In this document: one piece after another, positions 1 through 64,000 of the stretch | Layout of the letters: every line of letters starts with the position of its first letter | How positions within the stretch are numbered: the first letter of the stretch is position 1 | From: Bacteroidales bacterium | Lineage (GTDB): Bacteria > Bacteroidota > Bacteroidia > Bacteroidales > VadinHA17 | Assembly: GCA_009877105.1 (NCBI GenBank) | Contig: WXFD01000006.1 | Coordinates: 155,292-219,291, forward strand | Length of the DNA stretch: 64,000 nucleotides | Direction of reading: 5' to 3' | Made by a program: the position numbers and the translations under genes | The notes under the pieces: model-generated | The model's database searches: none | Seen by the model: only the letters and a program-made list of their open reading frames with translations | Told to the model about the DNA's origin: nothing

Positions 1-1
1 A

Positions 2-1267
2 AAAGAGAACAGCGGGATAAGCATCGCTGCAAAACTCATTGAAGCGTCAATAAGAGGTTATTACGATTTCGGGAAATTTGAAGCGGGTCCCTACCTTCTT
101 TTTTATGGCCGCAATGACACGGAAGGCAGCAGGTTCAGGATCGGGGGCCGGACAAATTCCCGCTTCAGCAATCGCCTTACCCTTGAAGGTTACACTGCTT
201 TCGGCACAAGGGACAAAAGGATGAAAGGATCCGTACAGGCTGCTTACCTGTTGTCGGAGAAATACTGGACCTCTGTCGGTCTGCAACTGCGTGACGACCT
301 CGAGTACGCCGGGGCAATCGATGAGTTCTATTCACAGAACAGCTTCCTGACTTTTGCTTCCACCTTCGGAGGATCGGACATGATGGCCAGAACGACAATA
401 ATCAGGCCATGGATCGGCTCCGACATCACCAGGGGACTCCAGGCAAAGATGGTGCTGACCCGCAAAACATTCGAGCCGGCAGGGAAGGAATATCATTTTG
501 CATGGTATGCAGGTAAGGACGGAACCGGCTTGAAAGATAATTTCATGACAAATGAACTGGGACTTATACTCAGCTATCAGCCCGGGGCGGTATATGTCCT
601 GGACGGTAACAGGAGGTTTGCCGTCAATTTCAATCAGTATCCCGTTTTCAGTCTGGAATATTTCAGGGGATTTAAAAATCCGGGAAAAGGTGATTTCAGC
701 TATGACAGGATCTCGGCCGGTATTGACCACAGGTTCAATCCCGGAGGACTGGGAACCGTTGACTGGAATGCAAGATATTCAAAGGTCTTTGGAGCTCTGC
801 CCTATCCACTGCTTACGACATTTGCCGGGAACGAGTCAATCTTCAGGGCCGACAGAACCTGTAACCTGATGAACCTTGGCGAATTCGTGGCCGATGAATC
901 TCTTGAGCTTTTCCTTTCTTATCATATGAACGGGTTGCTGCTTGGAAAACTGCCGCTGATAAAGAAGCTTGAATGGAGGACGGTTTTTTCCGGAAGGGTT
1001 GCATACGGCTCATTCAATGAAAAGTCAAATGGTTTCTATGATCCTGAATCCAATCCTGCCGGAATACTGTCAAAGCTTGATCCTGCCGGATATCCTGTCA
1101 GTGAATTCAGCACCCTGTCATGGCGGCATCCTTACGCGGAAATTTCCTATGGAATAGAGAATATTTTCAGGTTTTTCAGGATCGACCTGATCCAACGCCT
1201 GACCTGGCTTGATAACCCGGGAAGCCGGAGGTTGGCCGTAAAGATAAGCGGTGTTTTCAGGTTCTGA
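2..1267 (+). CDS. outer-membrane beta-barrel protein, C-terminal part (5' end lies left of the window)
   Basis: Frame 2 is open from base 2 (KENSGISIAAKLIEAS...) and runs into tracked ORF 221..1267. It has an alternating beta-strand-like pattern and ends ...KISGVFRF, the terminal aromatic typical of OM barrels. From memory only, it resembles DUF5686-type Bacteroidota OMPs. Confidence 0.55.
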   Translation, partial: KENSGISIAAKLIEASIRGYYDFGKFEAGPYLLFYGRNDTEGSRFRIGGRTNSRFSNRLTLEGYTAFGTRDKRMKGSVQAAYLLSEKYWTSVGLQLRDDLEYAGAIDEFYSQNSFLTFASTFGGSDMMARTTIIRPWIGSDITRGLQAKMVLTRKTFEPAGKEYHFAWYAGKDGTGLKDNFMTNELGLILSYQPGAVYVLDGNRRFAVNFNQYPVFSLEYFRGFKNPGKGDFSYDRISAGIDHRFNPGGLGTVDWNARYSKVFGALPYPLLTTFAGNESIFRADRTCNLMNLGEFVADESLELFLSYHMNGLLLGKLPLIKKLEWRTVFSGRVAYGSFNEKSNGFYDPESNPAGILSKLDPAGYPVSEFSTLSWRHPYAEISYGIENIFRFFRIDLIQRLTWLDNPGSRRLAVKISGVFRF

Positions 1268-1286
1268 AAACGATTGTTGCTCCGAG

Positions 1287-4200
1287 TCACCGGCTAAGGA
1301 CAAACAGTTTATTTGATGTAAGCCGTGAATTGTCAATCACTTCAAGCTGCATGTTATATCCTGATGCCAGCTCACTGATGAATCTCCCTGAAAAGAAGAA
1401 CAGTCTCCTGTCAAGGCTTTTATTATATCCGAATGTGGTTGAAAAGAACTCTGTGAATCTTGTTCCCAGGTGTCGTTTCTGAAGGTCGCTGTCGGCATCC
1501 CGGATTATTATTTTTCCTCCGGGTTTTAGTCGGCGGATGCAGCTTGCCAGCAATCCTGCCTGTCTTTCGCGGGGAACATAGTGCAGAACATCGCTGAGGA
1601 GGAAAACATCGGCATCCGGATAATCATATGTTACGGCGTCGGCAGCCACAAAGCTTATTCTGTCATTCTTCGAGATGCAGTTGTTTGCCAGCTCTATTTT
1701 GTTCTCGTCATAATCGATGCCGAGGATGTTCCTGTTTTCCGATGTGAATCCCAGCATGTAAGATATAATACCGTATCCGCAGCCGATATCGACAACTTGT
1801 GCATTTTCGGGCACCAGGCTGTTTATATATTCATAGTTCCTTTCCAGCCTGAGTTTAATCCTGGTATACCATTCAAGCACCGGCCCCTTGTAGATATAGT
1901 TGCTTACAAGCCTGTTCCTGAAATATGATGGTGTTTCCAGTTCTTTCCTTAGAACTTTGTATTCTTCCCTGTAAAACCTGAGAAATGTCCTTGTGCGCTG
2001 ATGGTAGTCGTGCCCAAAGTCAGTATCCGTTGCTGCCACCCTGGGGTATATTTTCAACGTGACGCTGCCTTTTCTGAGATGATTTTCTCCCTTTCTCATA
2101 CAGTCACCTGCTCCGTGAATGAGTATGGGAGTAATGTCCAGTCCAAGCTTTTCAGCCATCAAAAATGCTCCCTTGTGAAAACGAAGGATCTCCGAGTCAG
2201 GTGACCGGGTTCCCTCGGGAAAAACCAGGATCGAATAACCTTCCCCGATTTCCTTTTCAAGCTTCTCAATCAGGTTTTCATATCCCCACGATACCGGGTA
2301 GAAGTGGAGATATCTGATAACAAGGGCATAAAGCGGATTGTTCCAGACCCAGTTGTTTGTGAGTATAATTATTTTCGGATTGAGCATCAGCAGCAGGGGG
2401 AGGTCGAGATGTGACTGATGATTCGATATAATAAGCGAAGGTCTGGAAAAATCGGCATTTTCACGATTCAATATGGTTTTCCTGATGCCTGTAAGTCCGT
2501 AAACCGGTAATCTGATGCACCACATCAGCGCATGATGCATGAACTTTCTCTTTTTCTTCCCGGAAACAGGGACCAGGAGGACAGCAATAAGCAGGATGTT
2601 AAGAAGAACACACAGAACCAGACCTGCGGTCAGTGTAACAACTGTCAGCAGAACTTCAGAAATTGTCATGGGAAGATAGCGGTTCTTACCTTTTTTCCTG
2701 ACCAGCCAGTTGAAAACTACTATCTCAAAAGTATAGGAGATCAGTACCACCGAAAGCAATCCCACGATCGATATCAGTGCTATGGATTTCAGTGCAGGAT
2801 GTTTTGCAAGTATCAATACACCGGTTCCGGAAATAGATATCAGGACGGACAGCAGAATGCATGTCTTGTATGATAGGAGGTTCCTTGTCCCGGTCTTGTA
2901 TCCCTGGACCAATCCCTGCATTATGTAAATGCTGTAATCGATCCCCAGCCCGGTGATGAACTGGGAAATGATGATGTTGAATATGTTGAATTTGATACCT
3001 GTGATTCCCATGAACCCGAGTGTCCAGAACCAGCTTACAAGAATGGGAATGAAGGTGATGAAACCAAGCTCAAACCGGCCAAAGACTATTATCATTATTA
3101 CCAGTATGATCGACAGGCTGACATTGGCTATGAAATCAAAGTCTCTTCCCAGCACTCTTACCACTTCCGACAATATTGATTTCCTGTCAATCACAACCAC
3201 TCCATCAATTTTGCCTATTTCCTCCTCAACATAATCCTTGTTCCTTGCATCTGTTTTCATTACCGAAACTATGGCGGTCAGACCGGGAGCATAAGTGATG
3301 TTTTCGGAGTAAAAATGATCGGCCAGCTTTCGAAAGTCACCGGGGTCCATCAGCGTATACTTTCTGTCAAGCAAATTGTAAAACTCTTCAAAAGCATCCT
3401 GCCGGAAGCCTGTTCTTGCAGAATAATATCTGAAATTTTTCAGGAAAGAATCCTTTTTATTCCTGTTCCAGAAAAGATTCCATCTTTCAATTCGCTTTTT
3501 CTGAAGCGAATCGGACGATAAGAGGGCGCCGGGTGAATTGAAGGTTCTTATCCTGTTTTCTGCCATCATGGTTTTTCCTTCTGCCATCAGTTTCTCATTG
3601 TTCACGAGGGCTTCCTGCAGGTCTTCGCCATGAGCTATTACATAAACCGAATTGAGCTTGTAATTATTGATCCTGTTCAGATTCTCCTCGGCTATGGCAA
3701 GTTTCTTCGACATGTAATTCATTTTCATCATATCGCTTTCGAAACCCACTTTGTAAAAATAGAACCAGCTGACCACCGTTGCTATTACCATGAAGAGAAG
3801 AAGTCTTTTATTCTTATCGAATTCATAATTGGTCACCTTGTCTAGAATTCGCTCGAGGTAGTTTTTTTCCTCTGTTTCATCATCCTCTCTCCTGGTAACA
3901 TCCAGTATCTGCGGCATTACGATCATTGTAAAGAAGGCTGCGGTAATCACGCTTATGGCTGCAAGGATGCCTAGCTCATGCAATGACTCGGAGGAGACAA
4001 GAACAAGGCTCATGAACTCAAAGGCAGTTGTAAAACCGCAGACGATTATCGGAAAGGATACATCCCTGATCGTTTCGGCCACTGAATGTTTATGCTTGTA
4101 ATGAGCCGTAATATGCAAGGCATAGTCGACGGTAATTGCAAGGATAACCGTGCCGATGCTCAGGGCTATTATGGATATTTTTGCCTGAACGAGATAAATA

Positions 4201-5144
4201 ACTGCAAGGGCAGTGAGCCCGCCAAAAACTGCAGGCAGAAAAATAAAAGGTATCAGTGCCTTCTTTTTTATTGAGAAGGTAATGATCAGGAACAGAAGGA
4301 TTATCGTTATGGTTATTGTCAGGCTGATATCTCTTTTCAGCCTGTCGGCGTTGCCGGCTGCCACCGCTGCCGAACCAAAATACTCGATCCTGATCTGACT
4401 GCCTGCTTCCCTCGATATTGCATTTATAACACCGTCAAGTTCCTTGATCAGCCTGGATGTTTTTGAAGTGACATTTGAAGAGTATGTCGTGGTCAGGAAC
4501 ATCAGAAGGCTCTTTTTATCCCTCGAAAAAATCGATCCGTCAATTATCAGGTAGTTGATGTCATTTTGAAAGGCTCTGAGCTTCCTGGTGACGATACTTG
4601 TCAGCCCTGCCGGATCCATGAGTATATTTCGTTTCATGGCGAAGGATGCGGGTGTAAGCAGGCTGTTGTAACTGTTCTCAAGTGATTCCCTGATCTTTTC
4701 CGGTGCTATCAGCGAATCAAGCGCAACATAGTCCTCTTCCTCCAGGAAAAGAGGAAGATTCCTGTAAACGATTGCCATTACATCTTCCATGATATTATCA
4801 GGTATCCTGAATGTGACGTCACTCAGGTACTGGGGAAAATCCCCGGTCTGCAGGGTGTCATAGAGCTTTTTTCCTACCAGGATCAGCCTATCGGGAGCCG
4901 GCGGAGCAGAGGTATCGGCAAGCGAGATATTTACTATGATCTTGTCAAGAAATTTCGAACGGTTGAATATTGTTGTTATTTCAGTTTTGCGGTCAACACC
5001 CGAGATCATCTTTGCAATGTCTTCCTCAAAACTGATCCTTGATGCGAGCAGTGCGGCAATCAGCAGTATTGCCGTTACAATCGTGAAGAACAGTATCCTC
5101 CTGCTCTTGAAATAACCGAACAGAAAAAGAAAGAAGTTTTCCAT
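1287..5144 (-). CDS. triple-fusion protein: MMPL/RND-type exporter + PlsC-type (lysophospholipid) acyltransferase + class I SAM methyltransferase
   Basis: 1285 aa. The N-terminal ~800 aa have two blocks of TM helices separated by large soluble loops (MMPL architecture). The middle has NHQSHLD (HX4D) and FPEGTRS acyltransferase motifs. The C-terminus has the VVDIGCGYG SAM-binding motif plus LKPGG. Confidence 0.85.
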   Translation of the reverse strand: MENFFLFLFGYFKSRRILFFTIVTAILLIAALLASRISFEEDIAKMISGVDRKTEITTIFNRSKFLDKIIVNISLADTSAPPAPDRLILVGKKLYDTLQTGDFPQYLSDVTFRIPDNIMEDVMAIVYRNLPLFLEEEDYVALDSLIAPEKIRESLENSYNSLLTPASFAMKRNILMDPAGLTSIVTRKLRAFQNDINYLIIDGSIFSRDKKSLLMFLTTTYSSNVTSKTSRLIKELDGVINAISREAGSQIRIEYFGSAAVAAGNADRLKRDISLTITITIILLFLIITFSIKKKALIPFIFLPAVFGGLTALAVIYLVQAKISIIALSIGTVILAITVDYALHITAHYKHKHSVAETIRDVSFPIIVCGFTTAFEFMSLVLVSSESLHELGILAAISVITAAFFTMIVMPQILDVTRREDDETEEKNYLERILDKVTNYEFDKNKRLLLFMVIATVVSWFYFYKVGFESDMMKMNYMSKKLAIAEENLNRINNYKLNSVYVIAHGEDLQEALVNNEKLMAEGKTMMAENRIRTFNSPGALLSSDSLQKKRIERWNLFWNRNKKDSFLKNFRYYSARTGFRQDAFEEFYNLLDRKYTLMDPGDFRKLADHFYSENITYAPGLTAIVSVMKTDARNKDYVEEEIGKIDGVVVIDRKSILSEVVRVLGRDFDFIANVSLSIILVIMIIVFGRFELGFITFIPILVSWFWTLGFMGITGIKFNIFNIIISQFITGLGIDYSIYIMQGLVQGYKTGTRNLLSYKTCILLSVLISISGTGVLILAKHPALKSIALISIVGLLSVVLISYTFEIVVFNWLVRKKGKNRYLPMTISEVLLTVVTLTAGLVLCVLLNILLIAVLLVPVSGKKKRKFMHHALMWCIRLPVYGLTGIRKTILNRENADFSRPSLIISNHQSHLDLPLLLMLNPKIIILTNNWVWNNPLYALVIRYLHFYPVSWGYENLIEKLEKEIGEGYSILVFPEGTRSPDSEILRFHKGAFLMAEKLGLDITPILIHGAGDCMRKGENHLRKGSVTLKIYPRVAATDTDFGHDYHQRTRTFLRFYREEYKVLRKELETPSYFRNRLVSNYIYKGPVLEWYTRIKLRLERNYEYINSLVPENAQVVDIGCGYGIISYMLGFTSENRNILGIDYDENKIELANNCISKNDRISFVAADAVTYDYPDADVFLLSDVLHYVPRERQAGLLASCIRRLKPGGKIIIRDADSDLQKRHLGTRFTEFFSTTFGYNKSLDRRLFFFSGRFISELASGYNMQLEVIDNSRLTSNKLFVLSR

Positions 5145-6311
5145 TTACATACTCAATATCACCGGTTTCCTCCTCACAAGTTTCAGAACCACGAATGAAA
5201 CCAGTCCGGCAAAAGCAGCAAAAACGGCTGCGAATATAAAAGCGCCTGTAATATACTGCAACAAATTGTTCTCAAAAGTCTTCAGCGTGATTTCTCCGCT
5301 GAAGCTGATCCGGCTTCCCGTTCCGAGTACGATCCCTCCCGTTGCATAGCTCAGGTACAGGATCAGGGGGATCATCGGGGGTATGCTGATATTGGCAGCA
5401 ACGGCAACCAGGAACTTGCTCAGCCTGAAAATATGGGCAAGAGCCAATGCCGTTACAAGTTGAAAACCCCAGATCGGAACAATACCCATAAATATTCCGA
5501 ATGCAATGGCGAGCGAGATTTTCAGATTTGTTTCCCGGGTAAGCAGGATATGTTTATTCACAAATTCTTTAATCTTTTCCTTGTTCAGATTCCGTAGGGA
5601 TGAAAACGGTATGATGTAGAATACGGCCGCCAGTACAAGACAGGTATTCAGCAGGCTGATCCTTGCAAAGTCCCTGAAAAACCTGTAATGTGAAACACGT
5701 TCCTCCGCAGGAGGGTAGTAAACCCGCACCGGCACGCTAGAAATTTTTATTCCTTTCCAGGCTGCCCTTATCAGGATCTCGGTTTCAAATTCATACTTAA
5801 CGGTAAAGAATCTCATTGATTTGAGTGGCCCGAGGGGATATAGCCTGAATCCGGTCTGAGTATCATTCAGCTTTATTCCTGTAAGAAATCTGAACCAGAA
5901 ATTGGAGAATTTGTTTGCAAACCGGCTTCCGCGTGAGATATTTTTTACTCCAAGATTACGGTCGCCTGTGATCAGGCTGTCCGGTGAATTTTCCACGGCG
6001 GCAATAAAGGATGGTATGTCAGCCGGATCATGCTGTCCGTCGGAATCGATGGTTATAACATAATCATATCCTTCCTTAATGGCCAGGTCAAGTCCCTGTC
6101 GTATGGCATAACCTTTGCCCCTGTTAACCTGGTATGCAATAACTTTCAGGGAACCATTGACGAGAATGACATTACTGAGGATCTGTGCCGTCCTGTCGGT
6201 CGATCCGTCGTTGACAACAATGATATTCTCAGTGAATTCACGTACTCCGTTTATTACTTTTTCAAGTGTTGAATCGTTATTGTATGTCGGAATTATAACA
6301 CAATACCTCAT
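5145..6311 (-). CDS. family 2 glycosyltransferase fused to a DUF2062-like membrane domain
   Basis: IIPTYNN...VNDGSTDRT...DSDGQHD are GT2 motifs. The C-terminal half is hydrophobic (IVPIWGFQLVTALALAHIF...). The stop abuts the start of the 1287..5144 gene, suggesting an operon. Confidence 0.85.
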   Translation of the reverse strand: MRYCVIIPTYNNDSTLEKVINGVREFTENIIVVNDGSTDRTAQILSNVILVNGSLKVIAYQVNRGKGYAIRQGLDLAIKEGYDYVITIDSDGQHDPADIPSFIAAVENSPDSLITGDRNLGVKNISRGSRFANKFSNFWFRFLTGIKLNDTQTGFRLYPLGPLKSMRFFTVKYEFETEILIRAAWKGIKISSVPVRVYYPPAEERVSHYRFFRDFARISLLNTCLVLAAVFYIIPFSSLRNLNKEKIKEFVNKHILLTRETNLKISLAIAFGIFMGIVPIWGFQLVTALALAHIFRLSKFLVAVAANISIPPMIPLILYLSYATGGIVLGTGSRISFSGEITLKTFENNLLQYITGAFIFAAVFAAFAGLVSFVVLKLVRRKPVILSM

Positions 6312-6661
6312 CCCTGCAAACTGCGTTTTCTGAAGGAATCCGCATGAGTGATTTCAGATACGGTCCGGCAGTCGCTATCCCTTTCACCCGGAGCCGCGGG
6401 CCCGCCCAAATCAATCATGTTTGTCCCCTTCATTCCATTATAAGCCATGATCATACCATGGTTAAATCCGGGTTGAACCTCTTCTCCTGTTTGTACAGAC
6501 TGGTTTCTTTTTTCCGGGGGTTGCAAGTTAATTAAAAAATCAGATTATGATCTGGATTGTTCCCTTTGAAGATTTGGTTTAATAGTTTGTTTTTTTTACT
6601 TTGCGCAAATTTTTTCAGGCCCGATAAACCTTTAATTAAGCTTTCAGATAAATTTGGTTTT
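6312..6661. promoter_or_regulatory. divergent intergenic region between the two arms of the pigment cluster
   Basis: 350-bp AT-rich gap between the divergently oriented 5145..6311 (-) and 6662..8209 (+). Only short overlapping ORFs of 63-72 aa lie inside. No specific promoter was mapped. Confidence 0.4.
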
Positions 6662-8209
6662 ATGGTGGTGATTGGCGAACATTTTCTTACGACGGAGGAT
6701 TTCAAGAAGCTTTTGTACGGTGGAGAAATGATTGAAATATCCTCAGAGGCAAAAGGCAGGGTATCCAGAAGTTTCGATTTCCTACGGTCATTTCACAGGG
6801 ATAAGATAATTTATGGCATAAATACCGGATTGGGACCCATGGCCCAGTACAGGATAGAGGATGAGGACCGGATCAACCTGCAGTATAATGCCATAAGGAG
6901 TCATGCCTCCGGATGTGGTCAGCCGGTGGATCCTGTTTATGTAAGATCGTCACTTATCGTGCTTCTGAACAACTTCCTGCAGGGTCATTCCGGAATCCAC
7001 CCCGAGGTGGTTGAGCTGATCAGCCGGTTCATAAACAACGATATATCGCCCGTGGTACCGGAACATGGCGGCGTTGGTGCCAGCGGCGATCTGGTACAGC
7101 TTGCCCATATAGCTCTGGCCCTGATCGGTGAAGGTGATGTAAACTTCGGAGGCCGGGTCATTCCCGCTGCAGAGGCCATGAGAAAAAGCGGACTTGAGCC
7201 CATTAAGGTCCACATCAGGGAAGGACTTTCCCTGATCAATGGCACCTGTTTCATGACCGGTACGGGGATGGTGAATATAATCCATGCAAGGAATCTGGTT
7301 TCATGGGCGCTGATCGCAAGCGCAATGATTAATGAAATAGTGCATTCATGCGACGACAGCTTTTCAAAGGAACTGAATGAAGTGAAAAAGCATCCCGGCC
7401 AGCGTGATGTTGCAAGGGTTATCAGGGAAATACTGGCAGACAGCAATCTCATCCGCAAACGTGAGAATGAGTTTTATAACAATAACCACAATCACACGAA
7501 AAAAATTCTTAACGACAAGGTCCAGGAATATTATTCAATAAGATGCGTTCCCCAGATTGCAGGACCGGTCCTTGACACAATCAGAGAATCGGAAAAGGTC
7601 CTTCTTAACGAGGCAAATTCATCATGCGACAATCCGATGATTGATGATGAAAACCTGAACATTTATCACGGAGGCAACTTCCATGGTGATTATGTGTCGT
7701 TTGAAATGGACAAGGTAAAGATAGCGGTGGCAAAATTATCGCTCCTGATCGACAGGCAGATCAACTATCTTATGAATGATAAGCTGAATAACATTCTTCC
7801 TCCTTTTGTCAACCTGGGAAAGCTCGGCGTTAATTTCGGCATGCAGGGTGCCCAGTTTACCTCAACATCTACGGTTGCGGAAAACCAGTCGGTTTCATTT
7901 CCGAATTATCTTCACAGCATTCCCAACAACAACGATAACCAGGATATTGTCAGCATGGGAACAAACTCGGCCCTCCTGGCCAGAAGGGTGATCGACAATA
8001 CCTACCAGGTGCTCGCCATTCAGATGCTGAGCCTTGTACAGGCAATAGATTATCTCAGGATTGAGGATAATCTGTCTTCACGGACCAGACAGGCTTATCG
8101 CCAGATACGGGATATTGTGCCCGTGTTTGTTGAAGACACTGTTAAATACCCGGAAATAAGGCTGATCAAGGATTTTCTTTTCAGCAGGCTCCTGAGTTTT
8201 TTTGATTAA
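6662..8209 (+). CDS. MIO-dependent aromatic amino-acid ammonia-lyase (HAL/TAL/PAL family; TAL role inferred from context)
   Basis: GVGASGDLVQLAH contains the Ala-Ser-Gly MIO triad. About 515 aa from the ATG at 6662. The tracked ORF starts at an upstream TTG (6557) with a non-homologous hydrophobic extension. Confidence 0.9.
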   Translation: MVVIGEHFLTTEDFKKLLYGGEMIEISSEAKGRVSRSFDFLRSFHRDKIIYGINTGLGPMAQYRIEDEDRINLQYNAIRSHASGCGQPVDPVYVRSSLIVLLNNFLQGHSGIHPEVVELISRFINNDISPVVPEHGGVGASGDLVQLAHIALALIGEGDVNFGGRVIPAAEAMRKSGLEPIKVHIREGLSLINGTCFMTGTGMVNIIHARNLVSWALIASAMINEIVHSCDDSFSKELNEVKKHPGQRDVARVIREILADSNLIRKRENEFYNNNHNHTKKILNDKVQEYYSIRCVPQIAGPVLDTIRESEKVLLNEANSSCDNPMIDDENLNIYHGGNFHGDYVSFEMDKVKIAVAKLSLLIDRQINYLMNDKLNNILPPFVNLGKLGVNFGMQGAQFTSTSTVAENQSVSFPNYLHSIPNNNDNQDIVSMGTNSALLARRVIDNTYQVLAIQMLSLVQAIDYLRIEDNLSSRTRQAYRQIRDIVPVFVEDTVKYPEIRLIKDFLFSRLLSFFD

Positions 8210-8225
8210 AACCTTTATAAGCAGG

Positions 8226-8954
8226 ATGAAATACGCGCTTGTAACCGGAGGGTCGAGAGGAATTGGAAGGGCAGTGTGTACGGGCCTTGTTCCGCTGGGA
8301 TATCATGTTATCATCAATTACAGGAGCAATGATGCCGAGGCTGAAAAAACCCTTGCAATGATTAATCAGGCAGGAGGCACCGGGGAGCTTATGAAGTTTG
8401 ATGTTTCTGACTCCCGCCAGGTTGACGGGGCACTGAACAGGTGGAATGAACAACACGGCGATGACTATATTGAAGTGCTTGTCAATAATGCCGGCATCAG
8501 GAAGGATATGCTCATGATGTGGATGGAAAACGACAGCTGGAGGGAAGTCCTTTCAACCAATCTCGACGGATTCTTTTATGTCACCCGGGCATTACTGAAG
8601 AACATGCTTGTACGGAAATACGGAAGGATCATAAACATCGTTTCCTTATCGGGAATAAAGGGAATGCCCGGGCAGGTCAATTACTCTGCGGCTAAAGCAG
8701 CAATAATCGGAGCAACAAAGGCCCTTGCGCAGGAGATCGGGAAAAAGAACGTGACTGTCAATGCAGTTGCACCCGGCTTCATAAGAACCGACATGACCAG
8801 TGAACTGAATGAAAACGAACTGAAGGGTTTAATTCCCCTGAACAGGTTTGGTACACCTGAAGAAGTCGCTGAGGTGGTTTGTTTCCTGGCATCGTCAAAA
8901 TCGTCATATATAACCGGGGAGGTTATCTCGGTAAACGGCGGCCTGTATACATAA
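8226..8954 (+). CDS. SDR-family 3-oxoacyl-ACP reductase (FabG-like ketoreductase)
   Basis: ALVTGGSRGIGRA cofactor motif, NNAG, and YSAAK catalytic Tyr-x3-Lys. The start was moved to the internal ATG (MKYALVTGG). Confidence 0.9.
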   Translation: MKYALVTGGSRGIGRAVCTGLVPLGYHVIINYRSNDAEAEKTLAMINQAGGTGELMKFDVSDSRQVDGALNRWNEQHGDDYIEVLVNNAGIRKDMLMMWMENDSWREVLSTNLDGFFYVTRALLKNMLVRKYGRIINIVSLSGIKGMPGQVNYSAAKAAIIGATKALAQEIGKKNVTVNAVAPGFIRTDMTSELNENELKGLIPLNRFGTPEEVAEVVCFLASSKSSYITGEVISVNGGLYT

Positions 8955-8985
8955 TGAAATAAGAATATCTTCCATTGTCGTACAG

Positions 8986-10206
8986 ATGAACAGAGTAGTT
9001 ATAACCGGCATGGGGATTTACTCCTCGATTGGAAAGAACCTCGTGGAAGTAAATGATTCTCTTTACAGGGGCAAATCGGGAATCATCCTGGATCCGGCAA
9101 GAAAAGCTTTCGGCTATCAATCGGCCCTGACGGGGAAACTTGACAGGCCGGTACTGAAAGGACTTATTGACAGGAGATCCCGCGTCTGCATGCCCGAACA
9201 TGCCGAATATGCGTATATATCAACCATTGAAGCCCTGAAAACAGCCGGGCTAGACAATGACTACCTTGAACAGAACGAAGTGGGTATCCTGTTCGGCAAT
9301 GACAGCTCAATGTATCCTGTAGTAGAATGTGTTGACATAGTACGCGACAAGAAGGACTCCACGCTTGTCGGTTCAGGCTCAGTGTTTCAGTCAATGAATT
9401 CAACGGTGACAATGAACCTTTCCGTTATTTTCAAACTCAGGGGGATTAATTTCACCCTGAGCGGTGCGTGTGCAAGTGGCTCACATTCAATTGGGATGGG
9501 TTACTTCCTCATAAAGCACGGATATCAGAATACCATTATATGCGGAGGAGCACAGGAGGCGAATATTTATTGCGTGGTCAGCTTCGACGGGCTGGGGGCA
9601 TTCTCAAAACAGGAAACCGAACCTGAAAAAGCTTCCAGGCCCTTCGATAAGAGAAGAGACGGACTGGTTCCAAGCGGAGGTGCGGCAACCGTCATCCTTG
9701 AAAATCTCGACCATGCCCTCAAAAGAGGTGCACCCATCCTGGGCGAAGTGACGGGCTATGGCTTCTCCTCCGACGGGGTGCACATTTCCGTCCCTGATGT
9801 TGACGGCCCGGTGAGAGCCATCATGATGGCACTGAAAGATGCAGGAATTCAACCCGGCGATGTGGATTACATTAATGCTCACGCTACCTCCACACCCCTG
9901 GGTGACCAGAATGAAGCCAAGGCAATAGACAGGGTTTTCGGTAAAAACAAGCCCCCCGTATCTTCCACCAAATCAATGACCGGACATGAGATGTGGATGG
10001 CAGGAGCAAGTGAAATCGTATATTCACTGCTGATGATGCAGAACTCATATATCGCCCCGAACATCAACCTGGAAGAACCTGATGAATACTCTGCCGCACT
10101 GAATATCGTCAGGCAAACCACACCAATGGAATTTAATACCTTTCTTTCCAACTCATTCGGCTTCGGTGGAACAAATTCATGTTTAGTAATCAGGAAATTT
10201 CATTAA
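8986..10206 (+). CDS. beta-ketoacyl-ACP synthase (FabF/FabB-like KS)
   Basis: Catalytic triad context: SGACASGSHS (Cys), NAHATSTPLGD (His), SMTGHEMWMAG (His). C-terminal SFGFGGTN. Confidence 0.9.
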   Translation: MNRVVITGMGIYSSIGKNLVEVNDSLYRGKSGIILDPARKAFGYQSALTGKLDRPVLKGLIDRRSRVCMPEHAEYAYISTIEALKTAGLDNDYLEQNEVGILFGNDSSMYPVVECVDIVRDKKDSTLVGSGSVFQSMNSTVTMNLSVIFKLRGINFTLSGACASGSHSIGMGYFLIKHGYQNTIICGGAQEANIYCVVSFDGLGAFSKQETEPEKASRPFDKRRDGLVPSGGAATVILENLDHALKRGAPILGEVTGYGFSSDGVHISVPDVDGPVRAIMMALKDAGIQPGDVDYINAHATSTPLGDQNEAKAIDRVFGKNKPPVSSTKSMTGHEMWMAGASEIVYSLLMMQNSYIAPNINLEEPDEYSAALNIVRQTTPMEFNTFLSNSFGFGGTNSCLVIRKFH

Positions 10207-10229
10207 ATTTGCCCAAGTTTTTTTTAATC

Positions 10230-10478
10230 ATGACCAGAGAAGAAATTATAGGGATAATAAATAACCTGCTTATTGAAGAATTTGAGATTTCTGAAGCCCA
10301 GCTCATGCCCGGCGCCCATCTGAAAAATGATCTTGGACTTGAAAGCCTCGATTTTGTTGATATCGCGGTAATAGTGCAGAAGGAATTCGGACTTACCCTT
10401 AAGGGAGAGGAAATGACAACAATCACAACACTTCAAAGTCTTTACGATCACATAGCAAACCGTTACAACAAGAATTAA
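10230..10478 (+). CDS. acyl carrier protein
   Basis: 82 aa from the internal ATG. LGLESLDFVD is the phosphopantetheine-serine motif. Confidence 0.8.
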   Translation: MTREEIIGIINNLLIEEFEISEAQLMPGAHLKNDLGLESLDFVDIAVIVQKEFGLTLKGEEMTTITTLQSLYDHIANRYNKN

Positions 10479-10484
10479 CCTGAT

Positions 10485-11384
10485 GTGACTGACTGGAAAG
10501 GAAAAACCCGCGGGGGGTTGGCAGGATATAAGATATTCGTCACAGTTTTAAAATACCTCGGACTTTCTTTCGCATATTTTATTCTTTATTTCGTTGCTTT
10601 TTATTTCCTTTTTGCATCGCGGCAATCATTCGTTAATACATACCGCTTCTACCGCTTCAGGCTCGGCTTTGGATCTGTAAGATCGGTTCTATGTGTTTAC
10701 AGGAACTACTATACTTTCGGACAGGTTCTGCTCGACAAAACAGCCCTCCTTGCCGGTTTCGAAAATAAGTTCACCTTCACCTTTGATGGCGAGGATCACC
10801 TTAGAAACATGGTTGAGTCAGGTACCGGCGGACTGCTGGTAAGCGCACATGTCGGGAATTTTGAAATGGCCGGCAATATGCTTGAAAGACTTGATACACA
10901 AGTGAGTATAATCATGGTCGACGCGGAACATGAGAAAATCCGGGATTATCTTTCAACCCTTACCCGTAAGAGTTTCAATATAATTGCAATAAGGGAGGAT
11001 AATTCGCATATCCGCGAGATTGGCAGGGCCTTTGAAGAAAAGCAGATCGTTTGCATTCATGGCGACAGGTTCGTAAAAGGCAGCAAGATCATTCCCGCCT
11101 CATTCCTGGGCGAACGGGCATTCTTCCCCGGTGGCCCGTTCTACCTGGCCATGAAATTCAATGTCCCGTTGTCGTTTGTTTTTGCAATGAAGGAACCGGG
11201 AAAACACTATCATTTTTATGCAAGCCCTCCAAAAATCTTCAGTCTGCCGGGAAGCCAGCAAAAAAGGGACCTGGTAATAACGCAAATATTAAAAGAGTAT
11301 ATTTGTCAGCTGGAAACAATGACAGGCAGGTATCCTTTGCAATGGTTCAATTATTACAATTTCTGGGCTCCATATGAGCAATAG
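10485..11384 (+). CDS. LpxL/HtrB-like lipid A-type (lysophospholipid) acyltransferase
   Basis: N-terminal TM segment. SAHVGNFE matches the HX4(D/E) motif of late acyltransferases (HxGNWE type). Apparent GTG start; the adjacent ATG at 10483 is followed immediately by TGA. Confidence 0.75.
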   Translation: MTDWKGKTRGGLAGYKIFVTVLKYLGLSFAYFILYFVAFYFLFASRQSFVNTYRFYRFRLGFGSVRSVLCVYRNYYTFGQVLLDKTALLAGFENKFTFTFDGEDHLRNMVESGTGGLLVSAHVGNFEMAGNMLERLDTQVSIIMVDAEHEKIRDYLSTLTRKSFNIIAIREDNSHIREIGRAFEEKQIVCIHGDRFVKGSKIIPASFLGERAFFPGGPFYLAMKFNVPLSFVFAMKEPGKHYHFYASPPKIFSLPGSQQKRDLVITQILKEYICQLETMTGRYPLQWFNYYNFWAPYEQ

Positions 11385-12732
11385 AAGATTATTGCTGGTT
11401 TCAGCAAACAGGTTCACGGTGCCATACCCGGTATACCCTCTCGGGATCTCATACCTCAAGGCATACCTGAATGAGACGATGCCGTCACTGAAGATTGATG
11501 TATTCGATTTTATGACAGGGTCATTTGAAGATTACATAAAACTGCTTCATGAAATAAAACCTGATTTTACGGGAATATCGCTGCGGAACATAGATGATGT
11601 GAATATTTACAGACAGGAAAGTTTTATTTCACATTACAGGCAGATAATAAAAAGCACAAGGGAAAACAGCAGTTCAGTTATAGTAATCGGAGGTTCGGGA
11701 TTTTCAATTTATCCGGAATTGCTTTTTAAGACCCTGGAACCTGATTTCGCAGTATACGGTGAGGGGGAAATCAGTCTTGAAAAATTGCTGTCCGCCATTG
11801 AAAACAACCTCGACTATTCCACCATCGAAGGACTGCTTTACAGGGAACATGACAGGATAGTTTTCAACGAACGCAAGACCTTCTTCAATACTCCCACCCT
11901 GAGTTTTGACAGTGGCATGCTCGACTATTACTGGCAGAACAGCGGCATGCTGAATATCCAGACGAAAAGAGGCTGTCCTTATAACTGCATTTATTGCACA
12001 TATCCGCTTATAGAAGGACACAGGGTGAGAACGATCGATCCCGGCCGTATTGTGAAAACATTAACAGATCTGAAACACAGGTTCAATATAAACTACATCT
12101 TTTTTACCGACTCAGTCTTCAATATAAGCAACAGCTTCAACTACAGGCTGGCAGATAAAATGATCGAAGCTGAACTTGACATCCGGTGGGGAGGCTATTT
12201 CAATTTTGCAAACATCGACTTTAAGCTTCTGGAGAAACTCCGGCAGGCCGGTCTGAAGCATATTGAATTTGGAACAGAATCATTGTCTGACCGGATGCTG
12301 GAAAATTACAGGAAGCCCTTTACAGTATCCGAGGTCCTTGATATTTCCTCAGCCTGCAACGACCTTGAGATCGATTTTGCTCATTTTCTCATTCTTGGAG
12401 GTTACGGAGAAACGGAATCTACCCTGGCAGAGACCTTTGAAAATTCAAAAAAAATCAACCGGACAGTCTTCTTTCCCTTTATCGGTATGAGGATCTATCC
12501 CGGAACCCGGTTACACGAAATTGCTATCGCTGAAAAAGCAGTTAAACCCGACGATCCTTTGCTTGAACCTGTATATTATGTGTCACGGGAGATAGATATT
12601 GATACGTTGAAGGAGAAGGCAAAGCGCACCCAGAAACAGTGGATTTTTCCCGACGAGGACATGTCGTCCGCAATGATGCGGATGAGAAAAAGAAACAGGA
12701 AAGGGCCTCTCTGGGAGTATCTGTTAAAATAA
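11374..12732 (+). CDS. B12-binding-domain radical SAM protein
   Basis: N-terminal Rossmann-like B12-binding-type region followed by CPYNCIYCTYP (CX3CX2C). Overlaps the previous gene by 11 nt. Confidence 0.85.
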   Translation: MSNRRLLLVSANRFTVPYPVYPLGISYLKAYLNETMPSLKIDVFDFMTGSFEDYIKLLHEIKPDFTGISLRNIDDVNIYRQESFISHYRQIIKSTRENSSSVIVIGGSGFSIYPELLFKTLEPDFAVYGEGEISLEKLLSAIENNLDYSTIEGLLYREHDRIVFNERKTFFNTPTLSFDSGMLDYYWQNSGMLNIQTKRGCPYNCIYCTYPLIEGHRVRTIDPGRIVKTLTDLKHRFNINYIFFTDSVFNISNSFNYRLADKMIEAELDIRWGGYFNFANIDFKLLEKLRQAGLKHIEFGTESLSDRMLENYRKPFTVSEVLDISSACNDLEIDFAHFLILGGYGETESTLAETFENSKKINRTVFFPFIGMRIYPGTRLHEIAIAEKAVKPDDPLLEPVYYVSREIDIDTLKEKAKRTQKQWIFPDEDMSSAMMRMRKRNRKGPLWEYLLK

Positions 12733-12741
12733 TCCTGAATC

Positions 12742-13182
12742 ATGGAGCCATCTGATTACGATATACTGGATCTTATTCCCCAGCGCCGTCCCATGCTGAT
12801 GATCGACAGACTTGTGCATGCAGGGGAAAAATACGGGGAAGGTGTTTTTCGTGTCAGGGAATCGAATCCGCTTTGTCTCGGGAAACACCTGTCAGAGGCC
12901 GGGATCCTTGAGTGCATCGCCCAGACTGCTGCTGCATACACCGGTTACTTAAGATTGTCAGCAAAAAAGGATGTTGTCAGGGGTTATATAGGATCGGTAA
13001 AGAACCTTAAAATCCATTTTTTGCCCCGTGCAGGCGATGAAATCAGGGTTGGAATAACCCTCCAGGACGAGGTGCTTGGGTTCACCATTGTAACCGGCAG
13101 GATTGAGTGTCTCGGGAATCTGGTGGCCGAATGCGAAATCAGGATCCTTCTGGAGGAGCACGATATTATCCCGTCGGGTTGA
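12742..13182 (+). CDS. hotdog-fold 3-hydroxyacyl-ACP dehydratase (FabA/FabZ-like)
   Basis: 146 aa. LIPQRRPMLMIDRL... N-terminus and overall pattern typical of the FabZ-like dehydratases found in aryl polyene clusters. Confidence 0.7.
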   Translation: MEPSDYDILDLIPQRRPMLMIDRLVHAGEKYGEGVFRVRESNPLCLGKHLSEAGILECIAQTAAAYTGYLRLSAKKDVVRGYIGSVKNLKIHFLPRAGDEIRVGITLQDEVLGFTIVTGRIECLGNLVAECEIRILLEEHDIIPSG

Positions 13183-13217
13183 ACGGATAATGTTACACTA
13201 AACTGATATCGAATCCT

Positions 13218-13225
13218 TATATTTG
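13218..13225 (+). promoter_or_regulatory. candidate Bacteroidota -7 promoter box (TATATTTG = TAnnTTTG)
   Basis: Exact match to the TAnnTTTG consensus, about 22 nt upstream of the ATG at 13248, in the only sizeable gap (13183-13247) inside the plus-strand operon. No clear -33 TTTG was seen. Confidence 0.3.
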
Positions 13226-13247
13226 CAACTTTATTTACTCTTAAGTG

Positions 13248-13673
13248 ATGAAGGTAAGTGAGGTTCCCCAGGATAAGGGCTACCTGATTGAAGGCAGGAT
13301 AAGCGATCTGAATTATGCCATCGACAATGACGGGAGATATACCAGCCGGCAAAGCCGGGGCTGGAAACCCAAGAATGAAGCTATTAAATTCGCATGGGAC
13401 CAGGTTTATGAACATGCCGGCAAATTGCGGCAGCAGATCCTTGACGGAATCCTGAGCCCCATAGCCCTGTACATGGAGCTTAACCTGATGGATATTTCAA
13501 TCCTGGCAGGTTATACCGGTATCTCGAAAAGAAAAGTAAGAAAACATCTCAGGATGAAAGAGTTTCTTAAACTGCCGAAAGAAATGATCGATCGTTATGC
13601 CGAAGCTCTTAATATTACCGCTGAGGATCTTGTCAACATCGGAAAGATCAGGGAATTCAAATATGAAGATTGA
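13248..13673 (+). CDS. hypothetical protein with C-terminal helix-turn-helix-like segment
   Basis: 141 aa. ILAGYTGISKRKVRKHL looks like an HTH. No other recognisable motif. Confidence 0.5.
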   Translation: MKVSEVPQDKGYLIEGRISDLNYAIDNDGRYTSRQSRGWKPKNEAIKFAWDQVYEHAGKLRQQILDGILSPIALYMELNLMDISILAGYTGISKRKVRKHLRMKEFLKLPKEMIDRYAEALNITAEDLVNIGKIREFKYED

Positions 13674-14667
13674 GTTTGAACACAGGCAGGCGGCTCATTG
13701 CGAGAACGGGGTAACAGCAGGTCTGCTAAGGTACTACGGTATTGACCTGAGTGAGCCAATGGTTTTTGGGACCGGATCGGGCATTTTCTTCTCCCACATG
13801 GTATTCATCAGGGTCAACGAAATGGCTGTGACTTCCTTTCGCGTCTGGCCCGGGGTAATTTTCAAAAGGGTTACCAAACGATTCGGGGTCAGTATAAAAT
13901 GGCGGAAATTTCGCGATCCCGACAAGGCAATGCAGGCGCTTGACAGTTTGCTTGCACGGGGTATTCCTGTAGGAATGCTTGTCGGCGTATTCAATCTTCC
14001 TTATTTTCCAAAGGAATATAGGTTCCATTTCAACGCGCATAATATCACTGTTATTGGAAAGGAGGGTGATAAATATCTTATCAGCGATCCCGTAACCGAA
14101 AACGTTGAGAGCCTTACATATGATGAACTCAAAAAAGTGAGGTTCGCAAAGGGAACGGTTCCCCCGAAGGGCAGAATGTACTATGTTACTTCAATGCCGG
14201 AGAAATTCGATTTAAAATCTGCGATAATAAAGGGAATCCGAAAAACAGCCAATGACATGATCAACATTCCCCTGCCAATGTTTGGCGTGAAGGGTATACG
14301 TTACCTGGCAGGAAAAATGCGGGAATGGCCCTCAAAACTCGGAGACAGGTCAGCTGTAATGAACCTGGGACAGGTTATACGGATGCTTGAGGAAATTGGC
14401 ACGGGAGGTGCCGGATTCAGGTTCATTTATGCCGCCTTTCTCCAGGAAAGCGCCAGGGTATTGCAACTGCCCGTACTTGATGAACTCAGTGTCGAAATGA
14501 CCGGTGCCGGCGACAGGTGGCGGGAATTTGCCTGGCAGGCTTCCCGCTGTTTCAAGAATCGCGACAACGGGGAAATTACATACGATATGCTGGCAGACAT
14601 ACTTTTGGACATTGCAGCAAGGGAAGAAAGGGTCTTCAGGCAGCTCGGACAATTAAAATTCACATGA
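13663..14667 (+). CDS. BtrH_N / DUF4872-like protein (papain-fold acyl-carrier transferase/peptidase-like)
   Basis: From the internal ATG: MKIEFEHRQAAHCENGVTAGLLRYYG, the HCE(N/T)G motif typical of the BtrH N-terminal domain. Overlaps the previous gene by 11 nt, and its stop overlaps the next start (ATGA). Confidence 0.65.
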   Translation: MKIEFEHRQAAHCENGVTAGLLRYYGIDLSEPMVFGTGSGIFFSHMVFIRVNEMAVTSFRVWPGVIFKRVTKRFGVSIKWRKFRDPDKAMQALDSLLARGIPVGMLVGVFNLPYFPKEYRFHFNAHNITVIGKEGDKYLISDPVTENVESLTYDELKKVRFAKGTVPPKGRMYYVTSMPEKFDLKSAIIKGIRKTANDMINIPLPMFGVKGIRYLAGKMREWPSKLGDRSAVMNLGQVIRMLEEIGTGGAGFRFIYAAFLQESARVLQLPVLDELSVEMTGAGDRWREFAWQASRCFKNRDNGEITYDMLADILLDIAAREERVFRQLGQLKFT

Positions 14668-15416
14668 CCATCCGGACCGCAATCGAAATAAAAAACCTGA
14701 CAAAAAGATACAGGGGAAATCCCCAACCTGCTGTAAACGGGGTGAGTCTTGATATAGAAGAAGGCCATTTCTTCGGACTGCTTGGTCCAAACGGTGCAGG
14801 CAAGACCACCATGATAAAGATCATGTGCGGACTGCTTTCACCTTCCTCCGGGGAAGTGACCATAGGAGGCTTATCACTCAGGAAACAGCTGCCTGAAATT
14901 AAAAGATCAATAGGGATTGTACCCCAGGACATCGCTTTGTATTCAACTCTTACTGCCAGGGAAAATCTGAAAATCTTTGGCGGATTATACGGGATTCCTG
15001 CAAGGAAACTGAAAGAGCGCATCGATAAGTGGTTCAGCATCTTTGGGCTTGAAAAAAACCGGGAACAAACAATCGGGTCATACTCCGGAGGTATGAAACG
15101 CAGGCTTAATCTTATTGCCGGTATTCTTCATGAACCGAAGATCCTTTTCCTCGATGAACCTACAGTAGGAATAGACGTACAGTCAAAAAAAGTCATAACC
15201 GAAAACCTCAGGGAAATCAATCAGGGAGGTACAACAATCGTGTATACCTCCCATTACCTCGAGGAAGCGGAAAGTCTTTGCTCTTCCATTGCCATCATTG
15301 ATCAGGGTGTGATAATAATAAAAGGCACAATGGAGGAGATCAGATCGGAAACCAACAATATGTCAAAACTGGAGGATATCTTTCTTCAGCTTACAGGTAT
15401 GGAGCCAAGAGACTGA
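14664..15416 (+). CDS. ABC transporter ATP-binding protein
   Basis: Walker A GPNGAGKTT, signature YSGGMKRR, Walker B ILFLDEPT. The start was moved to MTIRTAIEIKNLTK (ATGA overlap with the upstream stop). Confidence 0.9.
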   Translation: MTIRTAIEIKNLTKRYRGNPQPAVNGVSLDIEEGHFFGLLGPNGAGKTTMIKIMCGLLSPSSGEVTIGGLSLRKQLPEIKRSIGIVPQDIALYSTLTARENLKIFGGLYGIPARKLKERIDKWFSIFGLEKNREQTIGSYSGGMKRRLNLIAGILHEPKILFLDEPTVGIDVQSKKVITENLREINQGGTTIVYTSHYLEEAESLCSSIAIIDQGVIIIKGTMEEIRSETNNMSKLEDIFLQLTGMEPRD

Positions 15417-15417
15417 A

Positions 15418-16695
15418 ATGAAAAGCATCCGGACATTACTGTATAAGGACTTTCTCATCCTGATTCGCGACAAATGGGGACTGGGACTATTATTCGCCAT
15501 GCCAATGGCATTGGTCCTTATCATGACTGCCATGCAGGATACCACATTCAGGTCACTGTACGAGACAGGGATCAACCTGGTCCTTTTGAATAATGATCTC
15601 GATTCCCTGGGCAATGCGGTTGAGAAAGAGATTTCAGGATCGGGGATTTTTAACTGTAACACCTCAATAAACGGCCATAGACCTATAGAGTCAGAAATAC
15701 GTGAAGCCGTTGCTGCCGGAAGGTACCAGATAGGGATCATAATCCCGGCTAACACAACTTCAAGGATTAGGGAACGTGTAAAAACCAGTATGGAAAACAT
15801 CTTCTCGGGCTCTGGCGTCAATCCCGGAAAAACCGACTCCATTTACATTACCCTCCTCCTGGATCCGGCAATCCGGTCATCGCTCCGTACCTACATCCAG
15901 AGTAAGATCAGTGAATATGCATCAAAGATCGAGACCAGGTTTTTCCTGAATGAACTGACCCTGGAAATTAACAGGCAGATGATTGTTTCGGTTGCAAACC
16001 TTAATCTTTTGCAGCCCCAGACGGTAACCTGCAGGGAGGAACTGGTTGCTTTCGGCAACCGGATCGCGATCCCTAACACGGCTCAGCATAATGTTCCTTC
16101 ATGGACATTGTTTGCAATGTTTTTCATAGTGATCCCGTTTGCCGGGGCAATGATTAAGGAGCGGGAGGACGGAAATCTCGAAAGACTGCTTGCAATGCCG
16201 GCCTCCTACGGTTCAATAATGATCTCCAGGGTGCTTGTTTATCTCGTGGTTTGTTTCCTGCAATTTGTTCTGATAATGGCCATGGGGGTTTACCTGTTTC
16301 CTCTTCTGAAACTCCCGTCACTGGTCATTGCCGGAAGAATGCCGGATCTTGCAGCAATGGCTGTTTTTGCTTCCCTTGCAGCGGTAAGTTATGGAATAGC
16401 AATAGGCACCATGGCCCACACACACCAGCAGGCCGCAATTTTCGGATCCGTTTCCGTAATGATTCTGGCTGCCCTGGGAGGAATATGGGTGCCGGTATTC
16501 ATTATGCCCCCGTTTCTCAAGAGTCTGAGTGTTATATCGCCAATGAACTGGGCACTTAACGGCTTCTATGATATACTTGTTCGCAATGCATCGCTTTCCG
16601 GCGTGATCCATTACGGCGTCAGGCTCGTTTTATTTTCGCTCGCGGCTATTCTTGCAGCATTATATTTCAACAGGATTAGAAAAGGACTCACCTGA
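15418..16695 (+). CDS. ABC-2 type transporter permease
   Basis: N-terminal TM helix, a large extracytoplasmic loop, then five C-terminal TM helices. Starts 1 nt after the ATPase stop. Confidence 0.85.
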   Translation: MKSIRTLLYKDFLILIRDKWGLGLLFAMPMALVLIMTAMQDTTFRSLYETGINLVLLNNDLDSLGNAVEKEISGSGIFNCNTSINGHRPIESEIREAVAAGRYQIGIIIPANTTSRIRERVKTSMENIFSGSGVNPGKTDSIYITLLLDPAIRSSLRTYIQSKISEYASKIETRFFLNELTLEINRQMIVSVANLNLLQPQTVTCREELVAFGNRIAIPNTAQHNVPSWTLFAMFFIVIPFAGAMIKEREDGNLERLLAMPASYGSIMISRVLVYLVVCFLQFVLIMAMGVYLFPLLKLPSLVIAGRMPDLAAMAVFASLAAVSYGIAIGTMAHTHQQAAIFGSVSVMILAALGGIWVPVFIMPPFLKSLSVISPMNWALNGFYDILVRNASLSGVIHYGVRLVLFSLAAILAALYFNRIRKGLT

Positions 16696-16834
16696 GAATA
16701 CATGAATTCCCCTTCAGTACAGGGCTGAACTCAATTAATTATGCTGATTGAAAAGAGATTTTTATAAATTTACACCCTGATTTTTGTTTTTCACGGCACT
16801 TTCAGTGTGCCTCGCATACAGGATTCAGATTTTT

Positions 16835-17098
16835 ATGGAAGATTTAATTGCACAGATAAAACAGGATATTATTACCTCATTGTCGCTTGAAGATGTCAGG
16901 ATTGATGATTTCAATGCCGACACCGATCTCTTTGTTACGGGTCTGGGGCTGGATTCAATAGATGCTATTGAGCTTATCCTTCTGATGGAGAAGAAATACG
17001 GGGTAAAGATCGAGGATCCGAGGGAAAGGCGTACCGTTCTGAGAAATGTCAGGACAATGGCAGAGTGCATCTTAAACCACAGAAACACTATCTACTAA
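16835..17098 (+). CDS. acyl carrier protein (second ACP)
   Basis: 87 aa from the internal ATG. GLGLDSIDAIEL is a DSx phosphopantetheinylation motif. Confidence 0.8.
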   Translation: MEDLIAQIKQDIITSLSLEDVRIDDFNADTDLFVTGLGLDSIDAIELILLMEKKYGVKIEDPRERRTVLRNVRTMAECILNHRNTIY

Positions 17099-18288
17099 TG
17101 CAACCGGGGGTTGTAGTCACAGGTATCGGCATTGTATCTGCGATTGGAATCGGCACAGAAGAGACCCTCACATCATTGTTAAATAAAAGATCAGGGATAG
17201 CCCCGGTCCGGTGGCTTGAAACCATTCATTCCGGCATTCCCGTTGCTGAAGTCAGCCATTCCACCGATGAACTGGCTGAAATTGCCGGCACATCCGGGCA
17301 GCCCGGTATTTTTACCCGCAACACTTTACTGGCGATGATTGCTGCAGGACAGTCGGTTGAGATGTCGGAGCCATCCGGTTCCGGACTCGATCAGGCCGGT
17401 CTTGTCATGGCGACTACCGTTGGAGGGATGGATTACAACGAGAAGCACTACCGGTCATTGCTGGCCGGAAAGGAAACAGCAGGCGGGACATCCGTCCTTG
17501 ACAGTTCGGACACCACCGAAAAGCTGGCCGCGCGGTTTGGTATACTTCGCAATGTAACAACAATATCAACCGCCTGCTCCTCCTCTGCAAATGCAATAAT
17601 GCTTGCTTCGAGGCTTATAAGAAACGGGAAGCTGACCAGAGTACTGGCAGGTGGATCTGATGCCCTGACCATATTCACCCTCAACGGGTTCAGGGGACTC
17701 GAATTGCTTTCCCCGACGGGATGCCGGCCTTTCGATGCTCACCGCGACGGACTGACACTCGGAGAAGGTGCCGCCGTTCTCATGCTCGAATCGGATCGTA
17801 CGGCAGATATGTCAAAAGCACTCTGCAGAATATCGGGATATGCCAATGTAAATGAGGCATTTCATCAGACATCAGCATCACCTGACGGAGCAGGGGCTTT
17901 CATGGCCATGTCGGAATGCCTCGAATCAGCAGGCCTTGAACCCTGGGAAATAGGATACATCAATGCCCACGGTACCGGTACTGAAATGAATGACCGGGCC
18001 GAAGCGCTTGCCATTGAACGTCTGTTCGGCAGGAAAATACCTCCCGTAAGCTCCACCAAGGCATTCACCGGTCACACCCTGGGTGCTGCGGGTGCAATCG
18101 AAGCCGTTATCTCTGTCCTGGCAATCAGGGAACAGAAAGTCTGGCCCTCCATCCACATTAATGAGGTCATGCCGGAGATCTCCTTTTTACCGCCAAATGA
18201 TACACTTTCAGTGCCTGTAGGGCATGTCATGTCCAATTCATTTGGTTTTGGCGGAAATAATACATCCCTGATATTCTCGGAAATATGA
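17098..18288 (+). CDS. beta-ketoacyl synthase (KS-alpha-like)
   Basis: ISTACSSSANAI (Cys), NAHGTGTEMND (His), AFTGHTLGAAG (His). The start overlaps the ACP stop (TAATG). Confidence 0.9.
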   Translation: MQPGVVVTGIGIVSAIGIGTEETLTSLLNKRSGIAPVRWLETIHSGIPVAEVSHSTDELAEIAGTSGQPGIFTRNTLLAMIAAGQSVEMSEPSGSGLDQAGLVMATTVGGMDYNEKHYRSLLAGKETAGGTSVLDSSDTTEKLAARFGILRNVTTISTACSSSANAIMLASRLIRNGKLTRVLAGGSDALTIFTLNGFRGLELLSPTGCRPFDAHRDGLTLGEGAAVLMLESDRTADMSKALCRISGYANVNEAFHQTSASPDGAGAFMAMSECLESAGLEPWEIGYINAHGTGTEMNDRAEALAIERLFGRKIPPVSSTKAFTGHTLGAAGAIEAVISVLAIREQKVWPSIHINEVMPEISFLPPNDTLSVPVGHVMSNSFGFGGNNTSLIFSEI

Positions 18289-19355
18289 AAGCTTTTATCA
18301 GATCTGCCGGAATAATTTCGCCGCAGCAGACTTATGACTGCAGAGGATTTCCAGAGGTTTTCAGGGGAGGTATTTCCGACAGGCTTTCCTGCATTGAACC
18401 CGACTACCATTCATTAATCAATCCTGTTCAGCTGCGCCGTATGCCAAGGATCCTGAAAATGGGACTGGCAGCAGCAAGGTTGGCTTTATCGGATCAGGAA
18501 AATGCCGATCCGGATGGGATCATTGTAGGAACCGGACTGGGTTGCCTGAGAAGCCTTGAAACGTTCCTCGATGAAATCTTTGATACAGGTGAGCAGATCA
18601 AAAGTGTGCTGCCGTTCATTAACTCGACTCACAATGCCGTGGCTGCACAGATCGCCATGCTGCTGAAAAACAACAGTTACAACGTCACATATTGTCATCG
18701 CAGCTTTTCCTTTGAAAGTGCACTGGCAGACGCTCTTATGCAATTAAAGGAAAAAAGCGGCATGAATATTCTTGTCGGGGGAATTGACGAACTAACCGAC
18801 GATTTCATAACGCTTCACAGGCCGGAAAGATTCCGTAAAGAACAATTGAATACCCTGGAGCTTGTCTCTGCACCCGATAGGGGTACAATTCCGGGAGAAG
18901 GTGCCGCTTTTTTCCTGATCTCGGATAACAGTGGAAACGGGGCATGTGCAGGCATCAGAGGCGTTCATACATTTCTAACGGACCCACGGTCCGCACAGGA
19001 ACTGATCTTTGCTGAAACTGACAAATTCCTTGAGTCCTCCGGAATGGACCGGAAGGATATCGATCTTGTAATCCTGGGAATGAACGGTGATACGGAGTCT
19101 GATGCTATTTACAAAGAACTTGCCAGGGATTACTTTGATTCATCCACCGGTATCGGCTGTTACAAGCATCTGTGCGGGGAGTATTATACCTCGACGGCCT
19201 TTGCGCTGTGGGCAGCCAAAAACATTCTGGAAACCCGGGCTGTCCCCGGTATGATGGTCCGGAAAGAAACGGGAAGGAAATCAATTGACAAAATACTCAT
19301 ATACAATCATTTCCTCAATACGGAACATTCCTTCATTATTGCGGGGAAAGATTAA
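18285..19355 (+). CDS. KS-like chain-length-factor-type partner (catalytically divergent)
   Basis: KS fold, but GMNGD replaces the HGTGT histidine motif and there is no TACSS-type cysteine motif. ATGA start/stop overlap with the preceding KS. Confidence 0.7.
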   Translation: MKAFIRSAGIISPQQTYDCRGFPEVFRGGISDRLSCIEPDYHSLINPVQLRRMPRILKMGLAAARLALSDQENADPDGIIVGTGLGCLRSLETFLDEIFDTGEQIKSVLPFINSTHNAVAAQIAMLLKNNSYNVTYCHRSFSFESALADALMQLKEKSGMNILVGGIDELTDDFITLHRPERFRKEQLNTLELVSAPDRGTIPGEGAAFFLISDNSGNGACAGIRGVHTFLTDPRSAQELIFAETDKFLESSGMDRKDIDLVILGMNGDTESDAIYKELARDYFDSSTGIGCYKHLCGEYYTSTAFALWAAKNILETRAVPGMMVRKETGRKSIDKILIYNHFLNTEHSFIIAGKD

Positions 19356-19411
19356 TTGCATCCGACACAAATTCTGCTTCCACTCAGGAGGAGTCTTTAA
19401 GTATCTGGAGC

Positions 19412-20046
19412 TCTTCAACACCGCCGGTGTTGAAGCATCACAATCCTGCCCTTACCATGGATGTGACCATGGATATTGGGCTTGCAGACCTCCGGTCTGC
19501 CGGGGATTACCTGCTATCTCTCCTGATATATACTAAGGCAATGGTCTTACTGACATTCAGCCTGGATACTTGATTAATTCCGGATGCAAATGATACCACC
19601 AATGTCATTGGACTTGCAGACCTCCGGTCTGCCGGAGATTACCTGCTGTCTCTCCGATGCATGCCAAGTCAATGGACTTACTGACATTCAGCCTGGATAC
19701 TTGATTAATTCCGGATGCAACTGATACCACCAATGTCATTGGACTTGCAGACCTCCGGTCTGCCGGGGATACCTGCTGACTCTCCTGATATATGCTAAGG
19801 CAATGGACTTATCGACATTCAGCCTGGATAACCGCTTGAAATATAAATCGCCAATTAAAATTGTCATCGCTATCCTCCCAGCAATCGGGGATGAAGATTG
19901 TAAGCTTCCCGAAAGCTCAGGATCCGCGGGAATATTCGCAGCAGGAGTGCAACATTGATTTCAACCCGGAGGGTTTGCAAGTCCAATGTCCGCGGTAACA
20001 TCCGCGGCAGAACAGTCGTAACCCTGTCAATCCCGGAGGGATTGAA
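19412..20046 (+). repeat. 635-bp repeat block L (palindromic head + 131-bp tandem array + hairpin-rich tail)
   Basis: Aligns base for base with 20557..21190, with scattered substitutions. The head is the 23-nt perfect palindrome cttcaacaccgCcggtgttgaag (19413-19435). Confidence 0.9.
19476..19830 (+). repeat. tandem repeat, about 131-132 bp unit, about 2.7 copies
   Basis: Units start at 19476, 19608 and 19739 (ttggRcttgcagacctccggtctgccgg...). The third unit breaks off after cagcctggata. Confidence 0.9.
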
Positions 20047-20100
20047 GGCCTTATTTGAAAATTATTTTGTATTTTTATTCCCGTGCTAAATGTGGAAAAT

Positions 20101-20553
20101 ATGTCTACTTATACCCAATTCCTTTATCAGCTGGTCTTCGGCAGCAAAGACCATATCCCATTTCTTTCTTTACAAAATAAAGAAATCCTCTTCGCCTATA
20201 TTGCTGGTATTCTTAAAAAGAAATCCTGCCACTCTTACATAGTTGGCGGAGCTGTCAATCATATCCATATTATCACGCATATCCATCCCACAGCCTGTCC
20301 GGCATATCTGATAAAAGATGTAAAGGAGGCAACCCATGCACTTATCCTCAGGGAACGATCCTTGTTTTGTAATTTTTCTGGCTGGCAGGTGGGTTACAGT
20401 GGATTCACCTACCATATTTCAAGCAAAAACGCATTAAACAGGTATGTTCAAAACCAGGAGGAACATCATAAAAGAATTGCTTTCAAGGATGAATTGATCA
20501 GCCTCTTGAACGAGAATAATGTTGATTACAAGGAGGAGTATTTGTTTATCTAG
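20101..20553 (+). CDS. tnpA: Y1 HUH transposase (IS200-like TnpA / REP-associated tyrosine transposase-like)
   Basis: 150 aa from MSTYTQFLYQLVF. HIHIITH is an HUH motif. WQVGYSGFTY...RYVQNQEEHHK is the C-terminal Tyr/Q region typical of this family in Bacteroidota. Confidence 0.85.
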   Translation: MSTYTQFLYQLVFGSKDHIPFLSLQNKEILFAYIAGILKKKSCHSYIVGGAVNHIHIITHIHPTACPAYLIKDVKEATHALILRERSLFCNFSGWQVGYSGFTYHISSKNALNRYVQNQEEHHKRIAFKDELISLLNENNVDYKEEYLFI

Positions 20554-20556
20554 TGT

Positions 20557-21190
20557 TCTTCAACACCGCCGGTGTTGAAGCATCACAATCCTGCCCTTAC
20601 CATGGATGTGACCATGGATATTGGGCTTGCAGACCTCCGGTCTGCCGGGGATACTTGCTGACTCTCCGATGCATGCCAAGTCAATGGACTTACTGACATT
20701 CAGCCTGGATACTTGATTAATTCCAAATGCAACTGATATGACCAATGTCATTGGACTTGCAGACTTCCGGTCTGCCGGAGATACCTGTTGTCTCTCCAGA
20801 TGTATGCTAAGGCAATGGACTTATTGACATTCAGCATGAATACTTGATTAATTCCGGATGCAACTGATATGACCAATGTCATTGGACTTGTAAACCTCCG
20901 GTCTGTCGGGGATGACCTGCTGTCTCTCCTGATATATGCTAAGGCAATGGACTTACCGACATTCACTATGGATAACCGCTTGAAATATAAATCGCCAATT
21001 AAAATTGTCATCGCCATCCTGCCAGCAATCCCGGATGAAGATTGCAAGCTTCCCGAAAGCTCAGGATCCGCGGGAATATCCGCAGCAGGAGCGCCATATT
21101 GATTTCAACCCGGAGGGTTTGCAAGTCCAATGTCCGCGGTAACATCCGCGGCAGAACGGTCGTACCATTGTCAATCCCGGAGGGATTGAA
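20557..21190 (+). repeat. 634-bp repeat block R (same architecture as block L)
   Basis: Begins 4 nt after the tnpA stop codon. The head palindrome lies at 20558-20580 and the block ends ...caatcccggagggattgaa. Confidence 0.9.
20621..20974 (+). repeat. tandem repeat, about 130-131 bp unit, about 2.7 copies
   Basis: Units start at 20621, 20751 and 20882. The order of unit variants differs from the array in block L. Confidence 0.9.
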
Positions 21191-21244
21191 ACATATTGTG
21201 GGCTTCAACAGGCTCTGAATTGCTATTCAGCTACATGCTGACAA

Positions 21245-21270
21245 CAAAAAAAGGGCCGTTCCCGGCCCCC
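21245..21270 (-). terminator. rho-independent terminator of the 21296..21847 gene
   Basis: On the minus strand: gggccg-ggaa-cggccc followed by TTTTTTTT. On the plus strand this reads aaaaaaaagggccgttcccggccc. It lies about 30 nt downstream of the stop. Confidence 0.7.
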
Positions 21271-21295
21271 TGTATTATCATATTAAAATTATTTA

Positions 21296-21847
21296 TCAGA
21301 ATTTCAGGGCAATGCCAAGATTTAAAACCGTCAGGCCATATCCCAGTTCAGCCATGGCTGAAAAATTATTTGTGAAATAGTACCTGGCACCAACATATTC
21401 CCTGTGAGCAATACTACTGTTTTTGTGACCATAATCACCCCAGTATTCATCATAGTATTTAGTTGATATTATATCATAGCCAAGCAATACTCCGGCGTAT
21501 GTGTCCAGTTTATCAACAAGCGGATAATGGAAATTTCCCGTTGCAGCAATTACAATTTCCGTATCCTTCCAGTAGTTAGCATATTTGGATGTTCTAAATC
21601 CCACATATGGTCCTATCCCGATTGAAGCTTTGTCGAGGTTAAAAACATTCTCAAAGAATCCTATTTCCATGTTGGCAAAAAGGTGAGGCATGTGGCTCGT
21701 ATACCATCCATAACCGATCCAATAGCTTGAACCAAGGCCCAATCCTAAATTAAGAACCTTATCTCCTTTCCCGAATGAAGGTTCTGCTGCATCAAGTGAG
21801 CCAAGGAGCAAACTTGCAACCACAAACGTCAGAATTAATTTTTTCAT
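21296..21847 (-). CDS. small outer-membrane beta-barrel protein
   Basis: Signal peptide MKKLILTFVVASLLLGSLDA, Gly/Tyr-rich alternating strands, C-terminal ...GIALKF. Confidence 0.7.
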   Translation of the reverse strand: MKKLILTFVVASLLLGSLDAAEPSFGKGDKVLNLGLGLGSSYWIGYGWYTSHMPHLFANMEIGFFENVFNLDKASIGIGPYVGFRTSKYANYWKDTEIVIAATGNFHYPLVDKLDTYAGVLLGYDIISTKYYDEYWGDYGHKNSSIAHREYVGARYYFTNNFSAMAELGYGLTVLNLGIALKF

Positions 21848-22137
21848 AGCTTTAGCATTTTACACATTAATTTATTATGTTATATAACAATCATTTTACT
21901 GATTTGTTCCGCAAATCGTTAAAATTCCGTTCAACAATTATGCATTACAGATAAATCCCCGGATGTATTTACTTATGTAAATATCTTATTACCAGAACTT
22001 ATACATGGTATAAAAATATACATTTTAATTGTATACCCGGTACTGCAGTGCAGGATTTTTACGGATTCATGAAATCAGATGACAAACATGTCCCGGTGAG
22101 GTTTCAATACATCCAGGACTGTGATGAACTCAATCCG

Positions 22138-22851
22138 TCAGGAAACTTTGAAAATAAGAAACATTATTGCCGCACATAAGGCTCCGGTTACCGGTCCCAG
22201 AACAGGAACCCAGGAGTATCCCCAGTCGCTGTTTCCTTTATTCTGGATCGGCAGTAAGAAATGCATTATCCTTGGACCCAGGTCACGTGCCGGATTAATT
22301 GCATATCCTGTTGGTCCCCCCAGCGAAAGGCCAATTCCAAGGACCACCAGGGCTACCGGCAGTGCATTTAGTGCACCAAGACCCACTTCCGGCTCAGCCA
22401 TATAAAGAACCGCCAGCGAAAGGACATAGGTCCCGATTATCTCTGTTATTACATTGTACCAATAGCTTCTTATATTTGGGATGGTGCAGAAGACCGCGAG
22501 CTTTGCACCGGCATCATCGGTTGTGTCGAAATGCTTCTTGTAGGCAAGCCAGGCCAGGGAGGATCCGAACATTGCTCCAAGTACCTGCGCAAGGATATAT
22601 GTTGGGGCCATGCTCCACGAAAATTTATGGGCAACAGCCAGTGCAATTGTAATTGCCGGATTAAGATGGGCCCCGCTGAACGGAGCTGAGATCAGCACAC
22701 CGGTAAACACTCCGATCGCCCAGCCGAAGGTAATGACGATCCAGCCGCTGTTGTTGCCCTTGGTTTTACTTAACAGAACGTTGGCAACTACTCCGCTCCC
22801 AAACACAAGGATTATGGCGGTTCCAAAAAATTCAGCAAAAAAAGCGTTCAT
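22138..22851 (-). CDS. glpF: MIP-family glycerol uptake facilitator (aquaglyceroporin)
   Basis: Two NPA boxes (HLNPAITIA and INPARDLGPR), six TM segments, and adjacent to glpK. Confidence 0.9.
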   Translation of the reverse strand: MNAFFAEFFGTAIILVFGSGVVANVLLSKTKGNNSGWIVITFGWAIGVFTGVLISAPFSGAHLNPAITIALAVAHKFSWSMAPTYILAQVLGAMFGSSLAWLAYKKHFDTTDDAGAKLAVFCTIPNIRSYWYNVITEIIGTYVLSLAVLYMAEPEVGLGALNALPVALVVLGIGLSLGGPTGYAINPARDLGPRIMHFLLPIQNKGNSDWGYSWVPVLGPVTGALCAAIMFLIFKVS

Positions 22852-22955
22852 GAAAATTCCTTTTTACTTGGATACTTTAAGTTGAAGCGAATCCCTTTGG
22901 GGGTCATATTCAATTCAGGGCAGCTCCCCGGTTATCCGGTTTCTGCTTTTTTCCT

Positions 22956-24461
22956 TTAATCTTTCTGCTGGTATCCCTCCGCCCAGGCTTCAGCTGCTTT
23001 AACAGCTCTTATCCATCCACTAACCAGCAACTCAATTTCTTTATCATGCATCACGGGCAGGAATTCCCTGTCAGGCTGCCATTGATTCTTCAAATCATCA
23101 ACACTGTCCCAGTATTTTACAGCCAGGCCGGAAAGATAAGCTGCGCCAAGAGCAGTTGTTTCGGTAATTTTCGGGCGTACCACCCTTGTCCGGAGAATAT
23201 CCGACTGGAACTGCATGAGGGCATTATTGACAGTTGCTCCCCCGTCGACACGCAATTCCTTTATTTCGATCCCGGAATCGTGCTGCATGGCCGCCAGCAC
23301 ATCCAGTGTCTGGAAGGCGATGCTTTCCAGTGATGCCCTGGCTATGTGTGCAGAAGAGGTTCCCCTGGTTATCCCCACAAGCGTACCCCTGGCATGCTGG
23401 TTCCAGTATGGTGCTCCCAGCCCGGCAAATGCCGGAACAAAATAAACACCCCCGTTGCTTTCAACCTCAGAGGCTATTTTTTCCACTTCCGACGATCTGG
23501 AAATGATCTTCAATCCGTCGCGGAGCCACTGAACTACGGCTCCCGCAATGAATATACTGCCTTCAAGTGCATAATGGATGTCGTTCCCTATCTTCCATCC
23601 TACGGTCGCAAGAAGGCGGCTTTCAGACACAGGCGGCTTCCTGCCAGTGTTCATCATCATGAAGCATCCTGTGCCATAGGTGTTTTTAACCATTCCCGGT
23701 TCCGTACACATCTGTCCGAAAAGAGCTGCCTGCTGATCGCCGGCAATTCCTGCAACCGGTATTGCCGATTTGAACAGCCCCGAGGTCTCTCCGTAAATAT
23801 CGCTTGAGGATCTGACTTCCGGCAGAAGGCTCTCCGGAACATCAAATAACCTGAGAAGCTCCTGATCCCATTTAAGGGTATGGATATTGAACAACATGGT
23901 CCTCGATGCATTCGACACATCGGTTATATGCAGCCCGCCCCTGGTCAGATTCCAGGCAAGCCAGCTGTCGACAGTCCCGAAGGCAAGTTCGCCCTTTTCT
24001 GCAAGTTGCCTGGTTTCTTCAACATTGTCGAGTATCCATCTGACCTTTGTTGCTGAAAAATAAGCATCGATGACAAGTCCGGTCTTTTCAAGTATAACCT
24101 TTCCCAAACCCTCAGCCTTAAGCCTTTCGCAAAACTCCGCAGTCCTCCTGTCCTGCCAGACAATGGCATTATATACGGGCCTGCCGGTTCTCCTGTTCCA
24201 GATTATTGTTGTCTCCCGCTGATTGGTAATTCCTATTGCAGCAATATTGCTGCTTTCAAGCCGGGCTTTTTCCAATGCTTCGGCAGCTACACCAGCCTGG
24301 GTCGACCAGATTTCGTCGGGATCATGTTCCACCCATCCCGGCTTGGGAAATATCTGGGTAAATTCCTTTTGTGCGGAAGAAACAGGTACTCCGCTACCAT
24401 CAAAAATAATTGCCCTGGAGCTTGTCGTGCCCTGATCAAGTGAGAGTATGAATTTATTCAT
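22956..24461 (-). CDS. glpK: glycerol kinase
   Basis: [20 protein letters not shown]...WVEHDP...GITNQRETT are canonical GlpK motifs. 501 aa from the internal ATG; the tracked upstream extension is not homologous. Confidence 0.95.
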
Positions 24462-24483
24462 ATGGGCAGGATTTTTTATTTTT

Positions 24484-26043
24484 TTATAAGTAACTCTCAA
24501 TAAGCTGCCCGTAGGCATTGGTCTGCTCAGTGACCCATTTCTCATCAAATCCCATTTCGCCGGCCATCAGCCTGGCTGTTTCCGGAGCCATCTCAAGGCT
24601 GGCCCTTGCATCCAGAATAAGGGCCCTGGTACGTCTGGCGAGCATATCTTCCAGCGTTAGCGGCATCTCGTTCCTGCAGATCCAGATTATCTCCGCACGG
24701 GTATATGGCAGCTTGCTGCTGATCCGTACACCCAGTTCGGGATCTTCATCTGTCATATTCTCAATCTCCTTTGCCCTGTTCCCGTAAATTTTCAGCCGTT
24801 CCGCCTTTAAAACCTGGTTATTATCGTATAATTTAAGGTTTCTGGTGACACATTTCCGGTAAGGGAGCATACCGGCTTTAATACCCCTGTCGATTGTTTC
24901 TTCTGCCATCCGCCGGTAGGAGGTCCATTTCCCTCCTACAATTGACAGAAGTCCCGACCTGGAAATGATTATCTTATGACGGCGAGATATTTCCCTGGTT
25001 GATCCCGGGTTGGCAGGATCTGCGGCAAGCGGCCGCAATCCGGCAAAAATGCACAGGATATCGTCTCTACCCGGCATTCTGACAAGATACCTGCCGGCAG
25101 TTCCTAAAATAAAATCTATTTCTGAGTCGAGGGCACGCGGCTCGCGGGATATTCTATCAAGAGGGGTATCAGTGGTGCCTGTCACCACCTTACCAAACCA
25201 TGGAATGGCAAACAGTACACGGCCGTCGTCCGTTTTCGGGATCATTAATGCTGAACGGCTCTGCAGGAAACTGCCGTCAAGCACCAGGTGTATGCCCTGG
25301 CTCGGGCGAATTGTAGGTTTTGACATCGGATCATCCATCCTGTGAATCTCATCTGCAAAAACCCCCGTGGCATTTATAACCAATCTGCCGCGGACTAAAT
25401 GCTCCTGTCCGGAAATCATGTCAGACGTCATTACCCCTGATATCCTGTTGTTCCCGTCCTTTAACAGGCCCGTTACCCTGAAATAATTAAGGGCAATCCC
25501 TCCCCTGTTGACGAAGGCATCAGCAAGAGCAATTGCCATCCTGGAATCGTCAAACTGTCCGTCATGGTAAACGATTCCCCCCTTGAGCCCTTTCGGATTG
25601 ATGAGAGGAAGCCGGCTTTTGACCTCAGGGCCTGAGATGAAATATGATCTGCCCATGCTTAACCTGCCGGCAAGGAAATCATAGAATTTCAATCCCACGG
25701 TATAGAGCATGCAATCGAACCATGTATAAGCAGGTATGATAAATTCCTGGTCTGATGTCAGGTGAGGTGCATTGTTCAGCATTAGTCCTCTCTCATGCAA
25801 TGCCTCCTTCACAAGTAGTATGTCGCCCTGTGCAAGATAACGGACCCCTCCGTGTACAAGTTTTGTGCTTCTGGAAGAGGTACCTGCGGAAAAGTCTGAC
25901 TGCTCAAACAAAATTGTTCTGTAACCCCGGGTGACAGCATCAAGGGCAATCCCCAGACCGGTGGCCCCGCCACCTATTACAATTATATCCCACTGCCGGT
26001 CATTGTTCTCCAGCAGGCTGTTCAACAGATCATTACGATTCAT
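24484..26043 (-). CDS. glpD: FAD-dependent glycerol-3-phosphate dehydrogenase
   Basis: [17 protein letters not shown] dinucleotide-binding motif, about 520 aa, located in the glpFK context. Confidence 0.9.
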
Positions 26044-26111
26044 AATGAATAATTCCGGTCAGAGATATGCAATTTTCAATTTCCCGGATTGGATCAATCC
26101 GTTTCAGGACT

Positions 26112-27227
26112 TCAAGGTGTAATAAACTTAAGGCAAACCGGGCTCTTTGTATCAAAATTTGAAATTTGCGGTCCCGGTATTCCTGAAACCGGATCAATTT
26201 TATGAACCGAAATATTATTGGAATTCTGGTTTCCCACAAGAATGTACTTCCCTGACGGATCAATTACAAAGTTCCTTGGCCATTCCCCTCCGCAGGGTGT
26301 AAAGCCTGCTACGGAAACCCTGCCATCGGCAGATATTTTGAACGTTGTGATTGAGTTATCTCCACGGTTTGAACCATAGACAAATTTGCCGTCATTAGAA
26401 ACGTGTATGTCGCCGCAGTAGCTTTTACCGGTGAACTCCGGGGGCAGTGCTGACAGGGTCTGGATCTCGGTTAAATTTCCGTTTTTTGCAACGTCAAAAA
26501 CCGTCAGGGTGGAATTAAGCTCATTGACCACATACATTTTGGACCCGTCCTTTCCAAAGGCAAAGTGTCGTGGTCCCGCTCCCTTTGCAAGTTGAGCATA
26601 CCCGGTGTTCTTAAGCTTTCCTGAAGCCTTGTCGAGGTCATAGATTGCTATCCGGTCGAGCCCGAGATCGGTGAGATAAATCTTCTTTCCTTCAGGGCCG
26701 GGGGCTATCATGTGCGGGTGAGAGCGTGTCCCTTCAGGACCCCTGAAAATAATTGTGTCACTTACTTCCGAAGGAACACCTCCGGCATCAAGTCTGACCA
26801 CTGCCACCGAGCCGCTTCCATAATTTGCAATCAGCAGGTAGTCTTCCCCAGGTGAAAGAGAAACATAGCACGGGCCGCCGGTGGGAACTGCAAGATCTGT
26901 GATCTTTTCAGCCGTTCCTTTTTTTATGTCGAGTTTTAGTGTGGTAACACTGCCGCTTCTCTGACCATTGAATCTGCCGACCTCATTTATTGCATATAAC
27001 ATACTGTTCTTTCTGGAAATGCAGAAATATGAAGGATTGATACCGGCATCATTTTCCGAAATGGCTGCGATGGTGCCCCTGGCAAAATCAACATCGAGTA
27101 CCAGTAGTCCTTTCTCTCCCTGTCCGGCGTATTTTCCTGCATAAAGCCGCGATACCTGTCCGTCTGCTGTTCCGAAGCCGATCAACATCATTATCAGAGT
27201 AAGCAATGAATAAATCTTTCTTTCCAT
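26112..27227 (-). CDS. secreted 7-bladed beta-propeller lactonase (6-phosphogluconolactonase/YbhE-like family)
   Basis: Signal peptide, then repeated ...GxxPRHFxF.. / ..YVxNExSNTLTVF-type blades (GPRHFAFGKDG, VVNELNSTLTVF, VGNQNSNNISVH). Confidence 0.8.
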   Translation of the reverse strand: MERKIYSLLTLIMMLIGFGTADGQVSRLYAGKYAGQGEKGLLVLDVDFARGTIAAISENDAGINPSYFCISRKNSMLYAINEVGRFNGQRSGSVTTLKLDIKKGTAEKITDLAVPTGGPCYVSLSPGEDYLLIANYGSGSVAVVRLDAGGVPSEVSDTIIFRGPEGTRSHPHMIAPGPEGKKIYLTDLGLDRIAIYDLDKASGKLKNTGYAQLAKGAGPRHFAFGKDGSKMYVVNELNSTLTVFDVAKNGNLTEIQTLSALPPEFTGKSYCGDIHVSNDGKFVYGSNRGDNSITTFKISADGRVSVAGFTPCGGEWPRNFVIDPSGKYILVGNQNSNNISVHKIDPVSGIPGPQISNFDTKSPVCLKFITP

Positions 27228-27267
27228 TTTTTATTTTGTCATTTTTCCAATAGCTGGTTCCTGATTT

Positions 27268-28206
27268 TTAAAAATTGTCACAATCCCTGTAGGCCTGGAT
27301 CACCCGGGCCTCACCTTCCCTGGTTTTTTCCCTGATCCCGTGTTCCATGCATATCACTCCGTCATAATTCCTGCTGTGAATGTATTTAAACACATTTTTG
27401 TAATTGATCTCTCCCGTTCCGGGCTCGTTTCTCCCGGGGTTGTCGCCGCAATGAAAGGCGCCTATTTCATCCCAGGCTGCTTCAATGTTGGGAATAATGT
27501 TCCCTTCCGTTATCTGCTGATGGTAGATATCATTTATGATCTTGCATGATTTCCTGTTTACAGCCCTGCAGATGGCAAAGGCCTGGGGAATTCCGGTCAG
27601 GAACAATCCCGGATGGTCGTGCAGCACGTTGAGTGGTTCAAGTACTATGGTGAGTCCTGCCGGTTCAACAATATCGCAGCAATATCTCAGGTTATCAATC
27701 ACATTGGCAGTCTGGAAATCCCGGTGCAGCCTTTCGTCATAACGGCCGGGGACGACGAGTGCAAATCTGGCTCCCGTCCGCTTTGATACTTCGACGCCTT
27801 CCTTCATTTTACCGATCAGCATTTGCCTGATCTCCGGCTTGTTCAGAACGAAAGATGTTACCCCGAAATCTGCGTAGAGAACAAAGGGACCAAAATCCAT
27901 TCCAAGCCGTCTGAGTTCACCAGTCAACAATTCCTGGTCTGCAACCGGCCTGCTCATCAGTCCGTTGTCAAACATGGCCCTGAAGCCCATATCATGACAG
28001 AACTTAATATTGTCGATAATATCTGTACCGGCATGTTCCCTGAACATGCCGATTGAGGGAGCATATTTGAGCTTAAAGGGAGCAACGGCCTCAGGGGCTT
28101 TTTTCGCGGCCTGTTTTTTCTGGCTGCCCGACAGAACAGGAGCTGCCATTATGGCGGCTCCTGTCGCAGTTGCCTTCTTAATGAAATCCCTTCTTGAATT
28201 ATCCAT
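27268..28206 (-). CDS. xylose-isomerase-like TIM-barrel protein (sugar phosphate isomerase/epimerase family) with Tat-type signal
   Basis: MDNSRRDFIKKATATGAAIMAAP is a twin-arginine signal. The barrel pattern resembles hydroxypyruvate isomerase. Confidence 0.8.
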   Translation of the reverse strand: MDNSRRDFIKKATATGAAIMAAPVLSGSQKKQAAKKAPEAVAPFKLKYAPSIGMFREHAGTDIIDNIKFCHDMGFRAMFDNGLMSRPVADQELLTGELRRLGMDFGPFVLYADFGVTSFVLNKPEIRQMLIGKMKEGVEVSKRTGARFALVVPGRYDERLHRDFQTANVIDNLRYCCDIVEPAGLTIVLEPLNVLHDHPGLFLTGIPQAFAICRAVNRKSCKIINDIYHQQITEGNIIPNIEAAWDEIGAFHCGDNPGRNEPGTGEINYKNVFKYIHSRNYDGVICMEHGIREKTREGEARVIQAYRDCDNF

Positions 28207-28236
28207 ATACGATGCATTTACTGTTCACTGAAAATC

Positions 28237-29574
28237 TTAAGCCTGGGGAACATATGGCAGGCCGGCAATCGGCACTTCCTTAGGAATATCAACCGGACCG
28301 AAAACAAACACCTTGGGACCAAGCTTCAGATCCGAGTTCATCATTTCTTCGTAAGTTGTTTCCTTGCCCGTGTAAGCCGACACGCGGCCCATAATGGCCA
28401 CCATGGTGGAAATTGCGGTATTTTCCAGTTCATTGAATGGTTTGCCTGTGCGTATTGCGGTTACAAGATCGATATGCTCCTGAACATATGGATCAACGCT
28501 TACGGTGTTCGTAGGTTTCTGATCCTTGTCGAGAGGGTATTCATATTTCCATATTTCTTCACCGTCAAGGCTGAGAATTGAATTCTGGCAGTTCGTGGAT
28601 CCCTTGGTACCCTGAAGGCGTTCCGAGACATTATTGGCACAGCCGTTTATCTGGCGGCACATGCTGTGAATATGGGTTCCGTTTTCAAATGTATAGTCGA
28701 CGCTGAAATTATCATACTGGTCGCCGGTTACACGTCTGAGCCTCGATCCCATACCGACTGCCTTGACGGGATGTTTGCCTGTGAACCAGTTTGCCACATC
28801 CAGGTTATGAACATGCTGTTCAACAATATGATCGCCCGACAGCCACGTCCAGTTGACCCAGTCACGGATCATCCATTCCATTTCCGTCCAGTCGGGGTTT
28901 TTATCGCGGTGCCATAGCTTCCCTCCGTTCCACCATACATTTCCTCCCGTCAGTTCGCCGATAATCCCCTGCTGAACCTGCTGCCAGGTGGCGACATAAT
29001 CGCGCTGGTGACGGCGCTGGGTACCGGTTACAATACTAAGTTCCAAGCCCTCGGCTTTCTTTGCAGTTGCCATAACCGACCTGGCTCCTACCGGGTCCAC
29101 GCAAACAGGTTTCTCGGAAAAAATATGCTTCCTGGCCTGAACGGCTGCGGCCAGGTGTTCCGGTCGGAAAAATGGAGGAGTGGCAAGAATGACAATATCA
29201 ACTCCTGAATCTATTACCTTCTGATAGGCATCGAATCCAACGAAGCAGTTCTCAGCAGGCACTTCCTGGCCTTTCTCCTGAAGAATTCTCTCCCTGCAAT
29301 TGTCGACGCGATCCTTGAAGGTGTCCGCAAGGGCGGTTACCTGAAGATTTGGACCGGCACTAAGGAAGTTGATCGCTGCCCCTGTTCCGCGTCCTCCGCA
29401 ACCGATCACGCCGGCTTTAAGCACCGCTCCGTCGGGAGCCTGATCTAGAAAATTTGGTACTGCAACAACTTTTCTGGGCTGGCTGCTGCATCCTGTAATA
29501 ATTGTTGGCAATACTATCCCTGCAGCTGCAGCTTTGCCAAAAAAATCACGTCTTGAGATACTGGATTTTTTCAT
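28237..29574 (-). CDS. Gfo/Idh/MocA-family NAD(P)-dependent oxidoreductase with Tat-type signal
   Basis: SRRDFFGKAAAAG twin-arginine signal, GVIGCGGRGTGAA Rossmann motif and EKP motif (IFSEKPV). Confidence 0.85.
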   Translation of the reverse strand: MKKSSISRRDFFGKAAAAGIVLPTIITGCSSQPRKVVAVPNFLDQAPDGAVLKAGVIGCGGRGTGAAINFLSAGPNLQVTALADTFKDRVDNCRERILQEKGQEVPAENCFVGFDAYQKVIDSGVDIVILATPPFFRPEHLAAAVQARKHIFSEKPVCVDPVGARSVMATAKKAEGLELSIVTGTQRRHQRDYVATWQQVQQGIIGELTGGNVWWNGGKLWHRDKNPDWTEMEWMIRDWVNWTWLSGDHIVEQHVHNLDVANWFTGKHPVKAVGMGSRLRRVTGDQYDNFSVDYTFENGTHIHSMCRQINGCANNVSERLQGTKGSTNCQNSILSLDGEEIWKYEYPLDKDQKPTNTVSVDPYVQEHIDLVTAIRTGKPFNELENTAISTMVAIMGRVSAYTGKETTYEEMMNSDLKLGPKVFVFGPVDIPKEVPIAGLPYVPQA

Positions 29575-29681
29575 GTCGGAAAGGATTTATGAATATCTTA
29601 ATAAAATACTGGCTATCAAGGCAACTGTAACTAATCAAATGTAAATATAGTTATTTTAAATTATCATTGTCAGGCCTTTAT

Positions 29682-31220
29682 TTAAGGTTTTTTAACTTCC
29701 TTTCCCGTCTTTTCATCATACTCACACACAACCCTGAATCCCACATTAAAACAGTCTGAATACCACCAGATGCTTTTAGGCATTTGCGGATCTGTTTTCA
29801 GCCACGCTTCAGTCCTGGTATAATCGCGTGCTGCACTGCGGACCAATCCTGCCGGATTCATGAAACTTCCACCACGGATAACATGCTCCGAACCTGTTTC
29901 AGGTCCTTTCGGATCCCGGATGGTTCCTCCGGGATATTCCGAATATGCATTTGGCTGATACCAGTCGGAACAGAACTCGGCAACGTTCCCCAGCATATTG
30001 ATCAATCCAAACGGGTTTGGCTTCACAAAATCAGGAGGCTGGGTTTTAGACGGGCTGTTTTCGTTATAAACTACATAGCTGTTGATGACAGCCGTATCAT
30101 TTTTGGATATCCTTGCCCTGAGCCCCGACTTCTCGAATTTTCTCGGATCACCTTCAAAAAAGTAAGGTCCGGTCGTACCTGCCCTGCAGGCATACTCCCA
30201 TTCAGCTTCAGTGGGCAGCCTGTAATTTTTTCCGGTCACCTGCGACAGCCATTTGCAATAAGTCTCAGCAGCATGGAAGGAGAACGAAATAGCAGGGCGT
30301 TGTCCCAGGCCCCATCCCTGGTCGGGCTGGCCGTAAGGCGGGGTAGCCCCGGAAATGGCATCAGTCCTGGCCCCTGCCGAAATTTCGTTTCTGAGCCCTT
30401 CCGTATCGGTTGAGCGCCCCTCAACTGAAGTCTGCACATAGAATGCCAGGTACTCATCCCACGTTACCTCTGTCTGCCCCATGAAGAACGGACTTATCTC
30501 AACCGTCCTCACCGGTCCTTCATCGGGCTTTCTGAAAGGTTCATCCTCAGGACTGCCCATTTCAAACGTTCCTCCCGGAATTGCAACCATTTCGAAAGAA
30601 ACGGATGAGGCCGGAATCTTTTCCGTGAAATTTTCAAACCCGGTGACAATAGCAGGTTCGGAAAAGATTTCCTTTGGAGCTGAGGATACCTTGCCGAATG
30701 TTACATTGCTCCCGTGAGTGTAGCCCTCAATGTAGTGACCGGCATTCAGATGACAGTTAATACAGTACAGATCAGGAGTCTTTGGCTGCTGGGTATAATA
30801 CAGATGCGCATCCTCCCCCTCTTTTGTGAGCTTTGCAGGAAAAAGATTCTCATGGCATTTGATACAGGAGCTTTCATAAACATGCTTCCTGGCATATTCA
30901 AGCCGTCCTTTTGCTTCCCAGTCAAAGGAAGCCGAATCCCTGAAAATATAGCTCCACAGATCGCGCAGCCCGGTTTTTCCTTTTTCCCAAAGAAACCCCT
31001 CTCCCTTTGGGGGCAGATGACACTCGGCACATCCTACCCGATAGCCGGATTTTGTATCATAATGAACTGACTTCTTCCATTCAGCATCAGCAACGGGATG
31101 AATGTGACAAGAAACGCAGAACTTATTGGTTGAGGTTATATCCACCGCCCGCTGGGCACCAAGTATGACAAGCGCCCCGGCAATCAGCCCCGGGGTGAAC
31201 CATAACATGAGTTTCTTCAT
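29682..31220 (-). CDS. membrane-anchored NapC/NirT-type tetraheme cytochrome c fused to an FGE-sulfatase (SUMF1-like) domain
   Basis: N-terminal TM helix, then four CXXCH motifs (CVSCH, CAECH, CIKCH, CINCH). The C-terminal half has YRLPTEAEWEYACRAG, GLINMLGNVAEF and VIRGGSF, the hallmarks of the FGE-sulfatase fold. Confidence 0.8.
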   Translation of the reverse strand: MKKLMLWFTPGLIAGALVILGAQRAVDITSTNKFCVSCHIHPVADAEWKKSVHYDTKSGYRVGCAECHLPPKGEGFLWEKGKTGLRDLWSYIFRDSASFDWEAKGRLEYARKHVYESSCIKCHENLFPAKLTKEGEDAHLYYTQQPKTPDLYCINCHLNAGHYIEGYTHGSNVTFGKVSSAPKEIFSEPAIVTGFENFTEKIPASSVSFEMVAIPGGTFEMGSPEDEPFRKPDEGPVRTVEISPFFMGQTEVTWDEYLAFYVQTSVEGRSTDTEGLRNEISAGARTDAISGATPPYGQPDQGWGLGQRPAISFSFHAAETYCKWLSQVTGKNYRLPTEAEWEYACRAGTTGPYFFEGDPRKFEKSGLRARISKNDTAVINSYVVYNENSPSKTQPPDFVKPNPFGLINMLGNVAEFCSDWYQPNAYSEYPGGTIRDPKGPETGSEHVIRGGSFMNPAGLVRSAARDYTRTEAWLKTDPQMPKSIWWYSDCFNVGFRVVCEYDEKTGKEVKKP

Positions 31221-31485
31221 AAATTTAAAAATGTGCGGGTCAAGATAAAAAATAATCTCATTCGTAAAACTGAATAAATCATGATTTAAAAGGAAAAAGT
31301 GAATTTTTAAAATTCAGGACGAATCCCGGCAAGCATTTCTTATTTTTACGATTTCTGACAAGAAGATATAACACACATGACTGACAAAAATTCAAATATG
31401 AATGAAAATAATCGTGTTCAATCATTTATGATTCCCTGCCGCGGGAGTCAGACAGGCATACGAACAAAAACAATTAATTATTTTT

Positions 31486-31592
31486 ATATGAAACCCACAT
31501 GATACAAAATCACAAACAAGCATGAAAATAAAATCCATTTTGGACTCCATGTGAATCACTTAACATTCAGTAGTATATAAAATTCTTCTCAC
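31486..31592 (+). promoter_or_regulatory. conserved leader, copy A (paralogous to 63418..63522)
   Basis: About 83 percent identity, with 2 single-base gaps, to the sequence directly upstream of the ATG at 63523. Similarity begins at atatgaaaccc and ends at the start codon. Confidence 0.6.
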
Positions 31593-33023
31593 ATGAAAAA
31601 GTATTTTTTTATTGCCATATTCCTAATTCTGAATTTCACCCTGCTGGCTCATCCGTGGAAACCATCACATTATGTAATAATCGATACCGACGGAGGAATA
31701 GACGATATGAGGGCAATAACAATGTTCCTGGCATCGCCCGATGTAAGGGTTCTGGCTGTTATCGCCTCATCCGGCACCCTTTCCGCTGAAAATACCTACA
31801 GGAAGGTAAGGAGCCTGCTGAACTCCTATTTTCATGAAGGGGTACCGGTGGGAATAAACAGCAGTGTAAGTTTCAAATCACCAGATATCAGCATGGCACT
31901 GAAAACACAGTGGGGTGATGAAACAAACCTGTCACCGCAGGATGCACCGGCGGCCCTGGATCTAATCAGCTGGGTCTTTTCCGAGGAAAAGACCCAAATA
32001 TCATTTGTTTCGCTTGGAGGACTGACAACTGCATGGACGGCATTTAACGCGATCCCGTCGTTCAGCCGGCAGGTGAAAGAGATTGTTTGGAGTGCTGATG
32101 GATTTTCGGATACCAAAGGATTCAATTACAATATTGATAAAAAGGCTGCGGCAGGTATACTGAAAGGGAGTATTCCCGTAAAAATCATAAAGCCGGCCGG
32201 TGAAAAGGAGTTTTATAACACTGAACTGATTGCGGATATATCCGGGATATGCAGTATCTATGCAGAAAAGTTATCTGTTTTTTTCAGTTCTGCAACTGAT
32301 GCCGGACATGATTTTATATATGCCGCGACCGATGAAACGATCCCTCTTTTTATTCATTTTCCGGCGCTGTTCAATACAACTGCCTCCGGTATTAATTCAG
32401 AATCCCGGGCAGCTGATATAAATCAACTGAGGGAAAAGACCCTGGCAATTCTGAAAGGAGAAACAGTTGAACGGAACCAGGTGATAAAGGAATTTCCAGA
32501 TAATCCGGCATTCTATTTCGACGATCTGAAGGATCATGTTTCAGAAATTATAAAAAAATACGGTATTGATGAATGGAGTTCAGGTGTATTGGCCAACGAA
32601 CTTCACCGGCATCTAGGAGTGTTCGCCATTATAGGCGTCAAAATGGGAATTAGGGCAAGGGAATATTTCAACACCGGTGTCGATGAATTCAGGACCACAT
32701 CCTATGCCGGGTCCATTACCCCGGTAAGCTGTTTCAACGACGGTCTGCAGGTTAGCACTGGATCCACTCCCGGGCATGGATTGCTGAAGGTGGTCGACGA
32801 TGTACCGGCAAAACCAATGGCGGAATTCAGTTATATGAACAGGAAGATCAGACTCACCCTGAGGCCTGATATTGCCGAAAAGATCATCTCCGAACTGAAA
32901 GAGATCAATTTTATTTACGGGCTCGACAGTAATATTTACTGGGAGCTTGTAAGGAAGAACACCATCAGGTACTGGCTCAGTCTCGACAGGCACGAGATAT
33001 TTGAAATTGAGGAAATAATTTAG
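31593..33023 (+). CDS. secreted fusion: nucleoside hydrolase-like domain + FmdE-like domain
   Basis: Signal peptide. VIIDTDGGIDDMRA is the DXDXXXDD motif of inosine-uridine nucleoside hydrolases. C-terminal HRHLGVFAIIGVKMG...CFNDGLQVSTGSTPGHG resembles the FmdE/FwdE domain motifs. Confidence 0.6.
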   Translation: MKKYFFIAIFLILNFTLLAHPWKPSHYVIIDTDGGIDDMRAITMFLASPDVRVLAVIASSGTLSAENTYRKVRSLLNSYFHEGVPVGINSSVSFKSPDISMALKTQWGDETNLSPQDAPAALDLISWVFSEEKTQISFVSLGGLTTAWTAFNAIPSFSRQVKEIVWSADGFSDTKGFNYNIDKKAAAGILKGSIPVKIIKPAGEKEFYNTELIADISGICSIYAEKLSVFFSSATDAGHDFIYAATDETIPLFIHFPALFNTTASGINSESRAADINQLREKTLAILKGETVERNQVIKEFPDNPAFYFDDLKDHVSEIIKKYGIDEWSSGVLANELHRHLGVFAIIGVKMGIRAREYFNTGVDEFRTTSYAGSITPVSCFNDGLQVSTGSTPGHGLLKVVDDVPAKPMAEFSYMNRKIRLTLRPDIAEKIISELKEINFIYGLDSNIYWELVRKNTIRYWLSLDRHEIFEIEEII

Positions 33024-33025
33024 TT

Positions 33026-34654
33026 TTACTCCTTATTGTACTCGTCAAAGAAGTCATTGCCCTTGTCGTCGGTAATGATGAATGCCGCCATGTTCTCCAC
33101 CCTTATTTTTCTCACGGCTTCCATTCCCAGATCCCCGAAATCGACCAGTTCGACCGATTTAATATTCTCCTCGGCCAGAATGGCTGCGGGGCCGCCGATC
33201 GATCCCAGGTAAAATCCGCCGTACTTCCTGCACGAATCGATCACCTGTCTGTTCCGGTTGCCTTTGGCTATCATTATAAGGGAGCCTCCCATGCTCTGGA
33301 AAAGGTCCACGTAGCTGTCCATCCTGCCTGCTGTGGTTGGCCCAAAACTCCCCGAAGGCTTGCCGGCAGGTGTTTTGGCCGGACCGGCATAATAAACAGG
33401 GTGGTTTTTGAAGTATTTCGGCATGGGTTGTCCTTCATCTATCATTTTCTTTATCCGGGCATGAGCTATGTCGCGGGCAACTATCAATGTTCCGCGAAGG
33501 TTCAGCCGGGTTCTGACGGGATACCTGGTAAGCTCGGCAAGTATTTCCTTCATTGGACGGTCGAGGTCCAGCTCAACGGGTTTCTCAAGTTCCGGTGCCT
33601 TTTCTGGCAGGAAACGTGCCGGGTCCTTTTCCAGCTCTTCCATAAAAATACCATTCGCGTCTATCCTTGCCCTGATATTCCTGTCGGCGCTGCAACTGAC
33701 CCCAAGTCCAACGGGACAGGATGCAGCGTGGCGGGGAAGTCGTATAACCCTGACATCATGCACGAAATATTTGCCTCCGAACTGGGCCCCTACCCCGTAT
33801 TCGTGACAAATCTTTTCTATCCTTTGTTCCCAGGCGATATCCCTGAATGCCCGTCCGGCCTCGTTCCCGGTCACCGGAAGATCATCGAGATAGCCTGCAG
33901 AGGCTTCCTTCACAGCCTTCAGCGTTGCTTCCGCTGAAGTACCGCCGATCACCAGCGCAAGATGATACGGAGGGCATGCTGAAGTGCCCAGATCCTTAAT
34001 TTTTTCCCTGACAAATTTTTCCAGCGATTCCTCATTCAGCAACGATTTGCTCTCCTGATAAAGGTAAGTCTTGTTAGCCGATCCTCCTCCCTTTGTTATG
34101 AAAAGGAACTCGTATACATTACCTTCCGTTGCGTAAATATCAATCTGGGCAGGAAGATTTGTTCCGGAATTCTTTTCTTCGAACATGGTGTAGGGCACAA
34201 TCTGGGAATACCGGAGATTCCTATCCTGAAATGTCCTGTAAATACCTTTCGAAAGATGCAGGGCATCATTGGCTCCGGTATAGACATCCTCTCCCTTTTT
34301 CCCCATCACAATTGCGGTGCCGGTGTCCTGGCACCATGGCAGTTCTCCGCGCGCTGATATTACCGAGTTACGGATCATTACATAGGCCACGAACCTGTCA
34401 TTATCTGTTGCCTCAGGATCATCAATGATTTTCCTGAGTTTTTCGATGTGTGATGTCCTCAGGTAAAAGGAAAGATCCGAAACCGCCATGGCGGCAAGGA
34501 GTTCAAGTCCCTCCGGATCCACCTTGAGAACTTTTCTGCCACCCGATTCGACAATTTTTACAAAATCACCTGCCAGTTTACGATACCTGGTTGAATCCCC
34601 TCCGGTCTGAAAGGGTTTTTCATAAATAAAATCGGCCATATCTCTGTTATTCAA
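33026..34654 (-). CDS. class I (Fe-S dependent) fumarate hydratase
   Basis: 542 aa single-chain enzyme. [11 protein letters not shown] and the C-terminal beta-domain pattern are typical of FumA/FumB-type enzymes. Confidence 0.9.
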
Positions 34655-34955
34655 TTAACAATGAATTTATTGCAGGATACTGCAGAATCTTTGTCAAAGA
34701 TAGGAACAAAACGGGAATGATATTCTCCAAAGTTTTCCACAACCGTGAACAATCCCGGGCGCTAAAGTTCTGACAACACAGTTGCCGCATACCGTTCTCC
34801 AGTCCTGGTGCGGGTATTTTGGAAGATGCTTATCAAATGCATATGGGATTTTGGTGGCCTGTGCAGGTCAGGGTATAATTTCTCCGGGTGAATTTATTAC
34901 ATCAATACGGGTTTTTAAGAATAATATCCCTGTCCAGGCAAACCTAGCGGAGGAG

Positions 34956-35804
34956 TTATTTACGGAGGATCTCACTGAAACTGAACTTTCTTCCGGGCCT
35001 GATCCCTTTGGGCGTCATTTCCAATGTACAACATTCCGTAAGTTCGTCATGCTGAAATACAATTATGTGGTTCTTGTCCAGAGCCTCATTCAGTAACCTG
35101 TTTTTTTCCTCGATGGTCCTGAGGGTTTCAATATCATAACTCATGTTCCACAATAGCGGAACATGGGCCGCGGTTGGTATAAGGTCGCCCGCGAACACAA
35201 TGGTTTTGCCGTTATAATCAATCATTGCATACATCAGGCCGGGGGTGTGCCCATAGCAGATCCTGACTGAAAATCCCCTGAACAGCTCACAATCCTCATC
35301 GATTAAGTTAAGCCGGCCGCCATGCATCAGTGGAAGAATATTTTCCTCAAGGAAGGAATCCTCTTCGCGCGGATTGTTTTTCACAGCCCATTCCCATTGA
35401 ACACGGCTCACATGGAGGGCAGCATTTGGGAACACCATCTTGGTTGTCCGGCCATCATTGCTCAGCCGTGTTGCGCCTCCGCAATGGTCAGCATGCAGAT
35501 GTGTGAAAACAACATCGGTAATATCGTTTCCCGAATAGCCCAGCCTGCGAAGGCCTTCAATAAGGCCTTCGCCCCCACTCAGATTCAGGTGTCTGAAAAA
35601 TTTTGCATCCTGTTTGTCACCCCAGCCGGTGTCAACAAGTATAACATGACCGTCGGTTTCCGCAACAATCGATCTGAGCGCCAGAACAATAAAATTATTT
35701 TCATCGGGAACACAGACCCTTGACCATAAAACCCTGGGAATAACTCCGAACATTGCTCCGCCATCAACCTTGAAATTAGTGATATTGAAAAGATTAAGCT
35801 TCAT
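34956..35804 (-). CDS. MBL-fold metallo-hydrolase
   Basis: THLHADHCGG is the HxHxDH motif. Confidence 0.8.
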   Translation of the reverse strand: MKLNLFNITNFKVDGGAMFGVIPRVLWSRVCVPDENNFIVLALRSIVAETDGHVILVDTGWGDKQDAKFFRHLNLSGGEGLIEGLRRLGYSGNDITDVVFTHLHADHCGGATRLSNDGRTTKMVFPNAALHVSRVQWEWAVKNNPREEDSFLEENILPLMHGGRLNLIDEDCELFRGFSVRICYGHTPGLMYAMIDYNGKTIVFAGDLIPTAAHVPLLWNMSYDIETLRTIEEKNRLLNEALDKNHIIVFQHDELTECCTLEMTPKGIRPGRKFSFSEILRK

Positions 35805-35997
35805 TTATCCCGGTTTGAACACAATAATGGCAAAAATAATTATTTGACCCGGGAAAAATCCGATTCATGTGTTATGGCAGTAAAAAAGTTTGTTACAGTG
35901 ATTATCGGGGCCTGTCAATTTGAAAAAATCGATTATTTTTAGGGCTGAATAATAAGCTATCCCGTTTTCCAGTAAGAAAAAACAAAAATCTGACTGT

Positions 35998-36861
35998 ATG
36001 AAAAAGTTATTGCTTCCAGTGATTATATTTTTATTCCCACAGGTTATGCCAGCTCAGACCGGAAAAGTCATGGACAATATGTCGATGCCAAGCAAGATAT
36101 TAAAAATGGACAGGAAATTTGCCGTTTACCTGCCACCCGACTATGAAACCTCTCAAAGGGCTTACCCGGTACTGTATCTGTTGCATGGTTACGGTGATGA
36201 TCAGACCGGTTGGGTGCAGTTCGGAGAGGTTCAGCATATAACTGACAAGGCAATAAATGAAGGCAAGGCAACGCCTATGGTAATAATAATGCCCGATGCA
36301 AACACCGGGAAGGTGGGTTATGTCAATGATATCAAGGGAGAGTGGCGATATGAGGATTTCTTTTTTGATGAGCTGATGCCATACGTTGAAAAGATTTTCC
36401 GCATAAAAGGTGAAAAGAATTACCGTGCAATTGCCGGGTTATCGATGGGAGGAGAAGGAACTTTCATTTATGCGCTCCATCGTCCGGAATTGTTTTCTTC
36501 TGCCTGCCCCCTCAGCGCCGCAACCGGTCCGGAAAATATTGAGGAGACGGGTCAGTACATACTGTGGCCTGCCGTAAAAAGAATATCCGGTGCCGAAAGG
36601 GATAAGTATTTCAATAATTACAGTGTCCTGAGTCTGATAAACAATATTCAGGAAAAAAACAAGAAAGCCGTAAGATGGTACATCGACTGCGGTGATGATG
36701 ATTTCCTCTTTGAGGGAAATTCGCTTGTCCACATAGCAATGCGGAAGAAGGAGATTCCCCATGAGTTCAGGATCCGCGACGGCGGCCACACCTGGTCGTA
36801 CTGGAGAAGCGCTTTGCCATCGGTTCTTGAATTCATTTCGATGAGCTTCCATCAGCACTGA
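35998..36861 (+). CDS. secreted esterase-family alpha/beta hydrolase (esterase D / putative esterase type)
   Basis: Signal peptide, YPVLYLLHGYGDDQTGW and the GLSMGG nucleophile elbow. Confidence 0.8.
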   Translation: MKKLLLPVIIFLFPQVMPAQTGKVMDNMSMPSKILKMDRKFAVYLPPDYETSQRAYPVLYLLHGYGDDQTGWVQFGEVQHITDKAINEGKATPMVIIMPDANTGKVGYVNDIKGEWRYEDFFFDELMPYVEKIFRIKGEKNYRAIAGLSMGGEGTFIYALHRPELFSSACPLSAATGPENIEETGQYILWPAVKRISGAERDKYFNNYSVLSLINNIQEKNKKAVRWYIDCGDDDFLFEGNSLVHIAMRKKEIPHEFRIRDGGHTWSYWRSALPSVLEFISMSFHQH

Positions 36862-36882
36862 AAAACAGTTTATCCGGAGTTT

Positions 36883-38061
36883 TCAGTTAGACGGCTTCTT
36901 TTTCCTGGAAGTCATCTGCGCCATTATGCGCATGAAGAGCCTGATCATCTGATACGACATCCATCCCCTGAGCTGCGAATACCAGGTCCTGCGCCTCAGA
37001 TATTCTTCAAATGTTATCTGCCTGCAATCGTTCCTGATAATTTCCGAAAGAAGATCCTCGAATTTCCGGGTAAAAGCCGTGTCAGTCACACCCACGTTCA
37101 TTTCTATGCTCCCGTAGTCGCTGATATGATTCAGATTATAACTGCCAATAGTGCACCATTTTCCGTCGACAGCGGCCACCTTTGCATGAAGGTTGGCAGG
37201 CAGGTATTCATAAATCGTGATATTGTTCCTTAAAATATATTCATAAAGAAAACGTGTTGCACGCTTGAACATGGGAGCATCAGATTCTGCCGTGAGGACT
37301 ATTTTTATATCCACACCCCTCGTGCTTGCCTGCCTCAGCAGTTTCCTTTCGAGGCGCCCCGGAAGAAAGTAACTGGCAAGAATGATCATCCTCAAATGGG
37401 CATGTTTGAATGCATGCCGGTAACTCCTGAGTATTTCTATCTTGTTGCGGTACCAGTTATTTTCGAGAACCCTGAGCCTGATATTCTCTTCATAGGTTTT
37501 GATCTGGCTGGCAGTCTCATGAGCCCGCTCTTGCCTGGAAATAAATGTTTTGTTCCAATGCCTCCTGAGAATACTGTTTACGTGCACGCACTCAGGTCCT
37601 TTCATCAAAACAGCAAAATCGAGCCATTCTTTTTTTTGCGGAGTTCCGTGATAGCGGTCAGCATAGTTCATCCCTCCGATTATTGCAGCTTCGCCATCAA
37701 CGAGAAGTACCTTGTGATGAAGGCGGAGACTGAGCTGGAAACCTTTCTTGATAAAAACCGGGGAGAAAAACCTGAAAAGGATCCCGGAGCTTTCAATCCT
37801 TTTGATCAACCCACCGGAAAGGTATTTTGTACCGAAAGCATCGAGAAGCAGATATATCCTGACTCCCCTTTCAGCGGCTCTGATCAGTGCGTCGATCACT
37901 CTCAGGCCAGTCTGATCCTCATCAACAATGTAGGTTTGGAAATGTATATATCGTTTGGCCTCATTTATCAGCCTGACATTCTCGGCAAAAAACTGCTCAC
38001 CGCTCCGCAACAGTTCCAGTGAGTGACCCCCGATATAGTCGCGCTTCAGTCTTGTATCCAT
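36883..38061 (-). CDS. phospholipase D-superfamily protein, cardiolipin synthase-like
   Basis: Two HKD motifs (HHKVLLVDGEAAIIGGMN and LHAKVAAVDGKWCTIGSYN). The start is uncertain: ATG at 38061 or 38085, while the tracked ORF begins further upstream at 38202. Confidence 0.8.
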   Translation of the reverse strand: MDTRLKRDYIGGHSLELLRSGEQFFAENVRLINEAKRYIHFQTYIVDEDQTGLRVIDALIRAAERGVRIYLLLDAFGTKYLSGGLIKRIESSGILFRFFSPVFIKKGFQLSLRLHHKVLLVDGEAAIIGGMNYADRYHGTPQKKEWLDFAVLMKGPECVHVNSILRRHWNKTFISRQERAHETASQIKTYEENIRLRVLENNWYRNKIEILRSYRHAFKHAHLRMIILASYFLPGRLERKLLRQASTRGVDIKIVLTAESDAPMFKRATRFLYEYILRNNITIYEYLPANLHAKVAAVDGKWCTIGSYNLNHISDYGSIEMNVGVTDTAFTRKFEDLLSEIIRNDCRQITFEEYLRRRTWYSQLRGWMSYQMIRLFMRIMAQMTSRKKKPSN

Positions 38062-38299
38062 AAAACAGCTCCTTTCATGGTACATTGTACAAATATAAGC
38101 GTTTAACCGGAAGGCTCCTATTGGATGTTCCTGCAACTTTTCACAGTACCCGCGGCCCACCTCCGCTAAATTCCGTTCCTGCCACACGGATTGTAATAAC
38201 AAAAAGCAACGGGTTCCGTTATACCTCTACATTTCAGCATTCCCGGATGTTGCCGGCAAATTCAGGCAACCTGGGATGATGGGTTACATTATTTCGTTA

Positions 38300-38770
38300 A
38301 TGAAAAGAGGTTTTTTAATCGTCCTGCTGAGTCTGATCCTTGCATCATCCTCGTACAGCCAGGAATATAAAACCAGTATGGGTATAAGGGCAGGCCTTCC
38401 CATTGGACTGACTCTTAAGCATTTTCTGAACAGGGATTATGCATTGGAGGGTATGCTGGCTACCAGATGGGGCGGCATTACACTTGCAGGTTTCCTTGAA
38501 AAGGAACACCGGGTAAAAAATCACCACGGCTTATACTGGTTCTGGGGAGGCGGAATCCATTCAGGGATCTGGGATGCCGGTTACAACCCCAGGCTGAAGG
38601 CCGGTTATACGGGCCCGGTTTTTGGAATTGACGGGATAATAGGACTTGAATACACACTGGACTACCATCCCCTGAATTTCTCATTCGACCTGTATCCCTC
38701 ATTGAATCTTATCGGATCAGCAGGATGGGGAGGAATAAACGGTGCCGTGTCAGTCAGATACGTTTTTTAA
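38300..38770 (+). CDS. small outer-membrane beta-barrel-like protein
   Basis: Signal peptide MKRGFLIVLLSLILASSSYSQ from the internal ATG, Gly/aromatic-rich sequence, and ends ...VSVRYVF. Confidence 0.55.
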   Translation: MKRGFLIVLLSLILASSSYSQEYKTSMGIRAGLPIGLTLKHFLNRDYALEGMLATRWGGITLAGFLEKEHRVKNHHGLYWFWGGGIHSGIWDAGYNPRLKAGYTGPVFGIDGIIGLEYTLDYHPLNFSFDLYPSLNLIGSAGWGGINGAVSVRYVF

Positions 38771-38835
38771 TGAAAAATTTTGTATATCAAAAAAAACATT
38801 GTTTCTTTGCATCCGCATTTAAAAGTTCTTTTAAC

Positions 38836-38907
38836 GGTCCATTCGTCTAGTGGTTAGGACGTCAGGTTTTCATCCTGGTAACAGGGGTTCGATTCCCCTA
38901 TGGACTA
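38836..38907 (+). tRNA. tRNA-Glu (anticodon UUC)
   Basis: Cloverleaf folded by hand. Acceptor GGTCCAT/ATGGACT, anticodon loop TTTTCAT, T-arm GGGGTTCGATTCCCC. No encoded CCA. Confidence 0.9.
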
Positions 38908-38938
38908 CAAAAAACAAAGGGAGACAAATTAGAATATC

Positions 38939-39193
38939 ATGGCTAATCACAGGTCGGCAGAAAAAAGGATAAGACAGACCGAAACGAGAAAGGAGAATAA
39001 CAAGTATTACGGTAGGACCATGCGTAATGCACTCAAGAAGATACGCAGCACTTCAAACAAGGAAGAAGCGGCAGCAATGCTGCCCAGGCTGAATTCCATG
39101 CTTGACAGGCTGGCCAGGAAAAACATGATACACAAAAACAAGGCTTCAAACCTGAAATCATCAGTTGCAAGGCACGTCAATTCCCTGAAATAA
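38939..39193 (+). CDS. rpsT: 30S ribosomal protein S20
   Basis: [24 protein letters not shown]... is a canonical S20 N-terminus. 84 aa. Confidence 0.95.
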
Positions 39194-39216
39194 GCAGGTC
39201 AAAAACATATCACAAA

Positions 39217-39246
39217 AAGGTGTGGTCATATGATCACACCTTTTTT
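39217..39246 (+). terminator. rho-independent terminator of rpsT
   Basis: aaggtgtggtca/tgatcacacctt stem (one G.U pair) followed by a T-run, about 25 nt after the stop. Confidence 0.7.
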
Positions 39247-39330
39247 GTTTCATCGGGCATGAGAAATTTTTCATGACCGGCTGCATCATCCCGGGATTTT
39301 TATTATTTTCATGAATAAATATTTCGCTGC

Positions 39331-40014
39331 ATGTCACCTAAAATCACCGACTGGGCCGTCGAGGACAGGCCCAGGGAAAAATTTCTCAAAAAAGGCATGT
39401 CCTCCCTGAGTAATGCCGAATTACTTGCGATCCTGATCTGTTCGGGAACAAAAAGGAGTTCTGCCGTTGATCTGGGCAGGGAACTGCTTGGAATGGTTAA
39501 CAATAACCTCAGCTCACTTGGAAAACTGTCAGTTTCCGATCTGAGGAAAATAAGAGGAATCGGGCCGGCAAGGGCGGTTACAATTGCTGCGGCCCTCGAG
39601 CTGGGACGAAGAAGGAACCTGGCTGAACTTCCTGAAGTTTCCGTGATAAAATGCTCGAAAGATGTTGCTGACATCTTTAGGCCGCTGCTTTCCGATCTGT
39701 CATACGAGGAATTCTGGGTGCTCTTCCTGAACCGGTCGAACAAGGTCATCGACAGGATAAAACTGAGCCAGGGGGGTATAAGCGGTACCGTTACCGACAT
39801 CAGGATAATTATGAAAAAGGCTGTGGAAAACCTGGCCTCCGGTATTATCGTCTGCCACAATCATCCTTCAGGCAATCTGGCCCCGAGTGACTCCGATACA
39901 AAAATCACCCGGAAAATCAGGGAGGCCGGAAACCTGATGGACATTCAGCTGCTCGACCATCTGATAATATCAGACCGGGATTATTACAGCTTTGCCGACA
40001 ACGGCCTTATATGA
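39331..40014 (+). CDS. radC: RadC-family JAB-domain protein
   Basis: N-terminal HhH region (ELLAILICSGT...IRGIGPARA) and HNHPSG JAMM-like motif. Confidence 0.9.
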   Translation: MSPKITDWAVEDRPREKFLKKGMSSLSNAELLAILICSGTKRSSAVDLGRELLGMVNNNLSSLGKLSVSDLRKIRGIGPARAVTIAAALELGRRRNLAELPEVSVIKCSKDVADIFRPLLSDLSYEEFWVLFLNRSNKVIDRIKLSQGGISGTVTDIRIIMKKAVENLASGIIVCHNHPSGNLAPSDSDTKITRKIREAGNLMDIQLLDHLIISDRDYYSFADNGLI

Positions 40015-40064
40015 ACCTGAGGGATTTCCTATCTTATTGCTGAAATGATCGAGCCGCCGGTCAT

Positions 40065-40604
40065 TCAGCCTTTCCTTTTACCAGGTAGTTCCAGGCTGAT
40101 TTCTGTCCGGCTTACATTGCCGGTATCCCGACATTGTATCAGCAGTTCGGAAAATGTTTGTTTCAGCACCGGATGGATTCTCCCGGGAATAAGATCGCAT
40201 AAAGGGACGAGAACAAACCTTCTTTCAGGAATTAGTGGATGGGGAACCGTAAGTTTCCTTTGATTTATCACCCGGTTGCCGAAAAGCAGTATATCAACAT
40301 CCATGCTTCGTGAGCTAAAACGCACCTGGCTTCTGACCCGTCCAAGTTTTTTTTCAATTTCCTGCGTTTTTTTCAGGAGGGCTGCCGGTACCAGCCGGGT
40401 AGTAACATTTGCAACCATGTTCAGAAACCGGTTGCTGCTTTCAAACCCCCAGGGATCAGTTTCATAGACACCGGATAACGCCGTTATATCACCTACTTCT
40501 TCGTTAATCAGAGTAAGTGCCATTTTCAGGTTTTCAACCCTGTCGCCTTCATTGGTACCAAGGCCCAGGAAAATGCCTGTAACTATTTTATCTTCGCGTT
40601 CCAA
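40065..40604 (-). CDS. folK: 2-amino-4-hydroxy-6-hydroxymethyldihydropteridine pyrophosphokinase
   Basis: GLGTNEGDR...YETDPWG...DVDILLF...LTVPHPLIPERRFVLVPL are HPPK motifs. Apparent TTG start, with no in-frame ATG nearby. Confidence 0.85.
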   Translation of the reverse strand: MEREDKIVTGIFLGLGTNEGDRVENLKMALTLINEEVGDITALSGVYETDPWGFESSNRFLNMVANVTTRLVPAALLKKTQEIEKKLGRVRSQVRFSSRSMDVDILLFGNRVINQRKLTVPHPLIPERRFVLVPLCDLIPGRIHPVLKQTFSELLIQCRDTGNVSRTEISLELPGKRKG

Positions 40605-40645
40605 ATAATGAACCAGGTTTCTTCTGAACTTATTCTAATCATCTG

Positions 40646-40672
40646 ATCTGCAGGAACTTCCTGCAGATTTTT
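40646..40672. other. perfect 23-nt palindrome followed by T5
   Basis: atctgcaggaa-c-ttcctgcagat (11-bp arms), then tttt. It sits in the divergent folK/sppA intergenic region, 42 nt upstream of the folK start. Confidence 0.6.
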
Positions 40673-40898
40673 AAGCCAGGGATCAGAGTCCGTGAATTAA
40701 TCAGGCCACTATTCCTGAAATAAGTGCAATTTACAAAATGAATCGGAAGGTTTCGAAAAAGCCGTGGTTTCAGGGGACTCATTTCACATTCCCGATTTCG
40801 TATCGGTGAGCATATTAATATAAATCTGTGAACCGTAACAGAACAAATACAATGTTTTTAATATCTTTGACATTCATTTCCTTAACTTTTAACAACAT

Positions 40899-42668
40899 AT
40901 GAAAGAGTTTCTGAAATATACACTGGCTGCAATCACAGGGATATTCGTTGCATCCATTCTGTTGTTCATAATCATGCTCTCGGCCATCAGTGTCATGATA
41001 GCCACAGGAAATAAACAGGCATCCATATCAGCCAATTCGGTACTTGTTCTGAAAGCCGGGGTCAGCATTCCCGACAGGGGAGACTCAGGTCCCTTTGCCG
41101 GGTTTGACATAATCAATATGACCCTAACCCCGACCGCGGGCCTGAACGAAATCCTCCGAAACATCAAAAAAGCTGCATCCGACGAAAAAATAAAAGGTAT
41201 TCTGATCGAGAACGGTATCTCATCTTCCGGCTGGGCAACTGTCGGAGAGATAAGGCAGGCTCTTGAGGAATTCAGGAAAAGCGGGAAGTTTGTAATTGCC
41301 TATTCGGATTATGTGCTCCTGCAGGAAGGTTATTATCTTTCCACGGCAGCCGACAGGATATTCATAAATCCCTCATCAACTTTAGAATTCAAGGGGCTTA
41401 GCGGAGAGGTTATGTTTTACAAAAAAGCCCTGGAAAAGCTGGGCGTGGATGTTCAGGTTACCCGGCACGGGAAATTCAAAGGTGCAGTTGAGCCCTTCAT
41501 CCTTAATGAGCTGAGCAGGGAAAATGAAGAACAGATAAGGGCTTTCATCGGATCCATCTGGAAACACGTTGTCGGGGAAATATCGAAGTCAAGGGGTATT
41601 GATCCCGTGAAGATCAACGAGCTAGCCGATAATCTGACCGGGAATCTGCCTGCAACAGCCCTGGAGAACGGGCTGGTTGACGGACTTATTTACAGGGATG
41701 CCCTGATCGATACCCTGAAAATCCGTTCGGGTCTTACCACCGATGACAAAATAATGCTTGTCCCCATGACCAGATACACCAAGGTACCTGACCCCCGGAA
41801 AATGGTGTCTGCAAAAAACAAGATCTCGGTCATTTATGCTTCCGGCACAATTGCTATGGGAAAAGGCAGCCAGAACAACATCGGGGGTGATACATATGGT
41901 GATCTGATCAGGAAAGAAAGAAAGGATTCGACTGTTAAAGCGATAGTTCTAAGAGTCAACTCACCGGGAGGTAATGCAATTGCCTCCGACATTATCTGGA
42001 AAGAGCTTGAACTTGCTGCTAAAGTCAAGCCCGTGATAATCTCAATGGGAAATTATGCAGCATCGGGGGGGTATTACATTTCAGCCCCCGGCACCAGGAT
42101 CTTTGCCAATCCGGCAACAATTACCGGATCAATCGGGGTTTTCGGACTTCTGCCAAATGCAGGAAAATTTCTTGATCAGAAGCTTGGAATCTCTACCGAA
42201 ACGGTCAATACAAACAAGAACTCAGATTTCCCGTCAGTTTACCGGCCCATGACTTCTTATGAGAAGGAAGTTATGCAGGCTGGTGTCGACAAGATCTATT
42301 TTGATTTTATCAGTAAGGTTTCATCTGGCAGGAATATGAGTACCGAGGCTGTGGACAATATCGGACAGGGTCGTGTATGGAGCGGAGCCGATGCAATGGG
42401 GATAGGACTTGTCGATGCTGCGGCCGGCCTCACCGCATCAATCGATAGTGCCGCCGCACTGGCGGGTATAGAAAAATACTCCCTGAAAGAACTCCCCGTG
42501 CAGGAGGAACCTTATGCCAGACTGATATCCCAACTCAGCGGTGACTCAAAAATCCGGATTCTTAAAAGCAAGTTCGGGGAATCTTTCAGATTTGTTGAGG
42601 AGCTCATGACAATCAAAGAACTGTCGGGAATACAGGCAAGAATGCCATACTTTATTGATATCCACTAA
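40899..42668 (+). CDS. sppA: signal peptide peptidase SppA, 67K type
   Basis: 589 aa, N-terminal TM helix, duplicated ClpP/crotonase-like halves, and the GNYAASGGYY serine motif. Confidence 0.9.
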   Translation: MKEFLKYTLAAITGIFVASILLFIIMLSAISVMIATGNKQASISANSVLVLKAGVSIPDRGDSGPFAGFDIINMTLTPTAGLNEILRNIKKAASDEKIKGILIENGISSSGWATVGEIRQALEEFRKSGKFVIAYSDYVLLQEGYYLSTAADRIFINPSSTLEFKGLSGEVMFYKKALEKLGVDVQVTRHGKFKGAVEPFILNELSRENEEQIRAFIGSIWKHVVGEISKSRGIDPVKINELADNLTGNLPATALENGLVDGLIYRDALIDTLKIRSGLTTDDKIMLVPMTRYTKVPDPRKMVSAKNKISVIYASGTIAMGKGSQNNIGGDTYGDLIRKERKDSTVKAIVLRVNSPGGNAIASDIIWKELELAAKVKPVIISMGNYAASGGYYISAPGTRIFANPATITGSIGVFGLLPNAGKFLDQKLGISTETVNTNKNSDFPSVYRPMTSYEKEVMQAGVDKIYFDFISKVSSGRNMSTEAVDNIGQGRVWSGADAMGIGLVDAAAGLTASIDSAAALAGIEKYSLKELPVQEEPYARLISQLSGDSKIRILKSKFGESFRFVEELMTIKELSGIQARMPYFIDIH

Positions 42669-42671
42669 GGC

Positions 42672-43766
42672 ATGGGCAAGAAACGAAGCTTTCTGTTATA
42701 TCCTCCCGCACTTGTTTACGGTCTTGTTACAGCATTTAGAAATTACCTGTATGACTCAGGTTTTCTGACTTCAAGGGAATTCAGTATTCCGGTTATCTGT
42801 ACAGGCAATATCACTGTAGGCGGAACGGGAAAAACACCTCATGTTGAATATCTCATTGAACTGCTCGGAAAAGAATACCGGCTGGCTGTATTGAGCAGGG
42901 GTTACAAAAGAAAATCAACCGGCTTCAGGATCGTCTCACCCGGTTCCAATGCAAGTGAGTCAGGTGATGAACCGCTTCAGATCTCCCGTAAATTTCCCGG
43001 AATAATTGTTGCCGTTGACGGCGACCGCGTAAATGGCATCAGCAATCTTGTCCGGAAATATCCCGGCCTTGACCTGATAATCATGGATGACGGTTTTCAG
43101 CACAGGAGAATGAAACCCGGATTTTCAATACTTCTTTCAGATTACGGCCGACCCATGTATGAAGATCAGATGCTTCCCTATGGAAATCTCAGGGAAAGCA
43201 TTAAAAACATCCGCCGTTCCGATATAGTTGTAATTACCAAATCTCCCAAGGATATAAGCCGTGAGGAAACGCAAAAAATAACACGCCGGCTGAATGAAGT
43301 GCATAAGAAAAAGGTATATTTTACTTCACTTTCATATAATCATCCCGTAAAGCTGTTTGGGAGCATACCGGAAAAAAATAGTTTCGCCGGTGAAACCGGT
43401 CCGGAGAAAGCAGGAGCAGTAATAATCACCGGAATAGCATCCCCGGAATCATTTATCAGATTTGCGGAAAATATGTTCCCTGAGACCATACATCTGGATT
43501 TTCCTGATCATCATATTTACACATGGAAGGACATCAGGAAAATTGACAGGGCCCGAAACAGCCTTAAATCGCACCGCAGGCTGGTTATCACCACCGAAAA
43601 GGACAGTGTGAGGTTAAGAGAACTCCCGGATATTCCGGATCACATCAGGGAATCGCTTTATTACATCCCGGTCAGGGTATGCTTTCCGGCCGGCGGGAAA
43701 GACGAATTTGACAAAATAATACTTGACTATGCTGGAGAAAATAAACGAGACCACGGAATTTCTTAA
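42672..43766 (+). CDS. lpxK: tetraacyldisaccharide 4'-kinase
   Basis: GNITVGGTGKTP P-loop and DDGFQH motif. Confidence 0.9.
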   Translation: MGKKRSFLLYPPALVYGLVTAFRNYLYDSGFLTSREFSIPVICTGNITVGGTGKTPHVEYLIELLGKEYRLAVLSRGYKRKSTGFRIVSPGSNASESGDEPLQISRKFPGIIVAVDGDRVNGISNLVRKYPGLDLIIMDDGFQHRRMKPGFSILLSDYGRPMYEDQMLPYGNLRESIKNIRRSDIVVITKSPKDISREETQKITRRLNEVHKKKVYFTSLSYNHPVKLFGSIPEKNSFAGETGPEKAGAVIITGIASPESFIRFAENMFPETIHLDFPDHHIYTWKDIRKIDRARNSLKSHRRLVITTEKDSVRLRELPDIPDHIRESLYYIPVRVCFPAGGKDEFDKIILDYAGENKRDHGIS

Positions 43767-44538
43767 ATCGGCAGGGTTCAACGGACCCCAGGCGGGTATA
43801 GTATTGGGAACGGGGCTGGGAGGCCTGGCTGCAAAGATTGATAACCCTCTGGAAGTCGATTACAGTGAAATCCCGAATTTCCCTGTTTCAACTGTTGAAG
43901 GGCACGAAGGCAAACTTATTTACGGTGATTTCGGCGGGAAAAAAGTTGTGGCCATGAAGGGAAGGTTCCATTATTACGAGGGATACGGGCCGGAAGATGT
44001 TGTCCTTCCCATAAGGGTCCTGAAATATCTCGGAATACGGCATCTTTTTCTGTCCAATGCCGCAGGCGGCGTGAATCCGTTGTTTCAGATCGGCGATATA
44101 ATGATAATCACCGATCACATCAACCTGATGCCGAATCCGCTCACAGGAAAGAATGATGACAGGATAGGGCCCAGATTTCCCGACATGAGCGAGGCATATG
44201 ACAGGGGGCTAATTGAAAAGGCACTCCTTATAGCCGGGAAAAATGGGATCAGGATCCGGACGGGTATCTACCTTGCAACTACAGGACCTACCTTCGAGAC
44301 CCCAGCTGAATATAAATACTTCCGCATAATAGGGGCAGATTCAGTAGGGATGTCGACCGTGCCCGAAGTAATTGTTGCAAGGCATATGGGGCTCCCCTGC
44401 TTTGCAGTCAGCATCATTACAGATCTCGGAGTTGAGGGAAAGATAGAATACATCACCCATGAAATGGTTCAGAGGGAAGCAGAAAAGGCCGAAGCCGGGA
44501 TGACCAGGATCATGACCGAGCTGATTGCAGTAACCTGA
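43729..44538 (+). CDS. purine nucleoside phosphorylase (trimeric PNP family)
   Basis: GRFHYYEGY, SNAAGG, GPRFPDMS, GPTFETPAE and VGMSTVPE motifs. ATG at 43729 (the tracked ORF begins at a TTG at 43723). Overlaps the lpxK 3' end by 38 nt. Confidence 0.9.
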   Translation: MLEKINETTEFLKSAGFNGPQAGIVLGTGLGGLAAKIDNPLEVDYSEIPNFPVSTVEGHEGKLIYGDFGGKKVVAMKGRFHYYEGYGPEDVVLPIRVLKYLGIRHLFLSNAAGGVNPLFQIGDIMIITDHINLMPNPLTGKNDDRIGPRFPDMSEAYDRGLIEKALLIAGKNGIRIRTGIYLATTGPTFETPAEYKYFRIIGADSVGMSTVPEVIVARHMGLPCFAVSIITDLGVEGKIEYITHEMVQREAEKAEAGMTRIMTELIAVT

Positions 44539-44790
44539 CCTCTTTCACCTGGTTCCACTCCGATAACCTGATTCCCTGCACATATGGCCGGTCTGACTTC
44601 CCAATTAACCCCATAAAGATTTGTGGAAGCCAAGGGGAACTATCGTCCTGTCTGCTATTCCCATTTGACTTCCCTTTTCCTTACCTCGCAGGTTCTTCAG
44701 AAGTTTAAAATTACAATGCAGCATTTGCAGGCAATACATGGGAGCCGGGCAGAAACAGGTCCCGGACCGATCCCACAGGAAGGCAGGCCA

Positions 44791-47409
44791 TCACCTGATG
44801 ACAGTACAGACTTTTTTCCATTTTTTCACCTTACCCGCATCGTTAAAAACGGTAACCAGCAGGATATAAACTCCCGGGCTGACCAGCTTTTCATTATCCA
44901 CGGTACAATCCCACATTATTGTTGCCTCTGTTCCAGCAAGCAGATTATCAGCCAGTTTTCTGACAAATCCGCCGTATTCATCAAAAACAGCGACAGAAAC
45001 AATATTCCCGTTACCCCTGAATTTCATACCGATTTCAAGCCAGTCCTGATTACCGTCGTTGTCGGGTGTTATTCTTGTTGTTGACAGTGTTACCTGATCA
45101 TCGTTAAACATATGCTCAGGTACAGCTGAATTGGGAGCTCCAGGTGTTCCCCACCCGGAAGTTTCTGAAGCTGAGTGCCAGAGGGTCCGGTCTGATGACA
45201 GTCCGGATAAACGTGTTCTCTCAAGTGCAACGCCTTCGGTGGTTCCGAGCAGGGAGAAGTGCATAGCGTCATCATAGAAAACCTCATCGATCACGTCAAG
45301 CTGCCTGTTGAGCAAGATAAGATGACCTCCCTTATCGGGCATTGAAGGCATTGAGGATACTTCAAAGATCCTTTCCGGTTCGGAGGAAATGAATCCTTCG
45401 CATACAGTTCTTCTGCCGGATGTTATGGCATAATATTCTCCGGGAAGCAGGCATCTGTGCTCCTGTGAAAGATAATACAGACCCGACGTATCGGATGTTC
45501 CCGTACTCACCGAAACAACTCCAAGCCTCGAGACATCTATTATTTTATCTGAACAGTTATAAAACTCAATATAATCTGCTCCTCCCGGCAAAGGATTGAA
45601 AAGAAGTTCACTGAAAATAACATCACCTGTTGCCGCCTGCATGGGGAGCCCGAACATGAAGGAATTGACCTGCATGGTGTTGCCTGCATAATCCCTGATC
45701 CTGTCATCGGCTTCAAGGGAATATATCTGTTTCCTTTTAAGGGGTTCCGCCGGAACAACCAAAAATCTTCTGAGAAGTTTGTCTGAAGAAGTAAGATCCT
45801 GAATACCGGATCCGTTCATTCCGATGCTTATCATCTCAGCCGAAAGCTCCGGAACAGTTTCTGAGAATGAGAGGCTTATCTTCATGCTGTCTTCAGGGAA
45901 AACATTGGTCACACCAATAAAACTGACGTCAGGATTGCAGCCTGCAACTGAGTTTTCCCTGCCCGGTGTACCCCCCGTCCTTGAAACCGAAGCCCTCCAG
46001 TTGTCCCCGGATGAGAAGGGATAACTCATGTCAATGATCTCGAGCGACCAGCCTCCTTCAGATTTCAAAATATCCCTGTACCAGTCTGATGAATATTCGA
46101 TACCATCTGTCAGATCGCCGGAACTGCTGGTTAGTGCAATTATTTTTCCGGCATCGGTAAGTGCGGGAAAGTTTTTCATTCCTGCCACCCGGCCATAAGC
46201 CCTGAACAGGGAAGTGTCCTGCATCTGACATAATATCATATATTCATGTGGTCCTATAACGACCGGCGGAAAAGGGTAATTCTGCGTCTCCGTTGCAAGA
46301 TTCCAGTTCTTCAGGCTGATGCTCCCGGATGTCCTGTTGTAAATCTCGAGGTACTCCCTTGCCGGGAGTGAAACGGCAGGAGCAGGATCGGCCATTATTT
46401 CAGAAAAGATTATATCGCCGGTACCCGGTGGCTGATAACTGAACTGTACATTGACGTTTTCGGTGCAATTTTCCCGCTTGTCACATAAAGAACCTATGAT
46501 CAGGTTGCAGGTTTCCCCTCTCGTAAAATAATATTCAAACTCCAGCAATACCGATCTTGATGTTAATTTATTAACACTCACCACCTGGTTGTCAGAATTG
46601 CCGATGCGGAAATTGCCATTTTGCAGCACTGATTCGCCTGGTTCTTCACTGAACGACAAAACGAGTGAGTTCTTCCCGGCAATTTCACATTTCTCAAGGG
46701 CAGGAGGAGATATATCATTATGAAAAACTCCCTCAATCAGGATATCGTCGATCCATAACAGCCGGTCGCGGGCAGAGGTGTACCTATAGCATATCACAAA
46801 CCAGTCGCCGGTCAGTGATCCCAGGTTAGATTCTGAACAGGAATCTGCCATGCTGCCATTCTGGCGGAATATTTTCATTTCCCAGCGGCCAGCCGGTGAA
46901 CGTTCAACATCTATGGTGGCATACCCCGATGTTCCTATGTCGGACTGCCAGTTGACATTGCTTATTATCACCGGAATAAATGCGCCTTCAGTTACTCTCC
47001 AGAGTTGAAGCAGATCGTCATTTCCTGTCTGATTCACCCCTATTGCGTATCCATTTTCTTTGCGGTCAGAAAGAACACTGCCGGGATCTGAATCGGAGAC
47101 CAGGAAAACCGTCCAGTTATTCAAAGATGATGGTTCAGTTCCATGGCGGACCTTTATACTCCATTTTACCGGTCCTTCCCCGGGGTACAGGTCATTTAAG
47201 CGTAACCCGGCGCAATCAAGACCTGAGCCGGGGTTATCAAAACAATGATGAAGCGAGCGGGTACCTGAGATTGCATCAATGTTATCACAGTTCCAGCGAC
47301 CTTCAGGTATCTGAATCCAGCGGGAAATATCATCGGATTCAAAAAATTCCATAATCTGGCCGGATGCCATAACGGGCAACAGCAAAGCCAGCAAAAAAAC
47401 TTTCTTCAT
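44791..47409 (-). CDS. large secreted protein with two lamin-tail-domain-like (LTD) modules and a T9SS-type/FlgD-Ig-like C-terminal domain
   Basis: Signal peptide MKKVFLLALLLPVMASGQ. IFSEIMADP...EYLEIYN and IFSELLFNP...DYIEFYN are LTD signatures. The beta-rich C-terminus is ...GVYILLVTVFNDAGKVKKWKKVCTVIR. Confidence 0.7.
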   Translation of the reverse strand: MKKVFLLALLLPVMASGQIMEFFESDDISRWIQIPEGRWNCDNIDAISGTRSLHHCFDNPGSGLDCAGLRLNDLYPGEGPVKWSIKVRHGTEPSSLNNWTVFLVSDSDPGSVLSDRKENGYAIGVNQTGNDDLLQLWRVTEGAFIPVIISNVNWQSDIGTSGYATIDVERSPAGRWEMKIFRQNGSMADSCSESNLGSLTGDWFVICYRYTSARDRLLWIDDILIEGVFHNDISPPALEKCEIAGKNSLVLSFSEEPGESVLQNGNFRIGNSDNQVVSVNKLTSRSVLLEFEYYFTRGETCNLIIGSLCDKRENCTENVNVQFSYQPPGTGDIIFSEIMADPAPAVSLPAREYLEIYNRTSGSISLKNWNLATETQNYPFPPVVIGPHEYMILCQMQDTSLFRAYGRVAGMKNFPALTDAGKIIALTSSSGDLTDGIEYSSDWYRDILKSEGGWSLEIIDMSYPFSSGDNWRASVSRTGGTPGRENSVAGCNPDVSFIGVTNVFPEDSMKISLSFSETVPELSAEMISIGMNGSGIQDLTSSDKLLRRFLVVPAEPLKRKQIYSLEADDRIRDYAGNTMQVNSFMFGLPMQAATGDVIFSELLFNPLPGGADYIEFYNCSDKIIDVSRLGVVSVSTGTSDTSGLYYLSQEHRCLLPGEYYAITSGRRTVCEGFISSEPERIFEVSSMPSMPDKGGHLILLNRQLDVIDEVFYDDAMHFSLLGTTEGVALERTRLSGLSSDRTLWHSASETSGWGTPGAPNSAVPEHMFNDDQVTLSTTRITPDNDGNQDWLEIGMKFRGNGNIVSVAVFDEYGGFVRKLADNLLAGTEATIMWDCTVDNEKLVSPGVYILLVTVFNDAGKVKKWKKVCTVIR

Positions 47410-47500
47410 GCAGCGGGACAAATTGAAAAAAAGATTACTTTTGACAGCTTTTTCTTAACAGTAAATATAAAAAATTGATTTGTCGTTAACAAATAAAAAA

Positions 47501-48490
47501 ATGAAAGTAGCCGTAGTAGGAGCCACAGGGTTGGTAGGAAAAACAATGATTCAGGTTCTTGAGGAAAGAAATTTTCCCGTATCTCAGCTTATTCCTGCAG
47601 CATCGGAAAAATCAGTAGGTAAGGAAATACAATTCAGGGGAGAAACCGTAAAGGTAGTAAGTGTTTCCGACGCAGTAAAGGCGAAACCTGTCTTTGCCAT
47701 ATTTTCCGCCGGCGCTTCGACATCGAAGGAATGGGCTCCGGTATTTGCCGACAACGGAATTGTTGTTATAGACAATTCCTCCGCATGGCGGATGGACAAT
47801 AAAGTTCCGCTGATTGTTCCCGAAGTAAACGGACATGCGATAAAAAAAGGCGACCGGATCATTGCAAATCCAAACTGTTCAACGATTCAGCTGGTAATGG
47901 CACTGGCGCCCCTCCACAGGAAATATAAGGTAAAAAGGCTTGTTATTGCAACATATCAGTCAGTTACCGGTACGGGAGTGAAGGCTGTGCAGCAGATGGA
48001 AAACGAGCGCCGGGGAATAAAGGGTGAGATGGCCTATGCCCATCAGATAGACCTGAACTGTTTTCCTCACGGCGGGTCCTTCCAGAGTGACGGATACACC
48101 ACGGAAGAGCAGAAATTGCTTGATGAAACACGCAAGATACTTGAAGATCAGTCGATAATGGTTACAGCCACCGTTGTCAGGATCCCCGTAGTTGGAGGAC
48201 ACTCCGAAGCTGTCAACATTGAATTTGAGAACGAGTATGACATTGAAGACGTCAAAACACTGCTGGGCCAGTTTCCCGGAGTGGTAATATATGATGATCC
48301 TTCCCAGGCAAAGTATCCGATGCCGATATTATCACACAACAGGGATGAGGTGTTTGTCGGAAGGATAAGAAGGGACCATTCAAAAGAAAAATGCCTCAAC
48401 CTTTGGATCGTTTCTGACAATATCCGCAAGGGGGCAGCAACCAATGCACTTCAGATCGCAGAATACATGATTGAGAAAAAGCTCTATTGA
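47501..48490 (+). CDS. asd: aspartate-semialdehyde dehydrogenase
   Basis: MKVAVVGATGLVG and NPNCSTIQL (active-site Cys). About 330 aa. Confidence 0.95.
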   Translation: MKVAVVGATGLVGKTMIQVLEERNFPVSQLIPAASEKSVGKEIQFRGETVKVVSVSDAVKAKPVFAIFSAGASTSKEWAPVFADNGIVVIDNSSAWRMDNKVPLIVPEVNGHAIKKGDRIIANPNCSTIQLVMALAPLHRKYKVKRLVIATYQSVTGTGVKAVQQMENERRGIKGEMAYAHQIDLNCFPHGGSFQSDGYTTEEQKLLDETRKILEDQSIMVTATVVRIPVVGGHSEAVNIEFENEYDIEDVKTLLGQFPGVVIYDDPSQAKYPMPILSHNRDEVFVGRIRRDHSKEKCLNLWIVSDNIRKGAATNALQIAEYMIEKKLY

Positions 48491-48524
48491 AAAGATTTCC
48501 ATTTGCACGGAAAGAACTTGAAGT

Positions 48525-49721
48525 TCAATTCGATGCATACCGGGAATCACAATAGGGATAGCGTGTGAAATGTATTTTCCTTACCTCTTCCAGGAGCAGT
48601 TTTCTGAGTTCACCGGAGTTTTCACCCGTTTTTGCCGAGATGAATACGGTCGGACCGCTCTTGTCTGAAGCCATCCAGGTTCTCTTAAGATCATCAAGGG
48701 AATAATTTTCTTTCCCTGGAGGTGTCAGATCGTCTTCTTCCCTGATCGTCCAGGAAAAACTGTCGATCTTATTAAACACCATAATTACAGGCTTATCTGT
48801 TGAATTAAGTTCGCTGAGTGTCTGACTGACCACCGAAATCTGCTCCTCAAAGCCCGGATGTGAAATATCGACCACATGAAGCAGGAGATCCGATTCCCTG
48901 ACTTCATCGAGAGTTGATTTAAACGATTCAACAAGGTCATGAGGCAGTTTGCGAATGAACCCGACGGTATCCGACAAAAGAAAAGGCAGATTTTCAATAA
49001 CGACTTTCCTTACGGTCGTATCAAGGGTGGCAAATAACTTATCTCCTGCGAATACTTCCGACTTGCTGAGCATATTCATGATGGTTGACTTACCTGCATT
49101 TGTATAACCCACCAGTGCCACCCTAACCCTTTTTCCGCGGTTCTTGCGCTGGGTCGCCATCTGTTTGTCTATTTTCCTGAGCCTCGATTTCAGGAGGGCT
49201 ATTTTATCCCTGATGATCCTTCTGTCAGTTTCGATCTCGGTTTCCCCAGGTCCCCTGAGTCCTATTCCGCCACGCTGGCGTTCGAGATGGGTCCACATTC
49301 CCGCAAGGCGGGGCAGAAGATACTGGTATTGGGCAAGCTCAACCTGTGTTTTTGCATGTGAACTTCTTGCATGTCTTGCAAAAATATCCAGTATCAGATT
49401 GGTCCGGTCAAGGATCCGGCATCCCAGTGCCGTCTCAATGTTCTTTATCTGACCCGGCGAGAGTTCATCGTCAAAAACGGCGATATCGATATTGTTTTCT
49501 GACACACAGGCAGCAATCTCTGCTATTTTGCCTGAACCGACAAAGGTACGCGGATCAGGTGCAGGCATTCTCTGCATGAAACTACGTACCGGAACCGCAC
49601 CAGCTGTTTTTGCCAGGAAGGAAAGCTCTGCAATGTAATCACGTGCCTGGTTCTCATCCTGCCCGGGGTAGATCAATCCGATCAGAATGGCCCTTTCTGC
49701 TTTCTTTCCCGTTGGAATCAT
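48525..49721 (-). CDS. hflX: GTPase HflX
   Basis: HflX N-terminal domain plus G-domain motifs (GYTNAGKST, DTVGF, NKID). Confidence 0.9.
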   Translation of the reverse strand: MIPTGKKAERAILIGLIYPGQDENQARDYIAELSFLAKTAGAVPVRSFMQRMPAPDPRTFVGSGKIAEIAACVSENNIDIAVFDDELSPGQIKNIETALGCRILDRTNLILDIFARHARSSHAKTQVELAQYQYLLPRLAGMWTHLERQRGGIGLRGPGETEIETDRRIIRDKIALLKSRLRKIDKQMATQRKNRGKRVRVALVGYTNAGKSTIMNMLSKSEVFAGDKLFATLDTTVRKVVIENLPFLLSDTVGFIRKLPHDLVESFKSTLDEVRESDLLLHVVDISHPGFEEQISVVSQTLSELNSTDKPVIMVFNKIDSFSWTIREEDDLTPPGKENYSLDDLKRTWMASDKSGPTVFISAKTGENSGELRKLLLEEVRKIHFTRYPYCDSRYASN

Positions 49722-50894
49722 TTAGTTTATCAGCCTCCTGTTATTTTGCACCGCTCCGTTTATTGCCCGTTTCAGTGATTCCGAACATCGGAAAATCATT
49801 TCCATGTCATCAGGAAAAGGAACCGGGCTGCTTTTGGTTTTTTGAAGCTGGAATTTGTTCAGTGCATTTATATCTCCCACCGCACGAGCTGAAATATTCT
49901 CGAAATGCGAACTGGCACCGAGCGGCTCTTTTTTAAGAAGCTTTCCCGGACTGGACTGGAGTATTTCAATATCCCCTTCAATGACGCAGGATTTGGACTG
50001 AACCGTTTCAATGAGTGCACATTGCAGGGTCTTGTATCTTTTCGTTTTAATATCATTGCCAAGTGAATCCTTCATAACATTTCCCCTGCTGTCAACCTGG
50101 TAATTGAACCCGTCTTCAACATCCCTCTTTATCACAGAATCCCGCTGCATGGTCTGATCCGGGCTTACTGCAATGGTCTTCACATTGATATTGATGAAAT
50201 AGTCGTATTTTAAATTGTTGTTATAATTCATAATATGGTATTCAACCCATTCGCTGTTGAGCCGCGGGAGATCTAGCGCCAGAAGGTCCTCCTCAAATTC
50301 AGGAGTGAATTTCAGCATTGATTTATTAATCAGTGAAATCACAACCCTGCTCATTCCCAGATATTTGGATTCCTCAATCTTATTGTCGATATTTTCGTAA
50401 TCCCCGACATATTCTTTTGCTCTTACAAACTCATAATAAGCCTGCCGGAAAGATTCCTTCTGATTATTCTTCATAAGTTCATTCCCATGTGCGTAATAAT
50501 AGTCAGCTGATTTTCTTTTGGCAGCTATCATCTCGGGCATGTAATCAATATATTCATATGAAATTGATTTTCCGTTAAGTTCCAGGGGAGTAACTGATCT
50601 GACAAGGGATTGCCTGTCGCTAAGCCGCTTATTTATAAGGTAGATCTCGTCCCAGTTGGCCGGTAGCGATTCCATTTTCAGGAAACGGATTCTTTCGTTA
50701 TCCTGCTCATTTGCCACCCTGTATGATTTGTCAAGTATGGCAATCTGTTTGGCATCACGGGGATCCTTCCGAAGCTGCTTAACCGCCCTTTCAATGGCAG
50801 CATCATAGTTGCCTTTTTCAAGCTGCTTTTTGGATGAGCCGCATCCTGAAAGCGTAATAATTAAAATCATAAAAGCCGGAGCAATTTTTCTCAT
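49722..50894 (-). CDS. hypothetical lipoprotein
   Basis: MRKIAPAFMILIITLSGC lipobox from the internal ATG. No recognisable catalytic motif. The stop abuts the hflX start. Confidence 0.55.
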   Translation of the reverse strand: MRKIAPAFMILIITLSGCGSSKKQLEKGNYDAAIERAVKQLRKDPRDAKQIAILDKSYRVANEQDNERIRFLKMESLPANWDEIYLINKRLSDRQSLVRSVTPLELNGKSISYEYIDYMPEMIAAKRKSADYYYAHGNELMKNNQKESFRQAYYEFVRAKEYVGDYENIDNKIEESKYLGMSRVVISLINKSMLKFTPEFEEDLLALDLPRLNSEWVEYHIMNYNNNLKYDYFININVKTIAVSPDQTMQRDSVIKRDVEDGFNYQVDSRGNVMKDSLGNDIKTKRYKTLQCALIETVQSKSCVIEGDIEILQSSPGKLLKKEPLGASSHFENISARAVGDINALNKFQLQKTKSSPVPFPDDMEMIFRCSESLKRAINGAVQNNRRLIN

Positions 50895-50981
50895 GTCTTT
50901 TTTTATTAAAGTTAAGATAGCTTCACTTGATATCATAGGATACTGATAATTAAAACGCTTAAAATTGAAATTTGTGTCATA

Positions 50982-51863
50982 TCAGTAAATAAAACTCAAG
51001 GGTATCTGGAAACGAACCCTGACCGGCTGTCCCCGTTGCAGTCCTGGGGTCCATTTCGGTGATTCGGATATTACCTTTACAGCTTCATTATCCAGAAGCG
51101 GATGAACTCCTTTCAGGATGGTAACACTGCTGACCGATCCATCCTTTTCTACAATGAAGGTCAGATAAACAGTACCCCTTATTTTATTCTGTATAGCTGC
51201 CTGTGGGTAATTGGTTCTTTTGCCAACCCATTCCCTGAATTTCGAAAGATCTCCCCCCCTGAAGGATGGCATAACCTCAACCTGGAAAAGCGGCTCTTCA
51301 AGATCTCCACCCCCTGAACCCGGGCCTGAGCCGGAACCTTCACCAAAACCATAGCCGGCCACGTCAGTAATTTCGCTATCAACTGATGAAAGAATGTCTT
51401 CTGCTGATAAAAGGGTTGCCTCGTTGGGTAAAATTGAATCTACAACAACCGGAGGAATATATTCGATCATCTCCTGCATTCTTTCAGGCTGGGGAGGCGG
51501 TGGTGCTGCCGGGGGAATAAAGATCTGTTCTTCGGGCGGTGCAAGGTTTTCCAGGCTGATCATGACTCCGCCCCTGCCACCCCCAAAGGCTATTTCCTGT
51601 TTCGACCTGAAAAGGAAAGGGATAAAAACTACTGTTGCAGCAATAGCAATGGAAATAAGAATCGCGGCAAACAACACTCTCGGATATCGCTTTCGGAGCT
51701 GATAAGCCCCATAGTCCCTGTTCCTGTGCTCAAAAACAAGGTCATCGAAGTTCTTAATTTCAAATGGTCTGCCCGAGACGTTACTGATAAGGGTCCTATT
51801 GTGATTCTCTTTTTTCACCTGAATAAGCCAAGCCCTCTGCGTTTCCAAAGACTGTGCCAACAA
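50982..51863 (-). CDS. TonB-family energy transducer
   Basis: EHRNRDYGAYQLRK N-terminal box, TM helix, Pro-rich PPAAPPPPQPE spacer, and C-terminal TonB domain (YPQAAIQNKIRGTVYLTFIV...). No in-frame ATG; the start is TTG at 51863 or GTG at 51818. Confidence 0.8.
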   Translation of the reverse strand: MLAQSLETQRAWLIQVKKENHNRTLISNVSGRPFEIKNFDDLVFEHRNRDYGAYQLRKRYPRVLFAAILISIAIAATVVFIPFLFRSKQEIAFGGGRGGVMISLENLAPPEEQIFIPPAAPPPPQPERMQEMIEYIPPVVVDSILPNEATLLSAEDILSSVDSEITDVAGYGFGEGSGSGPGSGGGDLEEPLFQVEVMPSFRGGDLSKFREWVGKRTNYPQAAIQNKIRGTVYLTFIVEKDGSVSSVTILKGVHPLLDNEAVKVISESPKWTPGLQRGQPVRVRFQIPLSFIY

Positions 51864-51864
51864 T

Positions 51865-51896
51865 CAGGTCAGTTTGCAAAATCTGACCTGTTTTTT
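51865..51896 (+). terminator. terminator-like hairpin (plus-strand sense) with no upstream plus-strand gene
   Basis: caggtcag-N10-ctgacctg followed by TTTTTT. It lies immediately upstream of the minus-strand tonB-like start, so its function is unclear. Confidence 0.4.
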
Positions 51897-52058
51897 AAAA
51901 AATTAAATGCGAAGATATTAAAATACTGTTTCTCATCAAAGTTAAGACGACACAAGAGAAATGATGTTTTTTAATTATCCGTTTTTTTCTTACATTTGGC
52001 CAGGCTTTTGGGCCAGGTTTGGTTCAATTGGTTTCCTCGATACGTTTGACATCCTGAA

Positions 52059-52132
52059 GGGGGTTTAGCTCAGTTGGCTAGAGCGTTAGACTGGCAGTCT
52101 AAAGGTCAGGGGTTCGATTCCCCTAACCTCCA
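52059..52132 (+). tRNA. tRNA-Ala (anticodon GGC)
   Basis: Cloverleaf folded by hand. Acceptor GGGGGTT/AACCTCC contains the G3:U70 alanine identity pair. Anticodon loop CTGGCAG, T-arm AGGGGTTCGATTCCCCT. Confidence 0.9.
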
Positions 52133-52268
52133 CTTCCTCACATTTAAAATAAAACCCACAGGGGTTCCCTGCCCGACTGCCTAAGGGCACCAGGCAGGCG
52201 GGGATTCCCCTAACCTCCACTTCCTCACATTTAAAATAAAACCCACAGGGGTTCCCTGCCCAACTGCC
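52116..52268 (+). repeat. 66-bp direct repeat (two copies, 87-bp period), the first copy including the last 17 nt of tRNA-Ala
   Basis: Copy 1 is 52116-52181 and copy 2 is 52203-52268, with 1 mismatch (g/a): gattcccctaacctccacttcctcacatttaaaataaaacccacaggggttccctgcccRactgcc. Confidence 0.9.
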
Positions 52269-52495
52269 GAAGAAGGATTATGATCATTACTGACATCAAG
52301 CCCTGAACGGGCGCAATATGAACTGGTTCTTTATTATTGCCTGCCCTTGAATATCAGGGAATATTTTATCCGTAACAGATACCGCCGAGGATAATGACAT
52401 GACGCTCCTTCAGAGCTGAAAAGCACATGGCTGACCTGCCCCCCGCCGGCGCCTTTTCGTGATTTTTTATTCTGTCACGGAATTCAGATTTTTGC

Positions 52496-54043
52496 TTAAG
52501 TGCGGGATTTTTGCCGTTTTTCTATTTTAACATTATAATCACCCACACTAACCAGTGTAATTCCGTTTTGCTTCCCGAGGTTTCCTGAATATTGCATGTC
52601 AACCGGATTGTTCCAGTGCTCGTGGACACCAAGACTGGTTAGAGGTATTCCGCTGTTGTCGGGGTCGTAAATCAGTCCGTCCGGCCAGTTCTTCGGATCA
52701 GCGGCCTGATGCAGGTGATCATCAACTCCCGGCATATTGGGAACCCATTCCCAAACTGCATTTGCGGGATCGTGCTTGTTATTTCCGTCCCATTCGGTTC
52801 TCAGAAAATCAAAGCAGACGGATTCAAGCGCCACCTGATCCTGCGACATGAATATTGAAGAACTCCAGTGACCGTTGAAAGGAGGCATAAAGTATTTAAC
52901 GGGACCTTTTGTTTCATCGGATCCGCCCCCGAACATTCCGTCAACAATGAACAGCATTGTATTCCGGCCAAGATATTTGCTTCCCATCAGGTCAACCATG
53001 GCCCTGTATTTTCTGTAACCGCGGTTATTGGGATTGCCAACCTGCCTGGGTGATGTTTCCCATGAGGGGGCCACGGTCGAATAGTGAAGACGCGAGGCCC
53101 TGCCGGCAATTGATCCGAAATGGTTCTTTGTGGTAAGAGATATTCCTGCCGAACCATGGGGCTTGAAGTTGGCCAGATTAATCATGTAATCCGCATCTTC
53201 AATAACATCAAAAAGCCTGTCCGTCATTGTTTTGTCAGAATAAAAGAGAAGGACCTTTTCGGTTTCCTTAACCACGGTACGGTTAAAAGCATCAGAGTAC
53301 TTGTCGGTATATCTTATACCAGGAAATTCTTTATGCCAGTATGAATAATTATGCCCGAAGATATGCTTGTGCGGATCGCCGATTGATATATCCGACTGGT
53401 TTATTCCGCATTCATTGACAAGTTCCCGCAGGAGTTCGAGGACAATGTAGGGACCGGTTTCCATAGCGCCGTACCCGCGCGATCTTGCACCCGGTTTAAG
53501 CGGATAGGAGGGGACAAAATAACCGTTTGCCTTATCTTCCCTGCTCAGCAGCCAGTCGGAGGTTCCCTGGTTGATTTTTATATAAATCTTTTCTCCGGGG
53601 GTGTATCCCCTGTCTTTGTTGTGCTTTTTCAGATTGTGATAACGAAACAGCTGGTCCCATGCCTTATTGAGTTTACTCTCTCCTGTCAGCTTAAGTATGG
53701 ACTCCGAGAACATACTGTCAATGATCTTCTGATCGAAATTCACCGGATTAAAATACCAGTTGTTGTTTTCTATTACATTCTTACAATCGGGATTTGTGGC
53801 GCCGGGATTCCATGCCCAGACCACCCGTCCGGGATTACCGCCCAGAGCCCGGCCCATCGGCTGGTTGGGCCCGTCTTCAGGTCCCGCACTGTTTGAACCA
53901 TCCTGCTCAAAGAAAATACTTGGGGCTTCCAACAACTTCCCGTGATGAAACAGACCTGATGCCTCTTCAATAGCCTTGCCCGGATAAACATAAGTTGCGG
54001 CAGTCAATACGCCAACCGATTTTACAAATTTTCTTCTCCTCAT
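52496..54043 (-). CDS. Tat-signal DUF362-domain protein
   Basis: MRRRKFVKSVGVLTAATYV twin-arginine signal from the internal ATG. DADYMINLANFKPHGSAGISLTTKNHFG resembles the DUF362 core motif. Confidence 0.7.
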   Translation of the reverse strand: MRRRKFVKSVGVLTAATYVYPGKAIEEASGLFHHGKLLEAPSIFFEQDGSNSAGPEDGPNQPMGRALGGNPGRVVWAWNPGATNPDCKNVIENNNWYFNPVNFDQKIIDSMFSESILKLTGESKLNKAWDQLFRYHNLKKHNKDRGYTPGEKIYIKINQGTSDWLLSREDKANGYFVPSYPLKPGARSRGYGAMETGPYIVLELLRELVNECGINQSDISIGDPHKHIFGHNYSYWHKEFPGIRYTDKYSDAFNRTVVKETEKVLLFYSDKTMTDRLFDVIEDADYMINLANFKPHGSAGISLTTKNHFGSIAGRASRLHYSTVAPSWETSPRQVGNPNNRGYRKYRAMVDLMGSKYLGRNTMLFIVDGMFGGGSDETKGPVKYFMPPFNGHWSSSIFMSQDQVALESVCFDFLRTEWDGNNKHDPANAVWEWVPNMPGVDDHLHQAADPKNWPDGLIYDPDNSGIPLTSLGVHEHWNNPVDMQYSGNLGKQNGITLVSVGDYNVKIEKRQKSRT

Positions 54044-54463
54044 ATTATCATGAATAGTTAAGTTATCATATTGTCCCAAACAAGCCTGTAGCCAGTTATC
54101 ACCAAAATAAGTATTTCTGAACAATGACCGGGCCGATAGCGGACATGTTCCTGCTGTCGGTGCCTGACTTACTTAAAACCCTGTCTTTGTCATTTTAGTC
54201 TGGTCATAAAGGTAAAAAGAATCCATTCATCTGAAGTCCCTGTGCGATAATAAATGTCCGTTTCCCCGGATTTTGCATTGATATATTAATAATTCCCTCT
54301 CAAAACAGGCTTTTTGGGCAATGCAGTTCCAATGAAAACCGGGAACAAGTCCGGGAAAAGTCACGGATTCAGGATTGAATTAACCTGATTTAACATGAAA
54401 CAGCTTGTCAGTTCACAGGTTTGTAATAACTTAATAACCGGAAATCAATTTACAACCCGAACC

Positions 54464-55324
54464 ATGGAAAAAGAAATTAATGCCCTTTACCGGGCTTATA
54501 AGGACGGAAAGGATTCAAGAAGGTCTTTTCTCCGCAAGCTTGCCCTGATCACAGGAAGCAGCGCCGCAGCCGTGGCACTATTTCCTGTTTTGGAGGAGAA
54601 TGATCTGAAAGCCGCAGGAACAACCGGGAGAGCCTCTCCGGAGCTTTCAATCGGATTTGTGAAATATCCTGCAGAAACCGGCGACATGAGAGCATATCAA
54701 GCCAGGCCCAAAAAAGGAAAGAAGCTCCCGGGTGTAATTGTTATTCATGAAAACAGGGGCCTGGTTCCGCATATCCAGGATGTCACAAGGAGAATGGCCG
54801 GGGAAGGATTCCTTGCACTCGCGCCCGATGCACTGTCACCGCTTGGAGGAACTCCTGACGACACAAGTAACGTTGGTGAGATGTTCAGGAAACTCGACAG
54901 TGAAAAAACCACGAAAAACTTTGTTGCTGCAGTCAGATATCTGAAAACCAATCCTCTTTGCTCCGGGAAGGTTGGATGTACGGGATTCTGCTGGGGCGGG
55001 GCCATGACAAACCAGGTAGCAGTGAATGCACCCGATCTTGATGCCGCGGTGCCGTATTACGGAAGACAACCGGCTCCGGAGGATGTTGAAAAGATAAGGG
55101 CACCCATTATGGCCCATTATGCAGGGAATGACCCGGGAATCAATGCCGGGATCCCTGCCTTCGAGGAAGCTCTCAAAAAATACGGCAAGGAATACCAGAT
55201 TTTCATGTACGATGGTGCCATGCACGCTTTCAATAATGATTCCAACCCTGAGAGATATAATGAAAAAGCTGCAAAGCTTGCATGGGAAAGAACGGTCGGA
55301 TTCTTCAAAGAAAAACTGAAATAA
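54464..55324 (+). CDS. Tat-signal dienelactone hydrolase-family protein
   Basis: SRRSFLRKLALITGSSAAAVAL signal from the internal ATG. VVIHENRGL and GCTGFCWGG (nucleophile Cys) are DLH motifs. Confidence 0.85.
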   Translation: MEKEINALYRAYKDGKDSRRSFLRKLALITGSSAAAVALFPVLEENDLKAAGTTGRASPELSIGFVKYPAETGDMRAYQARPKKGKKLPGVIVIHENRGLVPHIQDVTRRMAGEGFLALAPDALSPLGGTPDDTSNVGEMFRKLDSEKTTKNFVAAVRYLKTNPLCSGKVGCTGFCWGGAMTNQVAVNAPDLDAAVPYYGRQPAPEDVEKIRAPIMAHYAGNDPGINAGIPAFEEALKKYGKEYQIFMYDGAMHAFNNDSNPERYNEKAAKLAWERTVGFFKEKLK

Positions 55325-55356
55325 GAGCGGGATAAGTTATTGTTCGTCTAAGCTGT

Positions 55357-56511
55357 TCATTTCCTGTTCCACCCTTCTGCCACTGCCCTGACAAAAGGAA
55401 GGCAGTGCCGGAAAAATGCCTTATATCCGGAGCACAGGTAATTCAATCCCGGCTCTCCATCGGGAGCTGTAATAAACCTGTTCTTCGGACATTCTCCGTT
55501 ACACATGGTCCTTACATCGCATATTTTGCAATAATACGGAAGTGAACATGACTTGGCAAGGCCGAAAGCTTTCTGCTTGTCACTGTACAGAAGTCCGGCT
55601 ACCGAATTATTCCCGATGTTGCCTACGAGATTTTCGCTGTTCACAAAATGGTCGCACGAGTAAAAATCCCCGTTTGCCTCAATAACCGGGACCGCTCCGC
55701 AATTTTCCCTGAAGATGCATAAGGTATGTTCCTGGTTGAACGCGGTTCGCGCTGCTTCTTCGAAGATCTGGATTTTGATCCTCCCGATGTCCTTCTCAAC
55801 CCACTCGTCAAATATCGCTATCAGGAAACTGCCAAATGCATCGGCACTGACTGATGCCGGGGAAACACCTCCCGGCAGATCAGGCCGGGGCTCAACAAGT
55901 GGCAGAAAGGTAATATTTTCAGCTCCGATATTCCTGAAAAAATCATAGACTGCCAATGGATACTCTGCATTGAATGAATTTACAACACAGAGGATTTCGG
56001 CTGAGACGCCTTCCTGCATAAGCATTTCAAAGCCTCTCAGGGTCTCAGAAAATGAAGTCCGGCCCGAAGGGCCCCTTCTGAAATGATTATGCAGCTCGCC
56101 CGGACCATCCATGCTGACGCCAACTATGAAATTTTCCATCCTGAATAACCATGTCCAATCCCGGTCGATCAATGTAGAATTAGTCTGTATCCCGTTTATT
56201 GCTGACTTTCCCCGGGGCAAATGTCTTCTCTGAAATTCAAGGGCTTTCCTGTAAAAGTCAATACCCGCGAGCAACGGCTCTCCTCCGTGCCAGGAGAAAA
56301 AGACAACAGGCCCCTCCGTGGCCTCAATATGCTGAATAATATATTTCCCGAGTATCTCATCGGTCATCAGCAAATCTGATCCGTCATGGTAAAGGGATAA
56401 TTTATCAAGGTAATAACAATATCGGCACCGGAGATTGCATCTGGCACCTGCAGGTTTGACGAAAATCTGAAATTCAGGCAGGTAATTTTGTGTTTCAGTC
56501 ATCCCATTCAA
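55357..56511 (-). CDS. anaerobic sulfatase-maturating enzyme (radical SAM/SPASM)
   Basis: KPAGARCNLRCRYCYY is a CX3CX2C motif. Cys-rich SPASM C-terminus (CDHF...CSLPYYCKICDVRTMCNGECPKNR). Confidence 0.85.
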   Translation of the reverse strand: MNGMTETQNYLPEFQIFVKPAGARCNLRCRYCYYLDKLSLYHDGSDLLMTDEILGKYIIQHIEATEGPVVFFSWHGGEPLLAGIDFYRKALEFQRRHLPRGKSAINGIQTNSTLIDRDWTWLFRMENFIVGVSMDGPGELHNHFRRGPSGRTSFSETLRGFEMLMQEGVSAEILCVVNSFNAEYPLAVYDFFRNIGAENITFLPLVEPRPDLPGGVSPASVSADAFGSFLIAIFDEWVEKDIGRIKIQIFEEAARTAFNQEHTLCIFRENCGAVPVIEANGDFYSCDHFVNSENLVGNIGNNSVAGLLYSDKQKAFGLAKSCSLPYYCKICDVRTMCNGECPKNRFITAPDGEPGLNYLCSGYKAFFRHCLPFVRAVAEGWNRK

Positions 56512-56674
56512 ATTTTTCCGGAAAGTGTTCAGGGCAGTGTATCCCGGGTAGCAGATCTGCGCCGTTGTTCTCCGGATTATTTGATAATTACAGATCGCCG
56601 GATATAACCATTACCGGATCTGGAAGTCGCGGTCAAATTATCGTTTTAATTCTTTAAATCCTGACCGTGGTATT

Positions 56675-58249
56675 CTAATTTGTTTTTTCTTCATTGCAGC
56701 CTGTTGTAATAACACGGGAGTTGTCATCTGAGTATATTGACTCAATCCCATCCTCCGGATTACAATTGCGAACCCGAAGCGAAGAATTTACCGCTCCTAT
56801 CTGCGAAATCAGCTTTACCGTCCCTAAGCTGTTGGTTAAAATATTGCTTAATACCACATCCCTGGAATTGTTGCAGTAAACAGCGTGGGTCCAGAAGCCT
56901 CCGGCATTGGAAAAATCGACGGAGAATCCATCCACGTTTAACCCTTTTACATTAGCGACATAAAGCGCACAGGAGCTTTCACTATTCCATACAGTAACCT
57001 CAAGCGGCTGATCTTTCTGAACTTTTCCTGACGGAATTATATTAATGTTCGACAGGTTGATATTCTCAATATGTTTTTCCATAGTACTGCCAATAAAGCT
57101 TGTTCCGCCGCTTGTTGCAATCAGGTTTGAAATCCGGATGTTCCTCATGAAGCATGATGATTCAATATCTTTTTTATCATTGCCCATCCACAAGTAAATC
57201 GGTTGGGTTACATCCTGCATTACAATGTTGTCAAACTGAATATTTTCAACTCTCGTGCCCCTGATTATAGGAAAGTCATCGCCCCTGTCGGGTAATATGC
57301 TGATTATATCAATTCCATGATTGGATCTGTACATGGCCAGATTGCTGAATGTTGCATTCCTTATGGGTGAATCACCTTCATAACCCACCCGAATGGCACA
57401 GGCCGGGGGAGAGCTCAAAATACAGTTTGTCACAACAATATTTTCACAGGGTCGTTCCTCATGGCCCAACCTTCCTGAATCGCTTTTTATTGCGATTGCA
57501 TCATCGCCGCCTTCTATGTTGCAATTTGAGATTGATACCCGGCGGCAGCAATCAATGTCAATTCCATCGGTATTCGGACCATCAAGGGGATTCCGGATTG
57601 TTATGCCTTCAATGTTAATATCATCGCAACCCAAGGGCCAGAGTGTATAGCAAGGTGAATTGTTCAACTGAATATCGCGGATGATTATAAATTTACAGTT
57701 TACAAAACAAATCAGGCTCCGTGGTCGCCATTCCCTGGGTTTTCTTACCCATTTAGTGAACATTTCCTCTTCCCAGAAAGTATCCCCGTTTCCATTAATT
57801 TCTCCCCTGCCTTCTATGGAAATATGTTTTGCGTTTTCCGCATAAATAAGGAATGATCCTTCAGCTCCGAAGGAAGGTTTTCCTTCAACGGTCAGTAATC
57901 CCGCTATGGGCTGGTAGTCCTGGCGGTTCCTGCTTCCCATAAGTACGGCATCAGCGTCCATGTGAACTGTTACATTGTCCTTAAGGAACAATGTCCCTGA
58001 AATAAAAGTCCCCCGGGTAAACCGAACCATTCCACCTCCTGCCCGGTAACAGGCATCTATGGCTTTCTGAATGGCTGACGTGTTTAATGTCAAACCATCT
58101 CCTTTGGCACCAAAGTCAGTTACATACCACACTCTGTTTTCCGGTATCCTGACGGAGGGGTGTTTCTTATTTTTATCCTGTGCCTTAGCGCACAAGCTCC
58201 AGGAAAAGATCAGAATTAGAATTACAATCAGTACTTTGGGGAATTTCAT
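56675..58249 (-). CDS. glycoside hydrolase family 28 (polygalacturonase-like, pectate-lyase fold)
   Basis: Signal peptide. NTDGIDIDCC...GGDDAIAIKS are catalytic motifs (NTDG, G/DDxxxxK), plus RVGYEG. Confidence 0.85.
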   Translation of the reverse strand: MKFPKVLIVILILIFSWSLCAKAQDKNKKHPSVRIPENRVWYVTDFGAKGDGLTLNTSAIQKAIDACYRAGGGMVRFTRGTFISGTLFLKDNVTVHMDADAVLMGSRNRQDYQPIAGLLTVEGKPSFGAEGSFLIYAENAKHISIEGRGEINGNGDTFWEEEMFTKWVRKPREWRPRSLICFVNCKFIIIRDIQLNNSPCYTLWPLGCDDINIEGITIRNPLDGPNTDGIDIDCCRRVSISNCNIEGGDDAIAIKSDSGRLGHEERPCENIVVTNCILSSPPACAIRVGYEGDSPIRNATFSNLAMYRSNHGIDIISILPDRGDDFPIIRGTRVENIQFDNIVMQDVTQPIYLWMGNDKKDIESSCFMRNIRISNLIATSGGTSFIGSTMEKHIENINLSNINIIPSGKVQKDQPLEVTVWNSESSCALYVANVKGLNVDGFSVDFSNAGGFWTHAVYCNNSRDVVLSNILTNSLGTVKLISQIGAVNSSLRVRNCNPEDGIESIYSDDNSRVITTGCNEEKTN

Positions 58250-58310
58250 GTTCCTTACAATTATTTTTACAGATAACTTTTAAATATACGAATGATTTTA
58301 TAAAGCAGGC

Positions 58311-58348
58311 TTCCGGGCAGGCAGGATAGTCATCCTGCCTTCCCGGAA
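58311..58348. other. long stem-loop (17-bp arms, 1 mismatch, 4-nt loop)
   Basis: ttccgggcaggcaggat-agtc-atcctgccttcccggaa, 62 nt upstream of the GH28 start. No flanking T-run on either strand. Confidence 0.6.
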
Positions 58349-58972
58349 ATGATTCGTGTAATCCTAAGAAAAGTTGATTTTATTAATGCTAAAAATGAGC
58401 CGCAATTAAAGCAAAACCATTTTTGATAAATTCACGGTCCTTCAGGATCTCCTGCTATCTCATAGTCCGATTAAAAAGCCAATAAAGGATTCTTTAAAAA
58501 CAAACATTAGTGCCCGATTAACTACATGTCGCTCCTGCGAAGCTTAAACAATAGTGATATCTAAGTCTTACAAACATTTCACTCCTACGGAGTTAGCTCT
58601 ATGGAAGTCCCGTTGGGGAAGTCATGTTAATAGACTTTCATCACAAACATTAAAATGAGCCCCATCGGGACGGCATGTATTTCAATGTCTTTAAAATAAG
58701 TATATTAGCTCAAAATTACTCAATTTAGTCGTTCACTTTTGAAAAACACTAAAGAACCACTGCAGCTTTAAGGTCTTTTGCAAGGGGTTATTTGGCCGGA
58801 GATTTAGAAAACCCGGCAAACAGGTAAAGTTACATGAATATACACCCGGATATTTCACTGTATGTCCGCAGGTAGAACTTAAACTGATCACAGCATATAT
58901 TGGCACCCCCTCTGTAACTCCAGGTACGCAGCCCCCGATTCTTTACCTTGTGCGGCGCCTGCGAAAGGATAT

Positions 58973-59527
58973 TTATTTTTTTACCGCCAGGAAGTAGACC
59001 GAGTTCTTAATCATGGTCAGATCGGTAACCTCGAATCCGTACGACTCAATAAGGTCTGCTACGCTCTCGCTGTCAAATCTTTTCAGGATACCCGGATCGA
59101 GAATATCAATTAATTTGTTGTAAATTGATGATAAAACCTCCGGCTTGTCAGTCTTGCTGCCTGACGCAAAAAAATGCCCCATGAGGCTTGTTCCCGGTCC
59201 GACCGTTTTGGATATGCCATCGAGAAACCCGTTGAGATTCTCCATCTGATTGAGTCTTTTCAGCAATATCAGGATTGTGGGAGTTTCCAGTTCCGTTTGA
59301 TCGAAGAAATAATGATGCTTAGGGGAAAGCAATAATATGTTTTTCTGATTCAACATATTAAGCCAGCCAAGATATCTTATGAAGTTTGAGCCTCCTTCTG
59401 CAATCAGGTTGTCTATCGCCTGGCAATTAATCTCTTCAATGTTCTCCTTTGGAACAACGGACTTACCTGCATTTGTATTCTTTTCAGAAAAAATTCTGAC
59501 TTCGCGTTTTATGGTTTTGGTATACAT
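58973..59527 (-). CDS. hypothetical protein (possible degenerate methyltransferase-like fold)
   Basis: 184-aa ORF with no overlapping competitor. The C-terminal ...DLIESYGFEVTDLTMIKNSVYFLAVKK resembles the end of class I MTases, but no GxGxG motif is present. Confidence 0.4.
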   Translation of the reverse strand: MYTKTIKREVRIFSEKNTNAGKSVVPKENIEEINCQAIDNLIAEGGSNFIRYLGWLNMLNQKNILLLSPKHHYFFDQTELETPTILILLKRLNQMENLNGFLDGISKTVGPGTSLMGHFFASGSKTDKPEVLSSIYNKLIDILDPGILKRFDSESVADLIESYGFEVTDLTMIKNSVYFLAVKK

Positions 59528-59673
59528 TGCACTAAACTAAAAACAGCCGCTCCTTCAGCGGGCAGCCATATATTCAGGAACAATCAATGTAATGAAATGT
59601 TCAGTTCGGCTTATCAGGATAGCGCAGGAAGGATCAATGGAAAAGTAAACTGAATTGATTTGGTCCATAAAAA

Positions 59674-60294
59674 TTACCGGAACATGGGCTTTATCCCGTC
59701 ATCAACAATCACGTTTACCAATCCTCTTTTAACGTTCAGATCCCAGGTTGGTGCCACCCTGAACTGGTTGGTGGATCTGATGATCCTGCCATTGCGCGGA
59801 TTAATGAAATCCGCTGTTCCGTAAGCCTCTGCACCCGAAAAATTAATATTGAAATTCAGAATGAAATCCGCATTATACTTTTTTTCGGTCACCGTCCAGT
59901 AACCCCACCTGTTAATTGCATTTGTTGCGTGAACTACAGCATTGTCATTTTCACTTGTAATATAAACCCTGTTATTTCTTCTGGTCATTGAATAAAACAT
60001 ATCCACAATGGCAGGATCGACGGGAGGATTGTCATTCCTGTTATTGTTTTCAGGAGCTTTCACGGAATTAAACACCTCCGTCTCACCGTTCTGATAGGTT
60101 ATCTCACTTATTTCCTGTTTGCTCAATACATACACGGGTCCGTCGGGATTGCTGTGCCGCCTGTACTTCACTTCATCCCGACTGACTTCAAGTACTTTGG
60201 CCAGTACTGTTTCTCCTGATTTCATCTTTATCCTGTCCTGTGAATATGCACAGATAGCTGCAAAAAGGAATGCTGATGCCAGAATATATTTCAT
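59674..60294 (-). CDS. hypothetical secreted protein
   Basis: Signal-like N-terminus MKYILASAFLFAAICAYSQ from the internal ATG. No known motif recognised. Confidence 0.45.
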   Translation of the reverse strand: MKYILASAFLFAAICAYSQDRIKMKSGETVLAKVLEVSRDEVKYRRHSNPDGPVYVLSKQEISEITYQNGETEVFNSVKAPENNNRNDNPPVDPAIVDMFYSMTRRNNRVYITSENDNAVVHATNAINRWGYWTVTEKKYNADFILNFNINFSGAEAYGTADFINPRNGRIIRSTNQFRVAPTWDLNVKRGLVNVIVDDGIKPMFR

Positions 60295-60509
60295 CAGTAA
60301 TGTATTTATTAAATCTTTCATTCAAGTTTGTTCCATATGAAAAATCAGTCAAAGATAAGAATAATTGCCGTTTGACCGGCATTTACCATTAAGCTGGTTT
60401 TTATGTCGTTCCCGAAGCTCTGCAGTAACAAGTGCCAGCTTCCGGTTAAATAACAGGTCAGCTTACTAACTTTAAAGCAATCTCCGACCGGCTGTTTTTC
60501 AGGAGAAGT

Positions 60510-61031
60510 TCAGAGAAATTCAACAATCTCGTCCAGCAGCTTGCGGCCTTTTTCAACCGGCACCTGATATCCGGCTTTCGGATAGCCCAATGGGGTGATT
60601 GCCAGTAGTTGATGATTATCATCGATATCAAGCGCCTCTTTCAGTTCAAATGGATTGTATGCCATTACCCAGCAAGTGCCAACGCCCTCATTTGCAGCTG
60701 CAAGGATGATCTGTGTCATTGCAATTGCCACATCCGTTTCCATTGAATTATATCCATCATAATCCCGTGTCCAGGCTTCCCGGCGCAATCCGGCTGAAAT
60801 CAGGATATGCGGTGCATCCCTGATCCATTCGCGTTTGTAACACATTTTGATTTTTTCCAGCAGTAACGGGGAAGACACAAGATAAAACTTCCATGGCTGG
60901 TTGTTATGTGCCGAAGGAGCGAGCCTCCCGGCCTCGAGGATCTTCCTCAGAACAGCCTCCGGAACCGGCCGGTCCGGGTCATAACTGCGGATGCTCCTCC
61001 GCGTGATAATGAGCTCGGTATAATCCATCAC
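60510..61031 (-). CDS. nitroreductase-family protein
   Basis: ITRRSIRSY...APSAHNNQPW is a nitroreductase N-terminal signature. 173 aa. Confidence 0.85.
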   Translation of the reverse strand: MMDYTELIITRRSIRSYDPDRPVPEAVLRKILEAGRLAPSAHNNQPWKFYLVSSPLLLEKIKMCYKREWIRDAPHILISAGLRREAWTRDYDGYNSMETDVAIAMTQIILAAANEGVGTCWVMAYNPFELKEALDIDDNHQLLAITPLGYPKAGYQVPVEKGRKLLDEIVEFL

Positions 61032-61320
61032 TTTAATATTACATGATTACCCTATAAAGATAACAGGAAATGCCGGATTCACATTGCTCAATCATCGGCG
61101 CTGAAAGAACTGCAATTAACCGGCACTGCCAGATGCCAGAAAATATGTTTTCTGACCGGCCCGGTTGGTCTTGTTAATTATTTAACACACCGGGTTTCTT
61201 AACACGGCTCCGGAATAGCAAATTCCGGATGTGTCTTACTGTTAAATAATAAAACAGACCTTATTAAGTTATTTAATTATAAATCATAACTATTTTTATT
61301 ATATTTTAAAATTCAACCTG

Positions 61321-61971
61321 ATGAAAAAGACAGTATTATTATTTATTTCCATTCTCCTTCTCGGAACGACAACAGTTACAAATGCGCAGAAAGACAGGGC
61401 TCTCAGCAACGGATTCAGCATCCATCTGATCGGAGGTCTGCCTTCGGGCAATTTCGGACTTGAAAAAGATGCCCATATTGACAAAAAATTTAAACTTAAC
61501 CCATTGATGGGATTTCAGATCGGGAACCGCTGGTATTTCACTCCAGGTGAAAGATTCAGGGCCGGCCTGATGGTTAACTGGTTTGATCTGACATTTGCAT
61601 TTAAAACTACCTCAACAGATTCATTTGACTGGAGCAGGTATGTTGCTGACGTGGCCGTTCTTGAATTAGGACCCGTGGCCACCTTTAAGATTGCAAATAA
61701 TATGGCGGTAGACGGTTACTATAATTTAAGGCCATCAGGATTTGCTACAATGTTTGTAACAAACCTGTTTGGCGAGGATGAGTCGGACACTTATTCCGGG
61801 GGAGGAATATCGCATGCGATCGGCGGTGCCTTCAGATGGAACATTCTGAGTGTTGGTGCGGAATATGTTCTGGGCGGGATCAAGTGTAAAAACATTGATC
61901 CTGAAAGTGATGATACCTCGAGCAAACTTTTGGTCAACAGTGTGAGGATCATGGTGGGTGTAAAGTTTTAG
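61321..61971 (+). CDS. outer-membrane beta-barrel protein
   Basis: Signal peptide MKKTVLLFISILLLGTTTVTNA, alternating strands, ends ...IMVGVKF. Confidence 0.65.
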   Translation: MKKTVLLFISILLLGTTTVTNAQKDRALSNGFSIHLIGGLPSGNFGLEKDAHIDKKFKLNPLMGFQIGNRWYFTPGERFRAGLMVNWFDLTFAFKTTSTDSFDWSRYVADVAVLELGPVATFKIANNMAVDGYYNLRPSGFATMFVTNLFGEDESDTYSGGGISHAIGGAFRWNILSVGAEYVLGGIKCKNIDPESDDTSSKLLVNSVRIMVGVKF

Positions 61972-62086
61972 AATTCTGCTTTTTTGCAGCTTAACAGGAG
62001 GCGGGTGCCGCCGGTTGCCATGTGCCTTTTTAAAGTGAAAGAGGGATCTCCTTCGCCCGGGATGCCAGGATCAGGCTTGCAAGACT

Positions 62087-63253
62087 TCATACTTTCTCCG
62101 CCTCCTCGATCATTATCTGATAATTTTCCAGTGTCCTCCCTGAAATTTCCCTGCCGTACGGAGATGCTGTCGGCATCAGGACAAAGCCCCTTCCCTCGCC
62201 TGACGTGCCATCGGAAAGCGACCTTTTCACGGTTTCCCTGAATTTTTCCGGCGACATGTTTTCAATATCTGCAATCTCAATATTGCCGAACAGAACCAGT
62301 TCCCGGCCATATTTCTCCCTGACTTCTTTCAGCAGTACATCTCCCTGGGGAGGAGGTTCAAGCGGATCAACGGCATCAGCGCCCATCCCTGCAATATATT
62401 CCATGATATTCCTGACCCGGCCGTGCGAATGGATTCGCACAAAACCGTCGTTCCTTCTGATCTTTTCAACCAGCGGCCCGGTATGCCTGACAACATATTC
62501 TTCAAACAATTCCGGGGGCAGAAAAGGCTCGGTAATGAACTCGGGACCGTATATGCGCCAAAGCCTTCCCGGGAAATAGCCGGACACTTTCTCCACACGC
62601 TCCCAGATATACCGTGAATGTTTTTCCATAAGGGCATGACATAGTTTTTTCTCGGTCATTGCAAAAAGAGTGAAATCCTCAAGCCTGAACATTGAGGCAA
62701 CCGCACAGACAGGATCTTCGGTATCGATCATGATTATCCCCCGGTCACCCAGTTTGCTTTCTTCCTGCCTGATGTGCTCTGCATCAATATTTTCCTCGAA
62801 TATCACATCGGGAAGATCCAGGAATATCTGCACATCATCAATTGTCTTTATCAGCGGTTCAATAGTCCATACCGTGTCAATCTCCCTGTCGCGGCGTGAA
62901 ATACTTGTCAGGCTCCTCCCATTGATTGAATATGTGATCCGTGCGAACCGGCTGTTACACCCTTCCCATCTTTCTTCCTTCACATAAAACCTTCTTTTTT
63001 CGGTATTCGTACTGCCGTCCCACGACAGATGCGACTGAGCCCTAACCGGGCTGACCATGCGTATCAGATCGGTATGCTCCTCGGCCAGATCAAGCAAAGG
63101 GCGCCACGAGGGAGCATTGTAAATATTGTATTCATCGGGGTCATCCGGGTCAATCAGAAATCCTCCTATTTCATGGAAACTGACAGCAGGACGGTCAACG
63201 GTCAATCCGTTTAATGTTGCTGTAAGGCGTTCTTTCCTTGTCATTTTACGCAT
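62087..63253 (-). CDS. uroporphyrinogen decarboxylase (URO-D)-family protein, MtaA/CmuA-like
   Basis: About 388 aa from MRKMTRKERL... The N-terminal KERLxATLNG...DRPAV motif and TIM-barrel pattern are typical of URO-D-family proteins. Start at 63253 or 63244. Confidence 0.7.
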   Translation of the reverse strand: MRKMTRKERLTATLNGLTVDRPAVSFHEIGGFLIDPDDPDEYNIYNAPSWRPLLDLAEEHTDLIRMVSPVRAQSHLSWDGSTNTEKRRFYVKEERWEGCNSRFARITYSINGRSLTSISRRDREIDTVWTIEPLIKTIDDVQIFLDLPDVIFEENIDAEHIRQEESKLGDRGIIMIDTEDPVCAVASMFRLEDFTLFAMTEKKLCHALMEKHSRYIWERVEKVSGYFPGRLWRIYGPEFITEPFLPPELFEEYVVRHTGPLVEKIRRNDGFVRIHSHGRVRNIMEYIAGMGADAVDPLEPPPQGDVLLKEVREKYGRELVLFGNIEIADIENMSPEKFRETVKRSLSDGTSGEGRGFVLMPTASPYGREISGRTLENYQIMIEEAEKV

Positions 63254-63417
63254 CGGGACAACTAATAATATAGTAAATTTAGCCAATAATAAGTTACCGG
63301 CTATCGAAAACGACAAACGGAATATGCCGGAATTATCCGGATTGAAATCTGGTTTATATTTTATTTAATCAAGATCTTTACTTTGTACATTATTTTAAAC
63401 TTTTGTAATTTCATAGA

Positions 63418-63522
63418 ATATGAAACCCGCATGGTACAAAATCACAAACTAGCTGAAAATAAAATTCATTTGGGTTCCAGGTGAATCAATTAATCTTCAG
63501 TAGTAAATAATTTTATTTCCAC
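63418..63522 (+). promoter_or_regulatory. conserved leader, copy B (paralogous to 31486..31592)
   Basis: See copy A. Similarity stops exactly at the start codon, and the downstream coding sequences are unrelated. Confidence 0.6.
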
Positions 63523-64000
63523 ATGAGAATGATTAAAATCCCGATCCTGTTTTTTCTTGCAAATCTTTTTTGTGCTGTCATATCGGGGCAGGAGTATCTG
63601 AAGGCCTCAGACCTGGACAAGCCTGACTTTCAGTGGCCGGAGGGAAAAAAGATGGCCCTCAGCCTGACGTTTGACGACGCACGCCTTTCACAGGTTGACA
63701 AAGGTATTCCATTGCTCGACAGGTATGATGTCAAAGCTACATTCTATGTGTCTATCAGTAACATGATCCAGAGACTGGATGGGTGGAAACAGGCAATAAG
63801 GAACGGTCATGACATAGGGAACCATTCACTTCTTCATCCCTGCACAATAAACTATGGCTGGCCGCAGGAGGCAGCTCTGGAAAACTATACCCTGCAGAGA
63901 ATGACGAAAGAGCTTGACTCAGCTTCTGTCATGATAAACAATATTCTTGGTATCAGGCCCCATTCTTTTGCATTTCCCTGCGGGCAGACCTTTGTCGGCA
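63523..64000 (+). CDS. secreted polysaccharide deacetylase (NodB/CE4 domain), 3' end beyond the window
   Basis: Not in the ORF track because there is no stop inside the window. Own translation: MRMIKIPILFFLANLFCAVISGQ...ALSLTFDDARLSQ...GHDIGNHSLLHP. This contains the TFDD and HxxxH CE4 motifs. Confidence 0.8.
   Translation, partial: MRMIKIPILFFLANLFCAVISGQEYLKASDLDKPDFQWPEGKKMALSLTFDDARLSQVDKGIPLLDRYDVKATFYVSISNMIQRLDGWKQAIRNGHDIGNHSLLHPCTINYGWPQEAALENYTLQRMTKELDSASVMINNILGIRPHSFAFPCGQTFVG

Follow-up and report, generated by a model that had tools for sequence, protein, structure and literature searches.

A flexirubin-type aryl-polyene cluster without DarA/DarB and with a cobalamin-binding radical SAM gene in an uncultured Rikenellaceae bacterium

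A 64-kb stretch of DNA (hereafter the window) from an uncultured Bacteroidales bacterium (Rikenellaceae), a member of an anaerobic lineage, was read in an initial annotation as carrying aryl-polyene or flexirubin-type genes, with no starter ligase, thioesterase, LolA-like carrier or dialkylresorcinol genes in view. This raises the question whether the pathway is split, truncated or loaded in another way, or belongs to a complete cluster of a known kind. Every gene listed for positions 1287-19355 was recovered at its coordinates, and curated models together with domain searches name these genes as FlxU, FlxT, FlxA to FlxE, a B12-radical SAM protein (TIGR04072), FlxF, DarG, DarH, DarI/J and DarC/D/E (Table 1). 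The flexirubin/aryl-polyene assignment was borne out as well: FlxA, FlxB and DarH score above NCBIfam equivalog cutoffs, DarG scores above that of a subfamily model, and ApeP-like is the assignment of the hotdog protein. Positions 1-19355 very probably form the right-hand part (19 kb) of a complete flexirubin-type (flx/dar) aryl-polyene cluster of ~36 kb in an uncultured Rikenellaceae host. The cluster is of a known kind, in a variant that is devoid of DarAB and bears a radical SAM gene (rSAM).

Table 1. Features of the cluster within the window (window coordinates).
Feature	Position	Strand	Evidence
CarboxypepD_reg + DUF5686 outer-membrane-type protein, 841 aa, 3' part (start off-window)	1..1267	+	Pfam DUF5686, 72 bits
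FlxU, MMPL exporter + PlsC-type acyltransferase + class I methyltransferase fusion, 1285 aa	1287..5144	-	Pfam MMPL, Acyltransferase, Methyltransf_11/25
FlxT, GT2 glycosyltransferase + DUF2062	5145..6311	-	Pfam Glycos_transf_2 85 bits, DUF2062 69 bits
FlxA, predicted MIO tyrosine ammonia-lyase, 515 aa	6662..8209	+	NF053541 FlxA_rubin_TAL, 796.7 bits (cutoff 700)
FlxB, SDR ketoreductase	8226..8954	+	NF053542 FlxB_rubin_SDR, 407.3 bits (cutoff 340)
FlxC, KAS-I-like ketosynthase, triad Cys162/His299/His334	8986..10206	+	Pfam ketoacyl-synt N + C domains; alignment columns
FlxD, acyl carrier protein	10230..10478	+	PP-binding
FlxE, LpxL-type (lipid A biosynthesis family) acyltransferase	10485..11384	+	PF03279, 49.9 bits
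Cobalamin-binding radical SAM protein, TIGR04072 ("ladderane-type" lipid-biosynthesis rSAM)	11374..12732	+	407.2 bits (cutoff 360); Pfam B12-binding + Radical_SAM
FlxF, ApeP-like hotdog dehydratase	12742..13182	+	PF22817 ApeP-like; weak FabZ similarity
DarG-family protein	13248..13673	+	NF053536 DarG_fam, 127 bits (cutoff 70)
DarH, BtrH-related acyltransferase	13663..14667	+	NF053550 DarH_acyl, 446.8 bits (cutoff 300); Pfam BtrH_N + DUF4872
DarI, ABC transporter ATPase	14664..15416	+	ABC_tran, 115 bits; position as C. pinensis darI
DarJ, ABC-2 permease	15418..16695	+	ABC2_membrane_3; position as darJ
DarC-like second ACP	16835..17098	+	PP-binding; 49% identical to off-window FlxM ACP
DarD-like ketosynthase, intact Cys-His-His triad	17098..18288	+	Pfam KS N + C domains; 50% identical to off-window paralogue FlxN
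DarE-like chain-length-factor partner	18285..19355	+	weak ketoacyl-synt match; 38% identical to off-window FlxO

Domain and profile searches across the whole 64-kb window returned no AMP-ligase, thioesterase, LolA, DarA or DarB, and to this extent the reported gaps are real. The window is, however, 100.000% identical to the metagenome contig Ga0302239_1000013 (241 kb), on which FlxV, FlxW and FlxY lie at window coordinates -3.4 to -7.8 kb. FlxY (-6530 to -7822) matches the 4-coumarate-CoA ligase model NF053551 with 683.8 bits (cutoff 520), and FlxW is a C45 acyltransferase (223 bits). A further sequence, L103, overlaps the contig at 100.000% over 6645 bp and extends the view to -16.8 kb. It adds a 4HBT thioesterase, a ketosynthase (KS), a 212-aa protein, an ACP, a second KS, a chain-length factor (CLF), a deacetylase, LolA, a 179-aa protein and an ApeI-like dehydratase; FlxI, FlxM (ACP), FlxN (KS), FlxO (CLF), FlxP, FlxQ (LolA) and FlxS (the ApeI-like dehydratase) were assigned off-window. 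The ligase, thioesterase and LolA were absent from view because the window starts mid-cluster; all three were found 6.5-17 kb to its left, and contig extension led to their rejection as truly missing functions. DarA and DarB are still absent from the ~91 kb of this genome that were surveyed.

The right end had been described as running straight into a mobile element. An IS200-like block is indeed present, but it lies outside the cluster. At least three further Rikenellaceae species have the cluster: L006, L007 and L008 share the right arm (protein identity 64-95%), and the L008 species also shares the left arm (L020). In L007 the IS200 block is lacking, DarE is followed by the next gene after only ~210 bp, and the cluster ends at the same gene; nothing is therefore truncated. 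That the cluster is split or truncated, or that starter loading is non-canonical, with for instance the BtrH-like protein taking the place of both adenylating enzyme and thioesterase, is very improbable. This idea drew on the lack of AMP-ligase, thioesterase and LolA genes in 1287-19355 and in the window as a whole, but FlxY, the thioesterase, LolA, a second KS/CLF set and the ApeI-like dehydratase are encoded leftward on the same genome. Moreover, the presumed loader is DarH, which belongs to the usual complement of dar loci and occurs in canonical flexirubin loci that have FlxY as well, and the IS200 block is outside the cluster and absent from L007. A mis-assembled contig join is unlikely, as the gene order is the same in independent assemblies (JGI, ENA, Logan and NCBI MAGs).

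The ammonia-lyase starts at ATG 6662 and not at TTG 6557, from which the reading frame is open, and it contains the MIO motif GASGDL as reported. A Ser-His pair resembling that of histidine ammonia-lyases (HALs) had been taken to leave the substrate unreadable. The observation is right (motif 1 is RSH, motif 2 is NQD), but it does not point to a HAL: a HAL-like motif 1 is the published signature of FlxA, a proven tyrosine ammonia-lyase (PMC3992019), and the criterion for HALs is Glu at motif 2, QED (PMC3992019, Fig. S1 legend). With Gln in motif 2 rather than QED and a score of 445 against the HutH equivalog TIGR01225 (cutoff 539), the enzyme falls outside HutH. The closest solved MIO enzyme is the tyrosine 2,3-aminomutase SgTAM (PDB 2qve/2ohy, E-value 2e-89). 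Both share the motif LQxNxxRSHxxGxG, identical in register, with the RSH His aligned to SgTAM His93, and both have NQD as motif 2. They differ in that the window lyase stays below the aminomutase equivalog (376 vs cutoff 501) and exceeds the FlxA lyase equivalog. By its sequence, the protein classifies as an FlxA-type tyrosine ammonia-lyase.

A type II KS/CLF system with ACP, ketoreductase and a dehydratase pair is assembled from window and off-window genes. The intact Cys-His-His triad reported for the ketosynthase was verified for FlxC and also for DarD, the start of which was corrected to 17098 in the gene calls; these calls likewise revised DarH to 13663-14667 and the ABC ATPase to 14664-15416. 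DarD and DarE are coupled by an ATGA overlap (18285-18288), and in DarE the alignment columns of the Cys and the first His are occupied by Ser and Gly, in agreement with its description as a CLF-like partner without the His motif. One might suppose that these are genes of primary metabolism, the lyase being HutH of histidine degradation and the KS/CLF/ACP/ketoreductase/dehydratase set serving ordinary fatty-acid synthesis, since the lyase has a HAL-like motif 1 and the next-best models of the KS proteins are FabB/FabF. This supposition is hardly credible: FlxC misses the housekeeping FabB (403 vs 630) and FabF (348 vs 494) cutoffs, DarD misses that of FabF (277 vs 494), the catalytic Cys is missing from DarE, the lyase exceeds the FlxA cutoff and not that of HutH, and a conserved cluster of 36 kb unites these genes with those for FlxY, LolA, DarH and the MMPL protein.

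The export and anchoring set (MMPL-acyltransferase-methyltransferase fusion, GT2, LolA, deacetylase and LpxL-type acyltransferase) is represented by FlxU, FlxT and FlxE in the window and by FlxP and FlxQ outside it. FlxU of Chitinophaga pinensis has the same domain make-up (PMC3992019, Table S4). The DUF5686 gene lies between flxU and flxV and was called in full in L001/L018; the same protein is also found within the cluster, at another position, in L010 and in L020. The cluster further includes a desulfoferrodoxin gene and two genes for hypothetical proteins.

An accessory block of DarG, DarH, DarI and DarJ is present. DarG had been listed as an HTH protein, but its HTH_26 match is sub-threshold (19.2 bits vs cutoff 22) and its identity is that of the DarG family; it remains below the flexirubin_DarG equivalog (138 vs cutoff 170). 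A tblastn search with DarA and DarB references (E<=1) gave no match in the window, L018 or L103, except a spurious alignment to the FlxC KS (27% identity, 84 aa). No curated model exists for DarA; the reference used (301 aa, from L092) was identified by its position beside DarB and by 41% identity between two loci. No KAS-III Pfam domain is annotated in the ~91 kb of this genome that were surveyed (~27 kb left of the window and the 64-kb window). Unless darAB lie elsewhere in the genome, the anchor is probably something other than a dialkylresorcinol. A canonical dialkylresorcinol-esterified flexirubin, with darA/darB at another locus and the rSAM as an unrelated extra tailoring enzyme, appears unlikely. 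The flx and dar genes of C. pinensis do sit at two far-apart loci, and DarG, H, I, J, C, D and E as well as FlxW, the proposed esterifying enzyme, are all kept here. However, darAB adjoin darG/H or flxF in the two reference organisms as well as in each of the three metagenome loci that carry them (L041, L092 and L097), and the tblastn search was negative for the window, L018 and L103. Furthermore, DarG/H occur without DarAB within 10 kb on either side both here and in L006, L007, L008, L028, L034, L042, L070 and L081.

The slot between flxE and flxF is filled, depending on the lineage, by nothing, by the rSAM, by FlxJ (NF053543) or by DarA and DarB (NF053539). Among 47 informative loci, 15 contained the rSAM, 19 contained FlxJ, none had both and 13 had neither (one-sided Fisher p 5e-5, uncorrected and with phylogeny ignored). 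The rSAM was never found together with DarAB either, and rSAM-type loci occur in at least three separate FlxC clades. The protein belongs to TIGR04072, with a B12-binding domain and a CX3CX2C core (CPYNCIYC at residue 201), and its closest solved chain is a B12-dependent Trp C2-methyltransferase (6wte). Most characterised class-B radical SAM enzymes are methylases. The shared slot, the mutual exclusion with FlxJ and the class-B membership suggest that the rSAM is a tailoring C-methyltransferase replacing FlxJ, whose own role is a proposed one.

Somewhat unlikely is other radical chemistry such as cyclisation, C-C coupling or reduction, acting on the polyene or on a second acyl chain and giving a new class of lipid pigments in anaerobes. 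In the ladderane clusters of anammox bacteria, the uncharacterised TIGR04072 family is the one suggested to form cyclobutane (PMC13459092), and the window protein is 58-62% identical to copies from Thermodesulfobacteriota MAGs that adjoin KS/CLF genes. Several B12-rSAM enzymes catalyse reactions other than methylation, AprD4 and OxsB being among the solved relatives, and the exclusion extends to DarAB. The strict either/or with the SAM methyltransferase FlxJ in a common slot, the best solved relative, a B12 methyltransferase, and the prevalence of methylases among characterised class-B enzymes argue against this chemistry. We tentatively consider it possible that anaerobic Bacteroidales repeatedly exchanged FlxJ and/or DarAB for a TIGR04072 rSAM, the product being a DAR-less aryl-polyene lipid with another anchor or tailoring provided by DarG-J, DarC/D/E and the rSAM. 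If so, this would provide the first functional handle on TIGR04072, and "ladderane" cluster calls in non-anammox anaerobes would be explained as aryl-polyene variants.

On the model of the C. pinensis and Xenorhabdus/E. coli systems, FlxA would deaminate tyrosine to 4-coumarate, which the off-window FlxY would convert to its CoA thioester. The type II machinery may then build an ACP-bound 4-hydroxyphenyl-polyene by means of FlxC, FlxI, the KS/CLF pairs FlxN/O and DarD/E, the ACPs FlxD, FlxM and DarC and the ketoreductase FlxB, with dehydration by the ApeP-like FlxF paired with the ApeI-like FlxS. Release of the chain and its transfer onto a lipid anchor could involve the 4HBT thioesterase, FlxW, DarH and FlxE, and movement to the outer membrane FlxU (MMPL), FlxT, LolA (FlxQ) and the DarI/J ABC pump. 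The predicted product would be a flexirubin-type aryl-polyene pigment.

These results extend flexirubin-type clusters to uncultured digester- and sludge-type Rikenellaceae. The occupancy of the flxE-flxF slot, by rSAM or FlxJ or DarAB and never by rSAM with either of the others, is a testable pattern, and since an aryl-polyene product would be coloured and MS-friendly, such clusters would offer an easier system for learning what TIGR04072 does. Parts that seem missing near a window edge call for a check of the source contig first; here, three of the four missing functions had been cut off by the window.

The closest known systems are those of Flavobacterium johnsoniae UW101 (Fjoh_1075-1110) and C. 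pinensis (flxA-Y and darA-J loci; Schoner et al. 2014, PMC3992019), both from aerobic pigmented isolates, whereas the present cluster comes from a MAG of an anaerobic lineage. The gene order agrees with Fjoh_1109 to Fjoh_1095 and with the C. pinensis darG-darE block (PMC3992019, Tables S4/S5), and the size is similar (37 kb vs ~36 kb here). Shared with these references are the order FlxA, B, C, D, E, F, the genes FlxT, FlxV, FlxW and FlxY, the triple-domain fusion FlxU and the FlxH-I-L-M-N-O-P-Q-R-S block. DarG, H, I and J follow directly downstream as in F. johnsoniae, and the second ACP/KS/CLF set beyond DarJ has its parallel in the dar locus of C. pinensis. Unlike the references, this cluster has no FlxJ methyltransferase, FlxK halogenase or FlxX PPTase, and where F. 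johnsoniae has DarA/DarB, exactly between flxE and flxF, it has the TIGR04072 rSAM. The ape clusters of E. coli, Xenorhabdus and Vibrio share the type II KS/CLF, two ACPs, a ketoreductase, a 4HBT thioesterase and a pair of dehydratases, one ApeP-like and one ApeI-like; they also have in common with the present cluster a glycosyltransferase, LPLAT acyltransferases and export proteins of the LolA-like and MMPL kinds. Their starter, however, is 4-hydroxybenzoate loaded by ApeH and not tyrosine by way of ammonia-lyase and coumarate-CoA ligase (FlxA/FlxY); here, DarG-J and the rSAM are additional, and a single fusion protein combines MMPL, acyltransferase and methyltransferase. With the "ladderane-type" fatty-acid synthesis clusters (anammox bacteria, and antiSMASH "ladderane" matches in other anaerobes) the locus shares an rSAM above the TIGR04072 cutoff, set among FabF-like KS, ACP, FabZ-like dehydratase and CrtI-like oxidoreductase genes. 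It differs from them by its ammonia-lyase, coumarate ligase and full flexirubin export set, and nothing in it points to ladderane lipids. Since the rSAM sits in such a cluster, our data support the view that the TIGR04072 family is not specific to ladderanes.

Open reading frame listing and Pfam scans bore out every gene named in the initial annotation at 1287-19355. By comparison of the window with the reference clusters (Schoner et al. 2014, PMC3992019, Tables S4, S5), the gene order was read as flxU and flxT, followed by flxA-B-C-D-E, a B12-binding radical SAM gene (rSAM), flxF and darG-H-I-J-C-D-E. NCBIfam holds flexirubin-specific models, and each score was set against the model cutoff. 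The small hotdog protein FlxF is ApeP-like (PF22817). The 141-aa protein described as an HTH protein has a sub-threshold HTH_26 match and passes the DarG family model instead. A ketosynthase (KS) alignment agrees with the intact Cys-His-His triad noted for FlxC, shows this triad in DarD too, and agrees with the lack of the His motif in DarE, which carries Ser at the Cys column and Gly at the first-His column. The described ATGA overlap of darD and darE was found as well. Neither KS reached the FabB or FabF equivalog cutoffs, and for DarH no solved relative was found by sequence. Four start positions were corrected according to gene calls on identical public contigs. The remainder of the 64-kb window holds housekeeping genes (glycerol metabolism, fumarase, LpxK and others).

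Features of the cluster and its flanks (window positions unless a contig is named; negative positions lie left of position 1)
Feature	Product	Position	Strand	Basis; score / cutoff
FlxY	AMP-binding protein	-6530 to -7822		FlxY equivalog, 683.8 / 520
FlxW	C45 acyltransferase	L018, left of window		NF040521, 223 bits
FlxV	CrtI-like oxidoreductase	L018, left of window		
Desulfoferrodoxin	superoxide reductase	L103 6728-7093; about -8.8 to -9.2 kb		
Hypothetical	383 aa	L018 17133-18284		
Hypothetical	201 aa	L018 16515-17120		
DUF5686 gene	CarboxypepD_reg + DUF5686, 841 aa	1-1267, onward in L018 13878-16403		
FlxU	MMPL + PlsC-acyltransferase + methyltransferase fusion, 1285 aa	1287-5144	-	Pfam
FlxT	GT2-DUF2062 protein	5145-6311	-	Pfam
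FlxA	aromatic amino-acid lyase	start ATG 6662 (longest ORF opens at TTG 6557)	+	Pfam; FlxA (NF053541), 796.7 / 700; HutH (TIGR01225), 445 / 539, fails
FlxB	SDR		+	Pfam; FlxB, 407 / 340
FlxC	KS		+	Pfam
FlxD	ACP		+	Pfam
FlxE	LpxL-type acyltransferase		+	Pfam
rSAM	lipid biosynthesis B12-binding/radical SAM protein		+	Pfam; TIGR04072, 407 / 360
FlxF	small hotdog protein		+	Pfam
DarG	141-aa protein		+	Pfam; NF053536, 127 / 70
DarH	BtrH_N+DUF4872 protein	start 13663	+	Pfam; DarH, 446.8 / 300
DarI	ABC ATPase	start 14664	+	Pfam
DarJ	ABC-2 permease		+	Pfam
DarC	second ACP		+	Pfam
DarD	second KS	start 17098	+	Pfam
DarE	degenerate KS-like protein		+	Pfam
darD/darE overlap	ATGA	18285-18288	+	
Transposase block		19386-21190		
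Direct repeats	~660 bp	19386-20046; 20531-21190		
131-bp tandem arrays		19475-19830; 20620-20965		
Transposase	IS200-like, Y1	20083-20553		
ORF	183 aa	21296-21847	-	

The starter ligase, thioesterase, LolA carrier and dialkylresorcinol genes had been described as missing. This headline gap is an edge artefact: the ligase, thioesterase and LolA were found off the left edge, and only the absence of DarA and DarB stood. JGI contig Ga0302239_1000013 matches the window at 100.000% identity. Locus L018, retrieved via FlxU with 10-kb flanks, holds the rest of the DUF5686 gene left of position 1, then two hypothetical genes, flxV, flxW and flxY; P0001, the representative for FlxY, lay on a contig of just 6 kb from a nearly identical strain. 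The left arm was reached through contig L103 via P0130, a FlxN homologue, and the join was checked by overlap with L018 (100.000% identity over 6645 bp). L103 continues with desulfoferrodoxin, a 4HBT thioesterase, KS, a 212-aa protein and ACP, and further with KS, CLF, polysaccharide deacetylase, LolA, a 179-aa protein and an ApeI-like dehydratase. The left cluster boundary lies at -16.8 kb, with unrelated genes beyond. The cluster thus spans ~36 kb, with ligase, thioesterase, LolA carrier and partner dehydratase included.

Several genes of the left arm are of less obvious function. Pfam and NCBIfam gave nothing for the embedded hypothetical proteins (201, 383, 197, 212, 179 and 162 aa) beyond one sub-threshold PlsC acyltransferase match of the 383-aa protein (21.6 bits vs 23). 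The 383-aa and 201-aa genes are conserved and lie between the DUF5686 gene and flxV; homologues at 42-45% identity adjoin flxA in L037, L040 and L076, with one more in L101. The DUF5686 gene, coding for an outer-membrane-type protein, sits between flxU and flxV here and between flxF and flxU in L010, and so accompanies the cluster in two different positions; its product may be an outer-membrane component for the pigment. The desulfoferrodoxin gene, located between flxY and the thioesterase gene, is kept in L019, L020 and L103, while L021 has a 121-aa gene of equal size at this position with no Pfam match on record. The cluster, whose pigment is presumed to be an antioxidant, encloses an oxidative-stress gene of an anaerobe.

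In a scan of a genome collection with rSAM, the closest relatives came from uncultured Rikenellaceae MAGs. Three such loci (L006, L007, L008) have an identical gene order and proteins 64-95% identical by tblastn, and L020, in the L008 species, shows the same left arm. The right end had been suspected of truncation by a mobile element. In L007 the IS200-like gene is absent and ~210 bp separate DarE from the same neighbour gene, so the element is an insertion beside the cluster and not a truncation. The transposase is flanked on both sides by direct repeats (91% identical), each holding a 131-bp tandem array whose unit has the GC-rich hairpin-like core CAGACCTCCGGTCTG. This arrangement looks more like the REP/RAYT type than classic IS200/IS605. 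The block is present in L006 and as a whole absent from L007. The 183-aa ORF matches no Pfam or NCBIfam family and is found at ~52% identity in L006, L007 and L008 at the same position, flanked by the cluster end and the MIP glycerol-facilitator gene.

The Ser-His pair noted in the lyase was read correctly; its motif 1 reads RSH and its motif 2 NQD. The best solved relative is the tyrosine aminomutase SgTAM, with LQxNxxRSHxxGxG in register and the lyase His aligned to SgTAM His93 (numbering by offset between PDB entries). We take His93 to bind the phenolic hydroxyl. The combination of motifs is the same as in C. pinensis FlxA, which has a HAL-like motif 1 and a TAL/PAL-like motif 2 and is nevertheless a tyrosine ammonia-lyase (kcat/KM 7728 M-1 s-1 for Tyr vs 7.7 M-1 s-1 for Phe; His not accepted; PMC3992019). 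The enzymes that would convert tyrosine to 4-coumaroyl-CoA are closely homologous to ones whose activity is biochemically proven, and elongation, release and export would proceed as in the C. pinensis proposal and by analogy to ape clusters.

With DarA, DarB and FlxJ references from metagenome loci, neither the window nor L018 or L103 gave a match. Since the DarG-J/DarC-E module is intact but has no DarAB beside it, the anchor is probably something other than a dialkylresorcinol. C. pinensis carries flxA-B-C-D-E-F ... flxT-U-V-W-X-Y and, at a second, separate locus, darE-D-C-J-I-H-G-B-A-F (PMC3992019); darAB could conceivably also lie at a distant locus of the present genome, which would leave a dialkylresorcinol anchor possible.

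In F. johnsoniae the order is flxA(1109)...flxE(1104)-darA-darB-flxF(1101)-..-darG-H-I-J(1095)-flxH... (PMC3992019), whereas the slot between flxE and flxF here holds rSAM. Since darA-darB sit exactly in this slot, replacement of DarAB by rSAM was considered. To survey the slot, metagenome contigs were scanned with a FlxC alignment, and the flxE-flxF interval was inspected in the resulting 80 loci. Four states were observed: nothing (about 19 loci), rSAM, a FlxJ-family methyltransferase (NF053543, up to 642 bits), and a 301-aa protein plus DarB (NF053539, 667 and 552 bits). The loci with DarAB lack rSAM (3/3), and DarG/H-bearing loci have rSAM (9) or DarAB (3) and no other state. Among 47 loci with enough sequence, rSAM occurred in 15, FlxJ in 19, neither in 13 and both in none (one-sided Fisher p 5e-5, a statistic that ignores phylogeny). 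In a FlxC neighbour-joining tree the rSAM type is spread over three or more distinct clades, with FlxJ types in between. Replacement of DarAB was reduced to a minority reading: the slot holds FlxJ in many loci, and a B12-rSAM cannot plausibly stand in for KAS-III condensation. Two rSAM-type clusters (L042 and L070) have two tandem DarG-DarH pairs ahead of DarI/J.

The closest solved chain to rSAM is 6wte, a B12 tryptophan C2-methyltransferase. Because of this relationship, class-B membership, the slot shared with FlxJ and the either/or distribution, we favour a role of rSAM as a putative tailoring C-methyltransferase. TIGR04072 proteins 58-62% identical to rSAM occur across phyla, in Thermodesulfobacteriota and delta-proteobacterial MAGs (L011-L013, L015), and in L012 and L015 KS/CLF genes are found 3-4 kb downstream of the gene. 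The rSAM may thus have spread horizontally together with type II systems of the aryl-polyene kind. These loci are too short or carry too many frameshifts for useful annotation.

TIGR04072 is the family invoked for ladderane cyclobutane formation (PMC13459092), and 'ladderane' rSAM calls are already known from bacteria other than the anammox group. No description of an rSAM-bearing flexirubin cluster, a Rikenellaceae aryl polyene or the rSAM/FlxJ/DarAB slot pattern was found in the literature. The sole related match was a flexirubin-like BGC in gut Bacteroides; flexirubin-like arylpolyene BGCs in anaerobic Bacteroidales have already been reported, as predictions. Beyond the edge artefact, the present cluster belongs to a known type, of which it represents a conserved variant, and is of modest interest.

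Follow-up and report, generated by a model that had tools for sequence, protein, structure and literature searches.

A tetraheme cytochrome fused to an FGE-like domain in Bacteroidales, a candidate electron outlet from a periplasmic sugar dehydrogenase

The window analyzed here is a stretch of 64,000 nucleotides of contig WXFD01000006.1 from a Bacteroidales bacterium, and all of its features given with coordinates below lie on the minus strand. The ORF from 29682 to 31220 starts with ATG and encodes a protein of 512 residues, in which an NapC/NirT-type tetraheme domain is followed by a domain resembling formylglycine-generating enzymes (FGE). The first-pass annotation had placed this fusion at the correct coordinates, omitting the strand, and both Pfam domains were recovered. 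An artefactual joining of two genes, which it had named as a finding that would overturn its view, is contradicted by the occurrence of the same single ORF in hundreds of independent assemblies; the cluster search also gave a cluster 100% identical to the window protein. The gene is intact, and its product is a membrane-anchored four-heme cytochrome carrying an FGE-like domain. An AT-rich spacer of 107 nt (29575 to 29681) separates it from the next gene, which encodes a dehydrogenase, and contains a TAnnTTTG-like box at 29636 to 29643 that was recognized by eye. No terminator-like hairpin was found in the spacer, and a sigma-70 promoter and terminator scan, which does not cover Bacteroidota promoters, gave nothing decisive there. 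Contigs from the metatranscriptomes of two activated-sludge studies match without differences and bridge the junction of the two genes; such contigs from RNA libraries could stem from DNA carry-over and were used for presence and bridging only. The fusion gene may be expressed.

The N-terminal part contains one transmembrane helix and four CxxCH motifs, the last ending at H157, in agreement with what had been read from the sequence before. The anchor (residues 5 to 27; 31140 to 31208) is a hydrophobic stretch after MKK that aligns to the membrane helix of NrfH, and a helix spans residues 2 to 29 in the AF2 model. The tetraheme domain occupies residues 4 to 163 (30732 to 31211; PF03264 Cytochrom_NNT, E value of 2.4e-25, 89.7 bits against a cutoff of 24.1), and its sole sequence relative in the PDB is NrfH (2j7a_C). 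The four heme motifs, CVSCH (C35 to H39; 31104 to 31118), CAECH (C64 to H68; 31017 to 31031), CIKCH (C119 to H123; 30852 to 30866), and CINCH (C153 to H157; 30750 to 30764), are invariant in the clade alignment, and the window protein has no CxxCH beyond residue 157. The first motif is followed by I-H, whereas I-M is found in NrfH. K80 and D87 in the segment KGKTGLRD (30960 to 30983), located after heme motif 2, are also invariant across the clade and form a candidate quinol-site pair; in a weak alignment (E value of 0.008) they pair with the Lys and Asp of “FKAIAGARD” in NrfH, which we take to be the quinol-site pair of that protein. The genome encodes a cytochrome c assembly gene (PF01578), a prerequisite for covalent heme attachment. 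The TorC model TIGR02162 matched residues 9 to 181 only, with 72.4 bits against a cutoff of 478.2, and a fifth heme is absent, placing the protein outside that family.

An interdomain linker (residues 164 to 209; 30594 to 30731) leads from the tetraheme module to the FGE-like domain; its confidence is low (pLDDT below 50 at residues 160 to 182), and stand-alone orthologs, which begin with a signal peptide, start within this region in the alignment. The FGE fold together with a family-specific C-terminal extension covers residues 210 to 500 (29721 to 30593), of which residues 210 to 466 match PF03781 (FGE-sulfatase) with an E value of 4.4e-46, and the pLDDT of the domain is mostly above 90. Foldseek ranked PvdO first (5hha; E value of 4e-19) and FGEs next (about 1e-16), and the PDB sequence matches of the domain include FGE chains at an E value of 1e-26 as well as PorK chains. 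The strings that the first-pass annotation had quoted (RLPTEAEWEYACRAG, GNVAEF, RGGSF, and MNPAGLVRSAARDYT) are all present in the translation. The domain shares with aerobic FGE/SUMF1 the fold and the framework motifs RLPTEAEWEYA, GNVxE, and RGGS; however, the catalytic loop is shortened, the copper-binding cysteine pair is missing, and there is no sulfatase context. This remnant loop, RGGSF...SAAR (29826 to 29876), reads RGGSFMNPAGLVRSAAR, with N455 at the position aligned with the first catalytic cysteine of T. curvata FGE. A shift of the catalytic cysteines to other positions had been considered earlier, and no conserved cysteine was found in the RGGS-to-AAR loop of about 60 aligned fused and stand-alone relatives. 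The description of the domain as cysteine-less holds for the catalytic pair but not for the whole domain, since C322, C345, C417, C490, and C499 are present and all invariant in the clade. Near the C terminus lies TDPQMPKSIWWYSD (29754 to 29795), a signature of the FGE-like orthogroup that is absent from true FGE; its D477, P478, P481, S483, W485, and W486 are invariant in fused and stand-alone forms.

The family-wide absence of the catalytic pair bears out the view that the protein is not a sulfatase maturase, as does the presence of a radical-SAM maturase in the genome; the anaerobic sulfatase maturase reported at 55357 to 56511 was recovered with TIGR03942 (405 bits, above the cutoff). The sequence excludes a formylglycine role; public annotations of relatives carry names such as [quoted passage not shown] and “SUMF1/EgtB/PvdO family nonheme iron enzyme.” The protein also falls outside the GldK/PorK family of type IX secretion (T9SS) ring lipoproteins (TIGR03525; 104.9 bits against a cutoff of 350). 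The other FGE-like ORF of the genome is a separate gene of 459 amino acids on contig C11.

A domain-architecture search showed the fusion to be common, with more than 8,000 clusters containing both PF03264 and PF03781. Both domains are present in all 120 listed homologs of the window protein and in all 119 listed homologs of a relative with 52% identity. The carriers are Bacteroidales and, at about 50% identity, metagenome-assembled genomes (MAGs) labeled Acidobacteriota, KSB1, and Latescibacteria. Orthologs of the FGE-like domain are found fused to PSCyt1 monoheme domains at three loci, and at two others a Tll0287-like CxxCH protein directly precedes the FGE-like ortholog. Judging from these architectures, the FGE-like domain is joined to c-type heme modules repeatedly and independently, in at least three separate ways.

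Three genes follow the fusion gene on the same strand. The first encodes its conserved partner, a Gfo/Idh/MocA NAD(P)-type dehydrogenase of 445 amino acids (28237 to 29574; PF01408, PF22725, and PF02894), whose N terminus has SRRDFF and then ...ITGC and which is Tat exported and probably lipidated. The second product is a Tat-exported xylose-isomerase-like TIM-barrel protein of 312 amino acids (27268 to 28206; PF01261 plus a Tat signal), the PDB relatives of which include 3-keto-D-glucoside 4-epimerase. The fourth member of the gene string is specific to the clade and encodes a secreted seven-bladed lactonase of 371 amino acids (26112 to 27227; PF10282, E value of 1.2e-97), found at 30 of 80 close loci.

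At all 12 distant tetraheme-fused metagenome loci that had enough flanking DNA, the next gene downstream, in the same orientation, is the dehydrogenase ortholog (37 to 74% identity). An even sample of the phylum gave 20 Bacteroidota loci; the ortholog is directly downstream on the same strand at 17 and adjacent but divergent at one more (18 of 20 adjacent), including 15 loci with a stand-alone secreted FGE-like protein, and the TIM-barrel gene is the third member at 11. The dehydrogenase ortholog is also no more than two genes away at 20 of 33 other loci without a tetraheme domain. Adjacency is not obligatory, as the 8 kb retrieved per locus includes the dehydrogenase in only 36 of the 80 close cases. 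In five close relatives, SusC/SusD genes come after the fusion gene, and the ortholog (83 to 87% identity) is located 9 to 20 kb downstream on the same contig in all five. Synteny among the 80 closest loci is nearly uninformative by itself, because close kin keep whole neighborhoods (fumarase, MBL hydrolase, and esterase); for this reason, the upstream nucleoside-hydrolase/FmdE gene and the class I fumarase gene were set aside as functional partners. The genome holds, in addition, a dehydrogenase paralog of 55% identity with its own Tat TIM-barrel gene and without an FGE-like gene. Complex prediction with the FGE-like domain (residues 185 to 512), the mature dehydrogenase (residues 45 to 445), NAD, and FMN gave ipSAE values of 0.34, 0.00, and 0.00, which, having been obtained without controls, count neither for nor against binding.

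The FGE-like domain contains the segment DAISGAT (residues 287 to 293; 30342 to 30362), in which T293 is the candidate FMN-carrying residue. The ApbE flavinylation motif is given as D-x-x-[ST]-G-A-[ST] (PMC12052999), and D287-A-I-S-G-A-T293 fits it exactly. The motifs of two proteins of the same organism, DAISGGT in NqrC and DAITAAT in RnfG, fit this consensus less well. DAI[ST]GAT is present in 120 of 120 clade members and ends a low-confidence loop (residues 268 to 289) on an otherwise confident AF2 fold; the loop preceding the motif is, according to the model, probably flexible. By inference from the family, the domain would be extracytosolic, being C-terminal to an N-in anchor and c-type heme motifs, and an ApbE gene (PF02424, 266 bits) adjoins nqr on contig C58. 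A flavin site in the FGE-like domain is thus plausible. The motif taken alone was rejected as proof of flavinylation, because 10 of the approximately 3,200 ORFs of the genome contain an exact match, of which RnfD and NqrB alone are established targets; seven of the 10 look like chance.

Outside the clade, the motif varies. The Asp and the final Thr/Ser are kept in nearly all aligned fused and stand-alone forms, and [ST]-G-[AP]-T is found in all 21 tetraheme-fused forms of a mixed sample. The second fused clade, which includes the MAGs labeled Acidobacteriota, has G-P-T in 115 of 119 members, and the canonical G-A is restricted to the Bacteroidales-type clade. All sampled tetraheme fusions have Gly at position 5 of the motif, where this residue is otherwise rare. 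Most stand-alone and PSCyt1-fused orthologs have [ST]-R-P-[TS], which to our knowledge occurs in no ApbE target, yet they have the same dehydrogenase partner. Because of this variation to G-P-T or R-P-[TS] in other branches, the conserved loop may have another purpose.

With moderate confidence, we favor the reading that the fusion protein drains electrons from the periplasmic dehydrogenase into menaquinone by way of hemes, probably together with a flavin. The Tat-exported dehydrogenase would oxidize a sugar or glycoside using bound NAD(P); we infer this substrate identity, as we do the docking, the flavinylation, and the direction of electron flow in the steps that follow. The FGE-like domain, its formylglycine chemistry lost, would dock onto the dehydrogenase and accept two electrons; in the window clade, the acceptor would probably be an FMN attached by ApbE through a phosphoester bond to Thr293 of DAISGAT. 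The flavin would hand the electrons singly to the four c-type hemes of the NapC/NirT module, which would reduce menaquinone near the membrane. Further conversion of the oxidized sugar would fall to the TIM-barrel protein and the lactonase. Flow from the dehydrogenase to menaquinone is proposed because of the midpoint potentials, which are about -320 mV for the NAD(P)H couple and about -74 mV for menaquinone. The first-pass annotation had envisaged a covalently attached tetraheme domain as the connection between the menaquinol pool and a periplasmic FGE-fold module, a picture that fits the intact NapC/NirT domain, the cytochrome c maturation gene, and the conservation of the fusion in thousands of sequences. 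The present analysis adds the dehydrogenase partnership, the ApbE-type motif, and the stand-alone and monoheme-fused orthologs, none of which that annotation mentions. A bolder version is offered only tentatively: the FGE fold would be a hitherto unnoticed carrier of ApbE-attached FMN, forming with the NapC/NirT anchor a heme-flavin wire from Tat-exported, NAD(P)-type Gfo/Idh/MocA sugar dehydrogenases straight to menaquinone. Sugars would then be respired from the periplasm in a widespread, undescribed way, by anaerobic Bacteroidales as well as by the lineages labeled Acidobacteriota, KSB1, and Latescibacteria, and in other bacteria the stand-alone and PSCyt1-fused forms would serve this purpose together with different cytochromes.

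Among the alternatives, reverse flow or a redox reset is unlikely. The tetraheme quinol dehydrogenase would then re-reduce a non-exchangeable NAD(P), resetting an enzyme that carries out redox-neutral glycoside oxidation, isomerization/elimination, and reduction with the TIM-barrel protein, or it would drive net keto-sugar reduction. Most characterized NapC/NirT members, including NrfH, NapC, CymA, and TorC, draw electrons from the quinol pool, which is opposite to the direction proposed here, and the TIM-barrel partner is similar to epimerases and isomerases of keto-sugars. The paralogous dehydrogenase and TIM-barrel pair without an FGE-like or heme gene would also be expected if the chemistry were self-contained. 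However, the transfer from menaquinol to NAD(P)+ would be strongly uphill without energy input, and the secreted lactonase in the gene string suggests that, on balance, an aldose is oxidized to a lactone.

The FGE-like domain might instead have no redox function and serve for docking, glycan binding, or assembly, holding the dehydrogenase or another partner at the membrane, with DAISGAT accidental and any electrons passing directly between the hemes and some other protein; we regard this as quite unlikely. The FGE fold has repeatedly been reused without catalysis, in PorK of the T9SS rings, which is among the PDB matches, and in type VI secretion (T6SS) immunity proteins. The stand-alone orthologs that lack G-A but keep the partner point the same way, as do the related D-A-V-V loop that true FGEs show at the same place in the alignment and the seven apparent chance matches in the genome. 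Such a scaffold could hardly explain why the orthogroup has been joined to c-type heme modules in at least three separate ways or why the position 5 Gly is fixed in the sampled tetraheme fusions and rare elsewhere; in addition, hydride donors like NAD(P)H would normally require a two- to one-electron converter before heme.

It is improbable that catalysis takes place in the FGE-like domain, which would then be a periplasmic oxidoreductase of the PvdO type with a small molecule or sugar derivative as its substrate, the hemes as electron sink or source, and the dehydrogenase as the next step of the pathway. PvdO is a periplasmic FGE-fold protein that likewise lacks the catalytic cysteine pair and is required for periplasmic oxidation, and it is the best match of the domain both in structure and among NCBIfam models. 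The score for the latter (NF051459, dihydropyoverdine dehydrogenase) is 113.6 bits, far below the family cutoff of 500; pyoverdine genes were not found nearby, PvdO has no heme domain, and the window protein has its own C-terminal signature, TDPQxPKSxWW. Furthermore, in different phyla the gene is tightly paired, one to one, with members of a single dehydrogenase orthogroup, as would be expected of subunits more than of successive steps in a pathway. A genuine heme-assisted sulfatase maturase, for which the public names of relatives speak, or an artificial union of two genes during assembly or annotation is barely credible, given that both copper-binding cysteines are missing in every aligned relative, that no sulfatase gene is adjacent and an anaerobic maturase is encoded elsewhere in the window, and that the single ORF recurs without differences in independent assemblies and RNA-library contigs.

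The outlet to menaquinone proposed here combines features of several known systems. Like NrfH, CymA, NapC, and cytochrome cM552, the window protein has an N-terminal membrane helix, four CxxCH motifs, and a PF03264 score above the cutoff, and the NapC/NirT family connects redox enzymes of the periplasm with quinones of the membrane, as would be the case here. Of these relatives, cytochrome cM552 is presumed to run toward quinone reduction. It differs from this family in its extra C-terminal non-heme FGE-fold domain of about 300 residues and in its presumed partner, an NAD(P)-type dehydrogenase instead of a multiheme or molybdo-reductase. TorC and DorC have the same design, a tetraheme anchor with a fused C-terminal domain serving one periplasmic enzyme, but in TorC this domain is a monoheme cytochrome, whereas in the window protein it has an FGE fold that would carry no more than a flavin. 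Three-subunit membrane-bound sugar dehydrogenases, composed of an FAD/GMC catalytic subunit, a cytochrome c, and a small Tat subunit, feed the respiratory chain; FAD glucose and glucoside-3-dehydrogenase complexes thus resemble the proposal in oxidizing sugars in the periplasm via cytochrome c, with an FAD/GMC catalytic subunit instead. The glucose-fructose oxidoreductase (GFOR) of Zymomonas also belongs to the Gfo/Idh/MocA enzymes exported by Tat; its NADP is non-exchangeable, and it has a periplasmic lactonase as partner. Its electrons go to fructose, whereas those of the window system would go to a cytochrome, and we know of no NAD(P)-type Gfo/Idh/MocA enzyme wired to hemes.

The window protein has in common with ApbE-flavinylated NqrC, RnfG, NosR, PplA, DUF2271, and DUF3570 (Meheust et al. 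2021, PMC8238504) the exact motif on an exposed loop of an extracytosolic redox protein and an ApbE in the genome; its candidate flavin carrier is an FGE-like fold, not FMN_bind. FGE, sulfatase, NapC, and Gfo are mentioned in neither of the flavinylation surveys. The first-pass annotation knew of no described function for this arrangement, and no description of a tetraheme-FGE fusion was found in a search of mainly openly accessible literature with selective reading of papers on flavinylation and multiheme evolution.

Thousands of genomes label this family as sulfatase maturing or as a “nonheme iron enzyme,” and the first of these functions is ruled out by sequence. If the proposed outlet is correct, it would explain how periplasmic dehydrogenases with non-exchangeable nicotinamide, including many Tat-exported Gfo/Idh/MocA proteins of Bacteroidota, dispose of their electrons, and it would add a new fold to the flavinylated electron carriers. 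It would also give sugars a way into the respiratory chain of the anaerobes that are dominant in sludge, sediments, fens, and guts.

The 512-residue ORF claimed by the first-pass annotation is real, lies on the minus strand (29682-31220), and its translation contains all of the sequence strings cited for it. The protein begins with MKK and a single hydrophobic helix (residues ~5 to 27; helix 2 to 29 in the AF2 model), followed by four CxxCH motifs at residues 35, 64, 119, and 153. Pfam assigns residues 4 to 163 to Cytochrom_NNT (NapC/NirT; 89.7 bits against a cut-off of 24.1) and residues 210 to 466 to FGE-sulfatase (E = 4.4e-46), and pLDDT indicates a floppy linker at residues 160 to 182. A word-indexed search with the protein returned 8,000 scored homologues; both domains are present in each of the 120 matches listed (74 to 100% identity, mostly Bacteroidales MAGs), and a close relative occurs in 311 species-level genomes. 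Seeding with a 52%-identical relative gave 119 more two-domain proteins among the matches listed, some from MAGs labelled Acidobacteriota/Terriglobia, KSB1, or Latescibacteria, and full-length fused relatives with as little as 38% identity turned up when 1.8 billion representatives were searched exhaustively without a profile. Databases name these relatives "formylglycine-generating enzyme" or "SUMF1/EgtB/PvdO family nonheme iron enzyme." One 80%-identical copy lies on a 2.6-kb contig (JAFGFM010000146.1) of a MAG labelled Deltaproteobacteria, probably a binning error given its identity to Bacteroidales copies.

For residues 1 to 175, D. vulgaris NrfH (2j7a_C, E = 0.008) is the sole PDB sequence relative. 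The first haem motif reads CHIH, whereas NrfH has CHIM. In this weak alignment (E = 0.008), K80 and D87, both invariant in the Bacteroidales-type clade of close tetrahaem fusions, match the Lys and Asp within FKAIAGARD of NrfH, a pair that we take to line the NrfH quinol site; the equivalent Lys is reportedly essential in CymA. The organism's own genome has a cytochrome c assembly gene (PF01578), and PF03264 gives two other matches there, both weak.

Among the 80 closest loci, kinship is too near for synteny to carry much meaning. The downstream Tat-Gfo/Idh/MocA dehydrogenase (28237-29574), Tat TIM-barrel protein (27268-28206), and lactonase (26112-27227), all on the minus strand, are kept in only 36 of them; in the remainder a SusC/SusD pair comes after the fusion gene, and five such genomes carry the dehydrogenase orthologue (83 to 87% identity) 9 to 20 kb downstream on the same contig. 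In many close relatives (loci L007, L008, L010, L013, and others, at about 9800-15200; also L101), the SusC/SusD pair and two opposite-strand genes, 589 and 516 aa long and one of them bearing a CxxCH, are inserted between the cytochrome-FGE and dehydrogenase genes, so that the module there sits inside a polysaccharide-utilisation-type locus. A divergent gene (31593-33023, plus strand), encoding a secreted inosine-uridine nucleoside-hydrolase-like protein fused to FmdE, keeps its position in 62 of the 80 loci; these being close kin, no functional link is implied.

Decisive evidence for a conserved dehydrogenase partner comes from distant relatives. In an even sample of 400 Bacteroidota genomes, the fused form occurs in 3 and a stand-alone orthologue of residues 190 to 510, with signal peptide (36 to 45% identity), in ~35 more. 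In 17 of 20 loci fetched from this sample, the next gene downstream, in the same orientation, encodes a dehydrogenase orthologue (37 to 64% identity); in 1 more the orthologue is adjacent but divergent. The TIM-barrel protein is encoded at 11 of the 20. In an independent metagenome sample, the dehydrogenase was the next gene (+1), in the same orientation, at 12 of the 12 tetrahaem-fused loci with enough DNA, and it lay within two genes at 20 of 33 non-tetrahaem loci. In two Bacteroidota genomes (L083 and L084, 8976-16174), no Gfo/Idh/MocA orthologue follows the stand-alone gene; the downstream ORFs are of 180 aa, ~330 to 395 aa, ~780 aa (two CxxCH), and ~477 aa (one CxxCH).

The dehydrogenase has a Rossmann GxGxxG, an EKP, and a conserved D-H...H block, and its nearest solved relatives, all with weak scores, are inositol dehydrogenases, DgpA, and sugar 3-ketoreductases. 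In this clade a lipobox-like Cys (PTIITGC) comes after the Tat signal (SRRDFF), suggesting a Tat-exported lipoprotein; the orthologues that accompany stand-alone FGE-like proteins carry a Tat signal but lack the Cys. A 55%-identical paralogue is encoded elsewhere in the organism's genome (contig C13, 29904-31229; locus L103, 7887-9260, minus strand) beside a Tat-signal 298-aa protein and an 841-aa lipoprotein, with no FGE-like or haem gene, and five related genomes also carry this paralogue (54 to 56% identity).

The best-supported reading, which we consider somewhat more probable than all others together, is that the fusion protein serves as a dedicated electron outlet of the dehydrogenase. 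Electrons would start at dehydrogenase-bound NAD(P)H and pass, possibly via FMN on T293, to the four haems and then to menaquinone. The intact haem module and the dehydrogenase pairing agree with the earlier proposal of an FGE-fold module wired to the menaquinol pool through its tetrahaem domain. Electron flow the other way, or a "reset" of the cofactor in a redox-neutral glycoside pathway, is unlikely; the direction is drawn from redox potentials and from the presence of a secreted lactonase, suggestive of net oxidation of an aldose.

A non-redox scaffold role for the FGE-like domain appears improbable, because several unrelated c-type haem modules are attached to this one orthogroup, which argues that the domain acts in electron transfer. 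Three homologous loci (L123, 5230-6966; L132, 309-1760; L156, 4864-6957) encode an orthologue joined in one chain with one or two monohaem domains of the PSCyt1 ("Planctomycete cytochrome C") type, and a Tll0287-like CxxCH protein directly precedes the orthologue in two (L100, 7255-7911; L134, 5135-5782). Another sugar dehydrogenase and haem context is found in L139, where a PQQ-type glucose/sorbosone dehydrogenase with an N-terminal cytochrome c domain (4383-5876) lies directly upstream of a stand-alone orthologue. An adjoining ORF in L123 (707 aa) carries seven CxxCH motifs.

Residues 287 to 293, DAISGAT, which close a predicted flexible loop in the AF2 model, match exactly the ApbE flavinylation motif D-x-x-[ST]-G-A-[ST] (PMC12052999). 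DAI[ST]GAT is present in 120 of 120 proteins of the clade, and [ST]-G-[AP]-T in all 21 tetrahaem fusions of a mixed sample. The genome encodes one ApbE, adjoining nqr. Its NqrC (DAISGGT; C58, 59559-59843) and RnfG (DAITAAT; C43, 338522-338776) both depart from the textbook SGAT and, judged by motif, fit the consensus less well than the fusion protein; the G and A of the motif are thus not fixed in natural targets. Counting against a flavin are the G-P-T in 115 of 119 proteins of a second fused clade, the mostly [ST]-R-P-[TS] of stand-alone and PSCyt1-fused orthologues, and the D-A-V-V loop already at the equivalent place in true FGEs. Of ~3200 ORFs in the genome, 10 contain an exact match, the only known targets among them being RnfD and NqrB, and 7 of the 10 look like chance. 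Two flavinylation surveys make no mention of FGE, sulfatase, NapC, or Gfo proteins. With motif and ApbE set against these variants and chance matches, the chance that the fusion protein is flavinylated may be put at about even or a little better, and for the whole FGE-like family it would be lower.

The FGE-like domain is predicted with a confident FGE fold (pLDDT mostly >90 from residue 190) and one low-confidence loop (residues 268 to 289). Orthogroup signatures are the segment D-A-[IV]-[ST]-x-[PA]-[TS]-x-P-[YWF] and a C-terminal TDPQxPKSxWW. A PvdO-like catalytic domain is quite improbable: PvdO ranks first in Foldseek (5hha, E = 4e-19; next come FGEs, T. denticola variable protein 1 [2y3c], CalU17, ToxD, EgtB, and PorK) and among NCBIfam models, but its 113.6 bits fall below the cut-off of 500. 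GldK likewise scores 104.9 bits (cut-off 350), and membership in either family was rejected. The catalytic-loop region, RGGSF-MNPAGLV-RSAAR, is shorter than that of FGE, with N455 at the aligned position of the first catalytic Cys of T. curvata FGE, and no aligned relative, fused or stand-alone, has a conserved Cys in the RGGSF-to-AAR loop. The Cys-free stretch noted from sequence is thereby borne out; "cysteine-less" holds for the catalytic pair and not for the domain, which has five Cys invariant in the clade. A true sulfatase maturase is effectively excluded by the missing pair, as the first-pass annotation held (its anaerobic maturase at 55357-56511 exceeds the TIGR03942 cut-off), and so is an artefactual joining of two genes, since the homologue searches found the fusion recurring among the matches listed.

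Part of the stretch is present in 19 RNA-library runs. A 2713-nt contig from one activated-sludge metatranscriptome (28645-31357, zero differences) and a 739-nt contig from another study (29198-29936) both span the 107-nt spacer between the fusion and dehydrogenase genes, in which no terminator-like hairpin was found; these contigs, which may be DNA carry-over, are compatible with co-transcription. In the RNA-library contigs, the leader at 31487-31592, which immediately precedes the divergent nucleoside-hydrolase/FmdE gene, acts like a multi-copy element: depth rises there (25.7 versus ~7), and contigs from four runs continue into several different sequences left of 31486-31489.

A literature search found no paper on the NapC/NirT-FGE architecture or the FGE-like/Gfo pairing, in line with the earlier remark that no described function was known for this arrangement. 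The architecture combines known kinds of component: a NapC/NirT anchor, a possible ApbE-type flavin tag, and a Gfo/Idh/MocA dehydrogenase.
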